Assembly: GCA_947591505.1 (NCBI GenBank)
Contig: CANQDM010000002.1
Coordinates: 1 to 60,682 of the forward strand
Direction: 5' to 3'
DNA from: an uncultured Bacilli bacterium
GTDB taxonomy: Bacteria > Bacillota_I > Bacilli_A > RF39 > UBA660
Length of the DNA stretch: 60,682 nt
In this document: positions 1-60,682 of the stretch, piece by piece
Layout of the letters: every line of letters begins with the position of its first letter
Position numbering within the stretch: position 1 is the first letter of the stretch
Notes under the pieces: generated by a model
What the model was told of the DNA's origin: nothing
Database searches by the model: none
The model's input: the letters and a program-made list of their open reading frames with translations, nothing else
Made by a program: the position numbers and the translations under genes

Positions 1-28
1 CATTAGTATTTTCTACTTCTCCATTCAT
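1..28 (-). CDS. 5' end of an unidentified gene running off the left edge (MNGEVENTN...)
   Basis: ATG at 28..26 with AAAGGA 7 nt upstream on the minus strand; only 9 codons visible. Confidence 0.3.
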
Positions 29-68
29 AACAAAATCCTTTCTACTTTTATAAGATAAGTATATATTA

Positions 69-76
69 CCCCCCCC
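69..76. repeat. C8/G8 homopolymer tract (TA-C8-GG) 70 nt beyond the recombinase stop codon
   Basis: Read directly: atatattaCCCCCCCCggtattataa; near-identical TA-C8-AG at 50769..50780. Confidence 0.9.
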
Positions 77-146
77 GGTATTATAAATAGGCCACGAGAT
101 TACTTTCTTTGCTTAATCTTATAAAAATAATAGAAAGGTTAAGAGT

Positions 147-2138
147 TTATGAAGCATATAAATTCCATTTAATTTTAATAGGTCTTTCAGATGTTTCTTT
201 ATTTAGCTTACCAATTTCAATTTTTGAAATAAAAGCATCCAACACAACTTTATTTAATTCTTTTATATCTTTATATTGTTCAAATAATTTTTCTTTATCT
301 AATTGTTTTTCTTTATCAATCATTAAATTATTTATTTCTTCATTTATATCAATTAATCTATCCTCTAATTGACTTATTTGCAAACTATTACTTTCTTTGA
401 TAATATTAAATTCTGAAATATCCAAAGTGCCATTCACTTTATCAGCATAAAGTTGAACTAATATATTTTTCTTGTTTTGAATATCCGATTCAATTTTTGA
501 TTTTTGTTTTTCAAGATTTTTTATATCATTTTCAATATTTGAATAAATATTTTGCAAATAATATTCCTTATTCAATTTGGATAAATTATAATAATTATTA
601 ATTTTATCTTGAATACAATTTAAAACATAACTTTTTAATTCTTCTAAAGCAATAGAATCTCTATTATCACAAATATGTCCATTAGCTGGTGTATTACCTC
701 TACATATCAAATACTCTCTTTTGCCATTTTTTACATTTGAATTATTTTTATAAAATGGTTTTCCACAACAAGAGCAATAAAGTTTTTTTGAAAACAAAGG
801 TAATTCCCCATTTTTTTGTCCTCTAGTTTTAGTGTTTTGTTGAAACAAAGCATTAACAGTATTAAATGTTTCTAAATCTAAGTTGGCTTCATGACAATGT
901 GGAACAATTATCCATTCAGATCTAGGTTTTGGAATAGGCTTTTTATTTTTAAAACTAGTTCTTTCAGTTCTACCTTGAACAAGAGATCCAATTTGAGTTT
1001 CATCAGTAACAATATTCTTTATCATTTGAGAAGTCCACTTTTGTCTATGTGGAATAATTAATATATCACCTTTTGATATTTTATTTGTTTTCAAATTACT
1101 TTCTTCTTTAATTTCTTCTACGGTAACATAAAATTTCTTTGCAATAGATTTTAATGTTTCACCTTCTTCAACTTCATATCTGATGCATTTAATATGTTCT
1201 CTTCTTCTTACCTTTATTCCTTTTGCATCTTTATAGTCAGCAGGTGTCAAAATTCTTTTTGCCATTAAAACATTAATTACTGTTTTCATACTTTTGCCAT
1301 GAGATAGCATTCCTGCCATTAGTTGAATTACTGGTCTAACTTCTAAATCTGGAATAAGGTGATGTTTGTCTTTTGGATCAATTATATAGCCATATGGAGC
1401 AAAACTTCCTACAAATTCGCCATTCTTCATCATTGAATTAAGTGTTGCTCTTGTATTCTTTGATGTATCTTCAACATACCATTCATTTACAAGTCCATTT
1501 ATTTGTCTTGATTTCTTATTTTCTGCTACGGCTGTGTCTGAATTGTCAACTAATCCTAAAAATCTAACATTCCACTCTGGAAAACATTTGTGCAAATATT
1601 TCTCTACCATTTCCATTGAACGAGTAAATCTTGATTGACTTTTACAAAGAACTATTTCAGTATTGCCAACTTCAGCAAACCGAATTGATTTTAACCATTC
1701 TGGTCTATTATCATCTACTCCACTAATATCTTCTTCACAAAATATTCCAACAACTAACCAATCTCTTTTTTCACACTCATCTAATAAATAAAGTAACTGA
1801 TTTTTAATACTACCAGATACATCACCATTTTCTAAATCTCCATCTTCAACTGATAGTCTTATATAAAGAATTACTCTAAATTTTTCACCTGGTTTAACAA
1901 CTTTTCTTACAATATGTTGTGGTTTCTTAAAGCAATTAGGATCATCCTTTTTTGTAATTCCTAAGAGTTGTTTTACATTAGCTGAAACATATCTTAATTC
2001 ACTTTCATTTAGAAGTTGTTTAATTCGTTTTAATTGTACTTTTTCATTTGTGTTTTCTTCTAATTCTTCTTTATTTGCATTTTTAGTAATATTATTATAA
2101 CTAGTATATTCACCATCCTTTATTACATTTAATATCAC
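147..2138 (-). CDS. large serine recombinase (candidate ICE integrase) with an internal LysM-like insert
   Basis: Resolvase catalytic-Ser motif VILYIRLSVEDGD (Ser96); Cys-rich zinc ribbon CSCCGKPF...ICRGN...HICDN; long C-terminal coiled coil; GTG start with AAGGAGA 8 nt upstream. Confidence 0.9.
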   Translation of the reverse strand: MILNVIKDGEYTSYNNITKNANKEELEENTNEKVQLKRIKQLLNESELRYVSANVKQLLGITKKDDPNCFKKPQHIVRKVVKPGEKFRVILYIRLSVEDGDLENGDVSGSIKNQLLYLLDECEKRDWLVVGIFCEEDISGVDDNRPEWLKSIRFAEVGNTEIVLCKSQSRFTRSMEMVEKYLHKCFPEWNVRFLGLVDNSDTAVAENKKSRQINGLVNEWYVEDTSKNTRATLNSMMKNGEFVGSFAPYGYIIDPKDKHHLIPDLEVRPVIQLMAGMLSHGKSMKTVINVLMAKRILTPADYKDAKGIKVRRREHIKCIRYEVEEGETLKSIAKKFYVTVEEIKEESNLKTNKISKGDILIIPHRQKWTSQMIKNIVTDETQIGSLVQGRTERTSFKNKKPIPKPRSEWIIVPHCHEANLDLETFNTVNALFQQNTKTRGQKNGELPLFSKKLYCSCCGKPFYKNNSNVKNGKREYLICRGNTPANGHICDNRDSIALEELKSYVLNCIQDKINNYYNLSKLNKEYYLQNIYSNIENDIKNLEKQKSKIESDIQNKKNILVQLYADKVNGTLDISEFNIIKESNSLQISQLEDRLIDINEEINNLMIDKEKQLDKEKLFEQYKDIKELNKVVLDAFISKIEIGKLNKETSERPIKIKWNLYAS

Positions 2139-2218
2139 TTATTTACTCTCCTTATAGTTATTTAAAAACTATATGCTCAATAAACAAATGATATATGTAT
2201 AATAATATCCTACTTGCA

Positions 2219-2422
2219 TTATACCACACCTTTTTTTAATTTGCAGTGGTTATTTGCATTTTTTCCATTTTCTATATAACTTGCAGGATTATGCTCTAAT
2301 TCAATAATGACATATGCCAATTTTTTATTTATTAAATCACCTATCTCTTCTTCTGATAACATAGGATCAATTTCTTCAGTTAATTTCCATTTATATTTTT
2401 TTATATTGATTTCTTTATTCAC
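2219..2422 (-). CDS. hypothetical small protein (67 aa)
   Basis: ORF tiling in the co-directional operon; no recognisable motif. Confidence 0.4.
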   Translation of the reverse strand: MNKEINIKKYKWKLTEEIDPMLSEEEIGDLINKKLAYVIIELEHNPASYIENGKNANNHCKLKKGVV

Positions 2423-2445
2423 ACATACCCCCTTTAACTATTATA

Positions 2446-3039
2446 CTAATATTTCATTTGATTAATTTGTTTACCAACTAAAACCACTTGATAACCTTTA
2501 TGGCTCTGATTACAAGTGATTAAAGTTATGTACCTTTCTTTATCAGTTATTATTACACTAGCTTTTCCTGTTTTTTCTATATCATATTTATCAAATATCT
2601 CGTATTCGTATTTTATACCATTATAATAAATATAAACCTTGTCATTGATATTAACTTTGACAAGGTTTTTAAAAAATGCAATTTTACTATTTCCTGAATG
2701 TGCATACAAAATAAAATTACCATTTGTATCTGGATATTTGCTAATATTATCAACACTTATTGCGTATTTAATAGAAGCAAAATTTTTAGTATTATCAACT
2801 ACACCTCTTTTTAAATTAATTGTTGGAATTTCTAATATTGCTGTATAATTTATATCTTTAGCATTTGATTTTTTAGGCTTTTCATTATCACTTTTATTAT
2901 TATTAATTACTGTTGTTTCAGTAATATAATTATTAACTTCCATATTTTCTCGTATTTCTAAAATAAATTTAGTAAAGAAGTATAAAAATATAAAAGTTAA
3001 ATTAACTATTAATATTATTATAGATATTTTTTTAATCAT
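2446..3039 (-). CDS. sortase-family transpeptidase
   Basis: N-terminal TM helix, catalytic His context ILYAHSG and TLxTC motif ITLITCN. Confidence 0.8.
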   Translation of the reverse strand: MIKKISIIILIVNLTFIFLYFFTKFILEIRENMEVNNYITETTVINNNKSDNEKPKKSNAKDINYTAILEIPTINLKRGVVDNTKNFASIKYAISVDNISKYPDTNGNFILYAHSGNSKIAFFKNLVKVNINDKVYIYYNGIKYEYEIFDKYDIEKTGKASVIITDKERYITLITCNQSHKGYQVVLVGKQINQMKY

Positions 3040-5318
3040 AAGACATTCTCCTTCGTATTTTCATAAATCATAATTTGAGTAGTATATTTTTTATCATTTC
3101 TTGATACCACAAAACTATAATTTCTTTTATCAAATTTTTCTATATTTTCTATTATGTTATCTGGTAAATACATATCTAATTCAATTAAATATACATTTTT
3201 ATTTATTGTTATAATCTTTGCTTTCATACCTAGCAATACTTCTTGTATAAACTTATAAACAATATCATTTGGTATTCTAATATTTTCATTTCTTATATTT
3301 CTACTTTCTTGATGAACAGCTCTTTCAAAACCTTTTTGAATACTATTTTTTTCAACTGCCATTTTAGTATTTTCTTTATTTTCTACTACCTTCATTAAAG
3401 TTTCAACAGTATAGTAATTTTCTGTTAGCCTTTTTAAAATTTTAGTTTCTCTTTGCAAAATAGGATAATTTTTAAACTGCGGATAAATATCACTATATAA
3501 ATATGTATCTCTAAAAATTGGATTACCGAAAGTAGGGAAAATAATTGTTTTATATTTTAAACCTATTATTTCATTTGCTGTTAATAATTCTTTACCCATT
3601 AATGATTTAGTTTGATTCGCTCCAATTTTAAATGGATCTGTACTCATACTCATTGAATTTGTTTCTATTGTTGATTTTCCCAATTTCTTCGCAATTACTT
3701 CGGCTGTTTCAACCGTATTAGTTTTTAAATAAACTAACGCACAGTTATCTTGAATGATGTTAGCTATTTCTTTACCATATACTTGATTCAACTGACTAAA
3801 TGATTGAATAAAAAAATAAAATCTCATACCTCTACTTCTAGCAACAGATACTACTGTTTCTATTGCATCTAATGGAGGACAATTAGCAAACTCATCAAGT
3901 ATCCAATCAACTTTTACAGGAAGCATACCTTTATTTTCTTCTAAATTAGCAAATTTAGTTAAGTCTTTAATTAGCATACCAACTATAATTGTAACTAATT
4001 GAAAGTATGCCCTATCTTCATCTGGAACAATAATGTATAAAGCTGTTGGTTTCTTTCCAATATTTGTAAAATTAAATTCACTGACACTAGTAATATTTTC
4101 AACATTTAAGTCATCAAAGATAGACATTTTTTCGCCAAATACTGCTGTAATTGATTTATAAGTGTTTTCTGCAGATGACAAAATTGATGTTAAATAATCT
4201 TTTGATAAACTTCCATAAGGTCTTGAATTTAAATTTCTTTGTAAAAAAGTATGATTATCTTTAATTAATGAAGATGTTTGAAATTTTTTAACACTTGAAA
4301 TATTTATTTTAGATTCATTTATTAATCCTTCTTTATAATCTTCTAAAAAAATGCCGACAATTCCTACGAACAACTGCTTAGAACTGTTTAGCCAGAACGG
4401 GTCCTTGGACTCTTTTTCTGTAAAAATTAAATTTGCTAAAGATATAACTAATCTATTTGTTTCAGCTTGATGCTTTGAACTTAAATTTTGATTATTCTTA
4501 ATTTCTTCTAACAATTCATCATTATTTTTATTTTCTAAAAATTCTTTTAAATCATTACCACTATAGTTATCTATAAAATCAATATCATACATTTTTTTAC
4601 TTCTGATTCCTTTTGAAATTAATTCTTGATTATTTTTAATTACTTCAACAATGTAATTCTCTAAATTATATTTATTTTTTACTTGTTGCATATATTTATC
4701 AGAAGAAAACATTCTATTAACTGAAACTTTATTTACCTTTAAAAAATGAGTTAAAAAGAACATCATCTTTTTATTATATAGACAATGTTCTTTCCACTCA
4801 TCAATAATTGGTTGCATAATATTTATTTTATTTGATTGTGCAGGATTTCTAAAATCTATTGTAACGACATCATATCCATTATCTTTAAAAATTTTACCAG
4901 TTGCATTAAATAATTCTGCTTTTGGATCAGTTAAGACCACTGAATGTTTTTCTTTTGCGGTTGCAAAATGAATACTCATATTTAGAGAAACTGTTGCAGA
5001 TTTACCAGATCCAGTAGAGCCTACTAATAAAAAGTGTGGTGATTTATTATCAAAATAAACATTTTCAAATTTACCACCAATTTTTTCATACCATACTGGG
5101 AATCCAACTTTATTAATATTATTAATTTTTTCTTTATCAAAATTGCCTTTTATTTCTTTTAAATCAGCAAATTTACTGCTTCCATGCTCATTTTTATTAG
5201 ATAATTTTCTCTTTGCAATTCGTGGCTCAACTAATAAAAGAAAAATAATTAAACTAATAACTATTATTAATAAAATAAACATTGGATATGACATTGGATC
5301 AAATTTTATACTATCCAT
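3036..5318 (-). CDS. type IV coupling protein (VirD4/TraG family)
   Basis: N-terminal TM segment, Walker A VGSTGSGKS, Walker B-like WILDEF; 760 aa; 4-nt overlap with downstream gene. Confidence 0.85.
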   Translation of the reverse strand: MDSIKFDPMSYPMFILLIIVISLIIFLLLVEPRIAKRKLSNKNEHGSSKFADLKEIKGNFDKEKINNINKVGFPVWYEKIGGKFENVYFDNKSPHFLLVGSTGSGKSATVSLNMSIHFATAKEKHSVVLTDPKAELFNATGKIFKDNGYDVVTIDFRNPAQSNKINIMQPIIDEWKEHCLYNKKMMFFLTHFLKVNKVSVNRMFSSDKYMQQVKNKYNLENYIVEVIKNNQELISKGIRSKKMYDIDFIDNYSGNDLKEFLENKNNDELLEEIKNNQNLSSKHQAETNRLVISLANLIFTEKESKDPFWLNSSKQLFVGIVGIFLEDYKEGLINESKINISSVKKFQTSSLIKDNHTFLQRNLNSRPYGSLSKDYLTSILSSAENTYKSITAVFGEKMSIFDDLNVENITSVSEFNFTNIGKKPTALYIIVPDEDRAYFQLVTIIVGMLIKDLTKFANLEENKGMLPVKVDWILDEFANCPPLDAIETVVSVARSRGMRFYFFIQSFSQLNQVYGKEIANIIQDNCALVYLKTNTVETAEVIAKKLGKSTIETNSMSMSTDPFKIGANQTKSLMGKELLTANEIIGLKYKTIIFPTFGNPIFRDTYLYSDIYPQFKNYPILQRETKILKRLTENYYTVETLMKVVENKENTKMAVEKNSIQKGFERAVHQESRNIRNENIRIPNDIVYKFIQEVLLGMKAKIITINKNVYLIELDMYLPDNIIENIEKFDKRNYSFVVSRNDKKYTTQIMIYENTKENVL

Positions 5319-5716
5319 TATATATCAATTGTTTCTTCCTTTTCAGAATTAAAATAACTTGGTATTAAAATTCCTGAAAATTCCATTGCTCTTATTAATG
5401 TACAATCTTTTGGTAAATGTAAATCTCTTTCAATTTTAAATCCATATGGTAATTTTATACTTTCTAATTCAGACAGCATTACATACCCAAGTTCAGCCCA
5501 ATTATTATCTCCTAAATGACAATATCCAAACATTTTATAATCACCATTGTCTAATTTGTTACCTTCTGTAATAAGCCATGTACCAACACCCATAGGATTA
5601 AAATACTTTACTATAACTTTAGAATCTCCCAATAATCCATCTTGACTACCTAGTGGATATTTTTTAAATTTTTCTTCTAATTCCTTTGTCATAAGTTTCA
5701 TATTATTTAACTCCAT
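5318..5716 (-). CDS. conserved conjugative-element protein, DUF2958-like
   Basis: Pattern KYFNPMGVGTWLITEG...GYCHLGD..AELGYVMLSELE...ERDLH resembles DUF2958; judged from memory of the family only. Confidence 0.45.
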   Translation of the reverse strand: MELNNMKLMTKELEEKFKKYPLGSQDGLLGDSKVIVKYFNPMGVGTWLITEGNKLDNGDYKMFGYCHLGDNNWAELGYVMLSELESIKLPYGFKIERDLHLPKDCTLIRAMEFSGILIPSYFNSEKEETIDI

Positions 5717-5717
5717 A

Positions 5718-5969
5718 TTACAAAAATTTTTCTACTTCAGGTGCTTCTCTCAAACCTTTTTCAATTTCTATTTTATCTTCAATTGCTTCTAATTTTTTAA
5801 CAAAACTTTTATTAAAAATTTTGGTTTGATTATAAAATATACATTTTTTGATTTCTTCTAGTCTTTCATCACTAACCCATTCAATAGGAATATCCATAAC
5901 TTCTTTCACTAAAATAGTAGCAAACATATCGAAATATTTTTCCATTGCTGCTCGTTTCGATTCTAACAT
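5718..5969 (-). CDS. hypothetical protein (83 aa)
   Basis: Tightly tiled minus-strand ORF. Confidence 0.45.
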   Translation of the reverse strand: MLESKRAAMEKYFDMFATILVKEVMDIPIEWVSDERLEEIKKCIFYNQTKIFNKSFVKKLEAIEDKIEIEKGLREAPEVEKFL

Positions 5970-5985
5970 TCTTACCTCTTTCTAT

Positions 5986-6348
5986 TTATTCTAATTCTTT
6001 ATCAGCTTCTATTTCATGATTTTCAACATAATCGGCTATATATGTCCTTAAACAACTTTTAATATTCTCTACTGTATCACAAGCATATCTACATTCTTTA
6101 TTATTATCTTGATTTATGGTTAAAATTTCATTTTTAGGATTATAACTTATACTAATATTAATTGGCTCATTTAAAGCTTTACTATATAAATTATTAAAAC
6201 TCGTTTCACAATAATCACTTGAATCTAATACGATTTCTTCATTATTATATTTCTCTCTAACCTTGTCTATTGCTTCATCAATATTGTTAGCATCAATACT
6301 AATAACTCTTCTAAGAATTTCTTCAATTTCTATATCATATTTTTTCAT
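5986..6348 (-). CDS. hypothetical; resembles DpnD/PcfM-type small conjugative-element proteins
   Basis: N-terminus KKYDIEIEEILRRVISIDANNIDEAIDKVREKYNNEEIVLDSSDY matches the remembered DpnD/PcfM pattern. Confidence 0.4.
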   Translation of the reverse strand: MKKYDIEIEEILRRVISIDANNIDEAIDKVREKYNNEEIVLDSSDYCETSFNNLYSKALNEPINISISYNPKNEILTINQDNNKECRYACDTVENIKSCLRTYIADYVENHEIEADKELE

Positions 6349-6359
6349 AAGTTTATTAT

Positions 6360-6950
6360 CTACATCCCAATTTCATAATCATCACTATCTGATTCATAAC
6401 TACTATTATAATTGTCTTCAAAAGAGTTCTTATTTTGTTCAGCATTGTTTTTAATACGATTTAATTCTCTTGATTCTTGATTTTCAAGATGATTTGAAAT
6501 TTCCATATATTCAGCTTGGATATCTTTATCATACATAGCTTTGTTAAATTCATTACTAATATCTTGATTAAAGAAACGGAATCCTTTTTTTTCTAATCTT
6601 TGTTTTTCTTGAATGTATGAATAAGTATGGTTTATAGCAATAACTTCTGGTATTCTCAAATCTTTAGGATTTAAATTATTATCCATACAAATAAGAGCTT
6701 GATAAAATAATTGCTCATTATCTTTTCTTAATTCATTTAATTGACTATACATAATACTTAAAAATTGTCTGTTTACTGACTCAGATATTGCTTTTTCTAT
6801 AACTTGTCCTAACTCTTTTTCAAAATGATTAGCAGGTACAATAGTTGGTTGATTTGTTTCTGGATTAGGATATTTATAGGTTATATCTGATAATGTTTTT
6901 GCTAACTCTTTTGGTTTTTGTTGTAATAATTCATCATATACAGTTCTCAT
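6360..6950 (-). CDS. hypothetical protein with acidic C-terminus
   Basis: 196-aa ORF ending SYESDSDDYEIGM; tiled in operon. Confidence 0.45.
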   Translation of the reverse strand: MRTVYDELLQQKPKELAKTLSDITYKYPNPETNQPTIVPANHFEKELGQVIEKAISESVNRQFLSIMYSQLNELRKDNEQLFYQALICMDNNLNPKDLRIPEVIAINHTYSYIQEKQRLEKKGFRFFNQDISNEFNKAMYDKDIQAEYMEISNHLENQESRELNRIKNNAEQNKNSFEDNYNSSYESDSDDYEIGM

Positions 6951-7006
6951 TTAATATCATCTCCTCTCTTTCTTATTAATTCTTTTAAATAATCAATATT
7001 CATAAT

Positions 7007-8197
7007 TTATATTTCCATTTCTATATCTTCAATAAGATTCTCTTTTTCTATTCCAAACTTATCTTTAAAAAGTTGATACATTTTTTTGCTAACATCTTCA
7101 TCAGTCATATTTAAATTAAACCAATCAGCTGAATCTATTTCACTTTCCCAATAATCATTACTATATTTATAACCATACTCAATTTCTGGCTTTCTATCAG
7201 GATAATAATGTAGTTCTACGCAATTTCCAAAGTTCATTATTCTAGCAACTGTATAAGATTCATCTTTTTCTATATCTTCAATACTAGTAACAATATCACC
7301 ATCTAAAAAGCCATGTTGAGGTATTTCATCAACTGATAATTGCGATTCTGTATATCTTAATAATCCTAATGAATCTAATAAATTATCTCTAAGTTCACAA
7401 TATTTATTAAAATATTTTTTATATTTATTATAATCTTTTTTAGGAATATTATATTTTCTTATAAAATTTTCGGCTTTGTTTTTCCAAAATGGATAATCTT
7501 CATCCATTTTAAATAAAGATTTAATAGTCCAACCATTTGCAAATATTTCATTATAGTCCAAAACTTCATCATATAAACTTTTTAAATTTGGTGTAATATA
7601 ATTTTCAATGTATTTTAACATTGCAAAATCACTGCTTTCATAATTAATTCTAAATTCTTTTAAATTAATCTCATACAAAAATTTTTGAGTATAGTCATTT
7701 GTTACCCATTTATAATAAACTTCATCATAACTTTGATTTGTTAAATCGCATAATCTTTTAAAGCATCTTTCTCGCACAATAGTATCTGCATTTCCACCAA
7801 GTAAAGAATAAACATCTCCTTTACCAGAATTTAATAAATTGTTTAAGTCATAAAATGTAACGGAAGGTGAAAGTGTCATTCCAACACTATCATCCGGATA
7901 CTCACTAATATACCAAGCCTTTATAGGTACTTTTAAATAATCTAATGAATCCTTTTCACTAATGCTTTTATTTTTAGAATTAAAAACCCTGTTCCTTAAC
8001 ACTTCTATCTCATCACATTCATATAATCTGTTTTTATATAAAATAAAACACTCATTAGAGTGTGTATCCAATAGATAATCTAATTCTTTTATTGGATAAT
8101 CCCAATTATTAGATTCTTCAGAAGAATCTTCACTATTAGAATATAAATTATCTAAAAATTCTTTTTTTATTTCATTTTCCGAAAAAATTTTAATCAT
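7007..8197 (-). CDS. hypothetical protein (396 aa)
   Basis: Long ORF, no recognised motif. Confidence 0.5.
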   Translation of the reverse strand: MIKIFSENEIKKEFLDNLYSNSEDSSEESNNWDYPIKELDYLLDTHSNECFILYKNRLYECDEIEVLRNRVFNSKNKSISEKDSLDYLKVPIKAWYISEYPDDSVGMTLSPSVTFYDLNNLLNSGKGDVYSLLGGNADTIVRERCFKRLCDLTNQSYDEVYYKWVTNDYTQKFLYEINLKEFRINYESSDFAMLKYIENYITPNLKSLYDEVLDYNEIFANGWTIKSLFKMDEDYPFWKNKAENFIRKYNIPKKDYNKYKKYFNKYCELRDNLLDSLGLLRYTESQLSVDEIPQHGFLDGDIVTSIEDIEKDESYTVARIMNFGNCVELHYYPDRKPEIEYGYKYSNDYWESEIDSADWFNLNMTDEDVSKKMYQLFKDKFGIEKENLIEDIEMEI

Positions 8198-8215
8198 TAT
8201 ATCATCTCCTTTAAA

Positions 8216-9253
8216 TTATAATTCCATTCCTGGTTCTTCATTTAATTCTATTTTTTTTAAATTTAAGTTTTTATTTTCAAATGAGCTTATGACATCATTT
8301 ACTATATCTTTATTTATCTCAAACATAATACAATTACGATTAATTTCTAAAGAAGCTTCACCAATGGAACAAGAACCAGCAAATTGATCTATTACCCTCT
8401 CAAATTCTAATGTAATATATTTTTCTATTTCTTTATATAATTCTTTTGGCTTTTGTGATTGGTGGATTCTATCTTGCTTAGATGGTGGATTATAAACAAA
8501 AGCAGTTGGAAGCATACCATTTGTGCCACTCATATAATGTACAGGAAGATTATTCTTAGTTAATATATTTTTTATTTCTTCAGAGGATAATCCTCTAGGA
8601 TTGATATTAGCTTCAGTTAGTTCCTTTATATTCTTTTTAGTATCTAATCTAAGTTCTCTTGCCTTTCCTTTAGATAAGAATAAAATGTCTTCACAATTAC
8701 TAGCTTTTCTTCCTGTATTATTTACTTGGTTGCCTTTTATCCAACTTACTTTTGCATAATATAAAAATCCTGATTCTTTTGCCATATTTTTAATTCTTGT
8801 TAAATATTCCCAATTTCCGCCAGATTCTTCTGGGAGAAATTCTACTAAAAAAGAGCCTTGTTTTAAAACACGAAACTTTTCTTGAAAATCTCTTTCACTA
8901 TATTGAAAACAGGAATAGGAATTTGTAAAATCCCTATTCCCACCTTTATTAGTTGCTAAATCATACGGATGATCTGTTATTATTGCATCTATTGAATTAT
9001 CTGCAAACATTGATAGATCTCTACCATCTCCATTAATAAGCAAACAATCGCATCCATTCTTTGATGATTTATATACGCCTCTAGCAACTTTTGTAAATAA
9101 GCCTTTATCTATGCCTTCATAAATTCTTGCACGAATAGAAGGTATTTTTACATCTAATGCTGTAACATCTTTAATTACTCTTTCTGCTTCTTTTAAAGTA
9201 AACGATTCACAATCATTAAAATAATCTAATAATGACACTTGTATTGATGCCAT
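8216..9253 (-). CDS. orphan DNA methyltransferase (N6-adenine/N4-cytosine, beta-class order)
   Basis: Motif IV-like IITDHPYD followed by QSQKPKEL and motif I-like VIDQFAGSCSIGEA; no adjacent nuclease recognised. Confidence 0.8.
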   Translation of the reverse strand: MASIQVSLLDYFNDCESFTLKEAERVIKDVTALDVKIPSIRARIYEGIDKGLFTKVARGVYKSSKNGCDCLLINGDGRDLSMFADNSIDAIITDHPYDLATNKGGNRDFTNSYSCFQYSERDFQEKFRVLKQGSFLVEFLPEESGGNWEYLTRIKNMAKESGFLYYAKVSWIKGNQVNNTGRKASNCEDILFLSKGKARELRLDTKKNIKELTEANINPRGLSSEEIKNILTKNNLPVHYMSGTNGMLPTAFVYNPPSKQDRIHQSQKPKELYKEIEKYITLEFERVIDQFAGSCSIGEASLEINRNCIMFEINKDIVNDVISSFENKNLNLKKIELNEEPGMEL

Positions 9254-9254
9254 G

Positions 9255-9611
9255 TTATTTTAATAATTCCATTTCCTGAGCTACTATATCAATTTTATCC
9301 TTAATGGATGATACATATTTATTCACCTTTTCTTGAGCGTTTTTATAATCTTCCGTTTCAATAAGTTCTAGTAAATTATTTGCCTTTTCACCAGTTAATC
9401 GAAGAAAAGGTTTTGAAAATTTAATATTATCTTTAAACATAGATATAATTTCATTTATAACTTTATCATTATCAAATCTATTATGATTGCTTTCTAAAAT
9501 ACCTCCATCTATATTATGCCCTTTATTATTATAAAAAGTAAAATCTACTGCATATCCTCCGTTATAAATATGAAGAATATTATTTTCAGAACTAATAATT
9601 AATTCATCCAT
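9255..9611 (-). CDS. hypothetical protein (118 aa)
   Basis: Tiled ORF. Confidence 0.45.
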   Translation of the reverse strand: MDELIISSENNILHIYNGGYAVDFTFYNNKGHNIDGGILESNHNRFDNDKVINEIISMFKDNIKFSKPFLRLTGEKANNLLELIETEDYKNAQEKVNKYVSSIKDKIDIVAQEMELLK

Positions 9612-9693
9612 TATCTATCAATATCCGCTCTCATTTTTACTAATTTAACTGTTATATTACTATTAGGATATTCCTTGCGCTTTAAGTGTTCTT

Positions 9694-9951
9694 TCATTTT
9701 ACTACCTCATCTTTTTCTAAAGTAAAATCATATAAAAATCTATCTCTCATATCTTCATTATAAATAGAATCATAATCATCTTGAATTTCATAAGCTTTAT
9801 CAATATCTTTTTCAGTTAGATTTTTAATGTCATCAATTCCTTTAATTTCATAAAGAAGAAGTGCTACATAAAATTCTCTACAATATGTATCTTCTTTTAA
9901 ATACTTTAAATGTTTTTCTATTGCCTCTCGATTTAATCCTTGCATTTTCAC
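9694..9951 (-). CDS. hypothetical acidic protein (85 aa)
   Basis: Tiled ORF. Confidence 0.45.
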   Translation of the reverse strand: MKMQGLNREAIEKHLKYLKEDTYCREFYVALLLYEIKGIDDIKNLTEKDIDKAYEIQDDYDSIYNEDMRDRFLYDFTLEKDEVVK

Positions 9952-9964
9952 TCCTCTCTTATTT

Positions 9965-10327
9965 TTATATTTCTAAATCTTTACTTATATTATTATTCTT
10001 TTGATATAATGTGCTGTTAGAATAAAAAGTATCTAATGCATCAGTTGTTAATGGCTCTTCGCCATACCAATTTCTTGATTCTTCTATTGAATTTCCAAAA
10101 GTCATTCCCTTACAAGGTTGATATTCAAAAATAATATAATCTGATACACGATTATTTATTTTTGCTAAATGTTGCCATGCTTCAAAAGTTTTATCATTAT
10201 GAAAAAAATCTTGTAGTCCAAGATCACACATAAAATTATAAAATTTATTAAATTCTGATTTATTTCTTATAATAAATGTATTAACACCACCAAAGAAATC
10301 TAACCACTTTATATCATTTTTATTCAT
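9965..10327 (-). CDS. hypothetical protein (start moved to internal ATG)
   Basis: ATG at 10327 has GGAGGT 6 nt upstream and removes the 74-nt overlap with the upstream gene. Confidence 0.5.
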   Translation of the reverse strand: MNKNDIKWLDFFGGVNTFIIRNKSEFNKFYNFMCDLGLQDFFHNDKTFEAWQHLAKINNRVSDYIIFEYQPCKGMTFGNSIEESRNWYGEEPLTTDALDTFYSNSTLYQKNNNISKDLEI

Positions 10328-10340
10328 ATAGTTACCTCCA

Positions 10341-11099
10341 TCATTTTTCGATATCCATATCATCAAGATTATTATTAAAATCTTCACAACAATTTTTTCT
10401 ATTAACATCAACAACTAAATTAGCATTACCTAACTTTTCAAAAAGCTTTTTAGCACCATATTGCATTTTATATTCTAGTTCTTCTTTATAAATTGGAAAA
10501 ACTTGATAAAAGTTTATTTTACCTTTGTTCTTTAAATCTAAACTTAATTGCTCACCATTTTTATCAATTGCATCTACTAAAATTGATGATGATAATTTAG
10601 TATTTTTCGCATAAGATTCTGCATCATTATGTGATATCGTATGACCGAATCCTATCCAACTTTTTTCAATAATTGGTAATCTAGCAATTTGTTTTAACAA
10701 ACTAATTACCCAGCCATTTTTCTCTTTACTAAAATCAATGTTCCAATCTGGAGATAAATAGATAACTAATTCTGCTCTATCCATCTCATAATCTTTTAAT
10801 TGTGAAGGAACATTCATTTTATAAGCTCCCATACCTATAGTAATTAATTTATAATAATTTTTTTCTTCCGATGGTGGAATAACCATAATATCTAAATGAA
10901 TACCTGGTGAATATAATTCATGACATATAAAACTACATTTTCCATAATTATCTTCTATAAATTTTTGACAATTATCTATTTCTTCTTTAGTATAAGTATA
11001 TAATGGTGATGTTTGTAAGCCTTTAATATAATAATGTACTTGTTTAGCACTCATTTTACCATTCTCGTTTTGACACATTTTTTTATCAAACATTAACAC
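10341..11099 (-). CDS. SUFU-like domain protein (possible immunity-type protein)
   Basis: HLDIMVIPPSEEKNYYKLITIGMGAYKM...RAELVIYLSPDW...WVISLLKQIARLP resembles bacterial suppressor-of-fused-like proteins. Confidence 0.45.
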   Translation of the reverse strand: MLMFDKKMCQNENGKMSAKQVHYYIKGLQTSPLYTYTKEEIDNCQKFIEDNYGKCSFICHELYSPGIHLDIMVIPPSEEKNYYKLITIGMGAYKMNVPSQLKDYEMDRAELVIYLSPDWNIDFSKEKNGWVISLLKQIARLPIIEKSWIGFGHTISHNDAESYAKNTKLSSSILVDAIDKNGEQLSLDLKNKGKINFYQVFPIYKEELEYKMQYGAKKLFEKLGNANLVVDVNRKNCCEDFNNNLDDMDIEK

Positions 11100-11890
11100 A
11101 TCACCATTTCTTTATTCTTATCTTTATTTAAGTTCCTATCATCATTAAACATAGTATCTAAATTATAATAACCTACAATTTTATATTCTCCATCATTTGT
11201 TTCTAACACATAATCTAATCCAAATTTTTTGATTTCTAATTCTAAATTCTCTATATCTTCATCAGTATATTCATCTGCATAATATTCTTCCCATTCATCA
11301 TTTGTAATATGACACATTGAAACATCAGAAGTGCTTACATCATCATATATACTTTGTAGCAATTTTGAACATTCACTTACTTTAGGTAAATTTAAAAATG
11401 AATCCAAATCACAAAATATTAATTCTTCAAAAGCACTTTTGATAAATTCATCATCTAATTCTCTATCATTATAATATCCAAATGCTTCTCTAATATCAGT
11501 GGTTTCATAATCAGTAATAATATTAGCAACTTCATTACCATTCTTTTTAATAATTGCATTACATTTCATATTATCATAATCAACTGTCCAAGTATTTAAT
11601 ATTTTTATTTCTATATTTTTATTCCTATCATTATACCATTTTTCAAAATTTTCCCATTCATTTCTATTATATATAACATCACTAAAAAAAATCACACCAT
11701 GTTTTTTTGCTAATTTTTCCCTTTTATCTAACCAGTCATAAAAATTTGATCCATTAATCTTTGCTAATTCTTGTTCATAATTATTCATTTTTTCTTTTGG
11801 GCATTTTTCATCAATATATTTCTCAATCACACCAAATTTTCTATATCCAATTACTTTTTCTATATCTTCATATTCTTGTAATATGTTCAT
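11093..11890 (-). CDS. hypothetical acidic protein (start moved to internal ATG)
   Basis: ATG at 11890 preceded by GGGGGTGA 7 nt upstream. Confidence 0.5.
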   Translation of the reverse strand: MNILQEYEDIEKVIGYRKFGVIEKYIDEKCPKEKMNNYEQELAKINGSNFYDWLDKREKLAKKHGVIFFSDVIYNRNEWENFEKWYNDRNKNIEIKILNTWTVDYDNMKCNAIIKKNGNEVANIITDYETTDIREAFGYYNDRELDDEFIKSAFEELIFCDLDSFLNLPKVSECSKLLQSIYDDVSTSDVSMCHITNDEWEEYYADEYTDEDIENLELEIKKFGLDYVLETNDGEYKIVGYYNLDTMFNDDRNLNKDKNKEMVMC

Positions 11891-11940
11891 ATACAAATCA
11901 CCCCCTTTAAAAAAATCAGATAACTCTGATTCTATAAACA

Positions 11941-12183
11941 TTAATTATTTAATATTTCAATTCTATCTATTTGTGATAATAGTGATTCTTGATATACAAG
12001 ATAATTATTCATTAATTCTTCAAAAGAATTGTATGACTTTTTTATTTTGCTATCTAAAATATATATTAATACATTTGATGCCTCTTTAACAATTAAATAT
12101 TCTAAACTATATAATTTAAATTTTAATTTTTTATTAGTTTCTAATATATTACTCATAGTTTGATATTTCAATATTACCACCAC
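11941..12183 (-). CDS. hypothetical protein (80 aa)
   Basis: ORF only. Confidence 0.35.
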   Translation of the reverse strand: MVVILKYQTMSNILETNKKLKFKLYSLEYLIVKEASNVLIYILDSKIKKSYNSFEELMNNYLVYQESLLSQIDRIEILNN

Positions 12184-12210
12184 TTAATTAAATTATATAT
12201 CAAAAAAATG

Positions 12211-12942
12211 CTATATACTAGCATCTTTTTCAGAATCATTATCTTTTATTAACTTGTTATCAGTTAGATAAGTTTTTACTTTTTCCCAAACTATATTAAA
12301 TTCAGGTTTATTTGTTACACCATTAAGACTTTCATAACTATCTTTCATTTGTTGCTTATTTTCAATCATAGTTGAGAAATCTCCTAATTCACGATCATCA
12401 TATTGTAATATCTCTTCAATTTTAGAAAAATCAATATTTTCTATTTTCAATATTAAATATATATCTAATAAATCTTTCGCTCTTCTAAATGGGTGTTCAT
12501 TTGATAATGCACTTAATTTATCAGCCATAATTTTTTCTTTGGAAGAATATTTTACATCAATATCATTAATTCTATATATAACATAAAACGGATTATTTTT
12601 TATATCTAAATCTATTTTTGTTATAACTTTGTTATTATCAAAAATTTTATAGCCCATAGATTTTCCTTCTTCAGGTAATCTATATAATTCTATTTCATAA
12701 TTAGGATTTACTCTTTTAATTGCTTTTTCAAAAGTTTTTGTAATTTGATTATGATCAACATTACCAGTCCAATTTGCATCAATATCTACTGTTTTTCTTT
12801 CAATATTATTATTTTGATTTTCGTGAGAAAGAATATCATTTATAGCAAGACCGCCTTTAAAAACAATTGGAGCGTTTTCTTTAGAAATTTCTTCAACAAT
12901 TCTATATAAAATATTTTCAAGATTATTTCTATCATTATTCAT
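12211..12942 (-). CDS. AbiEii/AbiGii-like nucleotidyltransferase toxin
   Basis: VFKGGLAINDIL...RKTVDIDANW matches the GG(T/L)A...R.(S/T).D(I/L)D signature of AbiEii NTases; 8-nt overlap with upstream partner. Confidence 0.6.
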   Translation of the reverse strand: MNNDRNNLENILYRIVEEISKENAPIVFKGGLAINDILSHENQNNNIERKTVDIDANWTGNVDHNQITKTFEKAIKRVNPNYEIELYRLPEEGKSMGYKIFDNNKVITKIDLDIKNNPFYVIYRINDIDVKYSSKEKIMADKLSALSNEHPFRRAKDLLDIYLILKIENIDFSKIEEILQYDDRELGDFSTMIENKQQMKDSYESLNGVTNKPEFNIVWEKVKTYLTDNKLIKDNDSEKDASI

Positions 12943-13453
12943 AAAATAAAATTCCTTCTTCCATATAATGTTTAGCTTTCTTCTTTAAATTTTTTGGAAT
13001 TACTAAACCATTATATGATTCATTATTCTCCCAATAATAATCTGCAAATGTTTCGTATAAAACTTGTGTATCAGTTTCATTATTACTTAACATATCTATA
13101 ATTGCATTAGTAATAGGTGATACTTTTACACCCTCAAAATCAATAAAAGGAATCTTATTTAAATTCTTTACTAAAAAACACTTAACATATGGTAGATTAA
13201 ACTCTTTTTCAGAATAAACATATATTTGATGACGAAAACCACCATTTGAATATCCTTGAATATCTGCAGCACTCTCTCTACAAATTATGCAATCTAATCC
13301 ATTTAATAATACTTTTGCAGCATCATAAAAAGTTATTACATCTTCATTTGTAATTTCTTCAGCATAAGAATAAATACTCTTGTTTAGATCATTAACCATA
13401 ATTTTAATTCCTTTCATATTTAAAATTATACTATATTTTGCTTCTCTTTTCAA
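12935..13453 (-). CDS. AbiEi-like antitoxin/transcriptional regulator
   Basis: CRESAADIQGYSNGG...VYVYS...GVKVSPITNAIIDML resembles the AbiEi pattern; sits immediately upstream of and overlaps the NTase gene. The true start may be an internal ATG. Confidence 0.5.
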   Translation of the reverse strand: MKREAKYSIILNMKGIKIMVNDLNKSIYSYAEEITNEDVITFYDAAKVLLNGLDCIICRESAADIQGYSNGGFRHQIYVYSEKEFNLPYVKCFLVKNLNKIPFIDFEGVKVSPITNAIIDMLSNNETDTQVLYETFADYYWENNESYNGLVIPKNLKKKAKHYMEEGILFYE

Positions 13454-13501
13454 ATTTATTTATCTTTAAAATGATGTAGTTATTATCTTTTATTCCTTCA
13501 C

Positions 13502-14215
13502 TTATATATCAATGCTCATTTCTTTGCTATCATCATTTGATGTATTTTCAAATTCAATTCTATCAACAACTTCTTCTAATAATAGTTTTGTGGGTTCCCT
13601 ATTTAATAAATAAGAAAATTGACATACATATTCACATATACTATCTGATTGAATATTTTTACCAAAATAGAATTGATAATAACCATCTTTTGTTTTCAAT
13701 AATTTTAATTTATTTTCTTCAAAAAAATCTTTTATTTTCTTAACATTTTGTATCTCACTAAATTCAGCTAATAAATCTACAGTAGCATAATCTTTAAGAA
13801 TCTTTTTACTTTGCTTATATTGAATATACTCTTCAATATACTTATCATAATTATTATAAAAATTATCATAATCTTCTTCAGTAATCTCTTCACAAAATAG
13901 CATCTCATCCATTATATGATCGGTTAGATATTTTCTTTTTTGAGTAACTGTCATAGTATCAAACTCAAAACAGTCAGATTCTTTTAATTGATTAAGTTTT
14001 TCTAGATCATTATGATATTGTTTTTCTGAACCTTTACCATTTCTTTCGTAATCAAGTATTCTATCTTGTGTTTGATTTATTTCTTCTTGAATTTCATCTT
14101 TAGAATCTAGACCTGTTAATAATGTATAATATATTTTAATATTTTTATCAGATGGATTAATTAAATCAAATTTATCTAATTCTCTTAAAATGTATAGTTT
14201 CTTTTTTCTCTTCAT
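13502..14215 (-). CDS. hypothetical protein (237 aa)
   Basis: Tiled ORF. Confidence 0.5.
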   Translation of the reverse strand: MKRKKKLYILRELDKFDLINPSDKNIKIYYTLLTGLDSKDEIQEEINQTQDRILDYERNGKGSEKQYHNDLEKLNQLKESDCFEFDTMTVTQKRKYLTDHIMDEMLFCEEITEEDYDNFYNNYDKYIEEYIQYKQSKKILKDYATVDLLAEFSEIQNVKKIKDFFEENKLKLLKTKDGYYQFYFGKNIQSDSICEYVCQFSYLLNREPTKLLLEEVVDRIEFENTSNDDSKEMSIDI

Positions 14216-14239
14216 TTACCTCTCCTTAAACAATACTCT

Positions 14240-14902
14240 CTATACTTGTAAATTAACTTCTTCTCTTTTTTTATTTCTTTCTAAAATTTGTAACATTTCA
14301 TCTTCCATATATTCAAATGGCTTAAATTCACTAGGTTCAACACCATCTTCAAAAAAATACTTTAATGGAAAATAAGTCCATCTATCTCCCTCTGGTATAT
14401 ATTCATATGTATCTAAATCATATTTCATATACTTTTTACCATCTGGTGATTCTAAATGACCTGATCCATCAGAATATTTATGCCAATTCCAACCTTGACC
14501 TAATTTAGTTGCTGGAACAATGTATTCTTTATCATCTTCTACATTTCCTACTATACATTCTTTAAATTTTTCAACATTATCATATAATTCTTTACTAACT
14601 TTCTTCCAATCAACTTTACTTTCTATATAAGATATATAATCTAACACAGATTTTTGATTTTTTAAATCTAACCTTTTAAACTTATCAATTAAATCTTTAT
14701 TAATAAAAACTCCACCAGCACAGCTAAAATACTCATCAATTTCTGGCGAATACAATTCACACCAAACTAGCATTCTATCATATGTCACATTTGATATATC
14801 AATTGTTTCAACATATGGTTTTGTTATATCAATATCTCTATATTCTCTATCCTTACAAAGTTTATTAAATTCATCTAATTTTTTATTTAAATTTATAAAC
14901 AT
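14240..14902 (-). CDS. hypothetical protein (220 aa)
   Basis: Tiled ORF. Confidence 0.5.
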   Translation of the reverse strand: MFINLNKKLDEFNKLCKDREYRDIDITKPYVETIDISNVTYDRMLVWCELYSPEIDEYFSCAGGVFINKDLIDKFKRLDLKNQKSVLDYISYIESKVDWKKVSKELYDNVEKFKECIVGNVEDDKEYIVPATKLGQGWNWHKYSDGSGHLESPDGKKYMKYDLDTYEYIPEGDRWTYFPLKYFFEDGVEPSEFKPFEYMEDEMLQILERNKKREEVNLQV

Positions 14903-14926
14903 ATATCAACCTCCTTTTATTTATTT

Positions 14927-16369
14927 TTAGATCTCTTTTTCTTGTTCATTATCAGATAACATTCTATAAAATTCATTTGCAGCTTCTTCTCCACTTTTAG
15001 AAAGTCGTCTTAATGCATTTGTTAATTTATCTTGATTTTTATATGTTCCATAAATAAAATAATTTTCTAATAATTTTAATCTATATTTGCTTCGATTCTT
15101 TAAATAATTATAATTGTTTCTTTTATAAATATTAATAGCTATTTCACTTATTAAATCATCTAAACTTATTTTATTATTTTTAACCTTGTATTTATTTTTA
15201 CAATATTTATAATTATATAATGCATGATTTGCAATTGCATTTAATATATAATTATTAGATTTTTCCAACTTTTCTTTAATAAGACTATTATCAAAAGCAT
15301 TTTCAAATCCAATGTTAGAAATATTATTTCGTTTATCTATATCTAAAAAAATATCATTTAAATTTTCTATACTTTTATTTATTTCTTCTTTAGATAATTT
15401 TAATTCTTCAGAAGTTGAAAACAATTTATGTTTAATATCTTTGGTAATTTTTCTAATTTCATTTCCTATATCATTTCTAGGTAATGAATTATATTTAATA
15501 TACTTTTTATCAGTATTTCTTATTTTCGATAGCAAATAACCTAATCTATCTATTTCTTCTTCTAAATCTAATTTTGAAATATTTTTCAAAGTAAAGTTTT
15601 GGTCTTTTGGATTAAAATATTTTTGTAAATGCTCTAAATCTTTGTTTATTTTAATAAGTGCAGGTCGATATAATTTACTAGATTCAATAGTTAAAGATAC
15701 TTGTCTTTTTAAAAAATTTTCTTCATTTTCAGATAATTTTAATTTTCTTCTATAACCTAATTTATTATTATAATAACGGTAACTTTTATTTTTTTCTATC
15801 CATGCAATATGAAAATGATAGTTATTTTTCCTATCAGTATGAAGTGACACTATCCACTCCAAATTTTCTTTTGGATTTTCATATCCACAATATTTAAATA
15901 ATTTAGGTAATATAGACATAGTAAGCTTTTTTTGCAATTCTTTAATAGACATATTCTCATCTACATAATCTTGATTCAATGATAGAACAGCAAGTTGTGT
16001 ATTAGAATTTTCTAAATAATTACCCCACTCTTTTTTCATTTTTTCTACCATTTCATCTTTTATAAATGATCCATTTTTAAGCATTGCCATTTCTTCTCTT
16101 CGCATCTTACTTTGAAGCATGATATCATCAGATTTTTTACTTCCCATAAAATATTCTATCATTGAAGAATGTGCTTTTTTTTCATCTCTACTATAATCAT
16201 AAAAGCCTAAAATATATTTTTTTAATTCCGCACGATACTCATTTTTATCTTTGCATTGTATGTAATACCATTTATCACTGTTCTTTGCTTTTTTATATAT
16301 TCTCAAATTATTATCAGGATTATTTACACCATAATATGGATGGGATATAAATACAACTTTTGAATCCAT
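14927..16369 (-). CDS. HUH-type conjugative relaxase (candidate)
   Basis: SLHTDRKNNYHFHIAW contains the HxD...HxH (HUH) histidine cluster typical of MOB relaxases; lies just downstream of RHH genes and the IR-rich intergenic region. Confidence 0.6.
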   Translation of the reverse strand: MDSKVVFISHPYYGVNNPDNNLRIYKKAKNSDKWYYIQCKDKNEYRAELKKYILGFYDYSRDEKKAHSSMIEYFMGSKKSDDIMLQSKMRREEMAMLKNGSFIKDEMVEKMKKEWGNYLENSNTQLAVLSLNQDYVDENMSIKELQKKLTMSILPKLFKYCGYENPKENLEWIVSLHTDRKNNYHFHIAWIEKNKSYRYYNNKLGYRRKLKLSENEENFLKRQVSLTIESSKLYRPALIKINKDLEHLQKYFNPKDQNFTLKNISKLDLEEEIDRLGYLLSKIRNTDKKYIKYNSLPRNDIGNEIRKITKDIKHKLFSTSEELKLSKEEINKSIENLNDIFLDIDKRNNISNIGFENAFDNSLIKEKLEKSNNYILNAIANHALYNYKYCKNKYKVKNNKISLDDLISEIAINIYKRNNYNYLKNRSKYRLKLLENYFIYGTYKNQDKLTNALRRLSKSGEEAANEFYRMLSDNEQEKEI

Positions 16370-16373
16370 AATT

Positions 16374-16601
16374 TTATTTTTGAAGCGAAATTAATTCATC
16401 AAGTTTTGAAATTATTTTCTCATTTTGATTTTTAATTTCTTCATTATCATTTAATTTTATCAGTCCAAGTTCTAAAAGTTCTATAATCATCTCATTTATA
16501 AAACTATAACTAGAACATTTAAATTTATAATTAATCATTTCATCAAGAGCTGTTGGAATACTTATACTCCTTCTTTTAAAACTTGTAATTCTTTTACTCA
16601 T
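16374..16601 (-). CDS. small RHH-like relaxosome accessory/regulatory protein (candidate)
   Basis: 75 aa, position immediately upstream of the relaxase. Confidence 0.4.
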   Translation of the reverse strand: MSKRITSFKRRSISIPTALDEMINYKFKCSSYSFINEMIIELLELGLIKLNDNEEIKNQNEKIISKLDELISLQK

Positions 16602-16712
16602 ATATTATCCAAAATTTTTTGATTTTAAAATTTAACCATCCATACTTTGTAATTATTTTTTTATTTTTTTCATTCACTTAATTTACACCTCCAACAAATT
16701 TGTAACAACAAT

Positions 16713-17030
16713 TTAATTTGAAAAATTATTTTTATATTTATCAAATTTATTATTAATTTCATTTAAAGTTTCACTATTATTTACATCAGAATTTTTAGAA
16801 AATTTCATATTAACAAAGAATTGTTCTAAAATTTTTTTAATTAAAAATTGATTATGAATTAGCTTATTAATTTTAACATTTAAATCAAAAAACAAGCTTT
16901 CAAAATCTTGTTTATTAACACTTCTTCTAATACATTCTCTCAATGCTTCTGTTTTATTTTTTATATTATTTTCTTTCATAAATTTTTCTAATAAACTTAA
17001 ATCTTTTGCTGTAAATCTAAAAGTTTCCAT
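16713..17030 (-). CDS. ribbon-helix-helix (CopG-like) protein
   Basis: KNKTEALRECIRRSV helix pattern after an N-terminal strand; first gene after the IR-rich region. Confidence 0.45.
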   Translation of the reverse strand: METFRFTAKDLSLLEKFMKENNIKNKTEALRECIRRSVNKQDFESLFFDLNVKINKLIHNQFLIKKILEQFFVNMKFSKNSDVNNSETLNEINNKFDKYKNNFSN

Positions 17031-17100
17031 ATTAAAATTTTTGCCCCCTTTTATGCCAAAATACTAAAAATATTTTTAAACAGGATATGACAATGCACCA

Positions 17101-17268
17101 CGAAAATCTTAAATGCTTTAAAATCAAGCCTTTTTTAAGATTTTCGCTGCACCAGAGCATATTTCGCACTTGCGAAATGTATATACAAACTTAAATTTTT
17201 GTATATACAAAGATGGTTTGTGTAATAAATAAACTACCATATTTTCAATGATTTAAGTGTATATACAA
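17101..17268. promoter_or_regulatory. candidate oriT / operator region
   Basis: Three adjacent perfect inverted repeats: 13 bp at 17101-17113/17134-17146, 8 bp at 17161-17168/17171-17178, 11 bp at 17179-17189/17198-17208. GTATATACAA occurs three times (17179, 17201, 17259). This is the 280-bp gap upstream of the RHH/relaxase genes. Confidence 0.45.
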
Positions 17269-17310
17269 CTGTTAATACATTTAGTATTTTTTACTATTTT
17301 TATTAATTAC

Positions 17311-17733
17311 TTATTTTTTACTTTTTTTATCATTTATTTCATTTAAATTGTCAAATTGTGATGAATTTATTTTTAAATCTTCTTGATATTCTCGATTAAT
17401 TTCTAAGATATCTTCAATTAATAATTTTAATCCTATTTCATTACATAATTCTCTAATCATTTTATGTCCACTTTTTGAAATCTGATTACAATTATATGAA
17501 ATAAAATTTACTTTCTTAATATTATTATCATAAACTATTTTTACATTATTTGCAAGATCTCTATAATTAATATTTAAAAATTTTATTTTATCAATGACAT
17601 TATTTTTTAAATAATCAATCTCAAATTCAATACCATAAAGGTCTTTTAATAATTTAATTTTTTCAGAATATTCTTCTTTTATTTTATCTTGTTTCGGATT
17701 TTTGTCTTTTATTAGTTCTTCTTTTTTCATCAT
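17311..17733 (-). CDS. hypothetical protein (140 aa)
   Basis: Tiled ORF. Confidence 0.45.
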   Translation of the reverse strand: MMKKEELIKDKNPKQDKIKEEYSEKIKLLKDLYGIEFEIDYLKNNVIDKIKFLNINYRDLANNVKIVYDNNIKKVNFISYNCNQISKSGHKMIRELCNEIGLKLLIEDILEINREYQEDLKINSSQFDNLNEINDKKSKK

Positions 17734-17953
17734 TTGCTTTATAATTTGAAGAATATAAATTTAAATCACGATATACATATTTATTAATTATTTTTACAAT
17801 ATCTTTTTTATTTTTAAATCTTTTTGCAACACCACTAGCATTATTATCTGTACGATTAGTTATACAAACAACATGTTTTTCAGTATCAATTTCTATAAAT
17901 ATACTTACATATTCTTCATAATTTTCTTTTGGTACTTTTATATTTTTTTTCAT
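17684..17953 (-). CDS. hypothetical protein (89 aa)
   Basis: Tiled ORF, overlaps neighbours at both ends. Confidence 0.45.
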   Translation of the reverse strand: MKKNIKVPKENYEEYVSIFIEIDTEKHVVCITNRTDNNASGVAKRFKNKKDIVKIINKYVYRDLNLYSSNYKANDEKRRTNKRQKSETR

Positions 17954-18924
17954 AAATTTATTTCACTCCCCCTATTTTTTTCAATATAATTTTCAAAATT
18001 TTTATTAAAATATTTATAATTGTTTTCTAATTTAAATTTATCTTTTATAAGTGCTTCATTAATGTCTTTTACATCATCCATATTTGATATTAAAGTTGTT
18101 GCAAAAGATGTAATATTTAAATTAGCTAGTTCTTCTTTTACAATATTCTGATAATATGTTCCTGTCTTATCATTATCAAAGGCTAAAACAAAATAACCAT
18201 CATAGTTATAATCTTGAATTAATTTCAATAACCTTTTATAGTTTGGTAAACCATTTAATGCTATTGTTAAAACATTAGGATCTATCATTTCTAATGACAA
18301 AGAATCTATTATACTTTCAGTTATATATATTAATTTATTATCACTATTTTTTAATAGATTCTCATTCCAAAGATAACTAATTCCTTTAGACTTAATTTTT
18401 ATATTTTGATTAACACCTCTACCAAAGTAGCAATTTTTATTAATAGGAAAAATTATCATATCTTTTTTTACATCATATCCAATATTATATTTTTTAATTA
18501 AATCTAAACTAATATTTCTTTTTAAAAGATAATCAGTTTTACTAATATTTTTTTTACATTTCTTATAATAATAACTAAAATCAATAATTTCATTATTACT
18601 ATTATTTTCATTTGAATTTAAAAATTTAGAAATATCAACATCTACATTTGGATATAAATTAGATGCAATAGATAATTTATCCCTAAATGATGTTACACCA
18701 TAATCAATGCCAATTAAATCAAATATATCATAAGATGCACCACAGCTAAAACATTTACATATATTATACTTTGATGTAAACATCATACTAGGATGTTTAT
18801 CTTCATGATCCGGATTCAAACATTTAAAATGCTCTCTTAAATTAGTAATTCCTTTTTTATTTACTAAATAATCAGCTAGTAAAGGTTTAAATTTATCTGC
18901 ATCAATATTATTTTTCACATACAT
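17950..18924 (-). CDS. DNA primase (CHC2 zinc finger + Toprim)
   Basis: CLNPDHEDKHPSM...CFSCG zinc finger; Toprim acidic motifs IYITESIIDSLS and LAFDNDKTG. Confidence 0.8.
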   Translation of the reverse strand: MYVKNNIDADKFKPLLADYLVNKKGITNLREHFKCLNPDHEDKHPSMMFTSKYNICKCFSCGASYDIFDLIGIDYGVTSFRDKLSIASNLYPNVDVDISKFLNSNENNSNNEIIDFSYYYKKCKKNISKTDYLLKRNISLDLIKKYNIGYDVKKDMIIFPINKNCYFGRGVNQNIKIKSKGISYLWNENLLKNSDNKLIYITESIIDSLSLEMIDPNVLTIALNGLPNYKRLLKLIQDYNYDGYFVLAFDNDKTGTYYQNIVKEELANLNITSFATTLISNMDDVKDINEALIKDKFKLENNYKYFNKNFENYIEKNRGSEINL

Positions 18925-19150
18925 CTTCTAAATTATTTAACTTATTAATAATTGATTTTGTAATCAAAATTTTTAAATTTAAAATTGCTTTATTTATCTC
19001 ATCAGCTTCTTTTTCTTTTTTTATTTCTAATTTAGATAAATCCTTATTTATAACTGAAATTGCATTATTTAAATTTTCTTCTTTTTTAGTATATAGATCT
19101 ATCTTTTCTTGCAAACATTTCATATCTTCAATTATTTTATTAAAGTTCAT
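18908..19150 (-). CDS. hypothetical coiled-coil protein (80 aa)
   Basis: Tiled ORF. Confidence 0.4.
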   Translation of the reverse strand: MNFNKIIEDMKCLQEKIDLYTKKEENLNNAISVINKDLSKLEIKKEKEADEINKAILNLKILITKSIINKLNNLEDVCEK

Positions 19151-19667
19151 ATTCTTCTGCTTCTTTTACCTTTTCTGAAATAATTTCTTTTTCAATAATT
19201 GAAATATCAATATGATTTCTATTATAATATCCATCTTCATAAATAAGAAAGCCATTTTCATTTTCATCTACAATAAAATCTTCATTGCCTTCTTCGGATT
19301 CATTTTTAAAATCCAAATTATTAAAATCTATTTCTTTTTTTACTTGTTCTATATATTTTTTCATTTCTTTTTTTAACTCATCTTTATCAAAAGATACCGC
19401 TACAATCTTTGAATCGTTCTCATCATCACAAACACAATCATCATTAAGAATATAAATTTTTTCTTTTATATTTTTACTTGTATCATAATTTTTAGAATAC
19501 TCTTTGTATAACTTAACTTTCAAAAATTCTAGTTCTTCATAAGTTTGCGTTTCAGAATTAAGCTCTTTTTCTTGCAATGATTCTACTATATTAATTGCGC
19601 TTTTTAACCCATTATTCAATGGAATACTATATTTATTAATTAATTTATTGTAATTCATAATCATCAT
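19140..19667 (-). CDS. hypothetical acidic protein (175 aa)
   Basis: Tiled ORF. Confidence 0.45.
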   Translation of the reverse strand: MMIMNYNKLINKYSIPLNNGLKSAINIVESLQEKELNSETQTYEELEFLKVKLYKEYSKNYDTSKNIKEKIYILNDDCVCDDENDSKIVAVSFDKDELKKEMKKYIEQVKKEIDFNNLDFKNESEEGNEDFIVDENENGFLIYEDGYYNRNHIDISIIEKEIISEKVKEAEEYEL

Positions 19668-19767
19668 CTCCTTTATGTTCTTCTTTAGTACATCTTTTAG
19701 ATACTACACAAGCCGAATACATAAATAACATAATAAATGCTAATATGATTCCTATAATTATTAACAT
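19645..19767 (-). CDS. possible 40-aa membrane peptide (not in ORF track)
   Basis: ATG at 19767 overlaps the upstream stop (ATGTTAA). Translation MLIIIGIILAFIMLFMYSACVVSKRCTKEEHKGDDDYELQ is one TM helix plus a charged tail and fills an otherwise empty gap. Confidence 0.3.
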   Translation of the reverse strand: MLIIIGIILAFIMLFMYSACVVSKRCTKEEHKGDDDYELQ

Positions 19768-20309
19768 ATTGTATTTTCCTTCCCTATTTCATAATTTATA
19801 TCTCTACCATATAATTCCTTATTAATCCATTTAATTGTTTTTTTATTTAATTGTTTTTCATTTAATATTTCAAGTTTGTTTTCTAATATATTATTATCTC
19901 TTTTTATAAATGATATATCAGGTCGTTCCCAATATGAAGAATAATCATTAATTATATCTATAAATTCAAATGGTATATACCCATTTTGTTTAGCATCTTT
20001 TAAATTTTTATATTTATATTCTTTTATAAGATTATTATAGATATTTTTCCATTCTTCATTGGTTAAATTGATATTAACTTCTTTAATATATCCATAAGTA
20101 TTATTGCTACCATTTTCAACATATTCTTTAATTAGATTTAGTGCATTATCTTTATTAAATTCAATTCCATATTCTTCACACCATAACCCATTACATATGT
20201 CTGCATAGCAAGCAAATGGACAACAATTCCAAGTTTCTTTTAGCTCTTCTTTATTGTTTCTATCAAATGTAAAACCAATATTAAAAAAATAACATTTTTT
20301 ATTTTTCAT
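19761..20309 (-). CDS. hypothetical Cys-rich protein (182 aa)
   Basis: WNCCPFACYADICNGLWCEEYG cluster; tiled ORF. Confidence 0.45.
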   Translation of the reverse strand: MKNKKCYFFNIGFTFDRNNKEELKETWNCCPFACYADICNGLWCEEYGIEFNKDNALNLIKEYVENGSNNTYGYIKEVNINLTNEEWKNIYNNLIKEYKYKNLKDAKQNGYIPFEFIDIINDYSSYWERPDISFIKRDNNILENKLEILNEKQLNKKTIKWINKELYGRDINYEIGKENTIC

Positions 20310-20312
20310 AGT

Positions 20313-20678
20313 TTATTTCGACATATCTAAATCATCTGAATTTTCAGTAATTTTTTGCTTATTGGTGGTTAAAAATGTAACTCGTTCAGCTATAACATCT
20401 GTTAAATAGTGAGTCTTTTTATTCTCATCTTCATATTTACTAGTTTGTAATCTTCCTTTAACACCAACTACATCACCTACTTTACAATAATCTGCTGTAG
20501 TGGATGCCACACTATTCCAAAGAACACAACGAATAAAATCCGTGTCATAAATACCATCCGAATTTTTAAAATTACGATTAACTGCAAGTACAACTGTAGT
20601 TACTTTTTTACCATCTTCTAATTCTTCAACTTTTGGATCAGTAGTTAATCTACCAACTAAAACAACATTATTCAACAT
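20313..20678 (-). CDS. ssb: single-stranded DNA-binding protein
   Basis: MLNNVVLVGRLTTDPKVEEL...FIRCVLWNSVA...GDVVGVKGRLQTSKYED is a typical OB-fold SSB; ATG at 20678 follows AGGAGG. Confidence 0.85.
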   Translation of the reverse strand: MLNNVVLVGRLTTDPKVEELEDGKKVTTVVLAVNRNFKNSDGIYDTDFIRCVLWNSVASTTADYCKVGDVVGVKGRLQTSKYEDENKKTHYLTDVIAERVTFLTTNKQKITENSDDLDMSK

Positions 20679-21156
20679 AATCCCTCCTTCTATCTTCAAT
20701 TTTTTCTATTTCTTTATCTTTAAAATCTTTTAAAATTGTATCCCCAAATGGTTTATACAATTTTAATTCTTCAATATTTACCTTAACGATTTCATATTTT
20801 TTGCGTTTATAATTTATAATATCAATAGTATTTGAAAGTATATTTAATTCTTTCAATTTCTTAATTATTTCTTTATTTTTAAAACTTGGATTTATAGCCA
20901 CTTTATTATCAAAACTTTTAAGTTGTGGTATATGTTCAGTTAATGTTTCACTATGATTACTATCATAACGAACATCAATTAATAATGAACTTTTCATTCC
21001 ATTATCCCAACTAACTTGACCACCTACTGATAAGCCAATTCTTTTACCATTTATAAAAATTTTTTTAGCGGAATCATCCATAATAGAAGATTCATATTCA
21101 TCTATCACTACTTGATAAATATCATCATTATTTTTTTCCACTTTTTTCTCCATCAT
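20668..21156 (-). CDS. hypothetical protein (162 aa)
   Basis: Tiled ORF. Confidence 0.45.
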   Translation of the reverse strand: MMEKKVEKNNDDIYQVVIDEYESSIMDDSAKKIFINGKRIGLSVGGQVSWDNGMKSSLLIDVRYDSNHSETLTEHIPQLKSFDNKVAINPSFKNKEIIKKLKELNILSNTIDIINYKRKKYEIVKVNIEELKLYKPFGDTILKDFKDKEIEKIEDRRRDYVE

Positions 21157-21361
21157 TTATTAAATAAAAAAACACAGATGATTCTAATACATCACATATA
21201 TTTAACATATCAAAAAAATCTGGATTTGATATTTTTCCTTTTTCTATATCTTCGATTGTTTCTTTATCTACTTTTGACAATTTTGATAGTCTATTTAAAG
21301 ACATTCCCCACGATAATCTTTCTCTTTTTATCATTTTACCTACATTTTTTATCCATTTCAT
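21128..21361 (-). CDS. Xre-type HTH protein
   Basis: MSLNRLSKLSKVDKETIEDIEKGKISNP helix-turn-helix pattern. Confidence 0.55.
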   Translation of the reverse strand: MKWIKNVGKMIKRERLSWGMSLNRLSKLSKVDKETIEDIEKGKISNPDFFDMLNICDVLESSVFFYLINDGEKSGKK

Positions 21362-21389
21362 ATAACCCCCTATATTTTAAAAAGGAAAG

Positions 21390-22385
21390 CTAATTTAAAT
21401 TAACTTTCCTATAACTTTTTAGATCTACATAAAGCATTGCATCTAATAATGTGCCTTTTTCATCTTTTAATCCTAAATGTAAATGTGGTCCAGTTGATTT
21501 TCCTGTTGTTGATGTTCTGCCCAATAAATCACCAACTCTTACTATTGAACCAACCCTTATATTAAGTGGTTGACTATGATATTGAAGATGATGATAAATA
21601 GCAATAAAACCATTGTTACATTTAACATTCATATAATTACCAGTTTTATTACCAGATTTACCATACGGTAAATCATTATTTTGAGTATTTGTAATATTAG
21701 TTACAATACCATTACAAATACTATAAAAATTTGTTCCAATAGGGACAGAAAAATCCCAACCAGAATGAAAATCCGTAGTTGGTTCTTCACCATCTTTGAA
21801 ATCAATAGTTCTATGTTTAAAGACATATGAAGAAACAGTAAAGTTTGTTTTTAAAGGAAAAGAAAAAGGTAAGGTATAAATTGATTCATCATACTCTTTA
21901 CTTGTAGTTATATCTTCACCATTGTCATTACATAAATCTATTACATCTATTTGGATTCCATTATTATTTGTACCATTTTCTACTGTAAATTCTGGTAATG
22001 TATCATCTTTTTTTAATTGTTTACAAATTGTTTTTATTGGTATCATTTGTTTTTCATCTATATCAAGATTCTTTAAATATGCTTCTTCCCATACATCAAA
22101 ACTTAAAGTTGAAGTATCTAATATGTTATTTACTCTTTGAAGATAAAAGACTAATCTTTCTAATGAAACATAGCCATCTTCTATTAGATGCTTATCTAAA
22201 AGCTCCGTATATGTATCAGCATATATTTGATTATTTATTACATTTGTTTTACTTCTCATGTTATCGATTTTATCCTCTTCAAACGATTTACCTGCTATTA
22301 TTCCTGCAATTATTACCACAAGAAGAAAAAACGGAAATATTACTATAATTATGGGCGAAAAAATCATAATTAATTTTTTAAACAT
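21390..22385 (-). CDS. membrane-anchored M23 (LytM-type) peptidoglycan hydrolase
   Basis: N-terminal TM helix; FHSGWDF (HxxxD) and GPHLHLGL (HxH) zinc motifs. Confidence 0.8.
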   Translation of the reverse strand: MFKKLIMIFSPIIIVIFPFFLLVVIIAGIIAGKSFEEDKIDNMRSKTNVINNQIYADTYTELLDKHLIEDGYVSLERLVFYLQRVNNILDTSTLSFDVWEEAYLKNLDIDEKQMIPIKTICKQLKKDDTLPEFTVENGTNNNGIQIDVIDLCNDNGEDITTSKEYDESIYTLPFSFPLKTNFTVSSYVFKHRTIDFKDGEEPTTDFHSGWDFSVPIGTNFYSICNGIVTNITNTQNNDLPYGKSGNKTGNYMNVKCNNGFIAIYHHLQYHSQPLNIRVGSIVRVGDLLGRTSTTGKSTGPHLHLGLKDEKGTLLDAMLYVDLKSYRKVNLN

Positions 22386-22388
22386 AAA

Positions 22389-24866
22389 TTAATCACTTGT
22401 TCCGTATGGATAGTCATCAGATTCACCCATATAATATAATTGCAAAGGCGTTGCCAAAACATGTACTCTAATTCTATTTTTATTAGTAATATTTATTAAA
22501 AAATATCCTTGGGTACATGTAATTAAAAATTTCTTTTGAGTTTCGGTTAATGGCTCATTTGCATATATTTTTTCTACATCCTGAACAGCTCGATCATCTA
22601 ACAATCCAGTTGCTTTATATTGACAAACACCAAATAAATTTGATGCATATCTTAAAATACCACTAGAACTTGTTAAATCTGATGGTTGTTGAGTTGCAAC
22701 TACTATCCCTGCACTATACTTCCTTAATCTTCTTGACATTTCACCAAAGTATTTTAATAAAGTAGGATTGTCTTCATCTACAAAACAATGAAATTCATCC
22801 ACCACAAATAAAATATTTTGTTTTTTATTTGTCTTATCATTTTTCTTCTTATTATCAACAATTACATTATTTAAATATGTAAGTAAATTAATCATTTGAG
22901 TATTTACTAATCTTTTATTAGTATTTGATAAACCCTGTAAGTTAAATGTAATTAAATCATTACTTAAATCAATAGTTGTTATTCCATTATATAAATTACC
23001 ATCTTGACCTGTTACTAGTCTTTTTAATAGTATTTCAATATTGACTAATATTTTTTGCAATTCAGCATTTTTAACTTGTTTTTGTTGTTCTAATAAATAT
23101 GCATACAAATCAGAAAAAATTGGATAATCCTTCGGTGTCATTTTTTCAAACTCTTCTATTGTAGTTTGTTTTGTTATACCCCTAGTGTTATAAAATTTTT
23201 CAATTATATCTAATAACACAACCAACTCTTTTTCTGAAATATTTTCAAATGCAGTAGTAAAGAAATTTTCTAAGAATCCTAGATGTTTACCTAAAATAGA
23301 AGTTTCATCTTCATCATCACTAGAAATATATCTTACTTGTAGTGGATTAATTAAACTTTTATTTGAGAGATCAATATATTCTCCACCACATCTATTTGTA
23401 AGTTTCTCTAATTCATTTTCCATATCAAATAGAAATAATTTAGTGCCTCTTGCAAACTCTTGTGTAATTAAAAGTTTTAAGAAAAAACTCTTTCCACTAC
23501 CAGTTGTACCAATTACACTCATATTATGCCCTGTTCTATTTTTACTTAATGTAAAAAGATCGAAAAAGGTTGGAAGTCTATAACTACAGTCTTCTCCTAT
23601 AAACCATCCAGTTTTATCATTATGATAATTTTCAGTAAAGAAAAATGTTGCACCAAGTGTTAAAGTTGGTAAATACATAGCATAACTTGGTAACCCTTTA
23701 TCAGTTAATTCGAAGCCTTGCCAAGCCTCCATTTGCCTCAACATAGGTACATCTACTTTTATTTGAAATAAATCCGCATTTGCTTTTATTTCTTTTATTA
23801 TCTCTTCTCTTTCTTTTTTAGTACCACTAATTGCTAATATAATTGATACTTCTTTTATTTTCTCATCATTTGCTGATATTTGTTCAATTAACATTTTATA
23901 ATTACTCATCAAATTTTGCATTTCAGTAACATCACTTAAATTTTTTGAAGAATTATAATCAGCTAATACAGCTTTAAAACTACTATTTAAAACATTTAAT
24001 AACTTTGATTGCTCTATTGTATCTTTTATTGTTATAGATGCTTTAACATTTGGTAAATTTATAATTCTATCCAAAAAACCATTTTCTACGAAAAGAGGAT
24101 AATTTTTAATCGACACCATTTGAACTTCTTGATCATCTATTTTTAAATATGATGGTAATTCACTTATCTTTACTGGAGATAATAAATCCATAAAATCATA
24201 ATACATTATTTGATCTAGATTAATATTTGCATAATATAAGTTTGAGAATATTTTTACTAATATTTTCTTATTATCTATAAATTCTATATCTAATTTAGGT
24301 ACTACTTCACTACATATTCTTTCAAAGTCTTCTCTAGCTTTATCCAAAGATTCTTTATTATTGCAAATAATAGCAAAATAATAAGAACTTGCAGATGTTA
24401 AATTTTCTGTTTCAATAGAATCAATGAAACCATAATTATTTATTAATAAATCTCTTCTGGCTTCATTATTATAATTTTCATTAATTAAATTCTCATAATT
24501 TTCTTTATTTATATTTAAATTAATTTTTTCATCAAATTTATAAGCCTTAATAACATAAGGTAATCTATACAATTTAGATAAAGTATGAAAAAATATTCTC
24601 TGCTCATTATCACTTGTTAATGATAAATCAATTGGATTAACTTTATAAAACACAGCATATTGATTTGTTTTTAATTCAATAATTCCATTATCATTAATTG
24701 CTTTTAAATTTAAAAAAATCTGAGAATTTCCCATTTTTCTTTTTAAAGATTTTGCAGTTACAAATTGAGAATTTTGTCTTAATTTAAACTTATTTATTAA
24801 ATTTGATTCTTTCTTTTTTAACTTTTCATTTTTAGCTTCACTTATTATAATTTCACCCCCTTTCAA
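22389..24866 (-). CDS. VirB4-family conjugative T4SS ATPase
   Basis: 825 aa, Walker A GTTGSGKSFF, Walker B LFVVDEFH; follows a small two-TM protein. Confidence 0.9.
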   Translation of the reverse strand: MKGGEIIISEAKNEKLKKKESNLINKFKLRQNSQFVTAKSLKRKMGNSQIFLNLKAINDNGIIELKTNQYAVFYKVNPIDLSLTSDNEQRIFFHTLSKLYRLPYVIKAYKFDEKINLNINKENYENLINENYNNEARRDLLINNYGFIDSIETENLTSASSYYFAIICNNKESLDKAREDFERICSEVVPKLDIEFIDNKKILVKIFSNLYYANINLDQIMYYDFMDLLSPVKISELPSYLKIDDQEVQMVSIKNYPLFVENGFLDRIINLPNVKASITIKDTIEQSKLLNVLNSSFKAVLADYNSSKNLSDVTEMQNLMSNYKMLIEQISANDEKIKEVSIILAISGTKKEREEIIKEIKANADLFQIKVDVPMLRQMEAWQGFELTDKGLPSYAMYLPTLTLGATFFFTENYHNDKTGWFIGEDCSYRLPTFFDLFTLSKNRTGHNMSVIGTTGSGKSFFLKLLITQEFARGTKLFLFDMENELEKLTNRCGGEYIDLSNKSLINPLQVRYISSDDEDETSILGKHLGFLENFFTTAFENISEKELVVLLDIIEKFYNTRGITKQTTIEEFEKMTPKDYPIFSDLYAYLLEQQKQVKNAELQKILVNIEILLKRLVTGQDGNLYNGITTIDLSNDLITFNLQGLSNTNKRLVNTQMINLLTYLNNVIVDNKKKNDKTNKKQNILFVVDEFHCFVDEDNPTLLKYFGEMSRRLRKYSAGIVVATQQPSDLTSSSGILRYASNLFGVCQYKATGLLDDRAVQDVEKIYANEPLTETQKKFLITCTQGYFLINITNKNRIRVHVLATPLQLYYMGESDDYPYGTSD

Positions 24867-25138
24867 TCCTTTATTAAATAATAATTTTTACATTTAAACA
24901 AGTATTTTACAAAGAGGAAAAATAATCCATACATTCTATTACATTTACTATAATCTATTGGAATTAAACACATAGCACCAATAGAAATGACTACAATACC
25001 TGTTGTATAGTAGCCAAGTAAAAATAGAAAAGTAAAAATCATAATAAATATTGCTCCAATAACAAGATCCTTGATTTCTAAATTAAATAACCCTAAATTT
25101 CTCTTAATACTTTTAAGCGTAATATACAATAACATCAC
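24863..25138 (-). CDS. VirB3/PrgI-like small membrane protein
   Basis: 91 aa, two hydrophobic helices, 4-nt overlap with the VirB4 gene. Confidence 0.5.
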   Translation of the reverse strand: MMLLYITLKSIKRNLGLFNLEIKDLVIGAIFIMIFTFLFLLGYYTTGIVVISIGAMCLIPIDYSKCNRMYGLFFLFVKYLFKCKNYYLIKD

Positions 25139-25143
25139 CCCTT

Positions 25144-26799
25144 TTATAATCTATCTTTATCATAATTTTTAATATTTGGTCTTGATCGATATCTTTGCGC
25201 ATTTGGATTTGCTAAATATCTAAAACTTCCAACAATACCACCAAAACCAGATTTAATATTATTAATACCTTCTCTAGCAGTATCTAAACCATTTTTAAAA
25301 TACTCTGGATTATATTTGCCTTTTTCAAAATCCCATTGATTTGCAATTTTTTCCATATTTGCTTCTCCACGAGATTCTAACATTCTACCATAAGATCTTG
25401 CAAACGGATTACTACTACTTTGATATTCTTTAGCTCTTGCAAGTGTTGCTTCGCCTTTACTTTTAGCTTTTTGCATTTTACTAGCTATTCCAGAATTTGC
25501 TTTTGGATATATACTTGCTACTCCACGATACAAGCCTTTAGGTACTTTTGAAGCACCTTGTACAAATTGACCTAAACCTTTACCTACTTTATATGCACCA
25601 ACACCTGATGCTACACCGACTCCAGCACCACCTAAAAGTAAATGACCTGCCGATTTTGCACTACCACTTAAACCATGTAATGCTATCATCATATCTCTTC
25701 CGGTATTGCCTGACACATTATCACCTATAAATCTAGTTAATGAATTGCAACCTGTCATTAGCATTATTGCACAACCAAGATATAAAACAGTTTGAGCAAC
25801 CAGTTTTGTAAATCCATCCATTGCATTTATTTCTGGACTATTTTGAATTGCATTAAACATTATAGATGTAAGACCAATTAATAACATTAATGCCCCTGCC
25901 TGAAGTATTAATGAAGCTAATTGTTGATACAATGATGACCTTTGTTCTTTTCTTCCAACACTACTTGCTATAACTAGCGGTGAAATAACCATTAAAAACG
26001 CTAATTCTAACTGCCTCTTTCCTAACATTAAAACTGAAAAGCCTATTGCAAATAAAAAGATTACACCTATTACTATTCCAAATAAGAAATTATAATTAAA
26101 TGCATAATCTTCTCCATCATTCCATATTCCTTTTTCATATATCTGACATCTAAAAGATAAAGAGTCACTATCTGTTACTTGTGAAACAGTTAGTTTACCA
26201 CCTCTAATTAGTTTTTCAAAATCTTCCATTGTTTTTGCTGAATCTACTTTCGAATAATCTTCCAAAAGTTCTTTTAACTCTTTAACATTATCCTCATCTA
26301 CTGATTCGCCACCATCTATCTTATAACATTTTTCATTTATTGATAAATATGATGTTTTCATTTTATCACCAATAGTTGAATCTTTAACATTGAAATTATT
26401 ATAAATTGCATTTGATAAATTAATTCCAATATCTATTGTTATATTAAAAAGCATATATATGCTTATTATCAAAAAGCCACATTTAACAATTTCTTTTACT
26501 ATTTCAAACATTGGTTGTTCATTATTATCAGCATCTAATATTTTAAATGTTATTTTCCAAACAGAAAATAAAAATAACACAATAAATGCTAAAATAAAAA
26601 AAGCATTAAATATTTTTGTAAATGGTGAATTTTCTATTTTTGCTAATAGTTGTATAAAATTCATACTATTTATACTATGAGCCACATTATATAATACATC
26701 TATTGTATCAAATAACATATTTATTAGACTCATACCTATATTTCTTAAAATATCCAAAACACCAAACTTTATATCATCACCAATACTTAAAAAAAGCAT
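25144..26799 (-). CDS. polytopic T4SS membrane protein (VirB6/TrbL-like)
   Basis: Multiple TM helices plus Gly-rich C-terminal region; position between VirB2-like and VirB3/VirB4 genes. Confidence 0.55.
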   Translation of the reverse strand: MLFLSIGDDIKFGVLDILRNIGMSLINMLFDTIDVLYNVAHSINSMNFIQLLAKIENSPFTKIFNAFFILAFIVLFLFSVWKITFKILDADNNEQPMFEIVKEIVKCGFLIISIYMLFNITIDIGINLSNAIYNNFNVKDSTIGDKMKTSYLSINEKCYKIDGGESVDEDNVKELKELLEDYSKVDSAKTMEDFEKLIRGGKLTVSQVTDSDSLSFRCQIYEKGIWNDGEDYAFNYNFLFGIVIGVIFLFAIGFSVLMLGKRQLELAFLMVISPLVIASSVGRKEQRSSLYQQLASLILQAGALMLLIGLTSIMFNAIQNSPEINAMDGFTKLVAQTVLYLGCAIMLMTGCNSLTRFIGDNVSGNTGRDMMIALHGLSGSAKSAGHLLLGGAGVGVASGVGAYKVGKGLGQFVQGASKVPKGLYRGVASIYPKANSGIASKMQKAKSKGEATLARAKEYQSSSNPFARSYGRMLESRGEANMEKIANQWDFEKGKYNPEYFKNGLDTAREGINNIKSGFGGIVGSFRYLANPNAQRYRSRPNIKNYDKDRL

Positions 26800-26806
26800 A
26801 ATACCT

Positions 26807-27145
26807 TTATTCTAATGTATCAATAACAAAATTAATTATACTTGGTACTAGTATTAATAATGCAACTCCTGCTAATGTATATATAATTGTCTTTTTCTTT
26901 CTTTGCTTAGTTTCATCATCACCAATAATAAATTGAATAACAAAAACTACTAGAGCTATAAATGAAATTATAACTCCAAATATTTGAATCCTAGTAGCTA
27001 AATTTTTTATAATAGAACCTAGCGCTTCAATAGTTATATTGCCACCTTCTATTTTTTCTACTGCATATACTGGATTTAAAAAAGAAAAAGCACACATAAA
27101 GAAAGCATAAAATTTTAATATTTTACTTTTTATTCTTTTATTCAC
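26807..27145 (-). CDS. small secreted membrane protein (VirB2/TrbC-like candidate)
   Basis: Signal-like N-terminus ending VYA, then two long hydrophobic helices; 112 aa. Confidence 0.45.
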   Translation of the reverse strand: MNKRIKSKILKFYAFFMCAFSFLNPVYAVEKIEGGNITIEALGSIIKNLATRIQIFGVIISFIALVVFVIQFIIGDDETKQRKKKTIIYTLAGVALLILVPSIINFVIDTLE

Positions 27146-27155
27146 ATTACCCCCT

Positions 27156-27752
27156 TTACAAAGATTTTTCTATTTGTTTATCTAAACTTTCATAATAATT
27201 TAAAATCATATTTAAATTATTCTTTAATAAATCTGATTCTTCAGTTTCGGATTTAACTTTTAAATCTTCAATTAATCCTTTATTATTTTTATCAAAAGTA
27301 TATACTCCATCATATAATGAACATCCTGTATTATTATCTACTATTATATAAACTATGCCATCTTCTAATGTATCATTTTTACTTCTATCTTCTTTATCTT
27401 GTTCTTTTGTTAGTTTATCAAGAGTTTCTAACGAATATCTACTACAAGGAATATTAACATCACTAGTCTTTAATACTATAGCTACTATATCTAACTCCAA
27501 GTCATCAACCTCCCTATTAAATTTAAATTTTATTTTTCTAGCCTCTTCTTCATTTAATTTTATATAATCTTGTTTACTCAATTTTGAATCAATGGAAGAG
27601 AAAACAGATACTTTATTAGCATCTGTTTTCATATAAAATTCCAATGTTCCATTTTTATTATTTCCATAATATTTAAATTCTAAATTAGACATATTATATA
27701 AATTAATTAATTCATCTAGGCTATATATTCTATCTTTATCTATCTCTATCAT
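27156..27752 (-). CDS. hypothetical protein (198 aa)
   Basis: Tiled ORF. Confidence 0.45.
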   Translation of the reverse strand: MIEIDKDRIYSLDELINLYNMSNLEFKYYGNNKNGTLEFYMKTDANKVSVFSSIDSKLSKQDYIKLNEEEARKIKFKFNREVDDLELDIVAIVLKTSDVNIPCSRYSLETLDKLTKEQDKEDRSKNDTLEDGIVYIIVDNNTGCSLYDGVYTFDKNNKGLIEDLKVKSETEESDLLKNNLNMILNYYESLDKQIEKSL

Positions 27753-28162
27753 TATTTTGTTATTTCTGTATCAGTTTCTTCAAGGCTATCTTCATTATCA
27801 ACTGTTTTTTCTAAATCAAGGTTTTCAAATTTATCGACTTTATCTTCATTATAAAAAATAGTTGCTGGCTTGCCTTCTCTAACAATTTTAGATGTTTTAC
27901 CTATACTATGACCTGTTACACAAATCTTTGATCCTTTTTTAGATGCCTCACATAATTTTTCAGCATTTTCTTCCCATAAAGTATAATATAAGTGTTTAGA
28001 ATTATTTATACCTTCAACTGATAAAGTTATATTTACATATTTTATCCCAGTTGGTGTTTCTTTTAATTCCGGATCTTTAGTTAATGTGCCAATCGCATAA
28101 AAACAATTATTCTTATTTTTATCATTAATAGTTTCTTTTTTCTTAGTTGCCTTTTTTGCCAT
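27752..28162 (-). CDS. second SSB-like OB-fold protein
   Basis: NCFYAIGTLTKDPELKETPTGIKYVNITLSVEG...LWEENAEKL...KGSKICVTGH follows the SSB pattern. Confidence 0.55.
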   Translation of the reverse strand: MAKKATKKKETINDKNKNNCFYAIGTLTKDPELKETPTGIKYVNITLSVEGINNSKHLYYTLWEENAEKLCEASKKGSKICVTGHSIGKTSKIVREGKPATIFYNEDKVDKFENLDLEKTVDNEDSLEETDTEITK

Positions 28163-31016
28163 TTTTTACCTTCCTTTCTTTTTTTATATTAACCCCCTCT
28201 TTATTATTTGGATTCTTAGAAGTTATTGCTAACATTCCGCAAGATAAAATAAGTAATGAAAGAGAAATGAATATTAAATAAGAATTTGAAGATGTTTTTG
28301 GTACATCAATAATAACTTCTTTTTCATTTGTCATTTCTGCTTTAACTATTTCACCATTATCTTTTATCTCAAACAACATTTTTTCATTATTTAAAATGTA
28401 ACCTTCAGGTGCTTCACTTTCAACTAAGTAGAATTTACCTTTAAATAAATTTTTAATAGTAATTTTACCTTCTGCATCAGTATAACCTTCATAAATTAAT
28501 ACAGCATCATCAATATTATCTTCATAATAGAAAATTTGCACTTTTGTATTAGGTAATGGATCTCCTGTTACTAAATCCCTTTTCGTAAAATCAAATTCAC
28601 CTTTTCCTAAATAATTTTTAAATGTGAAATTTAAAGTTATTACAGGTGTATATTGATCCTTATATTTTAATTCAAAACAATGTCTTGTTTCATCTAATAC
28701 ATGGTTACCTACAGTAGCATACTCTACTAAACAATATTTACCTAAATATAAATCTTTAATAGTAAAGCTTCCATCTTTGGTTACATACTTATCTATAAAA
28801 TCACCTTTTTTATAAATTAAAGTTCCATCACCAGAATAGATGTCATCATCAGCATATAATTCATAAGTTACCCCATCTAATTCAATTTCTTCATAATGAA
28901 AAGTATTATCTTCAAATACAACTTTTTCACCAATTTTATGTACATTTACTTCACCCATAACTTCTTGGTTTGTAAATCTAACTTCTAATATAAATCCTAA
29001 ATCTTCATCATATTCAAATTCTGATTCTTTATTTATTTTAAAAATTAATGGCTCTTTATTCCATAAATATTTATTTATAGATTGATCCACTTCTTCTAAT
29101 TGATAATTACCACTTAATAAAGGGAATGGTGTATATAAAACTCCATCTTTTGTAGTTTCAAACACACACACTTGTCTTTTATCTGGATAAGAAATTGTTT
29201 GACATACATATTCATTAGTATCAAGATTCTTTATTTTAAACTTAATTCCTGCAATTGGAATTATTTTTTTACTAGCCAAATCAATTTTTAACATTTTTAA
29301 TCTAGCACTAATAGGCCCATTATTAATTATTTTATCAACATCCTTATCTTTTATCTCAAATTCAATACATTGTGCATCTTGCGAGTCTTCAGCACCTTTA
29401 ACTTGACATACTTTATATTTACCATATGGTAAAGTTATTTTTGCTCTACCTTTTTCATCAGTAGTAATTGTATCTACTTTTTTATTTTTACTAATTAAAT
29501 AAATTTCAAATTCAGCATTAGCTTCAGCTTCTATTTCACCGGTAGTACCATCACTTTTAACTTTAAATAGATGTAAATCAAATTTCTTGACATCTTCTTT
29601 TGAAGTTATATTAATAGTAATACCATTATCATTAACAAAAGCACTATAAACTGTTGGATCTAATTCATAACCTTCATTTCCTGTACTTATTTCTTTTACA
29701 GTGTAATGACCATATTCAAGTAAAATTGACTTTGCATAGCAATTTTCATTTATTTCTAATCTATCTACTTCTTTTCCATTAGAATCATAAATAGCATAGA
29801 CAGCGCCAACTAATCGAGCATCACCTTGTGCTTCACATTTATTTGTTTCGGAATCATGTTTGGTTATTGCAATATATCCTTTTTTTATTTCATTTGAGAT
29901 TCTTATACTTGCTTTTGTATTTTCTCTTGTTAAAGTAAAAGTCCATGTTTTATCAGACTTAATCAAATTTTCAAGAGTAGATATTTCTTTAACTGTATAA
30001 GTACCTAATTTTAAACCAGTACATTTACCACTACCACCTGATGTTGTTATTGTACAAACTTCTGATTGTTGTTCATCATAAACACCAAATTTTACACCTG
30101 TTAATGGTTTACCATGTTCATCATATTTTAAGATTTCTACTTCACCATCAACAGCTTCACCTGTAACACTAGCTCTTACAGGATCTACATTACCATTAGT
30201 AATAAAATTTTGTGAATCTTCAAGAGTTAAAAATAACACAGAATTGTTATATGTATTAATATTCTTTTCTAATACTACTGATATTTCACCACCAGCTGTT
30301 GCAGTTACTGATAAAGTATTTTCATTTATTTTTGCTGTACAATTAGTACAATTTTTTACAGTAAATTCACTTAATATATTATTATTATCAGTTAATTCTT
30401 TTGTTTCGCCTTTAACTAAACTTAATGATGAGCCATCAAAACTTGGAGTCTTTGTATGTCTATCCACTAATGTTTGAATTTCATTCATAGCATTTGTAAC
30501 AGCAGATGGATCATTCTTTTTCGTACATCCTTCTTCAGTACATAAACCTGTGGTAAAAACGGTTGGCTCAATAACACGATAAATTAACATTTGAGTTGCA
30601 ACTATATATATATTATCTGTATGGCCACTATAGCCATAACCATAGTGAGCATATAATTGCATTTTAGTTAATTGATCTCTAGTTAATTTGTTAGTTTCTT
30701 TTTCTTGCGTATTATTAACTAAATCCAATATATCACTTGTACTATAATCATAAACATTATAATACCTGCTTCTATGTGCAATCTCGCCTGGAGCGATACA
30801 ATAAGCTTGAGCGCCAAGCGTGCTACCTTCAGTAATTTTGGTGTTTAAAATTTGTCCATAGTGATTAAAATGAGAACTCGACTCCATATGTGCATGATAA
30901 TAACTTCCTACATTTGTTGCAGTTACTTTTGCAGTTTCTGCACTAACACTCTCTTTGCCAAATAATAAAAGCATAAATAAAAATAAAATATACATTAAAT
31001 TTTTTCTTTTTACCAT
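28143..31016 (-). CDS. wall-anchored surface adhesin with Cna-B-type repeats and a possible N-terminal thioester (TQXA-like) domain
   Basis: Signal peptide; repeated G.KF.(I/V)...G......L..G.Y.V.E modules. C-terminal VPKTS (28290..28304) is followed by a hydrophobic helix and a basic tail. AYCIAPG (Cys73) and ATQMLIY (Gln142) are also present. Confidence 0.75.
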   Translation of the reverse strand: MVKRKNLMYILFLFMLLLFGKESVSAETAKVTATNVGSYYHAHMESSSHFNHYGQILNTKITEGSTLGAQAYCIAPGEIAHRSRYYNVYDYSTSDILDLVNNTQEKETNKLTRDQLTKMQLYAHYGYGYSGHTDNIYIVATQMLIYRVIEPTVFTTGLCTEEGCTKKNDPSAVTNAMNEIQTLVDRHTKTPSFDGSSLSLVKGETKELTDNNNILSEFTVKNCTNCTAKINENTLSVTATAGGEISVVLEKNINTYNNSVLFLTLEDSQNFITNGNVDPVRASVTGEAVDGEVEILKYDEHGKPLTGVKFGVYDEQQSEVCTITTSGGSGKCTGLKLGTYTVKEISTLENLIKSDKTWTFTLTRENTKASIRISNEIKKGYIAITKHDSETNKCEAQGDARLVGAVYAIYDSNGKEVDRLEINENCYAKSILLEYGHYTVKEISTGNEGYELDPTVYSAFVNDNGITINITSKEDVKKFDLHLFKVKSDGTTGEIEAEANAEFEIYLISKNKKVDTITTDEKGRAKITLPYGKYKVCQVKGAEDSQDAQCIEFEIKDKDVDKIINNGPISARLKMLKIDLASKKIIPIAGIKFKIKNLDTNEYVCQTISYPDKRQVCVFETTKDGVLYTPFPLLSGNYQLEEVDQSINKYLWNKEPLIFKINKESEFEYDEDLGFILEVRFTNQEVMGEVNVHKIGEKVVFEDNTFHYEEIELDGVTYELYADDDIYSGDGTLIYKKGDFIDKYVTKDGSFTIKDLYLGKYCLVEYATVGNHVLDETRHCFELKYKDQYTPVITLNFTFKNYLGKGEFDFTKRDLVTGDPLPNTKVQIFYYEDNIDDAVLIYEGYTDAEGKITIKNLFKGKFYLVESEAPEGYILNNEKMLFEIKDNGEIVKAEMTNEKEVIIDVPKTSSNSYLIFISLSLLILSCGMLAITSKNPNNKEGVNIKKERKVKNGKKGN

Positions 31017-31043
31017 TAAACCACCCTTTCATTAAAAAAGCAT

Positions 31044-31070
31044 AAAAAAAGTAAGTATTTTTCAACTTAC
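31044..31070 (-). terminator. weak intrinsic terminator/attenuator between lipoprotein and adhesin genes
   Basis: Minus strand reads GTAAGT-N8-ACTTAC followed by TTTTTTT. Confidence 0.4.
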
Positions 31071-31080
31071 ATTAATTTAA

Positions 31081-31785
31081 TTATAAATTTTTGCCAGCAC
31101 ATTCATAACCGATTTGTTTTAAATAATCTACTGATTTTAATTGTTGTCCTAAAATATCTACATTATTAGGAACATATATAACTGGATTATTCTCACATAT
31201 TCCACTTGGAACATATATTTCTAAACTATAAACTTCTTTTGTACAAGTATCATCTGAATATCTTGATGGTGATTTGTCAACAATAAAGCCATAAGAATAA
31301 TATGATATTTTATCCCCAGCAGCATATGCTAGATCAAAAGAATCATATAATCTTGAAGTATTATGTCTATGCAAATAATCACTTTTCCAGCTAACATATT
31401 CTGAATCAGCATCTGTGCAAGTATGCTTTACATTTGTTTCTTCTTTTTTTACTTCTACATTACTTTCTTTTTTTGCGTTAGTTTTTGCACTTGTTTCATT
31501 TTTACTTGTATTTGTATTTTTACTCTCTGATTTGCTTTTATTTGCATTTGTGTTAGTTTTATTATTTTTATCTTCTATTTCTACTTTTTCGGATTTATTT
31601 GAATCAGCTTTATCTTCTGCAACATTTTGTTCTTGAACATCAGTATTTTTACTGTCTTCAGTAACTTTATCATCTTTTTTTGATTCAACTAAATTTTGGA
31701 AAGTTTTATTCTCGGTAACTTTATTTTTGTTACCGCACCCTACTAATAAGAAAACTATTAAAAATATAATTAAAGTTTTCTTCAA
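31081..31785 (-). CDS. lipoprotein with K/E/N/S-rich linker
   Basis: Lipobox FLLVGC at residues 12-17; low-complexity spacer; Cys-containing C-terminal domain. Confidence 0.7.
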   Translation of the reverse strand: MKKTLIIFLIVFLLVGCGNKNKVTENKTFQNLVESKKDDKVTEDSKNTDVQEQNVAEDKADSNKSEKVEIEDKNNKTNTNANKSKSESKNTNTSKNETSAKTNAKKESNVEVKKEETNVKHTCTDADSEYVSWKSDYLHRHNTSRLYDSFDLAYAAGDKISYYSYGFIVDKSPSRYSDDTCTKEVYSLEIYVPSGICENNPVIYVPNNVDILGQQLKSVDYLKQIGYECAGKNL

Positions 31786-31841
31786 AAAACCACTCCTCCT
31801 ATTACAAGTATATTATCATACTTTTAATAAAAAGTCATCAC

Positions 31842-32087
31842 TTAATTTAAAAGTTCTGTATAAGGATTACACAGTAAAGGTGTTGCATAAATGCCTAATA
31901 TATCATGATACTCATTAATTTTTTCACTTAAAGAATCAATATATAAAGTCATTTTTTGATATTTCTTAATAGCTATATCAAGTCTTATTAACATTCTTAA
32001 ATATTCTTGATTAGATATTTTAAGTTCTTCTGTCCGTTCCTTTACTAGATCACTTAAATCTTTACTTAATGACAATCTAATATCCAT
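31842..32087 (-). CDS. small RHH-like protein (81 aa)
   Basis: IRLSLSKDLSDLVKERTEELKISNQEYLRMLIRLDI has a strand-helix-helix pattern. Confidence 0.35.
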   Translation of the reverse strand: MDIRLSLSKDLSDLVKERTEELKISNQEYLRMLIRLDIAIKKYQKMTLYIDSLSEKINEYHDILGIYATPLLCNPYTELLN

Positions 32088-32156
32088 CTTAACCTCCTTT
32101 CTATAAAAAAATAGTTTTTTTATAACGAGATCCCTATAAACTCATAAAAAAAGCAA

Positions 32157-32630
32157 TTATTCAGATTGAATATTTGCCCTATTTGATCTATATGTTACTT
32201 TACTTGTATTTAATAAGTTAAAGTATAATGCAACTTTTATATAGCAACTTTTTCTAATTTTTTTAGTTGTTTTAGGTGATTTTGCTAATGCATCTGCTAG
32301 TTCATCAATTGTTAATCTTTGCTCAATACCAAATTTAAATATAATTTTTTCATCATCAGTTAAAGTGCTTTTTAAATATTTTACTTTGGAATTGAAAGTT
32401 TTAATTTCTTTTAATAATTCTTCTCTTTTAATTGTAGTATTTAATACTGAATCATTTATTGTAAAACTTGGTGATATAACAACTTCTTTTATACGAGTTG
32501 TTGTTTTACCAAAATAATTTTTGGCTAAGTAAACCTTATAATTGTATTCATCAAATTTTTTATGAACACTTTTTACAACTTCCCTAATTTCAAATTTGTC
32601 TAAATAATCTTTTGACAGCAAAATCTTCAT
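32157..32630 (-). CDS. sigma-70 region-4 / ArpU-like transcriptional regulator
   Basis: C-terminal LTDDEKIIFKFGIEQRLTIDELADALAKSPKTTKKIRKSCYIKV HTH; first gene of the long minus-strand conjugation transcription unit. Confidence 0.5.
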   Translation of the reverse strand: MKILLSKDYLDKFEIREVVKSVHKKFDEYNYKVYLAKNYFGKTTTRIKEVVISPSFTINDSVLNTTIKREELLKEIKTFNSKVKYLKSTLTDDEKIIFKFGIEQRLTIDELADALAKSPKTTKKIRKSCYIKVALYFNLLNTSKVTYRSNRANIQSE

Positions 32631-32686
32631 TATTAATTCCCCCTAAACTAAAATGCCAAAACCGCTTTAACTTTTAATTGAAATTT

Positions 32687-32714
32687 ATTTTACAACTTAA
32701 ATTTTAAAAGTCAA
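32687..32714 (-). promoter_or_regulatory. putative promoter of the sigma/ArpU-like gene
   Basis: Minus strand TTGACT-N16-TAAAAT; the -35 lies inside the 28-bp repeat. Confidence 0.4.
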
Positions 32715-32737
32715 GAAAAATCTTGGTATTTTTGCAA
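32710..32737. repeat. 28-bp direct repeat, copy A (GTCAAGAAAAATCTTGGTATTTTTGCAA)
   Basis: Perfect match to 36726..36753. Confidence 0.95.
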
Positions 32738-32774
32738 AACACTTTGCATTTTTGCAACATATAGATAAAATAAA

Positions 32775-32815
32775 AAATAGAAGCTACCTGTCCGGTAAGT
32801 AAAAAACTTCTATTT
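32775..32815 (-). terminator. possible terminator after the MazG-Nudix gene
   Basis: 9-bp stem AAATAGAAG/CTTCTATTT with a 23-nt loop, T-rich tail on the minus strand. Confidence 0.35.
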
Positions 32816-33009
32816 ATAACAAGTTTATCACACATAAATATAAAAGAAAATACCCAAAAATAGTCCAAATTAAAGATAAATTTTTATGCAATATATGGTT
32901 CTAAAAAAGTACCCACAATTTTTTTTGAAACACTTTTGAATTGCCCATTTTAATTATAAAACTCTCAAATTACAAATATAACTTTAACAGCATTTTTTAA
33001 AAGATAAAG

Positions 33010-34533
33010 TTATAAGATTTCTAATTTTTCAATATAACATTTATTAATAATATCAATAATAGAATTATTATTTACATAGTCACAAAGTTCATCATAATAT
33101 TTTTTTGTTTTGCTATTATTTTTAAATTCTTCATTTAGTAAATACGGAATACTTTTATGCTTATAATTTATTTTTAAATAAACTAAATATTCATTTTTTC
33201 TTAAATCTTTTCTTACTTGCATAATTGTAAATCTAAAATTATTTTTAAAATATTCTTTGGTTTGACATACTTTACCATTATCAAAATAAAAATTATCTTT
33301 TAGCTTTCTTCTTTCTTTTTGAGTAATTCTATATAGTTTATTTATCTTTTTTATATTCGATTTAGACAAACTATCTTTTAAGATTGTCATTAATGAAAAG
33401 AATAGTCCATCTTTAATAAAAGCATCATCAAAATTTTTAATACTTAAATTTGTATTTATAATTTTATTATTTACTATCTTCTTTGCTTTTATAACTTTCT
33501 TTTTATTATTAAATAATTTTAAAGCATCATTAAGATTTACTTCTACAAAACCTATTACTTCATTTAAATCAAAATTTTTAAAATCTCTTAAAGTTAAATT
33601 TTTTAAATCTAATAAATAAAAATATTGAAATTCTTTTATAAAATAATTATCATTTATTTTTTTATTGATTTTTCTTTTCTTTAAAAAGATTAAATCTTCA
33701 TATGATACATTTAAGCCGGTTTCTTCCTTTATTTCACGAACACCATTTTTTAATGTTTCCCCACAAGTTAAATGTCCTCCAACTGTAATTTCTAATTTTT
33801 CGGTTTTATTAATATTGTTGTATTTGGGATTTTTTATTTGAAAATAAACTTTTCTCTTATTGCTATTAATAATAATACATCCAAAAACTTTATGCCAAAG
33901 TCCTTGATTATGTGCTTTTTCTTTTTCACAATATCCTAAATGGTTTTCATTACTATCATAAATATCAATATATTCTTTTTTTACTTTGCTATTCTTTTTA
34001 TATCTCTTTAAAAATCCATTAGCATCATCTAACATAAGTTGAAATTCTTTATTCATATCTAAATTATAATATTCAGCTATTTTAAATGCAATAATAAATA
34101 GTTTAAAAATTCTATCTTTGACAAATGCATAACTATTATCAAAGCCATCTCTATTTTTTTTGAATCTACAATCATTTTCTTCCATAATAACTTCTGTTAA
34201 TTGTCCAAGTAATATACTAATACCATTAAGATCTGAATAATTAAAATTTTCAAAATACTTTATTTCATATAAATCTATGTTTAAAGCATTTGCAAGATTT
34301 ATTAATTGTAATATTACATCAGATAATTCATCACCTAAATTACTAATATTTCTTTTATTCTCATTAATATTTGAATCAGAGTATAAGACATTATAAACAT
34401 GACCAACTTGTACATAAAGTTCATTAAGATATATTTGAGGATTCCATTTCTTTGCCTTGGTAATATTAAAATCATTTTCTAATTTTAATGCATCTTTATA
34501 AAATAAATTTAAAAATGAAATAATTTGATTCAT
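33010..34533 (-). CDS. MazG-like / Nudix hydrolase fusion protein with an extra C-terminal region
   Basis: N-terminal LGDELSDVILQLINLANALNIDL (MazG-type helix). Central GLWHKVFGCIII...VGGHLTCGETLKNGVREIKEETGL is a near-canonical Nudix box, one residue short. About 150 C-terminal aa are unassigned. Confidence 0.65.
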   Translation of the reverse strand: MNQIISFLNLFYKDALKLENDFNITKAKKWNPQIYLNELYVQVGHVYNVLYSDSNINENKRNISNLGDELSDVILQLINLANALNIDLYEIKYFENFNYSDLNGISILLGQLTEVIMEENDCRFKKNRDGFDNSYAFVKDRIFKLFIIAFKIAEYYNLDMNKEFQLMLDDANGFLKRYKKNSKVKKEYIDIYDSNENHLGYCEKEKAHNQGLWHKVFGCIIINSNKRKVYFQIKNPKYNNINKTEKLEITVGGHLTCGETLKNGVREIKEETGLNVSYEDLIFLKKRKINKKINDNYFIKEFQYFYLLDLKNLTLRDFKNFDLNEVIGFVEVNLNDALKLFNNKKKVIKAKKIVNNKIINTNLSIKNFDDAFIKDGLFFSLMTILKDSLSKSNIKKINKLYRITQKERRKLKDNFYFDNGKVCQTKEYFKNNFRFTIMQVRKDLRKNEYLVYLKINYKHKSIPYLLNEEFKNNSKTKKYYDELCDYVNNNSIIDIINKCYIEKLEIL

Positions 34534-34535
34534 GA

Positions 34536-35657
34536 TTATTTACCCTCTTTCAAAATAAGTGGCTTAGCCCCATTGAAGGTAGAATTATAAGTATCTAGAA
34601 CGATTTTATTAGATGTAACATAAACTTTAACTCCAAGAATAAATGATAAATAAGAGCAATCTCTAATTTTCAAGTCTAAATTTTTTATTTCCAATCCGCC
34701 AAAATTATCAAATATCAATTGAGCATTTTTAGTATCAAAGCCAAGTTTCAATAGTAATTCATAACATTTGTTTTTTATTAATTCTTTATTAAGTTCTTTA
34801 TGACTTTTTTTACATCTTTCTCTTTGTTCTTTACTGCAATGATTATAATTCAAACATTCTTCACTGCCATAATATTGCGTAGAAGGCTTTTTTAGTTTTG
34901 CATTTAAGCCACAGGTATTAGTTTGAAAAATTTGTTGTGGATGATTATAACCTTTATTAAAGAAATTCCATGCTGATTCAGGCCAAACACAATTTGATTT
35001 TAAACAAGAATCTTTATTTTCTTTTATTGCATCCCAAAAATCTATTTTATCTATAAAATTTTCAATCAATGCAAGACCTGTTGTAACAGAAACATCAGTA
35101 TATTTATTAATAGTATCAAGAACCTCTTTTATTTTCTCAGGATTAGAATTATCAGGTAAAAATGGTCTATAATAATGAATAACATCAATACCATTTTCTT
35201 TTAAAATTTTAAAATTATTAATTAGCTTTTCTTTTGATATACTTGGCTCGTATTCTTTTCCTAAATCTGAATAACTAATATAAAATATTACATTTATCCC
35301 TTTATCTTTTAATTTTTTTACTTTCTCAATAACTATATTTGGTATTGCACATTTCGTTATAATGATTAAATCATTTTTTAAATTATGAGCAATTATTTCA
35401 TCAAATAATGAGAACAAATAATTAATATTATCTAAGTTAACAAAAGCATCAGTATTTGGAAGTAAACAAACTGGTATTGTTTCATCATAATATTTAAAAT
35501 CAATTAATTCTTCTACAGCTTTCTTTGGTGTTACAATTTCCTTTGGACAAGTTTTATTTTCATCTGTAGCTTGTAATAAACAATATTTACATCTATTAGG
35601 ACATCCCACAACAGAATTAATTGCTAGCCAACTAGAATGCATCTCAACAACAGCCAT
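34536..35657 (-). CDS. radical SAM enzyme
   Basis: GCPNRCKYC (CX3CX2C) at 35580..35603 near the N-terminus. ATG at 35657 has AGAGGTGA upstream. The stop is 2 nt before the MazG-Nudix start. There is a C-terminal Cys-rich stretch. Confidence 0.8.
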   Translation of the reverse strand: MAVVEMHSSWLAINSVVGCPNRCKYCLLQATDENKTCPKEIVTPKKAVEELIDFKYYDETIPVCLLPNTDAFVNLDNINYLFSLFDEIIAHNLKNDLIIITKCAIPNIVIEKVKKLKDKGINVIFYISYSDLGKEYEPSISKEKLINNFKILKENGIDVIHYYRPFLPDNSNPEKIKEVLDTINKYTDVSVTTGLALIENFIDKIDFWDAIKENKDSCLKSNCVWPESAWNFFNKGYNHPQQIFQTNTCGLNAKLKKPSTQYYGSEECLNYNHCSKEQRERCKKSHKELNKELIKNKCYELLLKLGFDTKNAQLIFDNFGGLEIKNLDLKIRDCSYLSFILGVKVYVTSNKIVLDTYNSTFNGAKPLILKEGK

Positions 35658-35791
35658 ATAAATCACCTCTGCAAGTGATTTATATCCTATCACAGTTATT
35701 TTATATTAGGTACTATGTATTTATACAAAGAAATTTGCAAAAATACAAACTTTTAATTTAAAGTAAATAAAAAATATTATTCTATTTTTTA

Positions 35792-36676
35792 TTATAGAAT
35801 AATATTAAATAATTTAAGAAATTCCTTTGCTGATGGACAAAGATTATCTTCAATAAACGCAATTGATAAATCTTTTTTTATATCTATATCAAAAGAAAAT
35901 AAATCTTCATTTTTTAATAATCGTTTAGGAATTAATCCAACACCGATACCTTGTTTAATATAATCTAATATTTTTTCATAATTATCAAGTTCCAAAGAAA
36001 TATTTTTATTTATACCTTCATTACTTATGATATCATCTAATTCTATTCTTTCTTTTTTTGCTGTTATTGGTAATATTAATGGAAGATTATCTAAATCTTT
36101 AATAGAATTAATTTCCAATTTAGAAAACTTATTTGAATATGCAAAGCAAAATTCTTCTTGATCTATATTAACTATTTTTATTTTTTTGGATTTTGCTATA
36201 TCATACTTTGGAGTATCAATTATAAAATCCATATAATATTGAGATAATTTTTCAAAAAGTTCATCAGTATATAAATTCATTATCTTAATAACTACATTAG
36301 GATATAATGATTTAAAGTGTGTAATTTTTTGAGATATAAATTCGGAATCAACATCATTAGAAACACCTATTGTTAGTTTACCATTATTTAAATCTTTCTC
36401 TTGCAAGAAATTTTTTTCAGTTATAAATAGTAAATTATATGCTTTTTCATAGCCTTCAAATATTTTTTTGCCATCTTCTGTTAAGCAAAATTTTTTGCCA
36501 ACAATATTATAAATTTTAGTATTGAATATTTTCTCTAAAGCTTCTAAATGCCTAGTTATAGTTGCTCGATCAACTTTTAATTTTTTCATACCTTCATAAA
36601 TGCTTTTTGATTGTCCTAAAATTACTAGTGTTCTAATAACATTTAAATTCATTTTTGGTGTATTTAATTGATTCAT
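35792..36676 (-). CDS. LysR-family transcriptional regulator
   Basis: N-terminal wHTH LNVIRTLVILGQSKSIYEGMKKLKVDRATITRHLEALEKIF plus a ~200-aa substrate-binding-type domain. Confidence 0.85.
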   Translation of the reverse strand: MNQLNTPKMNLNVIRTLVILGQSKSIYEGMKKLKVDRATITRHLEALEKIFNTKIYNIVGKKFCLTEDGKKIFEGYEKAYNLLFITEKNFLQEKDLNNGKLTIGVSNDVDSEFISQKITHFKSLYPNVVIKIMNLYTDELFEKLSQYYMDFIIDTPKYDIAKSKKIKIVNIDQEEFCFAYSNKFSKLEINSIKDLDNLPLILPITAKKERIELDDIISNEGINKNISLELDNYEKILDYIKQGIGVGLIPKRLLKNEDLFSFDIDIKKDLSIAFIEDNLCPSAKEFLKLFNIIL

Positions 36677-36701
36677 AGAATCACTCCCTAAATTGGTAAC
36701 T

Positions 36702-36730
36702 ATCTTAAATCAAAGAAAATATTTTGTCAA
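36702..36730 (-). promoter_or_regulatory. putative promoter of the LysR gene
   Basis: Minus strand TTGACA-N17-TAAGAT, then GGGAG RBS before ATG 36676. Confidence 0.5.
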
Positions 36731-36753
36731 GAAAAATCTTGGTATTTTTGCAA
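36726..36753. repeat. 28-bp direct repeat, copy B
   Basis: Perfect match to 32710..32737. Confidence 0.95.
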
Positions 36754-36780
36754 TTTAATTTTGCTTTTTTGCAAAAATAC
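36742..36780. promoter_or_regulatory. 12-bp perfect inverted repeat GTATTTTTGCAA-N15-TTGCAAAAATAC (candidate operator)
   Basis: Read directly; just upstream of the LysR -35. Confidence 0.6.
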
Positions 36781-36837
36781 AATTAAAATTTTAAAAACAA
36801 TCCATTTTCATTTCTTACTTCTTATAATATCTATTGT

Positions 36838-36870
36838 AAAAGAGTCAAACTAATTCGTGTTTGGCTCTTT
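36838..36870 (-). terminator. hairpin directly after the last gene of the effector operon
   Basis: 12-bp stem AAAGAGTCAAAC/GTTTGGCTCTTT (one mismatch) starting 7 nt after the stop at 36877; weak T tail. Confidence 0.4.
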
Positions 36871-36876
36871 TAATAT

Positions 36877-37122
36877 TTATCTTTTTATATATTCCGAAAT
36901 TTTATCAGTATATTTTAAATTTATCTTTTTTTCTATTGCCTCTTTTAAAATTTCAATTTTTAATTCAGTATTAGGATTTTCATTCCAACTATTAGGAAAT
37001 AGTATAGTATCCCTTTCATACTCTGATATATTATTAAAATCATATATTTCACTCATCATTTTTATATATTTTGACTCTAATAAACTACATAATACATATT
37101 CTCTGTCAAATTCTTCTCTCAT
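36877..37122 (-). CDS. hypothetical small protein (81 aa), last gene of the effector operon
   Basis: TAATG overlap with the upstream gene. Confidence 0.5.
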   Translation of the reverse strand: MREEFDREYVLCSLLESKYIKMMSEIYDFNNISEYERDTILFPNSWNENPNTELKIEILKEAIEKKINLKYTDKISEYIKR

Positions 37123-37748
37123 TATACAATTCCCCTAATATTTTCAATTTTATCTTCAAAACCTTCTGATATTATAAATTCTATAGATGTATTAATTTTT
37201 GATTGAATTAAAATTGATATTTGTCCAAATAAAATTTTACAATAATTTTCAATCTTTTTGCCTTCTTCTATTGAACACTCTTTATCATTATAAGAAAATT
37301 CAAATACTATACTTCTTGAACTTGTTTTGTTTTTGTTTATTGGTGTTCCATAATATACAAAATCCCCATCTTCAAATAAAACTTTTTCTAATGTTTGTTG
37401 TAAATATTCTGGCGATAAATCGCAATTGTTCATTATTGCACCATAAATTTCATTTATTTCATCATCAGATAATCTTTCTATGTGAATATTGTTTCGCAAG
37501 AAAATGTATTTACTTCCTAATGATGAAAATTTTTTATAAAAATTATTATCAGAAATATCATTAGTTGGAATTTTTACATCTAACTTTTCAATTGATAAAT
37601 CTATATTATTGAAATAAACAATTGATTTTAATAAATTTTCAAAACTTTGTTTATATTTAACTTGTAGTTTTAAAAATTCATTTGCTGATATATTTTTTTG
37701 AAATAATTCCTTATAATCATAAGAATCTGGTAAATATCTATATTCCAT
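37122..37748 (-). CDS. candidate immunity protein for the giant effector
   Basis: ATG at 37748 with GGAGGT embedded in the last codons of the giant ORF; the call rests on position only. Confidence 0.45.
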   Translation of the reverse strand: MEYRYLPDSYDYKELFQKNISANEFLKLQVKYKQSFENLLKSIVYFNNIDLSIEKLDVKIPTNDISDNNFYKKFSSLGSKYIFLRNNIHIERLSDDEINEIYGAIMNNCDLSPEYLQQTLEKVLFEDGDFVYYGTPINKNKTSSRSIVFEFSYNDKECSIEEGKKIENYCKILFGQISILIQSKINTSIEFIISEGFEDKIENIRGIV

Positions 37749-37749
37749 C

Positions 37750-40700
37750 TTAACCTCCATTTATTATATTAAAAATTATACTATAAATTGATATACGAGT
37801 TGTATGACTATTTGGTATGAATCTATATTTTCCACTCCAAGATGAAACCATTAAATCACCATTTTCAAACATATCTGTAATTAGCATAGCATGACCGCCA
37901 ATATTTTTCAATGTTTTGCCTTCAATTTTTATGTGTGTTAATGCAGCATCATCTCCAACTGTTAAATTATTATCTAAAGATTCTAAATCAAATCCACTAC
38001 TTCCAAGAATCCAAAATCCTTTGTTATTTAATGAATTAATTACAATATCTTTTTTGTAATCTTCAAGGTCGAACATATTATGATTTAATTCTACATTTAT
38101 ACCTTTACTAGCAAAATAACTATTGGTAACAGTTTCATATATCATTGCACTCATTCCATGTGAATTTTTAAGTAACTCATCTATTGTACTATTATTTTCA
38201 ACAACTTTATGAATGTGTAAGTAAAAATCTAATGCTACAGCTTCTAAATTTGGAGATTTTGTTATTCCATCAGTTACACTCAAATTAAAGCCCATTTTTT
38301 CCAAAAATATATTAGAACCATTCTCAATACTATTCATATAAGTTATAAAGCTATTAGCTATTGCCATATATGCACAACCACATTCTTCATAAGCTTTAGC
38401 AATGTTTTTTAAATCTGTTTCTTGAGCATCAGGATAATAATTTTTTATTATTTTAATTAATATTTCGCTTTTTTGCCTATTTATTTCTGATAATTGTTCT
38501 CCAGATAAAGCTGAAACAACAATTTCTCTTACATCACTTTGATTTCCACCATAAGCATTATCTTTAAAAATTTCATTACTATTTTGGTATTTATTTATAT
38601 TAAATTGACTCTTTGGTAGGCTATCTAAATTAATTGGCTCTATTTTAAAATTAGTAGCATTATATAAATCATTTAAAGTAATAAAATTATCTAAATATAG
38701 AGTATCACCAATAGTTGGAAAATATTGTTCAAATTCTTGATTGTCAATTGTATAAGTTAACTTATAAACACTATATTTATCATCAACTTTTAGATCAAAA
38801 GTTGATTGAATAAATGGTTCAATAGAAATTATTTTTACACTATTTATTTGTTTGCTACGAGCTAATCTAGTCAAATCAGTTGATCCATATCTAAATCTAA
38901 CTAGATGTTTTTCTATCTCTCCATTTATTTCTAATGTAATAACATTTAAACCATCTTTTGTATTATCGTTTATACTTAAAGTGTTTTTTATAACATCTTC
39001 AGTTATGGACACTATTTTTAATTTATCAGATAATATTGCATCATATTGAGAAACTAATTCAGTTAACAAATCTAGTTTTCCATAACTCTTCATAGATTTT
39101 TTTATATATTCAATTCCATCAATTGTATATTTTATATCGAAGTATCCATCTTTTCTTATTGTAGCATCTGTTGGAATCTCAATAAGTGCATTACTAATAA
39201 TTTTATTGCATAAATTTTGTTTGGCTTTTTTATCAAAATTTCGCAATACTTCTTTCTGACTATCATATTCACCATGAAATCCAAACGGTAAACATTGCAA
39301 AACTTTAGCTGCTAATTGTGGATTATTTATCATTATATCATCATTACCATAATTTTTTAAAAATTCTTCAATAAAAATCGTACCACTATCGATATCAGCT
39401 TCTAAAGTTTTTCCTAAATCAAAGAAAACAGTTGAAAAAAAGTTTGACAATAATTTAGGATCTATTTTAAACAATTTGTTTCTAAAATTGTTAGAAATTA
39501 CTATAACATTACTATTATATTTAATAAATGCCTTAGCAATTTCTAAAAATTGTTCATCAGATAAAGAATCAAAGTAATTTGTTATTTCCTCATTATCAAA
39601 TATTTTTAATAATTCATCATTAGATAAACCATCAAATAATGAAGCAAATTTATTAGGAAGATCAGCCAAGTTTTTAGTAATAAAATAAGTTAATTTTTCG
39701 TGGCCAATTACCTTTCTTAACATTATTAAGTCATCTTCAATTAAATCATAAAATTGTTGATTACTTAATTTTAATAAAGAATTAGTTTCAATTAATTTAT
39801 CAATTATTCTTTCTTTTAGTTCAGTTAAATCTTTATAACCTTGTGGTAAAGTTTCCTCTGTTATATTTTTAATTTCCTTAATTAAATTATCAATTTCTCC
39901 ATTAGTATTAATTGTTGAAATAAGTCTATTTTCTAATAATTGTGATTCTTCTAAAATCCTTAAAATATTTGCATCATCAAATTTATTACTAACTAAATAT
40001 GTAGTAATGATATTAGCATTTAATTCAATTTTAGAATTATTTATTTCTATTAATCTTTTTAATTCTTTTAATCTATTAACATATTTCCCTTGCTGTTCAT
40101 CAAAAATCCATATAGCTTGTAAATCATTAATAGAAATTGCTCCCATTTGATTATCTGCAAGTTTATCAACTGAAACCTCTAATACAGGTCTTTTATCATA
40201 ATAATAAGTCTTATCACTACCTTGAGTCCAAAAAACTTCATTAATATGTCCACCCTTTAATTTGCCCTCTTTAGGTCTTACAAATCCTGAATTAAGTATA
40301 TCTGTAACTTGATTCATCCCTGTAACTCGATAAATACTATTTTCATTAGTTGCCATTGCAATTGGATTATTTTTTCCGAATGCAAGGCCACCTTTAAACA
40401 CTCTATTTCTAACATTAATTATTCTTTCTGAATCATCTAAATGTTCAACTGATGAAGGTGACATTTCCATGTAGTAAGCATTAGCTAGTTTTGGAATCTT
40501 TATTGAATTATCAATGACATCACTAATTATAGGTGAAATTGAACATTCATCTATTCGCTCAAAAAGTTTATCAATTTCATTAATACTAAACATTTTTTGC
40601 TCAAAGTCGCCATCATAACATAAAGTAATATAATCCTTATTATTTATATCTTCAATTCTAGCTTCAAATAACTCTAAAAATATTTTGTTAGGTACTTTGA

Positions 40701-43700
40701 TTACAATTTTTTTATTTGCAAAACAATTTATTGCATTTATGTTAAATACTATTTGATCAAAATTATAATTATTATGTAGAATATTTGGATTACCTGATAT
40801 ATTTTTGCTACTTAATACAATGGTATCAATTCCTTCAATTGTATCTGAAAATGGTGCTAGTATATTTCCATCTAAAAGTTCTTTTATGTATGGACTAAAT
40901 ATTAATTCATCCTCATCTGTTAAAACATCAATATCGGAAATATTACCTGTTTCAAAGAAATTAACAAATCCATTCCATATGTTCTCCATAAAATCTATAT
41001 AATCTTTACCTAATAAATTTTCTAACACATTAATATTTTGAGTTCCATATATTGCATCCATAAATTTCAATGTTGTATACGCCGCAACTTGTTCATTTAA
41101 TGATAAGCTAATTGCTGCAACATTTTTATAATAATCTTCTTCATGTTGATAAATTGTAGTATCTGGAGCTAGTCTTTCTATTTCACCGAATTGATTCACT
41201 AATACTAATTTATCAGATCCTAAAAACAAATCATGAAATAAACCGCTAATATCTGGATAACATACAGTTTGTTGATTTAACAAGTTACTTTTTATATTTG
41301 ATTTTATTTTTCTTGCTTCGTTTTCAAATACTTCTTTTCTATAATTTTCTAAAGCATTGTCATCAAATGTAGCATGACCATCAGTAGAATCAAATAATAT
41401 ATCTTGTAATGTTTGCTTATCTAAAGCTGCCACTTGTTCAGTTAAAATTTTCTCATAATTATTTAAAAATATTTGTTCTGTTTGTTCAGCAACTGATCCA
41501 TATGCAAAGTAAAAGTTTTTAAAAAATCTCGAAATTAAATCACTGTTTTTGCTTATATGATTTTGTACTTTAGACAATACTGATAAATAATTTCTAGGTA
41601 TTTTAGCTTTAAATATTGCATCAAACATAGAATGACCAAATTCATGAAAGAAAACTCTCATTTCATTAAAATTATCATATGCCTTATAGCCTACAAATAT
41701 TGGTTCATTTTTAGCTGTATATCCTTCTTCGGCTAAAGTAAACTTTACTCCAAAATTTTTGTTTAATGTTTTTATTTTTTCTATATTTGCTATTATTGTA
41801 GCAACATCACTTTTTCCATTTAATTTTGCTTTTTCTAAAACAGCACTCATTAAATTAGAAAAAGTTTTAGAAGCAACTGAATCATATAATCCTTCTCTAA
41901 AATATTTCTTTGTTTCTTCATATTCTTGTAATCCTATTTTTTTCGTATAAAATAATATTTTATCATCTGATGAATAAAGTTTTTTTATTGTTTCCAATTC
42001 TTCTAATGTTGTAGGAATAAATATTTTATAATCTGCATGTTCACTTAATACAACATATGATAATGTGCTATTATCCAATTTATCTACTATTTTTTCTATA
42101 TCAGATAAACTTTCTAATTTTATTTCATAACTTTCATTTTGGCTTGCTAAATCATTTGCCATTTCTATTTCATCAATAATATATTGTTCTTTTCTTTGCT
42201 TAAATACCTCTTCTAAATCTTCTGGTTTATAAATTTTTTTAGATGTTATATCGTATAAAAAATATTCTTCATTAAATAAATTAACATCATTAGTTACTTT
42301 TTCTAAAGATTCAAAATTATCAACAACATAAACATTCATTCCACTGCTTAATTTAAAAAGAATAGTTCTTGGATCAAGCAAAAAAGTAAATACATCAGTA
42401 TTAATTTTAAAGAACTCATCTTCAGAAATGCTAAATTCAAAACTATCAGGATACTTTATCATTGTTTCAGCTGCAAAAATTTTGTTTTCTAATTTGGTAT
42501 AATATTCCAATGAATTTTCTTCAGCAATTCTTTCTAAAATAAGATTTCTCATTGCATCATAATCATAAAATTCTCTTGTTTTTATATCAAAATATATTCG
42601 TGTTGAATATTTTCGTTGTAAATCACTTAACGATAATGGAATAACAATTTCTTGAACATTTTCCATATCATTTGGAAAAATTGAAATATTTTTACTAAAA
42701 TTAGCGAACGATTTAAGTATATCATCAGAAACAAATTTCAAATCATCATGATATTCAATATCTATACCATATGTTCCTAAACTACCACTTTCATTTATTT
42801 TATTAAGATCTTCAATAGCTTCATTTAATTCTTGTTCTAATAAATTGATTCTTCTTATATAAGAATTAGTTTCTAAATTACCAGATTTAATACTATCAAG
42901 TATACTTTTAGTAATAGAATCCAAATTTTCTTCTAAAACTAACTGAATATTTTCTTTAGAAAGCTTATTATTCCTTTTTAATTCTAAAAATTTATCTGCT
43001 ATTAGCTCTTTATTTTTATTAACAATATCAATAATAAGGGTAAATAATTTTACTGAATTATCATCTGTTCCTAAAAATGAATCAATTGATAATCCTAAAT
43101 AACTATATATAGAATGATAAGCAATATAATATTTATCATTAGCTGTAAGAGTATCTTCATAATCTAACATATCAATTTCATAAAATGGAAGATTATATTT
43201 TTTTGCCATTAAAATTGCTTTATTGTAATCTGAATTTAAATCTTTTTCTCCATAACCAATATAAAGTATTCCACAAGGTTTGGAATCAACTAAAACTTCA
43301 TTATATTGAGTGCTGAAATAAGGACTTTCTCCATTTTCTAAAGTTATTTTCATTCCTTCTTGTTCCAAAGCAGCTGGTGTTACTAAAATAGTACCTTTTT
43401 CTTTGTTCTTTATTCCTTTTCCAAAAACATTTGAATTTAAATCCCATGCACTAGCACTAATAATGTGAGAATCACTTGGATAAATAAATCCAATTCTTCT
43501 AGTTGTTGAGCCATAAGTAGCAATTAAATTAGAAGTTATTAAAGAAGTTGAATGTTGATCTTGTCTATTTATTAGATTGTCTGCTTGATAATTCAATGGT
43601 CCAAAAATATTAGAAAATAATACAGAAAAGTTTTTATCTTGTATAGAGCTATCTAATGAATTTTCCCATATTTTTTCAATTAAATCAGAATACTTTCTCT

Positions 43701-46700
43701 CTAATCTTTTTAAGCCATTTTCATTTTCTTTTAAATATTCATAATCCATAACTAAATCCAATTTTTCTTGATCAATTAATAAATCTCTATAATTTGGATT
43801 AGCAATTATAGATCTTAATGATGATAATGCTAAACTTAACCCTTCTTTACCAAATTTACCACTGTATGGGTTATCAGTCATAATGGTATCTACATTATTA
43901 TTTATAAAATTAATTAAAGTAGTCTCTAAAAAGTCAATTTGTTTTGATATAACAGAAATATCACCATCTAATGATATACTTTTTATGTATGGAATATATT
44001 CACTTAGTTGAGGATTATTTAAAAACACTTTGCTTTGCATTCCATATTTATATCTTATCGCATCCATTAAAATATATATGTCTTGTTCTTCAAAATTCAC
44101 TTCGATATTTTTAGATAATTTATTTTCCAATTCATAAAAATATTCTGTATCACTATAAAATTCAGATGATTCATTGTGCCAAAGCCAAGTTTCTTGTTCA
44201 AAAGTTCTAATCTCTTTTAAAATTCTTTCTTTATAAGCAGAATATTTTTTCAATCCAAAGTTGTAAGTAATATCTTCTTTAATATGTGTAGCATCACTTA
44301 AAACACTATCATACAATTTTTTATAATAATTTTCTGCCTTTATTGTATCAATTTTTATTGGTAAACCTTGGTTAAATTTAATTAACTCTTCACCTTTTAA
44401 AGAATAATAAAATCCTAAACTATACCTACTACTATCTTTAACAAAATCAAGAGAAAATGATGGATCATATATAACTACTGGTTCTGTTCCATAACCATTT
44501 GGATAAATTAAATTATAAGCATGATTTTCACCATTTCTAATACCTGATGCAAATTCAGAATCAATTCCTAAAAATTTAAATAAATTATGAGCAAGTCCAG
44601 CTTTTTCTGAACAAAATGCACAAGAATTAGCAATAATATCTCTTATAGAAACTTTTCCATCTTCTAAATGACTTGCATAACAATCAAGTCTTTTAAATCC
44701 TACATCATTTGAAGGTAAATAGTTATTTATAATTTCAAATATTTTAGTAAATAAAATTGGCTCATTATAATCATTTCCACTTTTTAAACTATTAATAAGT
44801 TCAATATAAGGTGATATATCATCATATACTAAGTCTGGACAGTCATGATTCATAATTTTATCAGCAGGTTTAAAATGAATAACCTCTGAAATGAAATTTT
44901 GAAAACTATCAGTATAATTTTGTCCCACAGTTTTTTCTTCACTAATACTTTCAAGTTCACTTAATCTTTCTTTAACAAATTCTTCAATTTCAGCAGGAGT
45001 CTTAAGATCAAAAATTCTTTCTTTTATTTTTTCTTTTAAAGGAATAGTATCCTCTGCATTTTCTGATGAATTATTTGAAGAAGGTGAATTTTCTGATTCA
45101 AGGGATGAATTTAAAATTTCTTCTATTCCAGACAATTTACTAGTTAATTCTTCACTTGTTACAGATTCACCATGAATAAAAGCCGAATCTAATTTTGCAT
45201 AATAACTAAATTCATTTGTTGAGCCATGCATTTCATTCTTAATATTTAATACAAATTCCACATCTATTTTATTAATCAACTCATAAATGTTTTGAATTTT
45301 TTGCATATTTGTACTTAGAACAAATGAATCGCTTACTGTAGTCCCAATTACTGAATTTAATATATTAAATAATTCACTATCATAATTATGAGGATAAAAA
45401 GCTATAGAGTATGGAATATCTCTTGATAAACTTTTTTGAAAAGAAAGGTCAAAATCATAACCATCCAATGCACTTAAAATACTTGGTAAATATTTAGAAA
45501 ATGTTGGAGTAATCTTGAAAGAAATATAAGGTGAATGTTCACCATATTCACCAATATGCCCTCCACAACTTGCATGTGTTTCAATACCATTTTGATAAGA
45601 TGTTAAAAGTAATGCTTCAAGTGCTTTATTTCCTTCAGCAAAATCATGAGCTGCTTTACTATAATCATCAATATCGGTTATATCAATTGGCTTACCATTA
45701 TTCATTCCCTTACTATCTGTATATATTTTTACATCTTTAAGAATTCCTCTTAATCTAGCTTTTGCTTTATCTTTCATATATTTAGAAATTTGCATTTCAA
45801 TAGTTCCATGTCTTAAGAAACTGATTTCGCTATCTGTTAATACTTCTCCATTTTTAGATTTTTGAACAACATCATAATATGCTTGTAATTCGCTACGATT
45901 TATTTCTAATACTTGAGCAAATTGTTGTGCTTTTGTCGTTCCATTCAATTTATTATACATATTATTAGCGATTGCATAACTTGCTCTTACAGTTGTTTTA
46001 GTACCTCCAAACGAACCAAAAGTTATACCAGATACAAATCCACCTAAAAATGCTTGAAAGGCTTGATTACTAAAATCTTTCATAGTTTTTATTAAAGCAG
46101 TATTTTCATCATCACCGTTTAAAATATAATTATTAATAGATTGAGTATAATTGCTTAAATCTTTTGCAATAAAGATATCAGCAACATAGTTTAAAATTTC
46201 TGTAGTAAATTCTTCTTCACCTTCAACAAATCCTTGACTTAAAGCTGATGCTCCCACATAAAAACTTTTAGTAACTAAATTAGCAATTGTTGGATTACTA
46301 ATATTGCTAGCAATTTTATTAGTTAATTTTAAAACATTTTCACTTAGTTTTTCTTCTAAATTCAATAAATGACTTACTGAATAGCTCTCCATTGCTGTTT
46401 CAACAACAGAAGATGTAAATGCTAAAGCAACAGCTTCACCATCTGATAGTCCTCTATCTAAAGCATCATTTAATGTAGAAACATAAGCTCTTGAACCCAT
46501 TGTTGCTGCACTTATTAAAGGTGTTGCTACTCCTCCAGTTGCTACACTAATTCCAATTAATTCAAGACTATCTATCATACTCATTCCTGTACTATACAAG
46601 AAAGATAAAGTTTCACTATTCTTAGCAATATCAGAAGCAACTTGTGTTCTCCATATATCACCAGAACTATATACATCTACTCTTCTTATTTTTTGACCAG

Positions 46701-48765
46701 TAAAATATGAATTTAGAGAATAATACATTGCTCCAATTCCTTCAAATGGAGTTATTAAAACAGATCCAATAGATGCTAATATTGGATGTTCACTAGCATA
46801 TTCTTGATCTTCCAATGTTTTATTGGCTAACCATCTTTTATCAACTTCACTTGATAATACATCATTTAAATAATTATATGCACCATCTATTCCTTCTGTA
46901 TTATAAATATAATTAAATATTAGTTTTTCTTCTTCGCTAACAAATGGTAGCCATTGTAGATAATGGTTAAATAAATCATCATTTGCAGTTACAGGAAATA
47001 AAACTCCATCAACAGATAAATAACCATTAGAAAGGTTTCCACCTTCACCATTAAGCATACAACTAATTAAATTTACAATTTCTTCTTTACTAGTTACTCT
47101 AATAGTTGGTATAGCATCATAATCAGATGGAGATATTATTTTATTTTTATTTGCTTCTTGTAATGCTTTTATTGTTTCTAGAGCTTCACTATTAAAAGTA
47201 TTATTAGTATCAAAATCATCTGCATGCAAATATGAATCAACATTATTAATGTAATAATCAACTTCTTCTTTTATTGCATCACATATGTTTTGATATGTAC
47301 TAACTTTGACCTCTAATTGCTTTATTTCTGAATTTATGTTTTCTAAATTTTCATTTCTATTATTTACTAAATCACCATATTTATCTGATATTGAATAAAA
47401 GTATTGTTCTTGAGCTTCTGTTTCTGTCCAACGATAAATTGTTTTTTCATTTTTTGAAAATAAAGGTTTAATAGTTTCTGCAGTTAAATTGGCTCGTAAT
47501 TCTGCAAGCAATTCGCTATCTTTATACATTTCTTCAAAGGTTAGCGGTGTATATGAAACATCATCTACATAACCAGACATATAAGGATCTTCATATTTAT
47601 AATTGATATTACCATTTTCATCAGTATATTCCCATGCTACAACTGTAGAATTTAAAATGTCATCTAAATTTTCGCCCATTTTAAGTCTAGTTATAAAATT
47701 CATTATAGCATCTATTTCATAATTTTCTGCTTCTAATTTTTGCTTATATAATTCATTTAATCTATTAGTATCATCATTTATTGCTTGCTCTAAATCTGTT
47801 ATATTATTATATTCTAAACCATATGCTTGCAAATATGAAGCATATATCATATCTACTCTTCTAGTATTATCTTCATCATTTTCTATTTGTTCAAATAATT
47901 CTTCTTGACTTATTTTTCCGTTTAATACTTGCTCTATATCCATCTCATTTAAGCCAAAAGATTCTAATAACATTCTATATGTATCAACATCTATTTCTGT
48001 AACAACTTCTTGTCCCCAGGAATTGATGGTAGTTATAGTAACTTTTGTAGCATCTTCAACATTATTATTACTAGCAGAACTATCAAACGAATTTTCAGGC
48101 ATATCAAAAGATACACCAGCACCACTATTGTTATTACCTTGATTAGCATTTTGATTGCTAGTCATATTAACATTAGTAGAAGATGATGTTTGATTAGATG
48201 TAGCATTATTATTTTTAGCATTAAATGGTGTTTTATTATCTTGTGGCTTAACATTCATATCATTTTGTGCTTTTGATTCATTATTACTTGATAAGCTATT
48301 TCCATTCATAGTAGAATTGGAATTTTGATTTGTAGAATTAATATCAGGTGCTTTTGAAGAATCAACATTAGTTGAATTATTTATATTACTACTATCATTT
48401 AAATTAGAATTATTACTAGTTTGATTAACTTGTTGTTGAGATGCATCATTAACTTGAGAAGATCCAGAAGTTGTAGGACCAGAAGAAGCACTTGTATTTG
48501 TGGTTGATACTGAATCAGCTGTTTTGCTTTCATCCACAGTAGTCGAAAAATCCATAGTTTCTGTTTGACTACTCGATCTTCCTCCATATGTATTTGCAGT
48601 TCCAGCATTATAATTTTGGGGTGCTTCGCTTTGTGTAGAAGTTAAACTAGCTTTTTCACTTTTATTTGCATCAGAATATAACTTATCTAATTTTACATCT
48701 TCAAAATCTACTGATGCATTAACGCCATCTATTTGTTTTGCACCAGATACACCAAAATTACTCAT
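37750..48765 (-). CDS. giant (3,671 aa) multidomain putative secreted effector/toxin
   Basis: Uninterrupted 11-kb ORF. S/N/T/Q-rich N-terminal ~200 aa. Transglutaminase-like Cys1385/His1415/Asp1434. HEFGH at 2374-2378 (41632..41646). C-terminal papain-like Cys3464 (GCAYMA), His3625 (GGHAMLIT), SSWSG. Confidence 0.8.
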   Translation of the reverse strand: MSNFGVSGAKQIDGVNASVDFEDVKLDKLYSDANKSEKASLTSTQSEAPQNYNAGTANTYGGRSSSQTETMDFSTTVDESKTADSVSTTNTSASSGPTTSGSSQVNDASQQQVNQTSNNSNLNDSSNINNSTNVDSSKAPDINSTNQNSNSTMNGNSLSSNNESKAQNDMNVKPQDNKTPFNAKNNNATSNQTSSSTNVNMTSNQNANQGNNNSGAGVSFDMPENSFDSSASNNNVEDATKVTITTINSWGQEVVTEIDVDTYRMLLESFGLNEMDIEQVLNGKISQEELFEQIENDEDNTRRVDMIYASYLQAYGLEYNNITDLEQAINDDTNRLNELYKQKLEAENYEIDAIMNFITRLKMGENLDDILNSTVVAWEYTDENGNINYKYEDPYMSGYVDDVSYTPLTFEEMYKDSELLAELRANLTAETIKPLFSKNEKTIYRWTETEAQEQYFYSISDKYGDLVNNRNENLENINSEIKQLEVKVSTYQNICDAIKEEVDYYINNVDSYLHADDFDTNNTFNSEALETIKALQEANKNKIISPSDYDAIPTIRVTSKEEIVNLISCMLNGEGGNLSNGYLSVDGVLFPVTANDDLFNHYLQWLPFVSEEEKLIFNYIYNTEGIDGAYNYLNDVLSSEVDKRWLANKTLEDQEYASEHPILASIGSVLITPFEGIGAMYYSLNSYFTGQKIRRVDVYSSGDIWRTQVASDIAKNSETLSFLYSTGMSMIDSLELIGISVATGGVATPLISAATMGSRAYVSTLNDALDRGLSDGEAVALAFTSSVVETAMESYSVSHLLNLEEKLSENVLKLTNKIASNISNPTIANLVTKSFYVGASALSQGFVEGEEEFTTEILNYVADIFIAKDLSNYTQSINNYILNGDDENTALIKTMKDFSNQAFQAFLGGFVSGITFGSFGGTKTTVRASYAIANNMYNKLNGTTKAQQFAQVLEINRSELQAYYDVVQKSKNGEVLTDSEISFLRHGTIEMQISKYMKDKAKARLRGILKDVKIYTDSKGMNNGKPIDITDIDDYSKAAHDFAEGNKALEALLLTSYQNGIETHASCGGHIGEYGEHSPYISFKITPTFSKYLPSILSALDGYDFDLSFQKSLSRDIPYSIAFYPHNYDSELFNILNSVIGTTVSDSFVLSTNMQKIQNIYELINKIDVEFVLNIKNEMHGSTNEFSYYAKLDSAFIHGESVTSEELTSKLSGIEEILNSSLESENSPSSNNSSENAEDTIPLKEKIKERIFDLKTPAEIEEFVKERLSELESISEEKTVGQNYTDSFQNFISEVIHFKPADKIMNHDCPDLVYDDISPYIELINSLKSGNDYNEPILFTKIFEIINNYLPSNDVGFKRLDCYASHLEDGKVSIRDIIANSCAFCSEKAGLAHNLFKFLGIDSEFASGIRNGENHAYNLIYPNGYGTEPVVIYDPSFSLDFVKDSSRYSLGFYYSLKGEELIKFNQGLPIKIDTIKAENYYKKLYDSVLSDATHIKEDITYNFGLKKYSAYKERILKEIRTFEQETWLWHNESSEFYSDTEYFYELENKLSKNIEVNFEEQDIYILMDAIRYKYGMQSKVFLNNPQLSEYIPYIKSISLDGDISVISKQIDFLETTLINFINNNVDTIMTDNPYSGKFGKEGLSLALSSLRSIIANPNYRDLLIDQEKLDLVMDYEYLKENENGLKRLERKYSDLIEKIWENSLDSSIQDKNFSVLFSNIFGPLNYQADNLINRQDQHSTSLITSNLIATYGSTTRRIGFIYPSDSHIISASAWDLNSNVFGKGIKNKEKGTILVTPAALEQEGMKITLENGESPYFSTQYNEVLVDSKPCGILYIGYGEKDLNSDYNKAILMAKKYNLPFYEIDMLDYEDTLTANDKYYIAYHSIYSYLGLSIDSFLGTDDNSVKLFTLIIDIVNKNKELIADKFLELKRNNKLSKENIQLVLEENLDSITKSILDSIKSGNLETNSYIRRINLLEQELNEAIEDLNKINESGSLGTYGIDIEYHDDLKFVSDDILKSFANFSKNISIFPNDMENVQEIVIPLSLSDLQRKYSTRIYFDIKTREFYDYDAMRNLILERIAEENSLEYYTKLENKIFAAETMIKYPDSFEFSISEDEFFKINTDVFTFLLDPRTILFKLSSGMNVYVVDNFESLEKVTNDVNLFNEEYFLYDITSKKIYKPEDLEEVFKQRKEQYIIDEIEMANDLASQNESYEIKLESLSDIEKIVDKLDNSTLSYVVLSEHADYKIFIPTTLEELETIKKLYSSDDKILFYTKKIGLQEYEETKKYFREGLYDSVASKTFSNLMSAVLEKAKLNGKSDVATIIANIEKIKTLNKNFGVKFTLAEEGYTAKNEPIFVGYKAYDNFNEMRVFFHEFGHSMFDAIFKAKIPRNYLSVLSKVQNHISKNSDLISRFFKNFYFAYGSVAEQTEQIFLNNYEKILTEQVAALDKQTLQDILFDSTDGHATFDDNALENYRKEVFENEARKIKSNIKSNLLNQQTVCYPDISGLFHDLFLGSDKLVLVNQFGEIERLAPDTTIYQHEEDYYKNVAAISLSLNEQVAAYTTLKFMDAIYGTQNINVLENLLGKDYIDFMENIWNGFVNFFETGNISDIDVLTDEDELIFSPYIKELLDGNILAPFSDTIEGIDTIVLSSKNISGNPNILHNNYNFDQIVFNINAINCFANKKIVIKVPNKIFLELFEARIEDINNKDYITLCYDGDFEQKMFSINEIDKLFERIDECSISPIISDVIDNSIKIPKLANAYYMEMSPSSVEHLDDSERIINVRNRVFKGGLAFGKNNPIAMATNENSIYRVTGMNQVTDILNSGFVRPKEGKLKGGHINEVFWTQGSDKTYYYDKRPVLEVSVDKLADNQMGAISINDLQAIWIFDEQQGKYVNRLKELKRLIEINNSKIELNANIITTYLVSNKFDDANILRILEESQLLENRLISTINTNGEIDNLIKEIKNITEETLPQGYKDLTELKERIIDKLIETNSLLKLSNQQFYDLIEDDLIMLRKVIGHEKLTYFITKNLADLPNKFASLFDGLSNDELLKIFDNEEITNYFDSLSDEQFLEIAKAFIKYNSNVIVISNNFRNKLFKIDPKLLSNFFSTVFFDLGKTLEADIDSGTIFIEEFLKNYGNDDIMINNPQLAAKVLQCLPFGFHGEYDSQKEVLRNFDKKAKQNLCNKIISNALIEIPTDATIRKDGYFDIKYTIDGIEYIKKSMKSYGKLDLLTELVSQYDAILSDKLKIVSITEDVIKNTLSINDNTKDGLNVITLEINGEIEKHLVRFRYGSTDLTRLARSKQINSVKIISIEPFIQSTFDLKVDDKYSVYKLTYTIDNQEFEQYFPTIGDTLYLDNFITLNDLYNATNFKIEPINLDSLPKSQFNINKYQNSNEIFKDNAYGGNQSDVREIVVSALSGEQLSEINRQKSEILIKIIKNYYPDAQETDLKNIAKAYEECGCAYMAIANSFITYMNSIENGSNIFLEKMGFNLSVTDGITKSPNLEAVALDFYLHIHKVVENNSTIDELLKNSHGMSAMIYETVTNSYFASKGINVELNHNMFDLEDYKKDIVINSLNNKGFWILGSSGFDLESLDNNLTVGDDAALTHIKIEGKTLKNIGGHAMLITDMFENGDLMVSSWSGKYRFIPNSHTTRISIYSIIFNIINGG

Positions 48766-48805
48766 ACCTTCACCACCTTTTACTCTGTTTTATTTTTATT
48801 CAATT

Positions 48806-49048
48806 TTAATATGATTTTCTTAATGTACTATATCTACTATTAGAAATGGATGTTGCAGAACTTGATAAAGATTTTTTTATGTTATTAATTGCATCACCAT
48901 TATATGTTTTATCATTTATTAAAATTGTTCTATTCATAGTATTTTCTAATTGTTGAACACTTTGATTTAAATTATTTATTTGATTAGTTATTAAATATAA
49001 TCTATACGAAATATTTGCATATTTTTTCTTTTTTACTGCATCATCCAT
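48806..49048 (-). CDS. small helical protein (effector-associated, candidate chaperone/adaptor)
   Basis: ATG at 49048 with GGTGA 8 nt upstream, right after the previous stop; the call rests on position. Confidence 0.45.
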   Translation of the reverse strand: MDDAVKKKKYANISYRLYLITNQINNLNQSVQQLENTMNRTILINDKTYNGDAINNIKKSLSSSATSISNSRYSTLRKSY

Positions 49049-49049
49049 T

Positions 49050-49346
49050 TTAAATATCACCATCAAATCTATTTATTGTTTCTATACTTACTCTATCATA
49101 TCTAGCAATTGCATTACTTAATATATTCACATATTTAGCTCTTTTAGTTGAAATTTTAGAAACGCTAGTTTTACTATCGATTATTTTTTCTAAAAAATCA
49201 GCCGTATTAGATGTATTATAATTTCTTAAACATAATTGCATTTTTTCAAATATTTTACCTAATACCTGCTTTTCTTCTTCTGAATAATAATTAATTTGTT
49301 CAATATTTTTTTCTAATAACGATTTATTTAAAATATTCTCATTCAT
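49050..49346 (-). CDS. small helical protein (98 aa, effector-associated)
   Basis: Tiled ORF between the WXG-like genes and the giant gene. Confidence 0.5.
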   Translation of the reverse strand: MNENILNKSLLEKNIEQINYYSEEEKQVLGKIFEKMQLCLRNYNTSNTADFLEKIIDSKTSVSKISTKRAKYVNILSNAIARYDRVSIETINRFDGDI

Positions 49347-49349
49347 ATA

Positions 49350-49925
49350 CTATTCTCCTAAATAAAAGTCAAAATCATTTATTTTAATTGCTTCTAAAGC
49401 ATTTATTTTGTTTTTTACTTCTTTTTCTATATTTTCTATTTTATTAAATAAATTAACTACTTGGGTTTTAATCGTAGATAGTTTATTTCTTACACCAACA
49501 ATTACATCTTTTTGAAGTGATATGCTATATATTTCAGAATAATAAAAACTTCTATCAATGTAATTAAAACTATTAATTATATTTGATGCTTTATTATAAC
49601 AATCATCTATTTGACCAAGTAAGGAATTTTTATTATTCAAATTACATTTTATTTTGTTTCCAAATTCATGGTATTTAGTATATACTAATTCAAATATTTC
49701 TTTTTTAGATTTTAGTGCTTGCAAAAACAAATCAGATTCTTGCTTTTCCAAATAAATCTCATTATCAAATTTAACAGAATTACCATCTTGCCAATTAATA
49801 CAACTATCTTTTAATTGATTAAATAGATTTAATTTAATATTTTCGTATTCATCAATTAAAGCGGTTAATCCCATTATGTTATTGCTTAATTCTCCCATAT
49901 CAACATCTATTATAATTACCACCAT
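49350..49925 (-). CDS. WXG-motif-containing helical protein (191 aa; start uncertain)
   Basis: INWQDGNSVKF resembles the W-x-G turn of WXG100 proteins; no good RBS at any of the first three ATGs. Confidence 0.45.
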   Translation of the reverse strand: MVVIIIDVDMGELSNNIMGLTALIDEYENIKLNLFNQLKDSCINWQDGNSVKFDNEIYLEKQESDLFLQALKSKKEIFELVYTKYHEFGNKIKCNLNNKNSLLGQIDDCYNKASNIINSFNYIDRSFYYSEIYSISLQKDVIVGVRNKLSTIKTQVVNLFNKIENIEKEVKNKINALEAIKINDFDFYLGE

Positions 49926-49991
49926 TTTCTAAATATAAAATAACATTTAACATGTTATTTTATATTTAGAAAAAGATATATATCTTTTTCT
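49925..49991 (-). terminator. two overlapping perfect hairpins (22-bp and 11-bp stems) after the WXG-like gene
   Basis: 49925-49946 pairs with 49952-49973; 49968-49978 pairs with 49981-49991; the two share 49968-49973. Confidence 0.5.
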
Positions 49992-49998
49992 AAACAAA

Positions 49999-50682
49999 CT
50001 ATTCACCAGTAGTATTATTGAAAGCATCTGAGATACCTGAAGATACTTCTTGGTATTTTTGAACAGCTTTATTAATTTGACCTTGTAATGATTCTTCTCC
50101 ATCAGTTAAATATTTAAATATTTTATGAAGTTCACCACTTACAGTTACAAAGCATTGTTTTAATGCTTCACCTTGTCCATGACCAATGAAAGCACTTTCA
50201 GCATCTAGATTATTTGCTAAAGTTTCAAGATCAGATTTGATTCCTTCTTCAACTTCACCTAATCTACTTGCAATTTGACTTGCTTGTCCTTCTTCAATTG
50301 TTACATTACCAGCATTTTCAGGTTGAATATCAGAAACATTTAAAGTTAGATCTACAGTATCGATTGTTGCCAAGCTAGGAATTTCTCCTCCTGTATTTTC
50401 AGCCCAATTCTTTCCTGCACTTTCAACTGCTCCTCTATAAGCATCAAATGCTTGTGTAATATTTTCTCCAGATGCTTTTACTGTTTGAGCAAATCCATTG
50501 AAGAAATCTACTGCTTCTGGAGCATACCATACTGTAGACATAGGAACAATAATATCGCTATGTAATCTTTCTACGATATTTTGTCCAGCTTGTTGTGCAG
50601 TAGAATTAATTACATCTCTTAGTGCATTTACTTGTTCACAATTATATCCAGATGTTTCTCCAGATCCACCAAATAAACCCAT
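49999..50682 (-). CDS. WXG100-superfamily / LXG-like T7SS substrate candidate (227 aa)
   Basis: ATG at 50682 with GGGAGGAG 6 nt upstream. Helical, A/Q/E/G-rich and GC-richer than its surroundings. VWYAPEAVDFF lies at the position of the WXG turn. First gene after the promoter. Confidence 0.55.
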   Translation of the reverse strand: MGLFGGSGETSGYNCEQVNALRDVINSTAQQAGQNIVERLHSDIIVPMSTVWYAPEAVDFFNGFAQTVKASGENITQAFDAYRGAVESAGKNWAENTGGEIPSLATIDTVDLTLNVSDIQPENAGNVTIEEGQASQIASRLGEVEEGIKSDLETLANNLDAESAFIGHGQGEALKQCFVTVSGELHKIFKYLTDGEESLQGQINKAVQKYQEVSSGISDAFNNTTGE

Positions 50683-50764
50683 AATTTCACTCCTCCCATT
50701 ATTAAAAAGTTTATTTTCCGATAAACAAAACATTACTACGAATACCTTATCTATCTATAAGAAA

Positions 50765-50794
50765 ATTATACCCCCCCCAGAAACCAATTGTCAA
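50765..50794 (-). promoter_or_regulatory. sigma-A-type promoter TTGACA-N18-TATAAT with a G8 tract in the spacer
   Basis: Minus strand reads TTGACAattggtttctGGGGGGGGTATAAT, about 80 nt upstream of ATG 50682. Confidence 0.6.
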
Positions 50795-50803
50795 CAATAT
50801 TTA

Positions 50804-50820
50804 CAAATTTGTACACAAAT
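50804..50820. repeat. 17-bp direct repeat CAAATTTGTACACAAAT, left copy (candidate target-site duplication)
   Basis: Perfect match to 52531..52547; contains the internal dyad ATTTGT-AC-ACAAAT. Confidence 0.9.
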
Positions 50821-52530
50821 GTAAAATTTTTATTTAACTTCCCGAATTTTTATTTTTGTGCATTTAACTTTGGAAATTTATGGGGGATTAAATTAAATAC
50901 AAAAAATTTCAAAGCATATCATTGATCAATAGGCAGGTTCAAATACGCAATAATTTTGTCAAATAGATTTTATCTGTTTGACCAGCAAAGCGTTCAAGTA
51001 TTTGAATCTGGGTTCCTGTTGTCAATGAGGAATTTGAAATTTTTTATATTTAATTTTATAATATCTTTTCGTATCTTAGCTTAGAAAGGATTTTATTTTT
51101 ATGAAAAATGCTAAGAAAAACAAACATTTATCTTTTGAAGATAGATGTGTTATTGAAGAATTTTTAAATTATGGCTATTCTTTCTCTAAAATTGCCAATC
51201 GTTTATCCAAAGATAGAACTACTATTGCTAGAGATGTTAAAAAACATCGTTTTTTAAGAACTACTGCCTTTTGCAATAATCTTCCTTGTTGTTTTGAAAA
51301 CAAACCTCCTTATGTTTGCAATGGTTGTAAAAAATTTAATTATTGTAAAAGAATTCGTTATTCTTATTCTCATGATATTGCTTATAATGAATACAAAAAA
51401 GCTTTAATTAATCATCGTTCTCATTTAAAAATTACCAAAGATGAAATTGCTTCTATTAACGATATTATTTCTCCTTTAATGATTCACAAACATCATTCCG
51501 TTAATCAAGTATATATTGAACACCCTGAATTATTACCTTTTTCTAAATCCACTTTCTATAAATATATCGATTTAGGTATCCTTAATGTCCGTAACATTGA
51601 TTTACATAGAAAAGTTAGATTTAGAGTTAAAAAAGAATATGATTATACTCGACTTAAAACTAATCCTAAAATTAAAATCGCTCGTTTTTTCACTGACTTT
51701 AATTCTTATATGGAATTTCATTCTAATGCTTCTGTTGTTGAAATGGATACTGTTATTGGCACTTCTGGTGGTAAAGGTGGTAAATGTTTCCTTACTCTTT
51801 TATTTAGACAATATAACTTTATGCTCATTTACTTACTTCCTTACAAACAATCTAAATATGTTATTCAAGTTTTTAACCATCTTAAATCTCTATTAGGTAT
51901 TGATGAATTTAAACGTTTATTTGAAGTTATACTAACTGACAATGGCACAGAATTCTCTGACCCTGATTCTATTGAAATGGATTTTAACACTGGTGAAAAA
52001 GTTTGTTCCCTTTTCTATTGTGATCCAAATTGTTCTTGGCAAAAGGGTTCCATCGAAAAAAATCACGAATACATTCGTTATGTTTTACCTAAAGGTTCTT
52101 CTTTTGCTTCCTTAACTCAAGATGATTGTTACTTACTTGCTTCTCATATCAATTCTATTCCTAGAATTTCTTTAAACAATCATTCTCCTTATGAGTCGAT
52201 TTATCTTTTTTTAGGTCAATCTAATTTAGATAAATTACAAATAAAAAAGATCGAGTCTGATGACATTGATCTTTCCATTAGATTACTTAAAAAGTAATCT
52301 TCTCTAAGCTAAGATACATTACAATTTACCATCTTATTTCCGGGCAGTTACTCTCACTCAAAATTTTTTTATTCAACTGCACGTCTTTTTGAATGCAATA
52401 ATTTTTTCGCTTCGTGTCTATATTTTAATATTTTTTATCCTTTTTTGCAACTTTTTCTCACTTTTTTCGGGCATTTACCTATATAATCCTTTTTTCTTAT
52501 TTACCCGTGCACTTTCTTTTTAATTTAACG
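50821..52530 (+). mobile_element. IS30-family insertion sequence (outer boundaries uncertain)
   Basis: Bounded by the 17-bp direct repeat. Contains a TTGAAA-N17-TATAAT promoter (51034..51062), a 15-bp perfect IR GTATCTTAGCTTAGA (51071-51085 / 52303-52317) and the only long plus-strand ORF in 58 kb. Confidence 0.6.
51101..52297 (+). CDS. IS30-family DDE transposase
   Basis: N-terminal HTH (LSFEDRCVIEEFLNYGYSFSKIANRLSKDRTTIARDVKKH) and catalytic core with MDTV...LTDNGTEF...EKNHEYIR. Confidence 0.85.
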   Translation: MKNAKKNKHLSFEDRCVIEEFLNYGYSFSKIANRLSKDRTTIARDVKKHRFLRTTAFCNNLPCCFENKPPYVCNGCKKFNYCKRIRYSYSHDIAYNEYKKALINHRSHLKITKDEIASINDIISPLMIHKHHSVNQVYIEHPELLPFSKSTFYKYIDLGILNVRNIDLHRKVRFRVKKEYDYTRLKTNPKIKIARFFTDFNSYMEFHSNASVVEMDTVIGTSGGKGGKCFLTLLFRQYNFMLIYLLPYKQSKYVIQVFNHLKSLLGIDEFKRLFEVILTDNGTEFSDPDSIEMDFNTGEKVCSLFYCDPNCSWQKGSIEKNHEYIRYVLPKGSSFASLTQDDCYLLASHINSIPRISLNNHSPYESIYLFLGQSNLDKLQIKKIESDDIDLSIRLLKK

Positions 52531-52547
52531 CAAATTTGTACACAAAT
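52531..52547. repeat. 17-bp direct repeat, right copy
   Basis: Perfect match to 50804..50820. Confidence 0.9.
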
Positions 52548-52582
52548 AAATGCGGATAATTTGTGATTTAATTGCAAAATGA

Positions 52583-52607
52583 AAAGAGGACATATCAAGT
52601 CCTCTTT
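52583..52607 (-). terminator. intrinsic terminator after the essC/esaB-like operon
   Basis: 9-bp perfect stem AAAGAGGAC/GTCCTCTTT, 7-nt loop, TTCATTTT tail on the minus strand, 26 nt after the stop. Confidence 0.6.
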
Positions 52608-52632
52608 ACGGTATCAGATTTTATCTCACCTT

Positions 52633-52899
52633 TTACTCTTTAGATGTCAAAAGTATTAACTCAGTTATATTTCTTATATTTGTGTCGATAACGACTTTAT
52701 TATTATTGTATACTTCACTAGTTAATTTATTCATTAAAATATAATTTGCATTTGGGTTTAAAACTCCTCCTGTTAAATCAGAAACTGATTTAGCAAGCAT
52801 TTTTTTTATTTTCCAAACAATTTCATTAACAGGTATAAACACATCAAATGAATAACCGATTTCCGGAACAAATAATTTTATTAAAACTTTATTATTCAT
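52633..52899 (-). CDS. esaB: YukD/EsaB-like ubiquitin-fold T7SS protein
   Basis: 88 aa. VLIKLFVPEIGYSFDVFIPVNEIVWKIKKML...ILMNKLTSEVYNNNKVVIDTNIRNITELILL fits the beta-grasp YukD pattern. ATG 52899 overlaps the essC stop by 8 nt. Confidence 0.6.
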   Translation of the reverse strand: MNNKVLIKLFVPEIGYSFDVFIPVNEIVWKIKKMLAKSVSDLTGGVLNPNANYILMNKLTSEVYNNNKVVIDTNIRNITELILLTSKE

Positions 52900-55800
52900 C
52901 TTCTTCATTCTCCTCAGACAAAATATCATTAAATTCTATTAATTTAATAAGTTCCGCATTGCTTTCACTTATATAAAATCCATAATTATTTTGATATTTT
53001 TGTTGCATTTCTTTTGTTATTTTGGCAATTCTAAAGTTTTGTTGCTCTGCAAATCCTTTACCTACCCATATACCATCTGTACTATTTTTAACTTTTGAAT
53101 ACCATACATCCATATCTAAAGTTTTAAAATTCTTTGTGCTATCACATAAAATCATATTTGAGTTTTCACTTGATTTTATTTCATTAAATAATGCTTCCAT
53201 ATTCGCTGATTCTGCTTTTGCTTTTATTTTTTCTAAACCATAGAATATATATAACACATTTGCTGATTTATGTTGTTTTTGAAAATCAGTTAATGCTTTT
53301 ACTGCATTTTCTAAGTTGTCACTATAATAATTAATCTTTTTATTGTTATATTCTTTATTAGCAGATAATAATTGCTTGTTACCATCAATAAATATTATAG
53401 TTAAATTTGGTATTCTTAAAAGAACATCAAGTAATGAATCCATAAAACAATTAATATAAGTTAATTTATTAGATGATATAGATGTTGCAATAGAAGATTT
53501 AAAATCATATTTAATTGTTTTTAATGTATCTTTAGAAATACCAATAGGTACTTTTTCTAATGTAGATATTTCCTTTTCAATTATATCAAATGTAATTTTT
53601 TCTGGTAATGTTGGAATAACTTTTGCGTTGTCTTTAAATACTTCTTTTGCTTTTTCAGTAAATTTTTCAAGATATTCATTTAAATTATTTTCTTCAGAAA
53701 CAATAGAAGAAGTTTGAAATTCATGTATTCCATCAACATTAGCAAGCCCTCTTCCTAATCTATCTCTTGGTTTAATTTTGCTTCTCATATCAAACACACC
53801 ATAATAGTCTGAAGAATCTGTTAAATGTAAAGCATATTTATTATTAAAACATTGTGAAACTCTTCTTCCAATAGTTGCAGGCGCACTACATGTTAATATT
53901 AAATATATTCCATATCTTTCACAATCTCTACCTATTGAAGCAACATCTTCATAAATTGTATTATATACTTCTAAAATACTTTCATAGTTGTTAAGAATGA
54001 AAATAACTTGAGGTAACTTTTTATCATTTTTTAAATTATAATTTTCTAAATTACCATAATTTAAAAGTAATGATTTTCTAGTTTTTAATTCATCTTGAAT
54101 TAATTTAAATAAGTTTTTAATTCCTTCATCATCTTCCATATATATGATTCCACCAAATTGAGGTAATCTACTGAACATTCTTAATTGCTCAGAGCCATAA
54201 TCAACAGCATATATATTAATTTCATTAGAACTATGCGATTTACAAATTGAATAAATAATTGAATCAAGTAAATTTTCTCTTTCTATTTCATCATTTCCAT
54301 ATATTATTGTATTTCCATTATCTTTAAGAGAATAAACCAACAAGCCTTGTTCTTGTTTTTCTGGTGCATCATACTCACCAACGATTGCTTCAACATTATA
54401 AGGTTTAGGACTAAATTCATATTTTTTCTCTAAATTATCAACTAAAATATTAGGATCAATGTCATTTAGCCATAATCTTTTTGCTTTTTTGTTTGCTGTT
54501 TTTGCTACTTCAATTATATTTTTCATAATTGCTGCAATTTGTTCACCTTGTGCTTCAACTTTAATATTGTTACCAGCTTGAATACTTTTAATTATACTAC
54601 CTGTTTCATCAATAAAATTAATGCTCTTATCAACTTGCTTTACTATTTTTTCTGATGGATAATACTTTGCACCACACCATGCTGATTGTCCTAGTGCAAA
54701 GTATTCATCATATCCAACTTGCAAATAGAATCGACCTAGTTGTTTTAAACTAGCTGCTTCAGGTCTTTTTAATACTTCTTTACTATCAGAAACATCTTGT
54801 ACTTTTAAACAAACTCTAAACTTTGTATTAGACCAAATTTGATCATTAACTACACCACTAGGTTTTTGTGTTGCTAATATTAAATGCACTCCTAATGAAC
54901 GACCAATACGAGCTACACTTATCAAATTATCCATAAATTCAGGTTGTTGTTCTTTTAATTCAGCAAATTCATCACATACTATAAATAAATGAGGTATTGG
55001 CTCTGTAAGTTTTCCTTCTTTATAAAATCTTTGATATTTATAAATATCAATTGTACTTTCGCCTAAAGAATCTCTAGCTTCATTAAATATTTTTTGTCTT
55101 CTTTTAATCTCACTATCAATACTTACCAAAGTTCTATCCATTTCAGCTTTATCTAAGTTTGTTATTGTTCCAGCTAAATGTGGAAGTGTTATACCTGTTG
55201 CTTTATTTTCAAAAGCACCAGCCAAGCCACCACCTTTATAATCAATTAATATAAATGCAACATCATCTGGACTATAATTTACAGCCATTGATAAAATGTA
55301 AGTAATTATAAATTCTGATTTACCAGATCCTGTCATACCAGCAATTAAACCATGTGGTCCATGAAATTTTTCGTGTAAATCTAAATACATTAAATTTCCT
55401 GTTGCATCTACACCAATTTCTGCTTTCAAACTTATTGTAGAATCATTAGTATCCCAACGATTCATTATATTAAGTTGTTCTACTTTACCTATTTTTTCCA
55501 TTTCTAAAAATGATATAGAATCAGGTAATTGACTATCTTCTTCATCAAACTCCACAGGTATATTTGATATAACTTTAGCAATATCCATCATATTAATTCC
55601 ATAATGAAGTTCATGTTGAAAATTCACTATTTCTTGATTATCAAAGCTATTTTTCAAAAGTGTTGGTGATGAACCTAAATTGATAAAGTTATTAAATTTA
55701 CTTGGTAATTTACTAATTTGATTTTCCATAATTAATACAGAATAACCAATATTATTATCTACTTCAGAAATTAAATCAATAAAATTCAAATTTTTAACTT

Positions 55801-57469
55801 GAGAATAATCATCAGTTATTATTAAATAATATGGTTTAAATAATCTCGGCTCTTCTTTAGAAAGTTCAATTCGATTTTGAAGTTCCATATTTAAATAGTC
55901 AATAATTGCTTTAGCATTTTCTCTATTTGTTGAAAAGAATCTAACACTTTTATCATTAGAAAAAGAATGATTTAAATATTTTATATATTCCCATTTTTCT
56001 TCATTTTCTTTATTTGTAAACACTATTATTTTAAGATCATCATAACTATAAAATGTAATTAATTGTAAAATAATATTTTGAATTAAACAATAATATTCAT
56101 GATTATTTCCTAAAAGGGCTGTTAATTTATTTTTGAACAAAGAATATTTTATTGGTACATTATGAATATATTTAAACTCTTCTACCATTGCATCAGCTTG
56201 TTTTCTTAAATCATCTTCTTCAACAGTAAAACCTTCATCTGGATAGTTGACTTTTGCATCTAGCAATTCATCACCAATTCCAAGTCTTATCTCTAAAAAA
56301 TCATTTTGATCAATTCTTTTAGACCAAAAATTAAATTTACTAGTTGAATATATTCTATTTAGACAATCTTCTATTGTAACTAGATTTTCATTTAATATAC
56401 TTTTTTGTAATTGTTGCTCTTCTTTTAATTCTTCTTTTTTGGTATCCAAATACTTAGTATATTTTTCAATTAAATTTTTCTTTCTTACTTTTCTTAAATG
56501 CTTATTAAAAAATTTAGTTATCATTGGCCATAATAGCATTGATAAAACCATTGCGCCAGATGTTGCTAATGAAGGCCAAGATTTTTGTAAAGTGGTTTCT
56601 CCTGTTGTAATTTTAACAATATTATTAGCAAGCATTATTCCAGAAACCAATCCCATAGTAAGCATAGGTCCAACAGTTAAAATTAAAGGCATTTGGTCTT
56701 CACCTTCAGGTCTTGGTGGAGGGCTTAAATTTATTTCTTTTGTTGTTATATTTCTTCTCATACGAGGTGCTTTTGAAAAATATTGTTCTTTAGTGTATAA
56801 ATCGTTATCTTTTACTTCAAAATCTTTTGGTGCTTCACCATATGGTATTACAATTTTTTTAAGACTAGTTTTTTCCAAATCAATTAATACATTATTACCT
56901 GGATTATTTATAAAAAGAATCTTATTTAGAATTAATATTTTTAATCCAAAAATATGTATTTCATCACCAATACTTATATTTATATTATTATTTAAATTAC
57001 TATTTTTTATTATTCTAATGTTATTTTTGTAAATTGCATATTCCCCTAAACTTAGTAAAATACTATCGTTAGACATACTAATTTCAGCAGTGGAATCACC
57101 CAATAAAGGACAATTATATTTTATATTACAATTTTCAGCTGTACCAATAATTAAATCTGTATTTTCATCAAATTGATAAGAAGAAAGGCTATTATCAAAA
57201 GAATTAGTAACATATATTAAATATTTTGCAGTTGCTTTTTGAAGCATATAAAATTTTTCTGCTTCCAACTGTAAACTCTCGACAATGTTATTATTTTCAA
57301 TTACCACAACATCACTAGTTGAATTTAAATACCAAGCACCATTTTTAGCTTCTATATTAATAAGTTTCGATTCTTCATCTATATTTTCATCAAAACTAAA
57401 ACTTCCCATTACCTTTTGTGGAAGGGAAAAATTAAGTATTTTGGTATTTAAATATAAATATATTTTCAC
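52892..57469 (-). CDS. essC: EssC/YukB-type FtsK-SpoIIIE ATPase of a type VII(b) secretion system
   Basis: 1,525 aa. N-terminal FHA-like region, two TM helices, then HGLIAGMTGSGKSEF Walker A (about 55318..55340) and FIVCDEFAELK Walker B. Two further ATPase-sized segments follow. GTG start with AGGAGA upstream. Confidence 0.88.
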   Translation of the reverse strand: MKIYLYLNTKILNFSLPQKVMGSFSFDENIDEESKLINIEAKNGAWYLNSTSDVVVIENNNIVESLQLEAEKFYMLQKATAKYLIYVTNSFDNSLSSYQFDENTDLIIGTAENCNIKYNCPLLGDSTAEISMSNDSILLSLGEYAIYKNNIRIIKNSNLNNNINISIGDEIHIFGLKILILNKILFINNPGNNVLIDLEKTSLKKIVIPYGEAPKDFEVKDNDLYTKEQYFSKAPRMRRNITTKEINLSPPPRPEGEDQMPLILTVGPMLTMGLVSGIMLANNIVKITTGETTLQKSWPSLATSGAMVLSMLLWPMITKFFNKHLRKVRKKNLIEKYTKYLDTKKEELKEEQQLQKSILNENLVTIEDCLNRIYSTSKFNFWSKRIDQNDFLEIRLGIGDELLDAKVNYPDEGFTVEEDDLRKQADAMVEEFKYIHNVPIKYSLFKNKLTALLGNNHEYYCLIQNIILQLITFYSYDDLKIIVFTNKENEEKWEYIKYLNHSFSNDKSVRFFSTNRENAKAIIDYLNMELQNRIELSKEEPRLFKPYYLIITDDYSQVKNLNFIDLISEVDNNIGYSVLIMENQISKLPSKFNNFINLGSSPTLLKNSFDNQEIVNFQHELHYGINMMDIAKVISNIPVEFDEEDSQLPDSISFLEMEKIGKVEQLNIMNRWDTNDSTISLKAEIGVDATGNLMYLDLHEKFHGPHGLIAGMTGSGKSEFIITYILSMAVNYSPDDVAFILIDYKGGGLAGAFENKATGITLPHLAGTITNLDKAEMDRTLVSIDSEIKRRQKIFNEARDSLGESTIDIYKYQRFYKEGKLTEPIPHLFIVCDEFAELKEQQPEFMDNLISVARIGRSLGVHLILATQKPSGVVNDQIWSNTKFRVCLKVQDVSDSKEVLKRPEAASLKQLGRFYLQVGYDEYFALGQSAWCGAKYYPSEKIVKQVDKSINFIDETGSIIKSIQAGNNIKVEAQGEQIAAIMKNIIEVAKTANKKAKRLWLNDIDPNILVDNLEKKYEFSPKPYNVEAIVGEYDAPEKQEQGLLVYSLKDNGNTIIYGNDEIERENLLDSIIYSICKSHSSNEINIYAVDYGSEQLRMFSRLPQFGGIIYMEDDEGIKNLFKLIQDELKTRKSLLLNYGNLENYNLKNDKKLPQVIFILNNYESILEVYNTIYEDVASIGRDCERYGIYLILTCSAPATIGRRVSQCFNNKYALHLTDSSDYYGVFDMRSKIKPRDRLGRGLANVDGIHEFQTSSIVSEENNLNEYLEKFTEKAKEVFKDNAKVIPTLPEKITFDIIEKEISTLEKVPIGISKDTLKTIKYDFKSSIATSISSNKLTYINCFMDSLLDVLLRIPNLTIIFIDGNKQLLSANKEYNNKKINYYSDNLENAVKALTDFQKQHKSANVLYIFYGLEKIKAKAESANMEALFNEIKSSENSNMILCDSTKNFKTLDMDVWYSKVKNSTDGIWVGKGFAEQQNFRIAKITKEMQQKYQNNYGFYISESNAELIKLIEFNDILSEENEEDE

Positions 57470-57626
57470 ACTACTCTTCTCCTATTTTAAATTATATCAC
57501 ACAATTCATTTTATTTCATTCAATAATATTAACATTTTAATATTATTAAGTAAAATATCAAAAATTATTTAGAAGAAAGTATCTTAATTCATTTTTTAAT
57601 TAATCGTAAAATTTTATAAAATAAAA

Positions 57627-57827
57627 TCATTTTAAAATAAGCCATGTTGTTTTTCTTCCAGAACTTTGTTGAACAATATAGCCGTTATCTTTTAAAATTT
57701 TGTAATATCTTCTAATAGTTCTCTCATTAACATCATATTTTTTGGCTAATTCTATTTGAGATACTTTTGGATCTAGTTTTAATTCATTATAAATATTTTT
57801 TAATAAATCATTATTTACTATCTTCAT
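57627..57827 (-). CDS. small winged-helix HTH regulator
   Basis: VSQIELAKKYDVNERTIRRYYKILKDNGYI; directly upstream of essC. Confidence 0.6.
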   Translation of the reverse strand: MKIVNNDLLKNIYNELKLDPKVSQIELAKKYDVNERTIRRYYKILKDNGYIVQQSSGRKTTWLILK

Positions 57828-57833
57828 TATTAT

Positions 57834-58025
57834 TTATTTTTTTATTCTATCTATTTTTCTTTTAAATCTATTTTTTAATTTTTTCTCAAGAATAGTTAAA
57901 GATTTTTCAAAATCTTTTTCAAATGTAGCAACATTAAAATTTTGAAAATATCTAGTTGTAAACACTTCAACATATAATTCAGAAAAATTATTAGTTATTT
58001 CATTCAAAAATTTTTGATTTTTCAT
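57834..58025 (-). CDS. hypothetical small protein (63 aa)
   Basis: ORF only. Confidence 0.35.
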   Translation of the reverse strand: MKNQKFLNEITNNFSELYVEVFTTRYFQNFNVATFEKDFEKSLTILEKKLKNRFKRKIDRIKK

Positions 58026-58332
58026 GACTTTATTCCTTTCTTAAAAAATAGATATAGATATAACAAATGAAAAAATAGTCCTATACAAGCAACTATTTTA
58101 TTCTTACCAAAACATTCCATAAGAGGTTTGTATGTTCGGTAAAGCTAAATGGTTCGAATTGTGATAAATCTATTTTATTTATCACAACTGTATAATAACA
58201 TTTTATTTAATTTTTTTCAACTATAATAAGCAAAATAAATATTTTTAAGTTAAATTTAACATTAAATATACATAAATAAATTTAATTATATATAAAATGA
58301 TGTTATAATATGTTTTCGAATAGGAGGTCTGT

Positions 58333-58509
58333 ATGAAAAAGAAGTTAATTCCCAGAATTTTTACTGCTATATCAATTTTATCAATAACTCTTGCTATAAT
58401 TAATTTAATTATTTCAATTGACAATTATAATAATATTAATACATTAAAAAACAAAATAAAAATTAATAATAATAGTTCTATAACTATACAAAAAAATTAT
58501 ATTGATTAG
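58333..58509 (+). CDS. 58-aa single-TM protein (not in ORF track)
   Basis: TAGGAGGT 4 nt before ATG 58333; MKKKLIPRIFTAISILSITLAIINLIISI... then an N/K-rich tail. Confidence 0.45.
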   Translation: MKKKLIPRIFTAISILSITLAIINLIISIDNYNNINTLKNKIKINNNSSITIQKNYID

Positions 58510-58651
58510 AATAGAATAGAATATATACAATACTTTCAATTTATAACTAGAATTTTTCCATATTAATTCATTATCTAGAGTATTAACAGTTGTGCAAAAG
58601 ACTTATTTTATACAAATGTATAAAATAATGGTTGTATTGGAGATAAAATAG

Positions 58652-58933
58652 ATGGAAACAAATAGTAAAAAAATTCTTGCAATGAATTTGAAATATTATA
58701 GAGAAAAATACGACCTTTCTCAAGAAAGATTTGCTGAAAAAGTTGGAAGTAATTTAGTATATATCAATCAATTAGAAAACTGTAAAAGAAAGCCAACTAT
58801 TGAAATGCTAGATAAAATTGCTAATGGAATGAACAAAAATATTGATTCCAAATTAAAAATGACTAGTTCTGAGCTTTTAAGATATGATCCTAGTCATACA
58901 ACTAATTTTACAAGAATTGATGAAAGAAAATAA
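58652..58933 (+). CDS. Xre-family HTH regulator
   Basis: LKYYREKYDLSQERFAEKVGSNLVYINQLENCKRKPTIEMLDKIA. Confidence 0.75.
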   Translation: METNSKKILAMNLKYYREKYDLSQERFAEKVGSNLVYINQLENCKRKPTIEMLDKIANGMNKNIDSKLKMTSSELLRYDPSHTTNFTRIDERK

Positions 58934-58946
58934 TTTTAAATCAAAC

Positions 58947-58989
58947 AAAAAGGTAATATAGAAATTTAAATGGTTCTATATTACCTTTT
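58947..58989. terminator. bidirectional terminator between convergent genes
   Basis: 16-bp perfect stem AAAAGGTAATATAGAA/TTCTATATTACCTTTT with an 11-nt loop, A/T runs on both sides. Confidence 0.65.
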
Positions 58990-59002
58990 ATAAATTGTAT
59001 TG

Positions 59003-59245
59003 TTATTTTAAGTTATTATATTCGCTACTAACATAAAATTCTGTTACTTTACCATCAATGATTACTTTATGATATTTATAATCTCTCATATCTTTTGGTA
59101 AATCATCTATATTTCCTTCATATTCTAACTTGTCATCCACAAAAATCTTACATTCTAATAATCTAGCTGTTTTAAATGAATATAATTTTATTTCTTTATT
59201 ATTTTTATCTTTTATAGTAGTTCTCATAAATGTTCTCCATTTCAC
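59003..59245 (-). CDS. hypothetical protein (80 aa)
   Basis: ORF downstream of the MerR gene. Confidence 0.45.
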   Translation of the reverse strand: MKWRTFMRTTIKDKNNKEIKLYSFKTARLLECKIFVDDKLEYEGNIDDLPKDMRDYKYHKVIIDGKVTEFYVSSEYNNLK

Positions 59246-59274
59246 TTTAAATTATAACATAAATTTCATTTAAA

Positions 59275-60318
59275 CTAATCTTCTTTTTCTAAAACATAGT
59301 AGCCATTAACAACTTTCCCAAAAACATAGTCGCCACTTTTCCATTCAACAACAAGATATTTTTTATTATTAAATGTTTGAAAATCGTATTTACATAAAGT
59401 ATCTGGTAATATTAGATTAACTATATATCCTTTTGTATATTTACTATCTCTCATGTAATTATTTTCTTTATATCTTATATGAACTTCACCAGATGATTCA
59501 AATATGATTTTATCAAGTGATAAATTTTCTTTTGGAGATTGTAATTCTTCTGGATTAAAACTATTAGGATTATTAACAAAATCTATTGAGTTCCAAACTC
59601 CTACTACTTCTTTATCTTCTACAAATTCAATATTAGTATCATCTTTATGTTTAATACTTTCTATATCATATTCTTGATGATCGACATTATAATAAGTAGC
59701 AATCTTTGATTCTTGATTATTTATTGGATCTTTAATAGTTATATACATTTTATTATCTACAATTTCATAAGGACATGCTATGTCATTAATATAAATTATT
59801 CCATTTGTCCAATGAATTACCCAATACTCTTCGCCATTAGGAAGTAAATATAAATCTTTAATATTATAATCATCTTCAATATATGTTTCTTTTTTTGCAA
59901 GATTTATATTTTCTGAAATACCTAACAAGCTCCATTTTCCTACTGCTTTTGAATCATTCACAAATTCGCCCAATTTCAAAACCTCCTTTCCTTTTAGAGA
60001 AAACTTTTCTAAATTAGCAATTTTATTTTCAATATTATTTTTTTCTTTATTTAACTCATCAATTTTATCTTTTATTGTAGCACTATCAAAATTATGAATT
60101 TCTTCAAGAGTAAAGCCAAGTTTCTTAAGTGCTAAAATTTCTTGCATTACTTTGATATTTTCTTCATCAAAATATCTATACCCTGTATAAATATCAACAT
60201 ATTTAGGAACAATTAATCCCATACTTTCATAATATCTTACTGTTTTAATTGAAACATTAAATAAATCTGCAAAATCACCAATTTTAATCATAATTTTTCC
60301 TCCAATATCAATATACAT
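59275..60318 (-). CDS. MerR-family regulator with a long uncharacterised C-terminal domain
   Basis: IKIGDFADLFNVSIKTVRYYESMGLIVPKYVDIYTGYRYFDEENIKVMQEILALKKLGFTLEEI, a coiled coil, then about 230 further aa. Confidence 0.8.
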   Translation of the reverse strand: MYIDIGGKIMIKIGDFADLFNVSIKTVRYYESMGLIVPKYVDIYTGYRYFDEENIKVMQEILALKKLGFTLEEIHNFDSATIKDKIDELNKEKNNIENKIANLEKFSLKGKEVLKLGEFVNDSKAVGKWSLLGISENINLAKKETYIEDDYNIKDLYLLPNGEEYWVIHWTNGIIYINDIACPYEIVDNKMYITIKDPINNQESKIATYYNVDHQEYDIESIKHKDDTNIEFVEDKEVVGVWNSIDFVNNPNSFNPEELQSPKENLSLDKIIFESSGEVHIRYKENNYMRDSKYTKGYIVNLILPDTLCKYDFQTFNNKKYLVVEWKSGDYVFGKVVNGYYVLEKED

Positions 60319-60605
60319 CTACCCTTAAGGGAAGAGTCAATACTCTTTTTATATTTAGTATAACATAAATCACATAATCAATCTAATTATCAAGTTTTAA
60401 CAATATATTTATTATCAATTAATATATACACTTATTTAACAGCAATAAAAAAAGGCTGTTTAACGCCTTTAAATAAATATACATATAATAATTTTTCGTA
60501 AAAATGCAAATATTATGTTTTTTGCCTTTTTAGAAATATCTTGCTAAGCCCCATATTTAGGACATTATTAACCATATATCATATTCGTGGTTTATTAGCA
60601 ACATA

Positions 60606-60611
60606 CCCCCC
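60606..60611. repeat. C6 tract in TA-C6-GCG context
   Basis: Read directly: aacataCCCCCCgcgagtcaat. Confidence 0.8.
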
Positions 60612-60682
60612 GCGAGTCAATAGACGAAATATAATTTTACATATGATGTGTAAATATAATATCGTATTACTGTATATTTTTA

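What the first reader, a model, noticed from the sequence alone, without database searches (positions are those of the whole stretch)
69..50778. Two near-identical TA-C8 tracts may be the ICE junctions, so integration would build a hybrid promoter for the effector operon
Seen directly: attaCCCCCCCCgg at 65..78, 70 nt past the stop of the serine recombinase gene where an element end is expected. Also tataCCCCCCCCag at 50767..50780. TACCCCCCCC[G/A]G is shared, and these are the only two C8 runs in the window. Inference: suppose these are attL/attR of a ~50.7-kb element running from the recombinase to the WXG-like gene. The empty site would then read on the minus strand TTGACAattggtttctG8TAATATatacttatc...AAAGGAttttgttATG. 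That is a good promoter for the gene starting at 28. After integration the chromosomal -35 plus G8 would be fused to the element-borne TATAAT. The ICE-borne effector operon would then be transcribed only when inserted next to essC. In the circular form the joint would have no -35. Caveat: serine recombinases need only a 2-bp identical core, so a shared 10-12 bp is neither required nor proof.
Basis: inference. Interest (0 to 1): 0.75.

Follow-up and report, generated by a model that had tools for sequence, protein, structure and literature searches.

The report
ICE ends at G tracts, not both C8s
The C8 run next to the recombinase gene looks like a real end of a conjugative element that inserts into poly-G promoters, but its partner end is most likely a C6 run at 60.6 kb, so the second C8 run is an ordinary promoter inside the element and not a hybrid made by integration.

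Summary
Both C8 runs exist (69..76 and 50771..50778) and are the only C7+ runs in the window.

**Left tract.** It is best read as a recombination junction. Six relatives of the serine recombinase (69-78% identity, different uncultured gut Bacilli) carry a G7-G10 run shortly after the stop codon. Each run is preceded by a conserved arm (YKTGG-N15) and followed by unrelated DNA and a different gene.

**Right tract (50771..50778).** It has no such arm on either side.

**Better partner.** A C6 run at 60606..60611 carries the exact inverted arm (CGTGG-N15-tract) in the right register.
- Joining its outer flank to the left flank rebuilds a promoter, TTGACT-cgc-G8-taata-TATACT. This aligns end to end with native G-tract promoters in related genomes.
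- A C8 allele of that joint is the only one tested that shares exactly 77 nt with both ends of the contig, as expected for a k=77 assembly branch.

**Conclusion.** The element is about 60.5 kb and contains essC and the effector operon. The TTGACA-N18(G8)-TATAAT promoter lies inside it and is not a hybrid. Integration does appear to split a native G8 promoter, but a different one from the one proposed. No empty site or circular joint was seen directly.

The parts
1..28 (-). First 9 codons (MNGEVENTN) of the chromosomal target gene downstream of the insertion. The rest lies off the contig.
   Evidence: Sequence read directly. In all six relatives a gene with the same orientation as the recombinase starts 6-60 nt after the tract.
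29..68 (-). B' arm: the chromosomal half of the split promoter (-10 TATACT at 63..58) plus the 5' UTR and RBS of the target gene.
   Evidence: It aligns with the downstream halves of native G8 promoters in L036 and L042, G8-tataYTATAAT-aatCTTATA. The promoter scan picks TATACT.
69..76 (-). Site L: G8 (C8 on the + strand), the recombinase-proximal junction tract (P arm - G8 - B').
   Evidence: G7-G10 occupies the same place after the recombinase gene in L010, L011, L012, L013, L014 and L015.
77..96 (-). P arm of the element: CGTGG (96..92) plus 15 nt, up to the tract.
   Evidence: Same register as TTGGG-N15 in L010-L013 and, within 1 nt, in L014 and L015.
147..2138 (-). Large serine recombinase, 663 aa, with DUF4368 at the C-terminus and a LysM insertion. 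It is transcribed towards site L, with no terminator in between.
   Evidence: Pfam. No terminator-like site in 1..400. Relatives at 58-78% identity.
2446..32630 (-). Conjugation and maintenance backbone: sortase, VirD4/TraG-type coupling protein, DNA methylase, AbiEii, primase, two SSBs, M23 peptidase, VirB4-like ATPase, SpaA/thioester adhesin.
   Evidence: Pfam. TraG-sortase-recombinase synteny in L010-L013, L015 and L016.
33010..36676 (-). Cargo: NUDIX-domain protein, radical SAM protein, LysR-type regulator.
   Evidence: Pfam. Contiguous with the backbone on one side and the effector genes on the other in independent contigs.
36877..50682 (-). Putative T7SS substrate operon: 227-aa weak WXG100-like protein; 191, 98 and 86 (80) aa proteins; a 3671-aa protein with no family match; then 212 and 81 aa proteins.
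   Evidence: Same gene order in L001-L003.
50765..50794 (-). Site M: the internal promoter TTGACA-attggtttct-G8-TATAAT (tract 50771..50778).
   Evidence: 12/12 promoter match. No P or P' arm motif. Intact member of the native promoter family. G8 in the window and in L001-L005.
50821..52530 (+). IS30-family insertion sequence with a 17-bp target duplication, ATTTGTGTACAAATTTG (50804..50820 and 52531..52547).
   Evidence: NCBIfam transpos_IS30, 105.9 bits. Absent from L001, L002, L004 and L005, where the duplicated 17-mer occurs once.
52633..57469 (-). EssC (1525 aa) and an overlapping 88-aa gene in the position of EsaB/YukD. Both lie inside the element as delimited here.
   Evidence: TIGR03928 T7_EssCb_Firm, 932 bits against a cut-off of 778. 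The 88-aa protein has no family hit.
59275..60291 (-). MerR-family regulator (338 aa) with its own operator-type promoter. It is the innermost gene at the right end.
   Evidence: Pfam. Homologues in relatives are chromosomal, which counts against the delimitation.
60586..60605 (+). P' arm: CGTGG (60586..60590) plus 15 nt up to the tract on the + strand. This is the inverted copy of the P arm at 96..77.
   Evidence: CGTGG occurs only 3 times on the + strand in 60.7 kb. The only other tract with an inverted arm is L014 8411..8419, G9-N15-CCCAA.
60606..60611 (-). Site R: G6 (C6 on the + strand), the proposed recombinase-distal junction tract (B - G6 - P').
   Evidence: Also G6 in an independent contig that runs through it, L040.
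60612..60682 (-). B arm: the chromosomal flank, with the -35 TTGACT (60620..60615) 3 nt from the tract.
   Evidence: Same geometry as the native promoters TTGACTctc-G8 (L036) and TTGATTctc-G8 (L042). L040 continues into a 134-aa gene and a HemW-like gene, syntenic with lepA-hemW-134aa in L042.

Best explanation
The window is one whole contig. It holds a ~60.5-kb integrative conjugative element bounded by site L (G8, 76..69 on the minus strand) and site R (G6, 60611..60606).

Proposed mechanism (inferred, not shown):
- The element's large serine recombinase belongs, by domain content, to the DUF4368 multi-targeting type.
- It would recognise an attP of the form CGTGG-N15-G(~6)-N15-CCACG and cross over inside the G tract.
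- Its target would be a native promoter of a clade-specific class in which a G8-9 run fills the spacer between -35 and -10. Here that would be TTGACT-cgc-G8-taata-TATACT, upstream of the gene starting at 28.
- Integration separates the -35 (now at 60.6 kb) from the -10 and the gene (now at the left end).
- The target gene then sits directly downstream of the co-oriented recombinase gene, behind a weak TTTATA -35 supplied by the element.

The C8 at 50771..50778 is not a junction. It is the spacer of an intact promoter of the same general class, inside the element, that drives the putative T7SS substrate operon downstream of an element-borne essC.
For: (1) Recombinase relatives at 69-78% identity in six different MAGs all have G7-G10 50-210 nt after the stop. 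The run is preceded by TTGGG/CTGGG-N14-16 and followed by unrelated sequence and six different co-oriented genes.
(2) L014 has a 3.8-kb mini-element with G9 at both ends. The distal tract is followed by N15-CCCAA, the inverse of the proximal arm.
(3) In the window the inverse arm occurs only at site R, and it is the exact reverse complement (CGTGG/CCACG) in the same register. CGTGG occurs 3 times per strand-window. The motif background is 0.0025 per position. None of 5 native tracts, nor site M, has the motif.
(4) B arm of site R + G8 + B' arm of site L aligns along its whole length with native promoters in L036 and L042, with spacing 3+8+5.
(5) The window is a complete contig of 60682 bp. Among the alleles tested, only '1..68 + C8 + 60612..' shares exactly 77 nt with both contig ends.
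(6) L040 reads through site R into a 134-aa gene and a HemW-like gene. The same lepA-hemW-134aa block is chromosomal in a sister MAG, and homology to L040 stops about 10 nt after the 134-aa gene's stop.
Against: - No empty site, circular joint or second insertion site of this same element was observed. Four collection scans were negative.
- The MerR-like gene just inside site R has 71-88% identical homologues in plainly chromosomal contexts in relatives: after dnaJ, or between metK and a UDG gene. The right-hand 10-28 kb could therefore be captured or resident chromosomal DNA.
- Only two P'-type arms are known (site R and L014).
- The k=77 argument assumes a de Bruijn assembler with that k, which I cannot verify.
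- In the sister MAG the gene after the 134-aa gene is not recognisably the gene at 28, and no G tract lies there.
- No relaxase was identified in the ORFs scanned.
Confidence: 0.68

Rival explanations
1. The element runs 69..50778. The two C8 tracts are attL and attR. The empty site is TTGACAattggtttct-G8-TAATAT. Integration fuses a chromosomal -35 to an element-borne TATAAT, so the effector operon is expressed only when inserted next to essC.
For: These are the two longest tracts, in the same orientation, with shared TA...RG flanks. In L001, L002, L004 and L005, SNP density against the window is near zero left of the tract and rises within 54-190 nt to its right. The effector operon and the backbone are contiguous in independent contigs.
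Against: - No P' arm inside the tract and no native-type B arm outside it.
- Both sides look like one intact promoter of the native family.
- The implied attB has the -35 10 nt from the tract, unlike all native examples (2-3 nt).
- The SNP breakpoints differ between strains (52559, 52611, 52693) and none lies at the tract.
- The contig is not broken at this tract but ends exactly 77 nt outside sites L and R; this model predicts 76 nt at the left and nothing at the right.
- It leaves the perfect inverted arm at 60586..60605 unexplained.
Confidence: 0.08
2. Composite or tandem island. Sites L and R bound the whole insertion, but it consists of the conjugative element proper plus a separate, older island (MerR, regulators, essC, effectors, perhaps the NUDIX/rSAM/LysR genes). 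The two are joined at an internal junction that is now decayed. That junction might be site M or the 32.7-33.0 kb gap.
For: MerR homologues are chromosomal elsewhere. The exact 227-aa (WXG-like) protein was mostly found in samples other than those holding the exact backbone proteins. There is a 380-nt gap at 32631..33009. Site M keeps a G8.
Against: The matching P and P' arms are at the outermost sites. Site M and the C5 run at 32639..32643 show no arm motif. The NUDIX gene, the backbone and the effector 3' end are linked in every contig recovered. The difference in sample sets may only reflect 3-8x coverage and exact-match look-ups.
Confidence: 0.17
3. The tracts have nothing to do with recombination. 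They are only phase-variable or structural promoter elements common in this clade, and the element's true ends lie elsewhere.
For: Native G8-9 promoter tracts occur about once per 10-15 kb in chromosomal loci of relatives, upstream of membrane or secreted protein genes.
Against: Sequence conservation among six related elements stops exactly at the tract that follows the recombinase gene. The arm motif is found only at tracts next to a recombinase gene or at their proposed partners. L014 has the recombinase bracketed by two tracts with inverted arms.
Confidence: 0.04

Closest known systems
DUF4368-containing multi-targeting large serine recombinases (the TndX/TnpX-like clade; Durrant et al. 2022, PMC10083194)
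   Same: Resolvase + Recombinase + zinc ribbon + DUF4368 architecture. Related copies sit upstream of different genes in different genomes, which implies recognition of a motif rather than one unique gene. The paper states that DUF4368 marks the multi-targeting clade, that the clade includes TndX-like enzymes, and that some members have complex target motifs.
   Different: The example target site the paper describes has a TT dinucleotide core in AT-rich sequence. From memory, TndX and TnpX use a GA core. Here the inferred core lies in a G6-G10 homopolymer flanked by YKTGG-N15 arms, and the targets are promoters of one class. The enzyme also carries a LysM insertion. The paper's multi-targeting definition (one 90% cluster, more than 3 target gene clusters) was not tested here.
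Serine-recombinase conjugative transposons and ICEs of Firmicutes (Tn5397, Tn4451-type; named from memory)
   Same: The recombinase gene lies at one extreme end of the element. There is a VirD4/VirB4-type Gram-positive conjugation module and no tRNA target.
   Different: Much larger cargo, including essC and a putative T7SS substrate operon. A defined promoter-type target. No relaxase recognised in the ORFs scanned.
Homopolymer tracts in promoter spacers that give phase variation (Neisseria porA/opc, Mycoplasma vlp; named from memory)
   Same: A G8-9 run lies between -35 and -10 upstream of genes for membrane or secreted proteins.
   Different: No length variation was seen: G8 in six sequences at site M. 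Switching is therefore not shown. Use of such tracts as a recombinase crossover site is, to my knowledge, not part of those systems.
essC-linked variable effector modules of T7SSb (S. aureus essC1-4, Listeria; PMC5994694 and PMC10327511 seen, abstracts only)
   Same: EssC is followed directly by a WXG-like gene, small helper-sized genes, a very large protein and small downstream genes. Divergence is concentrated at the essC 3' end and the next gene.
   Different: Here the module appears to lie on a mobile element. No EsaA, EssA or EssB gene is present in the window. The giant protein has no LXG or any other family match.

Membership tests
Large serine recombinase, DUF4368 multi-targeting clade | N-terminal resolvase catalytic domain, Recombinase domain and zinc ribbon | tested here: met
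   PF00239 63.7 bits, PF07508 35.3 bits, PF13408 36.8 bits, all above their cut-offs.
Large serine recombinase, DUF4368 multi-targeting clade | C-terminal DUF4368 | tested here: met
   PF14287 26.1 bits against a cut-off of 25, residues 618-657. This is marginal.
Large serine recombinase, DUF4368 multi-targeting clade | Closely related enzymes (90% cluster) inserted next to more than 3 unrelated target genes | tested here: inconclusive
   Six different flanking genes were found, but for enzymes only 69-78% identical to this one. No second site is known for this exact enzyme.
Serine-integrase att sites | attP with imperfect dyad symmetry around a short central core, about 40-50 bp | tested here: met
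   CGTGG-N15-tract at site L and tract-N15-CCACG at site R. L014 has CTGGG-N14-G9 and G9-N15-CCCAA. The rebuilt attP is about 46 bp.
Serine-integrase att sites | Observed attB (empty site) and attP (circular joint) that recombine | not testable with these tools
   Flank and joint patterns are absent from the metagenome and viral collections. The only support is the rebuilt promoter and the contig-end geometry.
   Minus strand: G8-N15-GATAG where CCACG is expected. Identity over 25 nt to the left P arm is 9/25, against 14/25 for site R.
   The -35 would lie 10 nt from the tract. Native examples have 2-3 nt.
Integrative conjugative element | Coupling protein and VirB4-type ATPase | tested here: met
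   T4SS-DNA_transf 184.5 bits. TraG P-loop, AAA_10 and DUF87 hits in the 825-aa protein.
Integrative conjugative element | Relaxase and oriT | tested here: inconclusive
   No relaxase family was hit in about 38 ORFs scanned across the window, about 22 of them in the backbone. Many backbone ORFs have no Pfam match or were not scanned.
Type VIIb secretion system | EssC ATPase | tested here: met
   TIGR03928, 932.5 bits against a cut-off of 778.4.
Type VIIb secretion system | WXG100 substrate and the EsaA/EssA/EssB membrane components | tested here: not met
   The 227-aa protein hits WXG100 at only 18.1 bits (cut-off 44.85). No EsaA, EssA or EssB family hit was found in the ORFs scanned. The small ORFs at 57.5-58.5 kb (58, 63 and 66 aa) were not scanned by me, but their precomputed Pfam hits in L001 are HTH or none.
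Phase-variable promoter | Homopolymer in the spacer plus length polymorphism between clones | tested here: not met
   The tract is in the spacer, but it is G8 in the window and in L001-L005.

The most novel reading that the evidence does not exclude
A family of conjugative elements in uncultured low-GC gut Bacilli uses a serine recombinase whose crossover lies inside a homopolymeric G tract. It targets a clade-specific class of promoters (-35, 2-3 nt, G8-9, about 5 nt, -10) that drive membrane and secreted protein genes. Each insertion would uncouple such a gene from its -35. Tract length (attB G8, attP about G6, junctions G8 and G6) could set whether a site is recombination-competent. This member additionally carries its own essC with a cognate substrate operon, a portable specificity module for a type VII secretion system.
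Probability: 0.5. Interest if true: 0.65.

Novelty: new variant of a known kind. Interest (0 to 1): 0.5.

Why it matters
If the delimitation is right, three things follow.

1. It gives a defined, testable att pair (about 46-bp attP, G-tract core) for a DUF4368-type serine recombinase. Homopolymer cores are unusual for serine integrases, and they raise the question of how register is kept inside a repeat.
2. It shows an element family that lands specifically in one class of promoters and so rewires expression of surface or secreted protein genes.
3. It places essC and its substrates on a transferable element, which would let T7SS specificity move between strains.

For the finding as written, the practical point is negative. 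The effector promoter is most likely not built by integration, so effector expression should not depend on insertion next to essC.

Tried and rejected
- **Dyad scan.** A blind search for inverted similarity between the left end and 31-60.6 kb gave only AT-rich noise.
- **Motif searches.** TTGGGTATAA and the window's own P arm gave nothing above chance.
- **Recombinase look-ups.** Exact look-ups of the recombinase with a V or an M start found no record.
- **Sortase contigs.** Too short to reach the left junction.
- **MerR 347-aa look-up.** Gave a contig that starts at the gene.
- **157-aa backbone protein.** Only 4 homologues, all on short contigs, so right ends of related elements could not be reached.
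- **Collection scans.** Metagenome scans for the left flank and for the P' arm found 0 hits. A viral-collection scan for recombinase relatives and scans for the attB and attP joints found 0 hits.
- **Sister MAG.** It did not provide a recognisable empty site.
- **End near 32.7 kb.** Considered and rejected. The C5 run there belongs to the ribosome-binding region of the 157-aa gene and has no arms. NUDIX-to-backbone linkage is constant in every contig recovered.
- **Circular contig.** Rejected by inspection: the two contig ends share no sequence (one search prints both).
- **tRNA or RNA-gene target.** None found.

Full report
**Observation.**
They are the only runs of seven or more C or G in the window (0.18 expected; 0 of 100 shuffles reach the observed count). 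A shorter run in the same orientation, C6 at 60606..60611, was not reported.

**Gene map.**
Almost everything is on the minus strand.
- 147..2138 is a 663-aa large serine recombinase with Resolvase, Recombinase, zinc-ribbon and DUF4368 domains and an inserted LysM domain.
- 2.4-32.6 kb is a Gram-positive conjugation backbone: sortase, VirD4/TraG-type coupling protein, methylase, AbiEii, primase, two SSBs, M23 peptidase, VirB4-like ATPase, SpaA/thioester adhesin.
- Next come NUDIX, radical-SAM and LysR genes, then an operon running from a 227-aa weakly WXG100-like protein to a 3671-aa protein with no family match.
- Right of the second tract lie an IS30-family element, an 88-aa gene, a bona fide EssC (TIGR03928, 932 bits against a cut-off of 778), small HTH genes and a MerR-type regulator.
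- The window is a complete 60682-bp contig held by NCBI.

**The left tract is a conserved element end.**
A scan of one genome per species found relatives of the recombinase at 58-78% identity in uncultured Bacilli MAGs from rabbit and roe deer gut and in 'Clostridium sp. CAG:1219'. Most share the TraG-sortase-recombinase order. In six of them (69-78% identity) a G7-G10 run follows the stop codon by 50-210 nt on the recombinase strand. Up to the run the sequences share an arm (TTGGG or CTGGG, then 14-16 nt). After the run they are unrelated, and each leads into a different co-oriented gene. The 58% relative (L017) shows no tract in the 260 nt read after its stop, so its end was not located.

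**What the other end should look like.**
L014 has a 3.8-kb mini-element consisting of a 284-aa ORF and the recombinase, bracketed by two G9 runs. The distal run is followed by 15 nt and then CCCAA, the inverse of the proximal arm. The family attP is therefore YKTGG-N15-G(n)-N15-CCMMR, about 46-50 bp with dyad symmetry around the tract. That size and symmetry are typical of serine-integrase sites (general knowledge).

**Applying this to the window.**
- On the minus strand, site L reads CGTGG-cctatttataatacc-G8.
- The C6 run at 60606..60611 (site R) reads G6-tatgttgctaataaa-CCACG. That is the exact reverse complement of the site L arm, in the same register.
- CGTGG occurs only three times on that strand in the whole window.
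- In a census of all G6+ tracts in the window and nine loci, the arm motif lies proximal to all six recombinase-adjacent tracts. The inverse motif lies distal to only site R and the L014 distal tract. The background is 0.0025 per position.

**Native G-tract promoters and the rebuilt target.**
Chromosomal loci of relatives contain G8-9 runs inside promoters upstream of membrane or secreted protein genes:
- TTGACTctc-G8-tatacTATAAT (L036)
- TTGATTctc-G8-tatatTATAAT (L042)
- TTGACAct-G9-tgttaTATAAT (L035, twice)

. Such tracts are therefore common in this clade, about one per 10-15 kb of the chromosomal sequence examined. Joining the outer flank of site R to the outer flank of site L gives tctaTTGACTcgc-G8-taataTATACTtatcttataaaagtagaaagg...ATG. 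This aligns end to end with the L036 and L042 promoters and has the same 3+8+5 spacing. In the same alignment, site M has native-type sequence on both sides (TTGGTTtct-G8-...CTTATAG). It is an intact, diverged member of the promoter class and not a hybrid.

**Contig-end geometry.**
The contig ends 68 nt left of site L and 71 nt right of site R. I compared hypothetical empty alleles with the contig. Only '1..68 + C8 + 60612..' shares exactly 77 nt with both ends. C6, C7 and C9 versions give unequal values. Seventy-seven is a standard de Bruijn k. An edge bounded by two branching 77-mers is what an assembler produces when the sample also holds the empty allele. This step is inference, because the assembler and its settings are unknown to me.

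**The right flank is chromosome.**
L040, from another sample, reads through site R (also G6) into a 134-aa gene and the end of a HemW-like gene. In a sister MAG the block lepA-272aa-hemW-134aa is followed by other genes, and homology to L040 stops about 10 nt after the 134-aa gene's stop. That MAG does not show a recognisable empty site.

**Site M.**
It is a 12/12 TTGACA-18-TATAAT promoter. It lies just downstream of a hairpin followed by a T-run after the 88-aa gene, which I read by eye as a terminator; no scan was run on it. Four metagenome contigs lack the IS30 element and show the 17-bp duplicated target once. All five contigs keep G8. SNPs against the window are rare on the effector side and dense from 52559, 52611 or 52693 onward, depending on the strain. 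The change is near the tract but not at it, and not at a fixed point. I read this as ordinary mosaic recombination around the essC 3' end.

**Mechanism.**
- Shown: the anatomy, the conservation of the proximal arm and tract, and the inverted arm at site R.
- Inferred: the recombinase synapses attP (arms about 20 nt either side of a G tract of about 6) with a native G8 promoter and exchanges strands within the tract. This leaves G8 at L and G6 at R, which is consistent with central GG cores.
- Consequence: the gene at 28 loses its TTGACT. It is left behind a weak TTTATA-18-TATACT match and the unterminated recombinase gene.
No hybrid promoter for the effector operon is formed.

**Evidence against, and limits.**
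- No empty site, circle or second insertion of this element was seen.
- The MerR-like gene just inside site R has chromosomal homologues at 71-88% identity elsewhere, with different neighbours in each lineage. The right-hand part may be captured DNA or a separate island fused to the conjugative element. I give that variant 0.17.
- Apart from EssC, the T7SS core components EsaA, EssA and EssB were not found in the window.
- No relaxase was recognised in the ORFs scanned.

**Comparison with what is known.**
By domain content the enzyme falls in the DUF4368 clade. Durrant et al. describe this clade as multi-targeting and as including TndX-like enzymes, some with complex target motifs (PMC10083194). 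Literature searches found no report of a serine recombinase with a homopolymer core or a promoter-class target, but the library is incomplete. I rate this a new variant of a known kind. It is of moderate interest as a biological system, and the specific hybrid-promoter claim is not supported.

Noticed in passing
window 50804..52547: An IS30-family element (1710 bp, transposase at 51101..52297) is inserted 9 nt upstream of the -35 of the effector promoter. It has a 17-bp duplication of a near-palindromic target, ATTTGTGTACAAATTTG, which is far longer than the 2-3 bp usual for IS30. From memory, this resembles IS1630 of Mycoplasma, which duplicates inverted-repeat targets. It is absent from 4 of 5 related metagenome contigs.
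   Followed up: partly
window 147..2138, residues 321-363 of the recombinase: A LysM domain (35 bits against a cut-off of 20.9) sits inside the Recombinase domain of a DNA recombinase. Relatives have the same length, so the insertion is probably conserved. I have no explanation for it.
   Followed up: no
L035 3437..3445 and 9819..9827; L036 1276..1283; L042 8870..8877: A class of native promoters has G8-9 filling the spacer (-35, 2-3 nt, G run, about 5 nt, -10), upstream of genes whose products start with signal or membrane-anchor sequences. In L035 two copies share about 100 nt, including the 5' UTR. This is a candidate phase-variable promoter cassette in uncultured gut Bacilli.
   Followed up: partly
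L014 8411..12203: A 3.8-kb mini-element holds only a 284-aa ORF and the recombinase, bracketed by two G9 tracts with inverted arms. It may be a minimal mobilisable relative of the large element.
   Followed up: partly
window 59275..60368: The MerR-family gene has a conserved operator-type promoter, TTGACT-cttcccttaagggtag-ATGTAT. Only this gene and its promoter are shared with relatives (71-88% protein identity). The neighbours differ in every lineage: dnaJ, metK/UDG, or this element.
   Followed up: partly
window 37750..48765: A 3671-aa ORF has no Pfam or NCBIfam match at E<=0.01. L001 carries an extra ~100 nt here relative to the window, at about window 46402..46413, where the two alignment pieces also overlap by 12 nt.
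   Followed up: no
window 52559..53300: The 88-aa gene and the essC 3' end are 2-4% divergent between strains, while the adjacent effector genes are over 99.5% identical. The breakpoints differ between strains.
   Followed up: partly
L043, L044, L045 (contig ends): Three independent assemblies of the sister lineage all break 47 nt after the 134-aa gene. This is the same intergenic position where synteny with the window's lineage ends, which suggests a variable hotspot there too.
   Followed up: no
window 10341..11099 and 12211..12942: The backbone encodes a SUFU-domain protein (143 bits) and an AbiEii-type nucleotidyltransferase toxin. Neither was examined further.
   Followed up: no

Follow-up and report, generated by a model that had tools for sequence, protein, structure and literature searches.

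A giant mosaic protein with three peptidase-type modules, encoded near essC in an ICE-dominated window of a Bacilli contig, as a candidate multi-effector toxin

We analysed a 60,682-nt stretch of DNA (the window) that carries a single open reading frame of 3,671 codons, whose product we interpret, with moderate confidence, as a polymorphic toxin that combines several effectors, depends on EssC and is accompanied by two immunity genes. Genes of an integrative conjugative element (ICE) dominate the window. A polymorphic toxin or type VII effector had already been proposed in the initial annotation, and this reading is strengthened by (i) downstream genes that are each linked to one module of the protein and (ii) relatives of its HEXXH module that lie in essC and DUF4176 loci.

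The giant ORF (37750..48765, minus strand) encodes a protein of 3,671 aa, about 417 kDa and pI 4.6, and is a real gene. The single unbroken frame of 11,016 nt described in the initial annotation was recovered: it begins with ATG, is preceded by a ribosome-binding site of the GGTGGTGA type and continues uninterrupted through 3,671 codons to its stop. The base composition of the window yields a stop in ~10% of random-frame codons, so that 3,671 stop-free codons are expected by chance with a probability of only ~1e-173, and homologues exist at the protein level. The protein contains 16 Cys residues in all, and every motif quoted previously lies at the residue that had been given for it, with CSEKAG...ASG at 1385–1408, NHAYNLIY at 1414–1421, VIYDPS at 1431–1436, FFHEFGHSMFD at 2372–2382, AEQTEQ at 2426–2431, CGCAYMAIAN at 3462–3471, GGHAMLITD at 3623–3631 and SSWSG at 3641–3645. 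No relative of the whole protein was found in the genome collection, and sequence and profile searches of the PDB gave nothing meaningful for the whole protein, for the two modules that we term A and B, or for the C-terminal domain.

Judged by its homologues, the protein is a mosaic: at least six modules can be told apart by their differing homologue sets, and modules are found in other genomes either on their own as complete proteins or as the one C-terminal domain of a toxin. Three of them keep the catalytic residues of predicted peptidases, namely a transglutaminase-like Cys-His-Asp peptidase, an HExxH zincin and a papain-like Cys-His peptidase. These three protease-type signatures, first pointed out in the initial annotation, stand up to comparison both of conservation among homologues and of folds, the papain-like fold matches and the M3 profile match being weak. 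At the N-terminus, a short leading segment is followed by a Ser/Asn/Thr-rich low-complexity linker (residues ~40–240; 48046..48648, minus strand), in which neither a signal peptide nor an LXG domain nor any family match was found. Neither Pfam (E up to 1) nor NCBIfam (E up to 0.1) reported an LXG or WXG targeting domain anywhere in the protein, in agreement with the earlier statement that it has no N-terminal LXG-type domain. Further along, the module at residues 1949–2284 (41914..42921, minus strand), for which we assign no function, has as its sole match a metagenomic fragment (P0001, 87% identical), and no homologue was found for the helical and mixed, uncharacterised region at residues ~2613–3199 (39169..40929, minus strand). 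Three repeats of 55–65 aa of the type Y-x-I/L-x-Y-x-I/V-D/N-G (residues ~3200–3395; 38581..39168, minus strand) precede the C-terminal domain and also occur in the homologues L004, P0239 and P0241.

Module A (residues 1290–1512; 44230..44898, minus strand) is a predicted transglutaminase-like cysteine peptidase domain with the triad Cys1385/His1415/Asp1434. His1415 and Asp1434 are retained in all of 37 homologues, Cys1385 in at least 90% of them; Transglut_core (Pfam) matches 28 of the 37 family members, in every case below the curated cut-off. The predicted structure has a pLDDT of 91.6 and in the PDB is matched best by 4xz7 (TGase), 3isr (cysteine protease), LapG, TG2 and factor XIII; probabilities reach 1.0, at an E-value of only 5.6e-3. 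The model indicates a transglutaminase/papain-like core fold, and the core that had been read from the Cys, His and Asp motifs is thus borne out, with TGase-fold proteases as the top model matches. Module A also occurs on its own, as a family of ~278-aa proteins from low-GC Bacillota that comprises at least 123 clusters at 90% identity. These stand-alone homologues are of cytoplasmic type, lie in housekeeping contexts (between rnr and smpB; near lexA) and have no partner gene. The adjoining module B (residues 1512–1949; 42919..44232, minus strand), to which the homologue search assigned no function, likewise exists as a family of stand-alone proteins, here of ~450 aa.

Conservation supports a putative zincin-type peptidase module at residues 2285–2612 (40930..41913, minus strand). 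The giant protein has a single HExxH motif (~0.04 expected by chance; 3.5% of shuffled sequences contain one), and H2374, E2375 and H2378 of HEFGH 2374–2378 are invariant in five homologues, as are H2541, Y2545, Y2546 and E2558; Glu2443 is kept as Glu or Asp. The module profile matches the M3 zinc peptidase Dcp weakly at the motif (E 0.01). The zinc site proposed within FFHEFGHSMFD thereby gains support from both lines, whereas the third ligand proposed alongside it does not: the homologues do not conserve AEQTEQ (2426–2431), which is therefore unlikely to bind zinc, and Glu2558 is invariant instead. The same module forms the C-terminal domain of two other proteins, at loci L038 and L039. Near the HEXXH-ending toxin, L038 encodes essC, DUF4176 (3.5e-28) and a ubiquitin-like gene, and L039 two DUF4176 genes; DUF4176 serves type VII secretion toxins as a chaperone (PMC12482557). 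Directly after the HEXXH-ending toxin in both loci lies a homologue of the 81-aa ORF of the window (36877..37122, minus strand), which makes this ORF, by gene linkage, the candidate immunity protein for the HEXXH module and a member of an immunity-like partner family of ~80–90 aa.

The C-terminal domain (residues 3390–3671; 37753..38598, minus strand) resembles papain-like (C39-type) cysteine peptidase toxins. Cys3464, His3625 and SSW 3641–3643 are invariant in four sequences, in which no invariant Asp or Asn follows His3625. The sequence G-C-x-Y-M-A around the Cys is one that we take to resemble that of C39 peptidases. Papain has NSW at the position of SSW, and we could not recognise the Gln and Asn that are canonical for papain. 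The model, built from only four sequences, has a pLDDT of 80.9; in the fold search it came closest to toxins and viral proteins of papain-like type, at E-values of 3.6e-3 to 7e-2 and TM-scores of ~0.2–0.3, among them the Citrobacter rodentium CdiA-CT toxin (8ssk, 8ssm) and 9l5u, an entry titled "Papain-like cysteine protease toxin/immunity pair". Of the papain-like C-terminus described earlier, the Cys, His and SSW hold as invariant residues, and the fold match to papain-like toxins is weak.

Linked to this domain is a 212-aa ORF (37122..37760, minus strand), its candidate immunity protein. It adjoins the C-terminal domain in three of three loci, the window, L004 (38% identity, 2e-49) and L006 (44% identity, followed by a further paralogue), and represents a partner family of ~210 aa. 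Its start lies either 11 nt before the stop of the giant ORF or, more likely, 1 nt after it at Met5 (nt 37748), which is the start position of the homologues (sequence GGAGGTTAAGATG). The 212-aa ORF in turn shares its stop with the start codon of the 81-aa ORF (TAATG). The giant gene and the small ORFs after it are thus tightly coupled, as had been noted. Comparison with other genomes shows each putative immunity gene linked to one module, the 212-aa gene to the C-terminal domain and the 81-aa gene to the HEXXH module.

The annotated essC gene 4 kb upstream was recovered as a 1,525-aa type VII secretion FtsK/SpoIIIE-family ATPase (52892..57469, minus strand) that lies 4.1 kb upstream of the giant ORF on the same strand and matches TIGR03928 at equivalog level (932 bits against a cut-off of 778). 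It is 38% identical over its full length to the EssC-like ATPase of L038, and the 98-aa ORF directly after it (52633..52929, minus strand) is 33% identical (E 4e-14) to the small post-essC gene of that locus. Nothing closer to essC and its small partner was found than this L038 pair, and L038 encodes a single-warhead toxin that ends in the same HEXXH module. The 98-aa protein had no Pfam or PDB match; its position alone suggests an EsaB/YukD-like ubiquitin-fold role. Four small ORFs directly precede the giant gene, where the initial annotation had placed WXG-like and small helical genes: an 86-aa ORF (48806..49066, minus strand) and a 98-aa ORF (49050..49346, minus strand), both candidate helical partners, a 191-aa ORF (49350..49925, minus strand), a candidate WXG/Lap-like partner, and a 244-aa ORF (49999..50733, minus strand) with a weak WXG100 match (E 0.0028, residues 146–230). 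None of the four matches DUF3130, DUF3958 or DUF4176 or has similarity to a known Lap, PDB searches with the 191-aa, 244-aa and post-essC 98-aa proteins gave nothing meaningful, and the upstream helical proteins were rejected as counterparts of the L038 partners for lack of similarity.

No EssB (YukC), EsaA or EssA was recognised on any scanned ORF of the window, and an IS30-type element, which may disturb expression of the type VII locus, lies between the essC pair and the substrate genes. Variant type VII systems without EsaA, EssA and EssB exist; minimal or variant systems comprise an ATPase, a ubiquitin-like protein and a WXG100 protein, and their toxins are flanked by small WXG-like genes and immunity genes (PMC11217815). 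The order essC, small helical genes, toxin and immunity genes recurs in relatives of the locus.

The setting is that of a mobile element. ICE-type genes dominate the window and extend over at least 0.1–31 kb (serine recombinase, sortase, VirD4, VirB4, M23 hydrolase, primase, SSB and a TED/SpaA adhesin), and AbiEii and other toxin-antitoxin or defence genes are also present. The window contains no tRNA genes, and neither the locus nor the insertion sequence had a megablast match among plasmids. A second link to mobile elements comes from the giant protein itself. Its Gly-rich, moderately hydrophobic domain at residues ~640–940 (45946..46848, minus strand) is homologous (tblastn E 4e-12) to the conserved N-terminal part of a polyvalent-type protein of an Oscillospiraceae prophage, and the N-terminal half has no other significant match in the databases. 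The gene of this prophage protein comes directly behind those for terminase and portal and is itself followed by genes for a WHH nuclease and a SUKH immunity protein; the protein has LPD23 and zincin domains and combines a conserved 640-aa N-terminus with a variable C-terminus. The 22 metagenome and 5 viral matches of the Gly-rich domain belong to one prophage lineage and count as one independent observation, not 27. Presence of this domain in the L039 toxin was not supported (hhalign E 0.23). In tblastn searches of residues 251–3000 and 2701–3671 against plasmids and phages, a Subdoligranulum match was the only one.

These mobile-element ties bear on the alternative, raised in the initial annotation, that the giant is a polyvalent protein of the conjugative element. 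VirD4/VirB4 would bring it into the recipient together with the DNA, and once there its peptidases and other modules would counter the defences of the host or assist establishment of the element; the essC module would then be an unrelated cargo locus. The extent of ICE-type genes, the many unrelated modules including a zincin, which fit the definition of polyvalent proteins (PMC5512222), and the homology of residues ~640–940 to the LPD23- and zincin-bearing prophage protein all speak for it, and the last of these adds to what had originally been proposed. Yet the giant itself has no LPD family match and lacks ArdC-N, a domain that 93% of conjugative-type polyvalent proteins carry (PMC5512222), and the Gly-rich domain that it shares belongs to the phage rather than the conjugative type. 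Two module-linked immunity-like genes downstream also argue against carriage with the DNA, as do the relatives of the HEXXH module and the 81-aa gene, which occur in essC and/or DUF4176 loci; a search of the 10 kb around the related toxins showed no homologues of type IV secretion genes. We consider this alternative unlikely.

If the shared domain points to phages, the giant could instead be a head-packaged or ejection protein of phage type, prophage-derived or borrowed, and delivered by a virion or phage-like particle. The variable C-terminus of the matched post-terminase/portal protein and the nuclease and immunity genes behind it fit this idea, but no terminase, portal, capsid or tail genes were found in the 60-kb window, neither the giant nor its neighbours match a PHROG, and tblastn of residues 251–3000 against deposited phages and scans of IMG/VR viral contigs with module A and the C-terminal domain were all empty; such an origin is highly improbable. 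Quite unlikely, too, is that the protein stays inside the cell as a cytoplasmic multi-enzyme, for example an abortive-infection or defence effector with the 212- and 81-aa proteins as antitoxins, or that it is a decaying remnant. The cytoplasmic-type stand-alone homologues of module A, the lack of a signal peptide or known targeting domain, the missing EssB and EsaA, the IS30 element inside the locus and the neighbouring toxin-antitoxin and defence genes such as AbiEii would be consistent with it. Against it, an 11-kb ORF that is intact in DNA with so many random stop codons argues for ongoing selection, the essC/helical/toxin/immunity layout recurs in relatives, and C-terminal cassettes with arrays of immunity paralogues, as in L006, are typical of exported polymorphic toxins.

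For the EssC-dependent toxin, which we regard as the probable reading, we propose the following course. The essC gene, the small gene after it, the WXG-like gene and the small upstream helical genes would form a divergent type VII module whose EssC exports the giant protein. Because the giant has no LXG domain, the targeting signal would be supplied in trans by the separately encoded WXG-like and helical proteins. The Gly-rich domain might aid entry into or across the membrane of the target cell. The HEXXH and C-terminal cysteine peptidase modules would act as toxins on cytoplasmic targets, and the 81-aa and 212-aa proteins would neutralise the respective modules in sibling cells. The role of the transglutaminase-like peptidase would more probably be to process the polyprotein into its active parts than to kill, since its stand-alone homologues have housekeeping positions and no partner gene. 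MARTX toxins are likewise giant polypeptides with several effector modules and an internal cysteine peptidase that could release them. The likeness would be one of function only: the giant has no sequence relationship to them, no RTX repeats and no type I secretion, and its autoprocessing is conjectural. The full version of this proposal is more doubtful and we put it forward tentatively, namely that a type VII ATPase module among ICE genes exports a 417-kDa polyprotein in which a phage-style polyvalent protein, reflected in the shared Gly-rich entry domain and the chain of unrelated enzyme modules, and a polymorphic toxin have merged, with one immunity gene per warhead, targeting in trans and its own peptidases cutting out several toxins in or on the target cell.

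Several findings count against the EssC-dependent reading. No recognised type VII targeting domain is present, EssB, EsaA and EssA were not recognised, and the upstream small proteins provide only one weak WXG100 match. The ICE-dominated window and the IS30-type element that splits the locus weigh in the same direction, as do the weak fold E-values of two domains (3.6e-3 to 5.6e-3). The sole domain with significant homologues outside the toxin group points, moreover, to a phage protein of polyvalent type. The size of 3,671 aa is a further argument against export, the characterised type VIIb substrates known to us all being several-fold smaller.

Compared with LXG-type type VIIb toxins (TelA-C, EsaD, EsxX; variants T7SSc-j, PMC11217815), the giant locus is alike in the same-strand essC nearby with its following small gene, in candidate WXG-like or helical small genes upstream, in an immunity-like gene after a C-terminal toxin-type domain and in one module whose relatives lie in essC and DUF4176 loci. 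It differs in having no LXG domain, in a length several times greater, in at least two toxin-type modules each with a candidate immunity gene, in further enzyme-like modules, in the unrecognised EssB, EsaA and EssA nearby and in its place among ICE genes. With polyvalent proteins (Iyer et al. 2017, PMC5512222) it has in common a very long chain of unrelated modules including a zincin and its encoding by a mobile element, and with the polyvalent and MuF-type phage toxins (PMC5512222; Zhang et al. 2012, PMC3482391) a domain of ~300 aa that also occurs in the LPD23/zincin post-portal protein. In contrast to these proteins, it has no ArdC-N, MuF or LPD match and does have immunity-like partners and linkage to essC; of the four peptidase superfamilies named for polyvalent proteins, none is papain-like or transglutaminase-like (PMC5512222). 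The C-terminal Cys/His peptidase domain with its adjacent immunity-type gene recalls the Cpe1-type papain-like (C39-like) interbacterial protease toxins and Tox-PLC39 (PMC12136450, PMC3482391), and C. rodentium CdiA is among the carriers of papain-like protease toxin domains (PMC12136450). Sequence identity is, however, only 10–11%, the fold E-values are only ~4e-3 to 2e-2, no conserved Asp or Asn was found as third residue, and its large helical N-terminal subdomain sets it apart. It also lies in a Gram-positive type VII context and not in one of type VI secretion or contact-dependent inhibition.

The modules and their partners define uncharacterised families: (i) a transglutaminase-like peptidase family of ~278 aa, (ii) a family of ~450 aa, (iii) a zincin toxin module with its ~80–90-aa partner and (iv) a papain-like toxin domain with its ~210-aa partner. 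To our knowledge, characterised Gram-positive type VII toxins carry one warhead on an LXG domain. The candidate described here breaks three habits, in that it has no LXG domain, combines several enzyme modules with at least two immunity-like partners, and shares a domain with a phage post-portal protein. If its export is true, it would greatly exceed all other type VIIb-like substrates in size, would be the first toxin among them to lack an LXG domain of its own, and would broaden the range of cargo for the type VII machine. It would also provide an evolutionary link between phage polyvalent proteins and polymorphic toxins, and would mean that a conjugative element carries its own interbacterial weapon, favouring the cells that carry it.

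The giant ORF (48765 to 37750, minus strand) opens with an ATG, is preceded by a GGTGGTGA-type ribosome-binding site and runs through 3,671 codons to one terminal stop, within a window of ~24% G+C whose minus strand carries nearly all genes. Stop codons are expected in ~10% of codons of a random frame of this composition, and the probability that a frame of this length stays open by chance is therefore ~1e-173. The initial annotation had described one uninterrupted ORF with three protease signatures, and 8/8 of the quoted motifs lie at the residues it named. HExxH occurs once in the giant vs ~0.04 expected, and 3.5% of shuffled sequences contain one.

No curated family (Pfam, NCBIfam, PHROGs) reached its threshold on the whole protein, and no solved structure matched it by sequence. 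Queried exhaustively with residues 1290-2489, HMMER returned 122 proteins in distinct sets, each covering one segment: stand-alone proteins of ~278 aa for residues 1290-1512 (module A), stand-alone proteins of ~450 aa for residues 1512-1949, a single fragment of 87% identity for residues 1948-2278, and the C-terminal parts of 403-aa and 982-aa proteins for residues ~2290-2435. The last 282 residues, used as a query of their own, retrieved 3 homologues. Because each set covers one segment and the C-terminal domain has homologues of its own, the giant is a chain of modules found singly elsewhere.

In a 37-sequence alignment of module A, Cys1385 is present in ≥90% and His1415 and Asp1434 in 100% of sequences; 28/37 family members match Pfam Transglut_core below threshold and 6/37 match the CEP76 peptidase-like family. 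The confident AlphaFold model (pLDDT 91.6, pTM 0.89) has its top PDB matches in a bacterial TGase (4xz7), a putative cysteine protease (3isr), LapG, transglutaminase 2, factor XIII and PNGase, with probabilities up to 1.0 but E-values of only 5.6e-3 or weaker. The proposed transglutaminase-like signature is thus borne out by conservation of Cys-His-Asp and by the resemblance of the model to TGase-fold and cysteine protease structures. Stand-alone relatives of ~278 aa (L009 and L010, 7001-7846; L001, 10001-10885; L007 and L008, 7001-7855) conserve Cys-His-Asp and belong to a large uncharacterised family without a Pfam entry, comprising, in metagenomes of low-GC Bacillota, at least 123 clusters formed at 90% identity. 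They lie in ordinary chromosomal surroundings without a partner gene or secretion genes, which argues that module A is not a self-toxic warhead. One to two loci place the gene between rnr (RNase R) and smpB, a hint that it is linked to housekeeping or RNA quality control and not to toxicity; other relatives are found close to lexA or amid housekeeping genes. Two further relatives, P0065 and P0083, carry a fused N-terminal sigma-70 region-4 type domain; the catalytic Cys is absent in P0083 and the spacing around it is changed in P0065, and both look like inactive or repurposed versions.

For the HEXXH module (residues 2285-2612), a 5-sequence alignment leaves H2374, E2375, G2377, H2378, P2390, Y2393, H2541, Y2545, Y2546, E2558 and A2561 invariant, and the top matches of the module profile are solely M3 zinc peptidases, aligned at the motif with E 0.01. 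The zinc site postulated by the initial annotation is thereby upheld in its HExxH core, whereas the third ligand suggested with it, AEQTEQ, is not conserved among the five sequences. The best candidate for this ligand is Glu2558 in the motif [N/H]-E-x-x-A, followed by Glu2443 (Glu or Asp in 5/5).

The C-terminal domain (residues 3390-3671) retains, in 4 sequences, invariant Cys3464 in G-C-x-Y-M-A, His3625 in G-x-H-x-M-x-I-T, and V-S-S-W-S; no conserved Asp/Asn follows His3625 in this alignment. Its model, built on a shallow alignment of four sequences (pLDDT 80.9), has its best matches in the Citrobacter rodentium CdiA-CT toxin (8ssk, 8ssm), 9l5u ("Papain-like cysteine protease toxin/immunity pair"), a Josephin-type ubiquitin clippase and CtaG; the viral models that it resembles are papain C1A, AvrRpt2-like and calpain-like proteins. 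The E-values of these matches are weak (3.6e-3 to 7e-2). The papain-like assignment holds to the extent of a conserved Cys/His and a plausible predicted fold. A precedent is Cpe1, a papain-like (C39-type) protease toxin that is passed between bacteria and cuts GyrB and ParE (PMC12136450), and the domain classes of polymorphic toxins include Tox-PLC39 and Tox-TGase (PMC3482391).

Downstream of the giant gene, a 212-aa ORF starts at the giant's stop or 1 nt past it, with GGAGG upstream of its Met5, where its homologues begin; the start codon of the following 81-aa ORF overlaps the 212-aa ORF stop. A homologue of the 212-aa gene lies directly 3' of the C-terminal domain in 2/2 other readable loci: in L004 (38% identity, 2e-49), a frameshifted part of a larger homologue with pre-toxin repeats as in the giant, and in L006 (44% identity), where the domain stands alone as a 320-aa ORF, followed by the small partner gene and then a second paralogue. 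Homologues of the 81-aa gene directly follow genes for HEXXH-ending proteins in L038 (31%, 3e-5) and L039 (34%, 1e-3), and the three-way alignment of these small proteins has 16 invariant columns. By linkage, the 212-aa and 81-aa genes appear to be immunity-like partners, each of one module. Polymorphic toxin systems likewise place one partner gene per toxic module after the toxin gene.

Upstream of the giant gene, the genes run in the order essC (52892..57469, minus strand; TIGR03928, 932 bits vs a cut-off of 778), a 98-aa ORF (52633..52929), an IS30-type element, a 244-aa ORF that matches WXG100 weakly (E 0.0028), and ORFs of 191, 98 and 86 aa; apart from the IS30-type element, all share the strand of the giant gene. 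As called, the 98-aa ORF overlaps the essC 3' end by 38 nt (52892-52929). Its alignment with a homologue starts at residue 13, with Met8 and Met11 just ahead; translation probably begins at one of these two Met codons, which would reduce the overlap to only 8 or 17 nt. The apparently intact IS30-type element (51071-52317, plus strand; 398-aa transposase with an HTH_38 domain; 29-nt terminal inverted repeats, 83% complementary) lies on the strand opposite to these genes and separates the essC/98-aa pair from the WXG-like gene; its insertion could split the operon. EssB, EsaA and EssA families were recognised nowhere in the window.

A compact type VII locus in an uncultured Clostridia genome (L038, 8896-19110) comprises, in this order, a 204-aa ORF in which a W-x-G motif was spotted by eye, a helical 125-aa ORF, a 1,212-aa toxin with the HEXXH module at its C-terminus, a 90-aa partner, DUF4176 (3.5e-28), an EssC-like, FHA-containing ATPase and an 83-aa gene. 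The window EssC is 38% identical to this ATPase over its full length, vs ~30% for the best plasmid-borne EssC, and the 98-aa ORF after essC is 33% identical to the 83-aa gene (E 4e-14). In L039, from an uncultured Bacilli genome, two DUF4176 genes lie immediately 5' of a 1,283-aa toxin with an HEXXH C-terminus. DUF4176 proteins are chaperones for type VII secretion toxins (PMC12482557); variant type VII systems consist of an ATPase plus a ubiquitin-like and a WXG100 protein, and their toxins have small WXG-like and immunity genes alongside (PMC11217815). The relatedness of the essC pairs, DUF4176, these variant layouts and the lack of type IV secretion homologues near L038 or L039 favour EssC-dependent export of the giant. 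L038 and the window may belong to a common, unclassified type VII subtype.

Building on the established gene, its modular make-up, its conserved catalytic residues, the module–partner linkages and the kinship with L038, we propose that the giant would be synthesised in the cytoplasm, where the 212-aa and 81-aa proteins would restrain its two putatively toxic peptidase modules. Separately encoded WXG-like and helical partners may allow its recognition in trans, and the EssC machine would export it. A Gly-rich domain could then help it insert into or cross the neighbour's envelope, and its own peptidases, with the transglutaminase-like module as best candidate, may cut it into active modules. 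We hold this reading of an EssC-exported, partner-restrained, self-processing giant toxin to be somewhat better than an even bet.

The membrane-entry step relates to residues ~640-940, where a hydropathy scan marks two moderately hydrophobic, Gly-rich stretches and a third was seen by eye at ~905-925; a role in entry is conjectural. In a search of the whole plasmid collection, this region is homologous (E 4e-12) to a 1,121-aa Subdoligranulum plasmid protein that also has LPD23 and zincin motifs. The same phage-type protein (~1,050-1,120 aa) occurs in 5 IMG/VR and 22 gut-metagenome contigs, which represent one prophage lineage and are therefore treated as a single independent observation; across these 27 contigs, conservation is 90-99% over the first 640 residues and the remainder is variable. 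In Oscillospiraceae (Subdoligranulum-type) prophage or plasmid regions, its gene lies just 3' of terminase and portal genes, which in L012 (4640-16487) encode the large terminase and a portal of P22-like type; next come genes for LPD23 proteins, a WHH nuclease and a SUKH immunity protein in L012, or for a TNT-like protein in L005 (849-12376). This is where phage genomes usually carry genes for head-packaged proteins, and from the gene position we assume the phage protein to be head-packaged. By published definitions (PMC5512222, PMC3482391), the lineage's protein counts among phage-type polyvalent or polymorphic proteins, and this phage-borne polymorphic system seems to merit its own study. 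By sequence, then, the giant and a phage protein have a domain in common; its gene context makes the giant a member of a type VII locus. Phage-style packaging of the giant itself is highly improbable.

Delivery through a conjugation channel would fit the ICE-type gene set on the minus strand (147-31016), which includes a serine recombinase with a LysM insert (147..2138), a VirD4-type coupling protein (3036..5318), a VirB4-type ATPase (22389..24866), a 957-aa thioester/SpaA adhesin (28143..31016), sortase, DUF2958, an N6/N4 DNA methylase, primase, an M23 hydrolase/peptidase and SSB. Pfam recognised no relaxase in this set, and the window has no tRNA genes. Beyond the 212-aa and 81-aa ORFs, between toxin locus and adhesin gene, a LysR regulator, a radical-SAM protein and a 507-aa NUDIX-domain protein (33010-36676, minus strand) look like cargo. 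The conjugative module also holds, distant from the giant gene, a SUFU-family protein (10341-11099) and an AbiEii toxin-type nucleotidyltransferase (12211-12942), both on the minus strand; the SUFU family serves as polymorphic-toxin immunity. With type IV homologues lacking at L038 and L039, we regard the conjugative route as unlikely. A non-exported or decaying protein, with which the IS30-type insertion would accord, is slightly less likely still; against it stands the intact 11-kb frame.

LXG toxins are defined by an LXG domain and typical polyvalent proteins by ArdC-N, MuF or LPD; the giant matches none of these and is therefore assigned to neither family. Taken singly, its ingredients are known: polymorphic toxins of type VII systems, toxin or processing domains of papain-like, TGase-like and zincin type, immunity genes and polyvalent proteins. 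To our knowledge, their combination in an LXG-less protein of 3,671 residues, with at least two putative warheads that have their own partners, a phage-type domain and an ICE setting, is undescribed.

What the first reader, a model, noticed from the sequence alone, without database searches (positions are those of the whole stretch)
50765..50794. Consensus promoter of the effector operon carries a G8 tract in its 18-nt spacer (possible phase-variable switch)
The minus strand reads TTGACA-attggtttctGGGGGGGG-TATAAT. Both hexamers are perfect consensus, and the 18-nt spacer is one longer than optimal. Eight of the spacer bases are a homopolymer. In DNA this AT-rich an 8-nt G run is very unlikely by chance. 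Homopolymer tracts in -35/-10 spacers are a classic slipped-strand mechanism for switching or tuning expression. Loss of one G would give the optimal 17 nt.
Basis: partly seen in the sequence, partly recalled or inferred. Interest (0 to 1): 0.65.

Follow-up and report, generated by a model that had tools for sequence, protein, structure and literature searches.

The report
G8 tract in secretion-operon promoter spacer
A perfect-consensus promoter in front of a type VII secretion substrate operon on a gut-bacterial conjugative element really does carry a non-random run of eight Gs in its spacer, but the run is exactly eight long in all nine independent assemblies, so it has the build of a slippage switch with no sign yet that it switches.

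Summary
The minus strand 50794-50765 reads TTGACA-attggtttctGGGGGGGG-TATAAT, with an 18-nt spacer. G/C runs this long are far above chance in this 24% GC contig.

The promoter is native and very probably real. It follows a terminator, lies 76 nt upstream of a tight operon next to an EssC (T7SSb) gene, and its -10 and leader are conserved in relatives.

The G8 is a recent feature of one lineage. The closest relative (97% protein identity) has TTTACA-17 nt-TATAAT with no G run, and none of about 50 other loci has one.

The switch prediction failed the only test I could run. All nine independent assemblies, at least five haplotypes diverged 0.1-2.3%, with or without an adjacent IS30 insertion, carry exactly G8. 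That sample cannot exclude a rare minor allele or variation within a population.

Two other G-runs in the contig (G8, G6) also directly abut TAnnnT hexamers in intergenic DNA (P about 1e-4), so "G-run next to -10" recurs on this element.

Best reading: a selected spacer module held at fixed length that sets promoter strength. Its capacity to act as a slippage rheostat is real but unproven.

The parts
50789..50794 (-). -35 hexamer TTGACA (6/6)
   Evidence: It aligns with TTTACA in the closest relative L014.
50771..50788 (-). 18-nt spacer attggtttctGGGGGGGG. The G8 occupies 50771-50778 and directly abuts the -10.
   Evidence: The G8 is identical in 9 of 9 assemblies. It aligns with AT-rich 17-nt spacers in relatives.
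50765..50770 (-). -10 hexamer TATAAT (6/6)
   Evidence: It is conserved in position in L014, L001 and L015.
50745..50759 (-). Conserved leader motif TATAGATAGATAAGG at about +1 to +20; contains CTTAT..ATAAG dyad
   Evidence: It is conserved in window, L014, L015 and L001, and TAGATAAG-like in more distant relatives. There is no Rfam match.
49999..50682 (-). First gene of the operon, 227 aa (RBS GGGAGGAG at 50690-50697). The predicted fold is two long helical hairpins with an invariant Trp52 in the first turn, and there is a weak WXG100 signal.
   Evidence: gene called as 227 aa; TIGR03930, E 0.002, below cutoff; pLDDT 90; no significant fold match.
48806..49925 (-). Three small genes (191, 98 and 80 aa) packed with gaps of 1-3 nt; no family match
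37750..48765 (-). Giant 3671-aa ORF, the presumed secreted substrate, with no detectable domain. A 212-aa ORF (37122-37760) overlaps its end.
   Evidence: Relatives carry ORFs of up to 4474 aa in the same position.
50804..50820 (.). Promoter-proximal copy of the 17-bp target-site duplication CAAATTTGTACACAAAT. It ends 9 bp upstream of the -35.
   Evidence: D4, 100% identical copies. The empty site is seen in L009, L010, L012, L013 and L028.
50821..52530 (+). 1710-bp IS30-family insertion sequence (transposase 51101-52297), present in only some haplotypes
   Evidence: NF033563, 105.9 bits against a cutoff of 80; HTH_38.
52531..52547 (.). Distal copy of the 17-bp target-site duplication
52583..52607 (-). 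Terminator-like hairpin after the 88-aa gene, which isolates the downstream operon
   Evidence: It is conserved in L009-L013.
52633..57469 (-). Upstream unit: EssC (T7SSb ATPase, 1525 aa, 52892-57469) and an 88-aa protein (52633-52899)
   Evidence: FtsK_SpoIIIE; TIGR03928, 932.5 bits against a cutoff of 778.
69..76 (-). Second G8 in the contig. It is intergenic, directly followed by TAATAT, and lies about 40 nt upstream of an RBS and ATG at about 27.
60606..60611 (-). G6 run. It is intergenic, directly followed by TATGTT, and sits inside TTGACT-17-TAATAA upstream of the MerR-family gene 59275-60318.

Best explanation
The site is the native sigma-A-type promoter of a substrate operon attached to a T7SSb (EssC) locus. 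The locus sits on a conjugative element of an uncultured, low-GC gut Bacilli lineage. In this one lineage the promoter was recently remodelled: the -35 improved from TTTACA to TTGACA, an operator-like dyad over the -35 decayed, and the AT-rich 17-nt spacer was replaced by an 18-nt spacer ending in G8 directly against the -10. The tract is held at exactly eight in every sampled strain. In practice it therefore behaves as a selected spacer module of fixed length. It sets promoter geometry and strength: an 18-nt, G-rich, stiff spacer on otherwise perfect hexamers gives a deliberately sub-maximal promoter. It does not behave as a switch that differs between strains. Slippage to G7 or G9 must happen at some rate, and would retune the promoter (up at 17 nt, down at 19 nt) rather than silence it, but nothing shows that such variants are used. 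Shown: the sequence, its non-randomness, the conserved promoter position, the derived state, and the length invariance. Inferred: that transcription starts here, and the effect of the spacer on strength.
For: Promoter reality comes (terminator upstream, RBS and ATG 76 nt downstream, tight operon) and (conserved -10 and leader in L014, L015 and L001). The derived state comes from L014, at 97% protein identity, which has TTTACA-AATTATTTTTTAAGGAT-TATAAT. None of about 50 other loci has a G/C run of 6 or more upstream. Remodelling is shown by the perfect 14-1-14 dyad over the -35 in L014, against a 7-5-7 remnant here. Invariance: 9 of 9 assemblies from 8 other samples have G8. They represent at least 5 haplotypes that differ by 0.1-0.8% downstream and 1.2-2.3% upstream, and by presence or absence of the IS. 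The same haplotypes do carry one other homopolymer indel (A5/A6 near 48797), so indels can fix in this population, yet none fixed at G8. Non-randomness of G-runs is shown.
Against: A pure G8 is intrinsically slippage-prone, and its acquisition in 24% GC DNA is what a contingency locus looks like. Exact analogues are proven switches (porA and tp0126, PMC7864442). Nine low-coverage consensus assemblies give only a 95% upper bound of 28% on a variant allele, or about 45% if only 5 haplotypes are independent. The Bordetella fimX promoter tract varied in only 7 of 90 strains and still changed expression 3.8-fold (PMC1891110). No experiment shows that an 18-nt G-rich spacer lowers activity in this organism.
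Confidence: 0.45

Rival explanations
1. This is a true contingency promoter. The G8 slips at high frequency (above about 1e-5 per generation), producing G7, G8 and G9 subpopulations with high, medium and low expression of the secretion substrates. G8 is simply the state favoured in the sampled gut habitat, so it dominates every consensus assembly.
For: The anatomy is identical to the porA and tp0126 poly-G spacers (PMC7864442). The tract is non-random and recently acquired. Two more G-runs abut -10-like hexamers on the same element, as expected of a multi-locus phasome. The regulated products are large secreted or surface-type proteins. T7SS output is tuned by homopolymer indels in M. tuberculosis (PMC11898584). 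The operator dyad was lost in the same lineage, as if stochastic control had replaced repressor control.
Against: Length polymorphism between strains is the operational criterion used for such loci (PMC5084427, PMC1891110), and it was tested and not seen: 9 of 9 assemblies were G8 across at least 5 haplotypes. Three Logan contigs run straight through the tract, whereas assemblies do break at the polymorphic IS junction. Other homopolymers (T8, five T7, A7) are also invariant, so the host does not look generally prone to slippage. G8 is at the short end for fast switching. With consensus hexamers, a change of one G cannot give an OFF state.
Confidence: 0.3
2. The G-run directly 5' of a TAnnnT hexamer is a fixed cis-element. 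A trans-acting factor, or a particular RNA polymerase holoenzyme or sigma region, reads it and co-regulates three promoters of the element. Its homopolymer nature is incidental to its function.
For: All three G-runs of 6 or more in the contig are intergenic (P about 0.002) and each is immediately followed by TAnnnT on the coding strand (G8-TATAAT, G8-TAATAT, G6-TATGTT; P about 1e-4). The length is invariant. Two of the three sites lack a usable -35 at 16-18 nt, which hints that they do not depend on a -35.
Against: No sigma factor or obvious candidate regulator was found apart from MerR-, LysR- and HTH-type proteins. Run lengths differ (8, 8, 6), which is unusual for a protein-binding site. 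I know of no precedent for a G-run used as an extended -10 element. Only three sites are available, and two could not be examined in other assemblies.
Confidence: 0.15
3. This is a neutral accident. The G8 arose by chance mutation or a local repair event and hitch-hiked with a successful conjugative element. It has no functional meaning beyond making the spacer 18 nt.
For: The tract occurs in only one lineage. The sampled haplotypes are closely related (99.5-100% over 832 nt), so shared ancestry alone could explain the identity.
Against: The chance expectation for such a run is 2e-4 to 2e-2 per window. Three runs share the same placement next to a -10-like hexamer. Converting TAAGGAT-like spacer sequence to G8 needs about five A/T-to-G changes against the AT mutational bias. 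The flanks have diverged by up to 2.3% while the tract stayed pure.
Confidence: 0.07
4. This is a MerR-type promoter. The over-long spacer is bound by the MerR-family protein encoded at 59275-60318, which activates transcription by twisting the spacer.
For: A MerR-family gene lies on the same contig, and the spacer is longer than optimal.
Against: MerR-type promoters have 19-20-bp spacers containing a dyad operator (established knowledge). Here the spacer is 18 nt and contains no dyad.
Confidence: 0.02
5. This is a sequencing or assembly artefact, for example poly-G from two-colour Illumina chemistry.
For: Poly-G artefacts exist. Both ends of the contig lie about 70 nt from G/C runs.
Against: The tract is internal, flanked by unique sequence, and reproduced identically in 8 other assemblies from several studies and assemblers.
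Confidence: 0.01

Closest known systems
Neisseria meningitidis porA promoter (poly-G between -35 and -10)
   Same: In both, a G homopolymer inside the -35/-10 spacer of a sigma-70-type promoter sets the spacing, so tract length sets transcription level (PMC3639595 abstract; PMC7864442 discussion).
   Different: The porA tract varies between and within strains and moves expression from high to none. Here the length is invariant in 9 of 9 assemblies, the tract is short (G8), the hexamers are perfect, and the host is a low-GC Gram-positive-type gut commensal, not a Neisseria.
Treponema pallidum tp0126 and tpr promoters (poly-G)
   Same: In tp0126 the poly-G lies between -35 and -10 and transcription is optimal when the spacing is 17 nt. 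For tprE, tprG and tprJ, tracts of 8 or fewer Gs permit transcription (PMC7864442). The tract lengths are comparable (7-11).
   Different: Those tracts show measurable length heterogeneity within isolates (G7-G11). No heterogeneity is visible here at the level of assemblies.
Bordetella pertussis fim2/fim3/fimX promoter C-stretches
   Same: Several promoters in one genome carry a homopolymer just upstream of the -10. fimX is C7 in most strains and C8 in only 7 of 90, with a 3.8-fold effect on expression (PMC1891110). That is a mostly fixed tract acting as a fine tuner, which is the behaviour I think most likely here. The contig likewise has three G-run/-10 junctions.
   Different: The fim promoters depend on the activator BvgA and have a conserved 'fim box'. 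No activator site or shared box beyond G-run plus TAnnnT is evident here.
Mycobacterium tuberculosis ESX-1-associated homopolymer variants (espR 5'UTR, espACD regulatory region)
   Same: Homopolymer tracts in regulatory regions tune the output of a type VII secretion system (PMC11898584).
   Different: That system is T7SSa (ESX-1) in a high-GC actinobacterium. The best-studied tract acts post-transcriptionally in a 5'UTR, not in a promoter spacer, and variation among clinical isolates is documented.
Mycoplasma hyorhinis vlp promoters (poly-A in the spacer; recalled from memory, not checked here)
   Same: A homopolymer in the -35/-10 spacer switches surface-protein genes in a Mollicute. Mollicutes are the cultured group nearest to these reduced 'Bacilli/Tenericutes' gut lineages.
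   Different: That tract is poly-A, not poly-G, it has a proven ON/OFF phenotype, and it controls lipoprotein genes rather than a secretion operon.
IS1630 of Mycoplasma fermentans (IS30 family)
   Same: The adjacent insertion here is an IS30-family element with an unusually long duplication (17 bp) of a partly palindromic target. IS1630 copies are flanked by duplications of 16-26 bp and target inverted repeats (PMC3317919, citing Calcutt 1999).
   Different: The element here is a different one (1710 bp, 398-aa transposase). Its terminal inverted repeats are weak, and transposition has not been shown.

Membership tests
Slipped-strand phase-variable promoter (homopolymer in the -35/-10 spacer; porA / tp0126 / vlp type) | [quoted passage not shown] | tested here: met
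   The G8 occupies 8 of the 18 spacer nt between perfect hexamers. The promoter position is conserved in relatives. Promoter activity itself has not been measured.
Slipped-strand phase-variable promoter (homopolymer in the -35/-10 spacer; porA / tp0126 / vlp type) | Tract over-represented relative to genome composition | tested here: met
   The expectation is 0.0002-0.016 runs of 8 or more per window. Shuffles give 0.15 matches to G7 against 4 observed. There are no runs of 6 or more in 157 kb of related DNA.
Slipped-strand phase-variable promoter (homopolymer in the -35/-10 spacer; porA / tp0126 / vlp type) | Tract length differs between related strains or assemblies | tested here: not met
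   G8 is present in 9 of 9 assemblies and at least 5 haplotypes. The power is limited: the 95% upper bound on a variant allele is 28-45%.
Slipped-strand phase-variable promoter (homopolymer in the -35/-10 spacer; porA / tp0126 / vlp type) | Length heterogeneity within a population or clone; reversible high-frequency change | not testable with these tools
   No raw reads are available. The only indirect hint is that the contigs traverse the tract without breaking.
Slipped-strand phase-variable promoter (homopolymer in the -35/-10 spacer; porA / tp0126 / vlp type) | Expression level changes with tract length | not testable with these tools
   This needs reporter fusions or transcript quantification.
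Type VIIb secretion locus (Firmicutes Ess/Yuk type) | EssC-type multi-domain FtsK/SpoIIIE ATPase | tested here: met
   TIGR03928 T7_EssCb_Firm scores 932.5 bits against a cutoff of 778.4. Pfam FtsK_SpoIIIE also matches.
Type VIIb secretion locus (Firmicutes Ess/Yuk type) | WXG100-family substrate | tested here: inconclusive
   The C-terminal half of the 227-aa protein matches TIGR03930 at E 0.002 with 18 bits, against a cutoff of 44.85. The AF2 model shows two helical hairpins with an invariant Trp in the first turn. Foldseek finds no significant match.
Type VIIb secretion locus (Firmicutes Ess/Yuk type) | Other core components (EsaB/YukD, EssA, EssB, EsaA) | tested here: inconclusive
   An 88-aa protein sits where EsaB/YukD usually lies, but it has no Pfam or NCBIfam match even at E of 1 or less. 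No EssA, EssB or EsaA was recognised among the ORFs scanned. The small ORFs at 57.6-59.2 kb were not all scanned.
IS30-family insertion sequence | IS30-type DDE transposase | tested here: met
   NF033563 scores 105.9 bits against a cutoff of 80, and the protein has an N-terminal HTH_38 domain.
IS30-family insertion sequence | Discrete element flanked by a target-site duplication, with an empty site in relatives | tested here: met
   There is a perfect 17-bp direct repeat 1727 nt apart. The uninterrupted site is present in L009, L010, L012, L013 and L028.
IS30-family insertion sequence | Terminal inverted repeats | tested here: inconclusive
   Only a short, imperfect match is seen at the ends (GTAAAATT against GTTAAATT, read). 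No long terminal inverted repeat was reported.
MerR-type spacer-distortion promoter | 19-20-bp spacer containing a dyad operator | tested here: not met
   The spacer is 18 nt and contains no dyad.

The most novel reading that the evidence does not exclude
The conjugative element carries its own small 'phasome': three promoters in which a G-run directly abuts the -10. One drives the T7SSb substrate operon, one a MerR-family regulator at one end of the element, and one a gene at the other end. Slippage at these runs would diversify secretion-effector output and element regulation among cells of an uncultured gut commensal. That would be the first slipped-strand control of a T7SSb substrate operon, and of a Gram-positive-type conjugative element.
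Probability: 0.2. Interest if true: 0.65.

Novelty: new member of a known kind. Interest (0 to 1): 0.4.

Why it matters
If the tract does slip at a useful rate, bacterial competition or host-interaction factors exported by a type VII system, and carried on a mobile element in uncultured gut bacteria, would be under stochastic, heritable volume control. That mode of control is so far documented for pathogens such as Neisseria, Treponema, Bordetella and M. tuberculosis, not for commensal Firmicute-like lineages or for conjugative elements. If the tract is fixed, as the present data suggest, it is still a clean natural example of a promoter rebuilt within one lineage: the operator was lost, the -35 was perfected, and the spacer was lengthened by a G-run. 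It is also a caution that a homopolymer in a spacer is not by itself evidence of phase variation. Either way the question can be settled cheaply from existing public read sets.

Tried and rejected
1. I scanned for the promoter with any tract length (TTGACAATTGGTTTCT-N3-16-TATAATTTTCTTATAG) in genome contigs, metagenome contigs and viral contigs and found 0 hits each. BLAST of the region against plasmids and phages also found nothing. The only samples came from exact-protein look-ups.

2. I tried to reach the second G8 (69-76) in other assemblies. The serine recombinase is not on record with either a V or an M start. The sortase contigs are too short. A gapped pattern scan found 0 hits.

3. I used the last look-up on the IS30 transposase to obtain host DNA for a genome-wide census of G-runs. 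It returned only the known contig and the IS assembled on its own.

4. I looked for convergent acquisition of G/C tracts in other lineages of the operon family and found none in about 50 loci.

5. Rfam found nothing for a leader RNA. The window has no tRNAs.

6. The function of the operon products could not be assigned. Pfam, NCBIfam and PDB sequence searches of the giant protein and the small proteins gave nothing, and Foldseek with the confident 227-aa model gave only generic helical bundles.

7. I tested whether the contig ends overlap or form terminal repeats, as they would for a circular element or att sites. There was no significant match.

8. The MerR-type spacer mechanism is rejected because the spacer is 18 nt and has no dyad.

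9. The idea that the IS brought the promoter is rejected. The empty-site haplotypes have the identical promoter and G8.

10. A sequencing artefact is rejected because 8 other assemblies reproduce the tract.

Full report
**Observation.** The minus strand at 50794-50765 reads TTGACA-attggtttctGGGGGGGG-TATAAT. Both hexamers are perfect, the spacer is 18 nt, and its last eight bases are G and touch the -10. It is the only 12/12 promoter match in the window. A perfect promoter alone would not be remarkable, since 0.23 are expected per window and 19 of 100 shuffles contain one. The G-run is remarkable. The window is 24.4% GC, and runs of 8 or more are expected 0.0002-0.016 times. Dinucleotide-preserving shuffles give 0.15 matches to G7 against 4 observed, which correspond to two tracts. 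In 157 kb of DNA from related loci there is no G/C run of 6 or more outside this tract.

**Context.** The window is a complete 60,682-nt MAG contig. It carries a conjugative element of a low-GC Firmicute-like organism. The recognisable genes are a large serine recombinase, sortase, a VirD4-type coupling protein, a VirB4-like ATPase, an M23 peptidase, a T4SS pilin, a SpaA/thioester adhesin, SSBs, a primase, a methylase, AbiEii and a SUFU-family protein. Nearly all genes are on the minus strand. Upstream of the promoter lie an EssC gene of the T7SSb type (TIGR03928, 932 bits against a cutoff of 778) and an 88-aa gene, followed by a terminator-like hairpin at 52607-52583. Downstream, an RBS (GGGAGGAG) and the ATG at 50682 open a tightly packed series: 227 aa, 191 aa, 98 aa, 80 aa, a 3671-aa giant and an overlapping 212-aa ORF. 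The first product has a sub-threshold WXG100 signal. Its confident AlphaFold model (pLDDT 90) shows two long helical hairpins, with no significant structural match. The giant protein and the small proteins match no Pfam, NCBIfam or PDB sequence. 'T7SS substrate/effector operon' is therefore an inference from context, not a demonstrated identity. Related loci come from gut and rumen metagenomes and from MAGs labelled uncultured Bacilli or Tenericutes.

**Is the promoter real and native?** In four close haplotypes the 88-aa gene and the 227-aa gene are separated by only 223 nt and carry the identical promoter. In the window, a 1710-bp IS30-family element (50821-52530; NF033563, 105.9 bits against a cutoff of 80) is inserted 26 bp upstream of the -35. 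It is flanked by a perfect 17-bp duplication at 50804-50820 and 52531-52547. The promoter therefore belongs to the locus, not to the IS. Because the target is duplicated, everything from about -61 downstream is unchanged by the insertion. Long duplications of partly palindromic targets are known for the IS30-family element IS1630 (PMC3317919). Across lineages, the -10 hexamer and a leader motif TATAGATAGATAA(GG) align, which supports this position as the conserved transcription start region. Rfam finds no RNA family in the leader.

**History of the tract.** The nearest relative outside the G8 lineage is L014, at 97% protein identity. It has TTTACA-AATTATTTTTTAAGGAT-TATAAT, a 17-nt spacer with no G-run. 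The next relative, L015-L017 at 85%, has TTGAAT-17-TACTCT. None of about 50 further loci of the family has a G/C run of 6 or more upstream of the gene. L014 also has a perfect 14-1-14 dyad over its -35, which is an operator candidate. In the window lineage only a 7-5-7 remnant is left, and the -35 has become consensus. So one lineage rebuilt this promoter: it lost the operator, perfected the -35, and gained a spacer one base longer made of G8. Producing a pure G8 from AT-rich spacer against the AT mutational bias argues for selection on the run itself. This last point is inference.

**The test of the switch idea.** Exact-protein look-ups recovered eight other contigs from eight samples that carry the promoter, and every one has exactly G8. 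The contigs fall into at least five haplotypes. They differ by 0.1-0.8% downstream, by 1.2-2.3% on the essC side, and by presence or absence of the IS. The same set shows one other indel polymorphism, A5/A6 near 48797, whereas T8, five T7, A7 and the G8 are all invariant. Assemblies break at the polymorphic IS junction but run through the tract. Length polymorphism between strains is the operational criterion for such loci (PMC5084427, PMC1891110), and here it is not met.

**Limits of that test.** The assemblies are low-coverage consensus sequences. Some samples may come from the same study. The 95% upper bound on a variant allele is 28%, or about 45% for five independent haplotypes. In Bordetella, the fimX promoter tract differed in only 7 of 90 strains and still changed expression 3.8-fold, while 3 of 9 genotyped tracts were monomorphic (PMC1891110).

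**A recurring arrangement.** The contig has only two other G/C runs of 6 or more. One is a G8 at 69-76 and the other a G6 at 60606-60611, both G on the coding strand. All three runs are intergenic (P about 0.002), and each is followed immediately by a TAnnnT hexamer: TATAAT, TAATAT and TATGTT (P about 1e-4). Only the site in this finding has a proper -35. This pattern says the G-run next to a -10 is a deliberate module of this element. It fits either several slippage-prone promoters, as in the Bordetella fim and Treponema tpr/tp0126 families (PMC1891110, PMC7864442), or a fixed cis-element. I could not examine the other two sites in other assemblies.

**Mechanism.** I commit to the following, at about 0.45. 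This is the operon's sigma-A promoter, and the G8 is a selected spacer module held at eight. It gives an 18-nt, G-rich spacer on perfect hexamers, which makes a strong but deliberately sub-maximal promoter. Slippage to G7 or G9 is physically inevitable at some low rate, and would raise or lower output rather than switch it off. A true contingency rheostat, with G8 as the favoured setting, remains a serious rival (0.30). A factor-recognised G-run/-10 element comes next (0.15). Neutral accident (0.07), a MerR-type mechanism (0.02; the spacer is 18 nt with no dyad) and artefact (0.01) are unlikely.

**Comparison and novelty.** In anatomy this is the porA or tp0126 type of poly-G spacer (PMC3639595, PMC7864442). 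In apparent behaviour it is closest to fimX, a short tract that is mostly fixed (PMC1891110). The link between homopolymers and type VII secretion has a precedent in M. tuberculosis ESX-1 (PMC11898584). It would be a new member of a known kind in a new setting: T7SSb, a conjugative element, and an uncultured gut lineage. The defining property of the kind, length variation, was tested at the strain level and not found, so I do not file it as a phase-variable locus. Interest is moderate. The question can be decided from existing read sets and simple reporter fusions.

Noticed in passing
window 50804-52547: A 1710-bp IS30-family element (transposase 51101-52297) flanked by a perfect 17-bp target duplication is inserted 9 bp plus the duplication upstream of the -35. 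It is present in the window, L011, L030 and L021-L024, and absent in L009, L010, L012, L013 and L028. Assemblies tend to break inside it, and in one sample it assembled as its own 1697-nt contig (L075).
   Followed up: yes
window 69-76 and 60606-60611: The only other G/C runs of 6 or more in the contig are a G8 and a G6 on the coding strand. Both are intergenic, and each directly abuts a TAnnnT hexamer, as the finding's tract does (P about 1e-4 for all three). They lie 68 and 71 nt from the two ends of the contig. That placement suggests that assembly stops near such runs, or that they mark the ends of the element.
   Followed up: partly
L014 102-130 (locus coordinates); window 50788-50806: The closest relative without a G8 has a perfect 14-1-14 dyad, ATAATTTGTAAATA-A-TATTTACAAATTAT, overlapping its -35, which is a likely repressor operator. 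In the window lineage it has decayed to TTGTAAA-TATTG-TTGACAA.
   Followed up: partly
window 50745-50759: A leader motif TATAGATAGATAAGG just downstream of the -10 is conserved across several lineages of the operon (TAGATAAG-like in distant ones). It contains the dyad CTTAT-AGATAG-ATAAG, has no Rfam match, and its function is unknown.
   Followed up: partly
window 37750-48765: A 3671-aa ORF has no Pfam, NCBIfam or PDB sequence match over its whole length. Relatives have ORFs of up to 4474 aa in the same operon position (L015). It is a large uncharacterised protein family next to T7SSb EssC.
   Followed up: partly
window about 48797: The only indel polymorphism among the haplotypes is A5 versus A6 in the 40-nt gap between the 80-aa gene and the giant ORF, just upstream of the giant ORF's RBS (the extra A is in L009 and L028).
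   Followed up: no
L039, L043, L047, L050, L051: Loci of this operon family sit in MAGs labelled Methanobacteriaceae, Methanobrevibacter or Muribaculaceae. These are most likely mis-binned contigs of mobile elements from low-GC Bacilli.
   Followed up: no
window 10341-11099, 12211-12942 and 33010-35693: The element's cargo includes a SUFU-family protein (a family often seen as immunity proteins of polymorphic toxins; from memory), an AbiEii-type toxin, and a radical-SAM plus NUDIX gene pair next to a LysR regulator.
   Followed up: no
whole window: There is extreme strand asymmetry. The + strand has C 9363 against G 5472 and T 25566 against A 20281, and almost every gene is on the minus strand.
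   Followed up: no

What the first reader, a model, noticed from the sequence alone, without database searches (positions are those of the whole stretch)
52633..57469. T7SSb-like core reduced to EssC + YukD/EsaB-like, with only one canonical P-loop in EssC
essC and a ubiquitin-fold esaB/yukD-like gene are translationally coupled and followed by a clean terminator. No EssA, EssB/YukC or EsaA/YueB-like membrane genes are visible anywhere in the 60 kb; upstream of essC there are only a 66-aa wHTH and a 63-aa ORF. Within EssC I find a single GxxGxGK[ST] (GMTGSGKSE). The places where the second and third ATPase P-loops are expected read IIYGNDEIERENL and SISSNKLTYINC. The missing parts may be encoded elsewhere, or this may be a minimal or divergent apparatus. 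Without an alignment I cannot judge how unusual this P-loop degeneracy is.
Basis: partly seen in the sequence, partly recalled or inferred. Interest (0 to 1): 0.7.

Follow-up and report, generated by a model that had tools for sequence, protein, structure and literature searches.

The report
Stripped-down type VII secretion gene module
This is an intact member of an undescribed, widespread family of type VII protein-secretion loci from uncultured gut Firmicutes that keeps only the EssC motor, a ubiquitin-like helper and small helical proteins, which could make it a natural test of how little machinery this secretion system needs.

Summary
essC (57469..52892, minus) passes NCBI's EssC model. 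An 88-aa gene overlaps its stop codon (ATGAATAA) and is predicted with high confidence to have a ubiquitin-like fold. A terminator follows. No EssA, EssB or EsaA is found in the 60 kb.

A 1.7-kb IS30 insertion separates essC-yukD from a second operon: four small helical genes (one clearly WXG100-like, two weakly, one unassigned), a 3671-aa toxin-like protein and a 212-aa partner.

The module EssC, Ubl and four small genes recurs in nine further genomic settings, seven of them with distinct flanks, always without other T7SS genes nearby. It is under purifying selection (essC dN/dS 0.09).

- **D3 degeneracy is ordinary.** It also occurs in Listeria, Bacillus and S. aureus EssC.
- **Complete loss of the D2 P-loop is not seen in characterised EssCs.** It is replaced by a conserved G-N-D-x-x-E-[RK]-E.
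- **That loss recurs among uncharacterised relatives.** 25 of the 135 nearest cluster representatives that could be assessed lack the GK.

None of the published T7SSa-j gene sets fits. The best reading is a new reduced T7SS variant driven by D1 alone. Unlinked membrane partners cannot be excluded.

The parts
52892..57469 (-). essC (tsxC): 1525-aa membrane FtsK/SpoIIIE-type ATPase. Layout: degenerate FHA region, two TM helices, DUF/D0, D1, D2, D3.
   Evidence: TIGR03928 at 932.5 bits (cutoff 778.4). B. subtilis YukB (PDB 9qks) E 1e-120. dN/dS 0.09 against L001.
56780..57469 (-). N-terminal FHA-like region (residues 1-230). The phosphothreonine-binding Arg, Ser and His are not conserved.
   Evidence: Consensus of 121 sequences. 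PF00498 is annotated on some homologues.
56510..56698 (-). Transmembrane hairpin of EssC (residues about 258-320). These are the only confident membrane helices in the conserved module.
   Evidence: Hydropathy scan (residues 260-281 above threshold; the second helix is read by eye). Aligns to the YukB TM region.
55316..55339 (-). D1 Walker A, GMTGSGKS (residues 711-718). This is the only intact P-loop.
   Evidence: G, T, S, G, K and S are invariant in 121 of 121 family members. D1 dN/dS is 0.033.
54275..54301 (-). D2 pseudo-P-loop, YGNDEIERE (residues 1057-1065), at the Walker A position.
   Evidence: Gap-free alignment to the GSAGYGKS of Geobacillus EssC. E1063 and E1065 are invariant, and position 1064 is R or K in 106 of 121.
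53978..54007 (-). D2 Walker B equivalent, VIFILNNYES (residues 1155-1164). The Asp is replaced by an invariant Asn.
   Evidence: Canonical EssCs read hhhhDNYD. N1160 is present in 121 of 121.
53447..53482 (-). D3 pseudo-P-loop, SISSNKLTYINC (residues 1330-1341).
   Evidence: Position aligned to T. curvata GDTECGKS and to the degenerate Listeria and Bacillus D3.
52633..52899 (-). yukD/esaB-like (tsxB) gene, 88 aa, ubiquitin-like beta-grasp. Its start overlaps the essC stop.
   Evidence: Sequence. AF2 pLDDT 94.4. Foldseek hits to ubiquitin and the EccD5 Ubl domain. hhalign against canonical YukD gives 65% probability. The Murimonas family member weakly hits PF08817.
52583..52607 (-). Intrinsic terminator ending the essC-yukD transcription unit.
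   Evidence: It lies inside the stretch conserved with L001.
50817..52521 (+). IS30-family insertion sequence (transposase 51101-52297). It splits the module and is not part of the system.
   Evidence: NF033563 at 105.9 bits. Absent from L001. Flanked by duplicated TTTGTGTACAAATTTG.
50765..50794 (-). Consensus sigma-70-type promoter (TTGACA, 18 nt, TATAAT) for the second operon. It is intact just beyond the IS.
   Evidence: 12 of 12 match. The region is conserved with L001.
49999..50682 (-). 227-aa protein. Both halves weakly resemble WXG100, suggesting a tandem WXG100-like protein.
   Evidence: TIGR03930 E 0.003 (sub-threshold). Two hhalign matches, residues 12-95 and 124-223, each about 30% probability. 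Iterated HMM reaches annotated EsxA.
49350..49925 (-). 191-aa protein with an N-terminal WXG100-like domain and a helical extension.
   Evidence: hhalign against a WXG100 profile gives 88.7% probability over residues 1-86. Conserved in position in clade I loci.
49050..49346 (-). 98-aa helical protein, possibly WXG100 or Lap-like.
   Evidence: hhalign 31% probability. Iterated HMM. Conserved in position.
48806..49048 (-). 80-aa helical protein of unknown family. It is the last conserved gene of the six-gene module.
   Evidence: Conserved in clade I loci. No family match.
37750..48765 (-). 3671-aa protein with no signal peptide. Candidate polymorphic toxin substrate.
   Evidence: No Pfam, NCBIfam or PDB hit. 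Residues about 266-1009 and about 2940-3671 recur in large proteins at other EssC loci. DNA homology with L001 stops at 45715, inside the gene. Weak Transglut_core hit at residues 1364-1425. HEFGH motif.
37122..37760 (-). 212-aa partner of the giant protein's C-terminal domain. Candidate immunity protein.
   Evidence: Homologues at 38-48% identity lie directly after proteins that share the giant's C-terminal 730 aa in L013, L019 and L022.

Best explanation
The locus is a functional, reduced type VII secretion module, and none of the published gene sets T7SSa-j fits it.

**Conserved parts (shown)**
- EssC (FHA region, two TM helices, D0, D1, D2, D3).
- A translationally coupled ubiquitin-like YukD/TsxB protein.
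- Four small helical proteins in a second operon: the 191-aa one is clearly WXG100-like, the 227-aa and 98-aa ones weakly, and the 80-aa one is unassigned.
- In this window an IS30 element has landed between the two operons without damaging either.

**Proposed mechanism (inferred)**
- EssC forms the membrane ring.
- YukD braces its D0, FHA and D1 regions, as in the B. subtilis YukB-YukD structure.
- D1 is the only ATPase.
- D2 and D3 have become nucleotide-free scaffolds that still stack under D1 and dock substrates.
- The WXG100-like proteins are co-secreted partners or targeting factors.
- The cargo is variable, very large, signal-peptide-less toxin-like proteins, each followed by a cognate partner gene. 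Here these are the 3671-aa protein and its 212-aa partner.

**Link between D2 and the missing partners (inferred)**
In S. aureus the D2 Walker motifs are needed to hold EssC together with EsaA, EssA and EssB. The joint absence of those partners and of the D2 P-loop fits one evolutionary simplification.
For: **Identity of the parts**
- EssC.
- Ubiquitin-like protein.
- WXG100-like proteins.

**Recurrence of the module**
- The order EssC, about 88 aa, about 220 aa, about 190 aa, about 98 aa, about 80 aa is seen in L001, L003, L004, L045, L046 and one locus listed without DNA.
- L006 shares the first three genes by sequence, and L007 the Ubl and 191-aa genes.
- Flanks are unrelated: the oriC region, sporulation genes, SecE-NusG, RF2-FtsEX, collagen-like genes.
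- DNA shared with the window is confined to 45715-57530.

**No other T7SS genes nearby**
- None within about 10 kb in 40 related loci, nor in the window.

**Selection**
- dN/dS: essC 0.09, yukD 0.11, D2 0.077, small proteins 0.21-0.37.
- D1 Walker A is invariant. The D2 site is a conserved non-P-loop motif.

**Expression signals**
- Terminator after yukD and an intact 12 of 12 consensus promoter after the IS.

**Cargo**
- Large Pfam-less proteins adjoin EssC in most loci, and the C-terminal domain travels with the 212-aa partner.

**Literature**
- Only D1 activity is essential in B. subtilis, and D2 is non-catalytic (PMC4925161).
- S. aureus D2 Walker motifs are needed for association with EsaA, EssA and EssB (PMC9436818).
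- YukD binds YukB D0, FHA and a D1 hairpin (PMC12637312).
Against: - No experiment exists, and all hosts of the close clade are uncultured.
- Whole genomes could not be scanned, so unlinked EssB-, EsaA- or EssA-like or non-homologous membrane partners remain possible.
- The retained FHA region suggests that some binding partner still exists.
- WXG100 assignment is solid only for the 191-aa protein. It is weak for the 227-aa and 98-aa proteins and absent for the 80-aa one.
- The giant protein has no recognisable LXG-type targeting domain. Its link to EssC rests on gene neighbourhood alone. The structure model of its conserved N-terminal region was poor and matched nothing.
- The IS30 insertion may affect co-regulation of the two operons in this particular strain.
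Confidence: 0.6

Rival explanations
1. The apparatus is not minimal. The usual or analogous membrane components (EssB-like scaffold, EsaA-like wall-spanning protein, EssA, or a kinase and Ig-domain proteins as in T7SSd/e/j) are encoded elsewhere in the chromosome, and this locus is only the motor-plus-substrate part.
For: - The FHA region that binds EssB in S. aureus and B. subtilis is retained and constrained (dN/dS 0.19).
- Relatives do carry extra parts. Murimonas has a kinase-TPR protein, a Zn-ribbon protein, a Big_2 lipoprotein and a DUF5050 protein. Clade II has a Zn-ribbon-TM protein and a HerA-like ATPase.
- Whole genomes were not searchable here.
Against: - In every described T7SS type the core genes cluster with essC (PMC11217815).
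- Nine further settings of this module (seven with distinct flanks) and 40 related loci show none within about 10 kb.
- The D2 Walker motifs, which S. aureus needs to hold EsaA, EssA and EssB, are gone.
Confidence: 0.27
2. The locus is a decaying or redundant remnant of a T7SS. It was disrupted by IS30 and has dead ATPase sites, and a complete ess locus elsewhere does the work.
For: - An IS30 element sits in the middle of the module.
- Two of the three P-loops are lost.
Against: - All genes are intact.
- dN/dS is 0.03-0.11 across the EssC ATPase domains D0-D3 (0.19 in the FHA region) and 0.11 for yukD.
- The degenerate D2 motif is itself invariant at key positions in 121 family members.
- The IS lies in the intergenic spacer and leaves both the terminator and the promoter intact.
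- The family has at least 120 clusters at 90% identity.
Confidence: 0.03
3. The module serves the neighbouring conjugation system. It could export factors needed for DNA transfer, as ESX systems do on mycobacterial plasmids, or EssC could act as a DNA or coupling ATPase.
For: - The window carries a full Gram-positive T4SS 6 kb or more from the module: VirD4, VirB4, pilin, M23 peptidase, an adhesin and a sortase.
Against: - In the seven other close (clade I) settings examined the module lies among housekeeping genes, and no T4SS set adjoins it (one TrbL_4-domain gene lies about 8 kb away in L003).
- The conjugation region has its own VirD4 coupling protein.
- EssC matches the full-length secretion ATPase model and pairs with YukD and WXG100-like genes.
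- It is not established that the module lies inside the mobile element.
Confidence: 0.05

Closest known systems
T7SSb (Ess/Yuk system of S. aureus, B. subtilis and Listeria)
   Same: - The EssC architecture is the same (FHA region, two TM helices, D0-D3), and the protein passes the NCBI EssC equivalog model.
- A separate ubiquitin-like YukD/EsaB protein is present.
- WXG100-type small proteins are present.
- Large toxin and partner genes lie next to the locus.
- D3 lacks ATP-binding motifs, as in Staphylococcus.
   Different: - No EssA, EssB/YukC or EsaA/YueB.
- Only 27-28% identity to Listeria and Bacillus EssC.
- The D2 Walker A GK[ST] and the Walker B Asp are lost.
- yukD follows essC with overlapping codons, instead of preceding essB.
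- No Pfam-recognisable WXG100 or LXG gene is present.
T7SSj (Clostridium) and the T7SSj-like locus of Murimonas intestini DSM 26524
   Same: - Murimonas EssC is the nearest cultured relative found (35% identity) and groups with this radiation rather than with T7SSb.
- It shares the FHA-bearing EssC, a YukD-like gene after essC and a WXG100 pair.
   Different: - Murimonas has a Ser/Thr kinase with a TPR domain (TsjD-like), a Zn-ribbon protein, a Big_2 lipoprotein and a DUF5050 protein, and it keeps GSGKT in D2.
- None of these is in the window or in clade I loci.
T7SSg (Acetivibrio and Paenibacillus), the simplest published set
   Same: - A small gene set built around TsxA, TsxB and TsxC, with paired WXG100 proteins (PMC11217815).
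   Different: - TsgC lacks FHA domains.
- T7SSg has the DUF5050 beta-propeller TsgL and adjoining Tad pilus genes.
- Here FHA is present and there is no DUF5050 or Tad gene.
Sister clade II of uncultured 'Tenericutes/Bacilli' gut MAGs (loci L010-L039)
   Same: - 37-39% identical EssC.
- The same YukD-like family.
- A similar run of small genes after essC (about 220, 97 and 93 aa).
- Homologues of the giant protein and its 212-aa partner are present.
   Different: - yukD lies upstream of essC.
- Extra conserved genes are present: a Zn-ribbon-TM protein (about 78 aa), a HerA/DUF87 ATPase (about 647 aa) and a 147-aa helical protein.
- D2 reads GSGKE, so the lysine is kept.

Membership tests
EssC/EccC (TsxC) T7SS ATPase | Membrane-anchored protein with a tandem FtsK/SpoIIIE domain array that passes the curated EssC model | tested here: met
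   TIGR03928 at 932.5 bits against a cutoff of 778.4, covering 5-1295 of 1296 model positions. TM hairpin. YukB E 1e-120.
EssC/EccC (TsxC) T7SS ATPase | Catalytically competent D1 (Walker A GxxGxGK[ST] and Walker B hhhhDE) | tested here: met
   GMTGSGKS and LFIVCDEFAE, invariant across the family.
EssC/EccC (TsxC) T7SS ATPase | Nucleotide-binding D2 (Walker A GK/GR[ST]), as in the Geobacillus, S. aureus and T. curvata proteins | tested here: not met
   GNDEIERE replaces GSAGYGKS, and the Walker B Asp is Asn. Binding itself was not measured.
YukD/EsaB (TsxB) | Small ubiquitin-like beta-grasp protein without a C-terminal Gly-Gly, encoded next to essC | tested here: met
   AF2 pLDDT 94.4. Foldseek finds ubiquitin-like proteins and the EccD5 Ubl domain, TM-score 0.72-0.76. 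The protein ends in ...LLTSKE. It overlaps the essC stop.
YukD/EsaB (TsxB) | Sequence match to PF08817 | tested here: not met
   No hit even at E 5, and none annotated on 114 homologues. Only indirect links exist: hhalign 65% probability, and the Murimonas family member hits PF08817 at E 0.003, below the cutoff.
T7SSb | EssB/YukC pseudokinase membrane protein | tested here: not met
   Absent from the window and from about 10 kb on each side in 40 related loci. The rest of the genome was not testable.
T7SSb | EsaA/YueB and EssA/YueC membrane proteins | tested here: not met
   The same searches apply.
T7SSb | A WXG100 EsxA gene in the cluster | tested here: inconclusive
   No gene passes PF06013 or TIGR03930. 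The 191-aa protein's N-terminus matches a WXG100 profile at 88.7% probability. The 227-aa and 98-aa proteins match weakly.
T7SSc/d/e/j | Membrane Ser/Thr kinase TsxD (and PPM phosphatase TsxF where applicable) | tested here: not met
   No Pkinase or PP2C hit in any window ORF of at least 90 aa. The kinase is present in Murimonas.
T7SSf | TsfF phosphatase, TsfJ (DUF6382 plus FHA) and TsfV (AAA+) | tested here: not met
   No such domains in the window.
T7SSg/h | EssC without FHA, TsgL (DUF5050) or an EspG-like protein, and adjoining Tad pilus genes | tested here: not met
   An FHA region is present. No DUF5050 or Tad genes.
Polymorphic toxin substrate of T7SS (LXG or Rhs type) | [quoted passage not shown] | tested here: inconclusive
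   - Met: a conserved N-terminal region, a break in homology inside the gene, and a C-terminal domain that travels with the 212-aa partner.
- Not met: no LXG or Rhs hit, and the structure model was uninformative.

The most novel reading that the evidence does not exclude
EssC plus the ubiquitin-like protein is a self-sufficient translocon.

- In this lineage the EssC ring (two TM helices per subunit) would be the whole membrane channel.
- It would be powered by a single ATPase domain, with D2 and D3 reduced to nucleotide-free docking rings.
- It would export WXG100-like proteins and multi-thousand-residue toxins across a walled, spore-forming Firmicute envelope without EssB, EsaA or EssA.

That would make it an eleventh T7SS subtype and the smallest natural one.
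Probability: 0.3. Interest if true: 0.8.

Novelty: new variant of a known kind. Interest (0 to 1): 0.6.

Why it matters
What forms the T7SSb channel, and what the accessory membrane proteins and the second and third ATPase domains contribute, are open questions.

- **A natural reduction experiment.** This widespread family keeps EssC, YukD and small helical proteins, has lost the D2 nucleotide site and still appears to be under selection. If no partners exist elsewhere, it would point to the EssC-YukD unit as the minimal secretion machine and give a simpler target for reconstitution and structure work.
- **Extension of the T7SSa-j catalogue.** That catalogue was built from RefSeq isolates. This family extends it into uncultured gut Bacilli.
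- **New candidate cargo.** It links the system to a class of very large toxin-like proteins with no database annotation.
- **D2 as an evolving feature.** The graded series GK[ST], then GKE, then E[RK]E offers a comparative way to study how D2 function changes.

Tried and rejected
- **Source of the window.**
  - Megablast of the locus against PLSDB plasmids found nothing.
  - An exact-protein lookup of EssC found nothing on record, so the source contig is not in the collection.
- **Giant protein.**
  - Pfam, NCBIfam and PDB sequence searches gave nothing above noise, apart from a sub-threshold Transglut_core hit.
  - A homologue search with its conserved N-terminal region returned only 3 proteins.
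  - The AF2 model built on them had pLDDT 61.5, and Foldseek gave no match with E below 0.1.
  - Nothing is therefore claimed about its fold.
- **Wall-less host.**
  - I considered that the host might lack a cell wall, which would make EsaA unnecessary.
  - I rejected this for the close clade. Its contigs carry SpoIVA and SpoVIF, a sortase, LPXTG-type proteins, and LysM, M23, VanY and SLH genes.
- **EssC as a coupling ATPase for the conjugation system.** Rejected, because a separate VirD4 is present and the other settings are chromosomal.
- **Conserved upstream membrane gene.** The ORFs directly upstream of essC in clade I loci are unrelated to each other and to EsaA, EssA and EssB.
- **Boundaries of the mobile element.** I looked for att sites or a tRNA target. 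There is no tRNA and no convincing long direct repeat.
- **Literature.**
  - No paper describes a T7SS subtype beyond j, or this arrangement.
  - The supplements of the T7SSc-j paper do not mention these taxa.
- **Phylogenetic placement against T7SSc-j.** This was not possible because their sequences were not retrievable here.


Full report
**1. What is at the coordinates**

The window is low-GC DNA (about 25% G+C), and almost all genes lie on the minus strand.

- **essC.** The ORF 57469..52892 encodes a 1525-aa protein. It matches NCBI's equivalog model for Firmicutes EssC (TIGR03928) at 932.5 bits against a cutoff of 778.4, over essentially the whole model. It also matches B. subtilis YukB (PDB 9qks) at E 1e-120. 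It has an N-terminal FHA-like region, a transmembrane hairpin around residues 258-320 and the usual array of FtsK-like domains.
- **The small gene after essC.** It starts at the ATG at 52899, not 52929. This ATG overlaps the essC stop as ATGAATAA and has a GAGGAG ribosome-binding site upstream. An 8- to 11-nt overlap is called in L001, L003, L006, L045 and L046, and a 23-nt overlap in L004 and L005.
- **Terminator.** A nine-pair stem with a T run follows at 52607-52583.

**2. Is the small protein YukD-like?**

- **Sequence libraries.** They say nothing. There is no Pfam or NCBIfam hit even at E 5, and none of 114 database homologues carries a Pfam annotation.
- **Structure.** An AlphaFold2 model built on 35 homologues has pLDDT 94.4 and a beta-beta-alpha-beta-beta grasp topology. 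Foldseek returns ubiquitin, NEDD8, a bacterial Ubl and, at ranks 7-8, the ubiquitin-like domain of EccD5 from the ESX-5 complex (TM-score 0.72-0.76 normalised to the query).
- **Profile comparison.** A comparison with three annotated YukD proteins gives 65% probability.
- **A bridging homologue.** The family member from Murimonas intestini weakly hits PF08817 (E 0.003, below the cutoff).

I accept it as a divergent TsxB/YukD-type protein on fold and context. It fails the Pfam sequence test.

**3.

- In the 94%-identical relative L001, yukD is followed directly by genes of 229, 191, 98 and 80 aa and by a gene of more than 2813 aa.
- In the window the same genes lie at 50682..37750. They are separated from yukD by 1.7 kb that L001 lacks.
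- That segment encodes an IS30-family transposase (NF033563, 105.9 bits) and is bracketed by a duplicated TTTGTGTACAAATTTG.
- The insertion sits between the yukD terminator and a perfect consensus promoter (TTGACA, 18 nt, TATAAT at 50794-50765). Both units remain intact.

**4. The small proteins**

None has a transmembrane segment.

| Protein | Evidence | Reading |
|---|---|---|
| 191 aa | N-terminal 86 residues match a WXG100 profile built from annotated EsxA proteins at 88.7% probability | WXG100-like, well supported |
| 227 aa | Matches the same profile twice, residues 12-95 and 124-223, at about 30% each; sub-threshold TIGR03930 hit | Possibly a tandem WXG100, weak |
| 98 aa | 31% probability | Possibly WXG100 or Lap-like, weak |
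| 80 aa | No match | Unassigned |

Iterated HMM searches from the first three converge on the annotated EsxA of Listeria, Bacillus and Agathobacter. That chain has two steps and could drift.

**5. The module recurs, and nothing else travels with it**

- EssC has at least 120 homologue clusters (at 90% identity) of about 1525 aa and 53-94% identity. Almost all come from gut metagenomes and MAGs labelled Firmicutes or Bacilli.
- I examined nine further settings, seven with distinct flanks: L001 and L002 are near-identical contigs, and L004 and L005 are variants of one site. L004 and L046 also share a syntenic chromosomal site.
- The order EssC, about 88 aa, about 220 aa, about 190 aa, about 98 aa, about 80 aa is seen in L001, L003, L004, L045, L046 and one locus listed without DNA. 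L006 shares the first three genes by sequence, and L007 the Ubl and 191-aa genes.
- Flanks are unrelated: dnaA-rnpA-yidC...parB, SpoIVA and SpoVIF, SecE-NusG, RF2-FtsEX, collagen-like genes.
- DNA similarity between the window and every fetched locus is confined to 45715-57530.
- phmmer with Listeria and Bacillus EsaA, EssA and EssB finds nothing in 40 related loci with about 10 kb of flank. The ORFs directly upstream of essC are unrelated to one another.
- In the window, Pfam on all plausible ORFs of at least 90 aa and NCBIfam on the unannotated ones find no T7SS component, kinase, phosphatase, DUF5050 or DUF6382.
- EssC is thus the only protein of the conserved six-gene module with a confident transmembrane segment. 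The non-conserved giant protein has one marginal hydrophobic stretch (residues 736-754).

**6. It is not decaying**

Comparison with L001 gives these dN/dS values:

| Gene or domain | dN/dS |
|---|---|
| essC, whole gene | 0.09 |
| essC FHA region | 0.19 |
| essC D0 | 0.08 |
| essC D1 | 0.03 |
| essC D2 | 0.08 |
| essC D3 | 0.10 |
| yukD | 0.11 |
| Small proteins | 0.21-0.37 |

**7. The P-loops**

*D1.* GMTGSGKS and the Walker B DEFAE are invariant.

*D3.*
- SISSNKLTYINC lies at the Walker A position.
- Listeria and Bacillus D3 are equally degenerate.
- Zoltner et al. state that Staphylococcus D3 'lacks ATP-binding motifs entirely' (PMC4925161).
- D3 degeneracy is therefore ordinary.

*D2: what changed.*
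- YGNDEIERE aligns without gaps to the FGSAGYGKS of Geobacillus EssC.
- The Walker B reads ILNNYE where canonical proteins read hhhhDNYD.

*D2: the regex caveat.*
'One regex hit' is therefore not diagnostic.
- What differs is loss of GK[ST].

*D2: characterised EssCs.*
- They keep the nucleotide site.
- Geobacillus D2 binds ATP tightly but is non-catalytic.
- S. aureus D2 has GR[ST], and its Walker motifs are needed for EssC to co-purify with EsaA, EssA and EssB (PMC9436818).

*D2: within the window's clade.*
- The replacement motif is conserved in 121 sequences.
- G1058 is present in 117 of 121. E1063 and E1065 are present in all 121. Position 1064 is R or K in 106. N1160 is present in all 121.

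*D2: across relatives, there is a graded series.*

| Group | D2 Walker A site |
|---|---|
| Murimonas | GSGKT |
| Clade II | GSGKE |
| Clade I, including the window | E[RK]E |

*D2: the nearest 150 cluster representatives (50% identity), 135 of which could be assessed.*

| D2 site | Number |
|---|---|
| GK[ST] | 47 |
| GK[DE] | 50 |
| GK followed by another residue | 12 |
| GR[ST] | 1 |
| No GK | 25 |

Almost all of them have Asn at the Walker B Asp position. Loss of the D2 P-loop is therefore unusual compared with every studied EssC. It recurs in this uncharacterised radiation.

**8. The cargo candidate**

- **Domain and structure searches.** The 3671-aa protein has no signal peptide and no significant domain hit.
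- **Motifs.** It contains an HEFGH motif, a sub-threshold transglutaminase-core match at residues 1364-1425 and, by eye, a C-terminal Cys/His pair.
- **Recurrence.** Its residues about 266-1009 and about 2940-3671 recur in large proteins next to EssC in L006, L013, L019, L022 and L034.
- **Partner gene.** In L013, L019 and L022 the shared C-terminal domain is followed by a homologue of the window's 212-aa gene.
- **Break in homology.** Homology with L001 breaks at 45715, about 1000 codons into the gene.
- **Other examples.** L006 has a protein of more than 3100 aa with a weak ADP-ribosyltransferase hit, followed two genes later by an ADP-ribosylglycohydrolase.
- **Reading.** This pattern is typical of polymorphic toxins with immunity partners.
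- **Limit.** The link to EssC rests on neighbourhood only. No LXG-type domain was found, and the model of the N-terminal region was uninformative.

**9. Comparison with what is known**

- **The published catalogue.** Garrett, Higginson and Palmer (PMC11217815) define T7SSa-j from RefSeq. Every type has at least one component beyond TsxA, TsxB and TsxC. The simplest, T7SSg, has an FHA-less ATPase, a DUF5050 protein and neighbouring Tad genes.
- **No later subtype.** I found none in the literature. Their supplements do not mention these taxa.
- **Identity values.** The window's EssC is 27-28% identical to Listeria and Bacillus EssC, 35% to Murimonas and 38% to clade II.
- **Murimonas.** Its locus has a kinase-TPR protein like TsjD, a Zn-ribbon protein, a Big_2 lipoprotein and a DUF5050 protein.
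- **Clade II.** It has a Zn-ribbon-TM protein and a HerA-like ATPase.
- **Clade I.** It has none of these. The simplest reading is stepwise reduction from a T7SSj-like ancestor.
- **Limit.** I could not place the protein on a tree with TscC-TsjC, because those sequences were not retrievable.

**10. Mechanism**

*Shown*
- Intact EssC with a conserved D1.
- A coupled ubiquitin-like protein.
- A conserved second operon of small helical proteins.
- Purifying selection.
- No linked membrane partner.

*Inferred from the B. subtilis structure and mutant work*
- YukD braces EssC at D0, FHA and the D1 hairpin.
- D1 alone drives export.
- D2 and D3 act as nucleotide-free stacking and docking rings.
- The WXG100-like proteins are co-secreted targeting partners.
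- The giant proteins are the payload.

The joint loss of the D2 nucleotide site and of the partners whose assembly depends on it in S. aureus is suggestive, but it is only a correlation.

**11. What remains open**

- Unlinked partners cannot be excluded. The retained FHA region argues that something still binds there.
- Whether the module lies inside the neighbouring conjugative element is undetermined. In the seven other clade I settings examined it is chromosomal, with no T4SS set next to it.

**Verdict**

This is a new variant of a known kind of system. It would be of clear interest to T7SS specialists if whole-genome scans confirm that nothing else belongs to it.

Noticed in passing
window 50817-52521: A 1.7-kb IS30-family element (transposase 51101-52297, plus strand) is inserted between the yukD terminator and the promoter of the next operon. 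It is flanked by a duplicated 16-nt TTTGTGTACAAATTTG and is absent from the 94%-identical relative L001.
   Followed up: yes
window 147-31016: A complete Gram-positive conjugation module: serine recombinase, sortase, VirD4, DpnD/PcfM, DNA methylase, primase, two SSBs, M23 peptidase, VirB4, T4SS pilin and a SpaA/thioester adhesin. A 551-aa membrane protein weakly resembles Mycoplasma ICE and pLS20 conjugation proteins. Whether the T7SS module lies inside this element is unknown.
   Followed up: partly
window 37750-48765 and 37122-37760: A 3671-aa protein with no database domain. It has an S/N-rich N-terminus, an HEFGH motif near residue 2384, a weak transglutaminase-core match at residues 1364-1425 and a C-terminal Cys/His pair. 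Its C-terminal 730 aa travel with a 212-aa partner gene in other genomes.
   Followed up: partly
loci L010-L039 (sister clade of EssC, 'Tenericutes/Bacilli' MAGs): These loci share a different conserved set: a Zn-ribbon-TM protein (about 78 aa), a YukD-like gene upstream of essC, a HerA/DUF87 ATPase (about 647 aa) and a 147-aa helical protein. Their D2 reads GSGKE. This looks like another undescribed T7SS arrangement, with a second ATPase.
   Followed up: partly
L029 (Murimonas intestini DSM 26524, NZ_JANKBI010000005.1): This is the nearest cultured relative. Its locus runs Zn-ribbon protein, Ser/Thr kinase with TPR domain, EssC, YukD, two WXG100 genes, a Big_2 lipoprotein and a DUF5050/TPR protein. 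It would be a culturable entry point to this EssC radiation.
   Followed up: partly
window 49999-50682 versus L001 15062-15745: The 227-aa tandem WXG-like protein is only 72% identical between the window and L001, while EssC is 94% identical (dS 0.70 against about 0.29). Its gene is also more G+C-rich than its surroundings. This hints at recombination or diversifying change in this one gene.
   Followed up: no
window 10341-11099 and 12211-12942: A SUFU-family protein (PF05076, a fold often used by toxin immunity proteins) and an AbiEii toxin homologue sit inside the conjugation region among unannotated genes.
   Followed up: no
window 32710-32753 and 36726-36769: A 44-nt direct repeat (84% identical) brackets the NUDIX, radical-SAM and LysR gene block that lies between the conjugation genes and the giant gene's partner.
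   Followed up: no
window 57627-58025: The 66-aa winged-helix protein and the 63-aa ORF upstream of essC are not found next to the module in any related locus. Homology with L001 ends at 57530, so they are probably local neighbours rather than parts of the system.
   Followed up: yes
L044 (Agathobacter rectalis plasmid NZ_CP143948.1): An annotated WXG100 gene, a YukD gene, a separate FHA protein and essC occur with no annotated EssA, EssB or EsaA. Here the FHA region is a separate gene. This is another reduced-looking T7SS locus in a cultured gut Clostridium relative.
   Followed up: no
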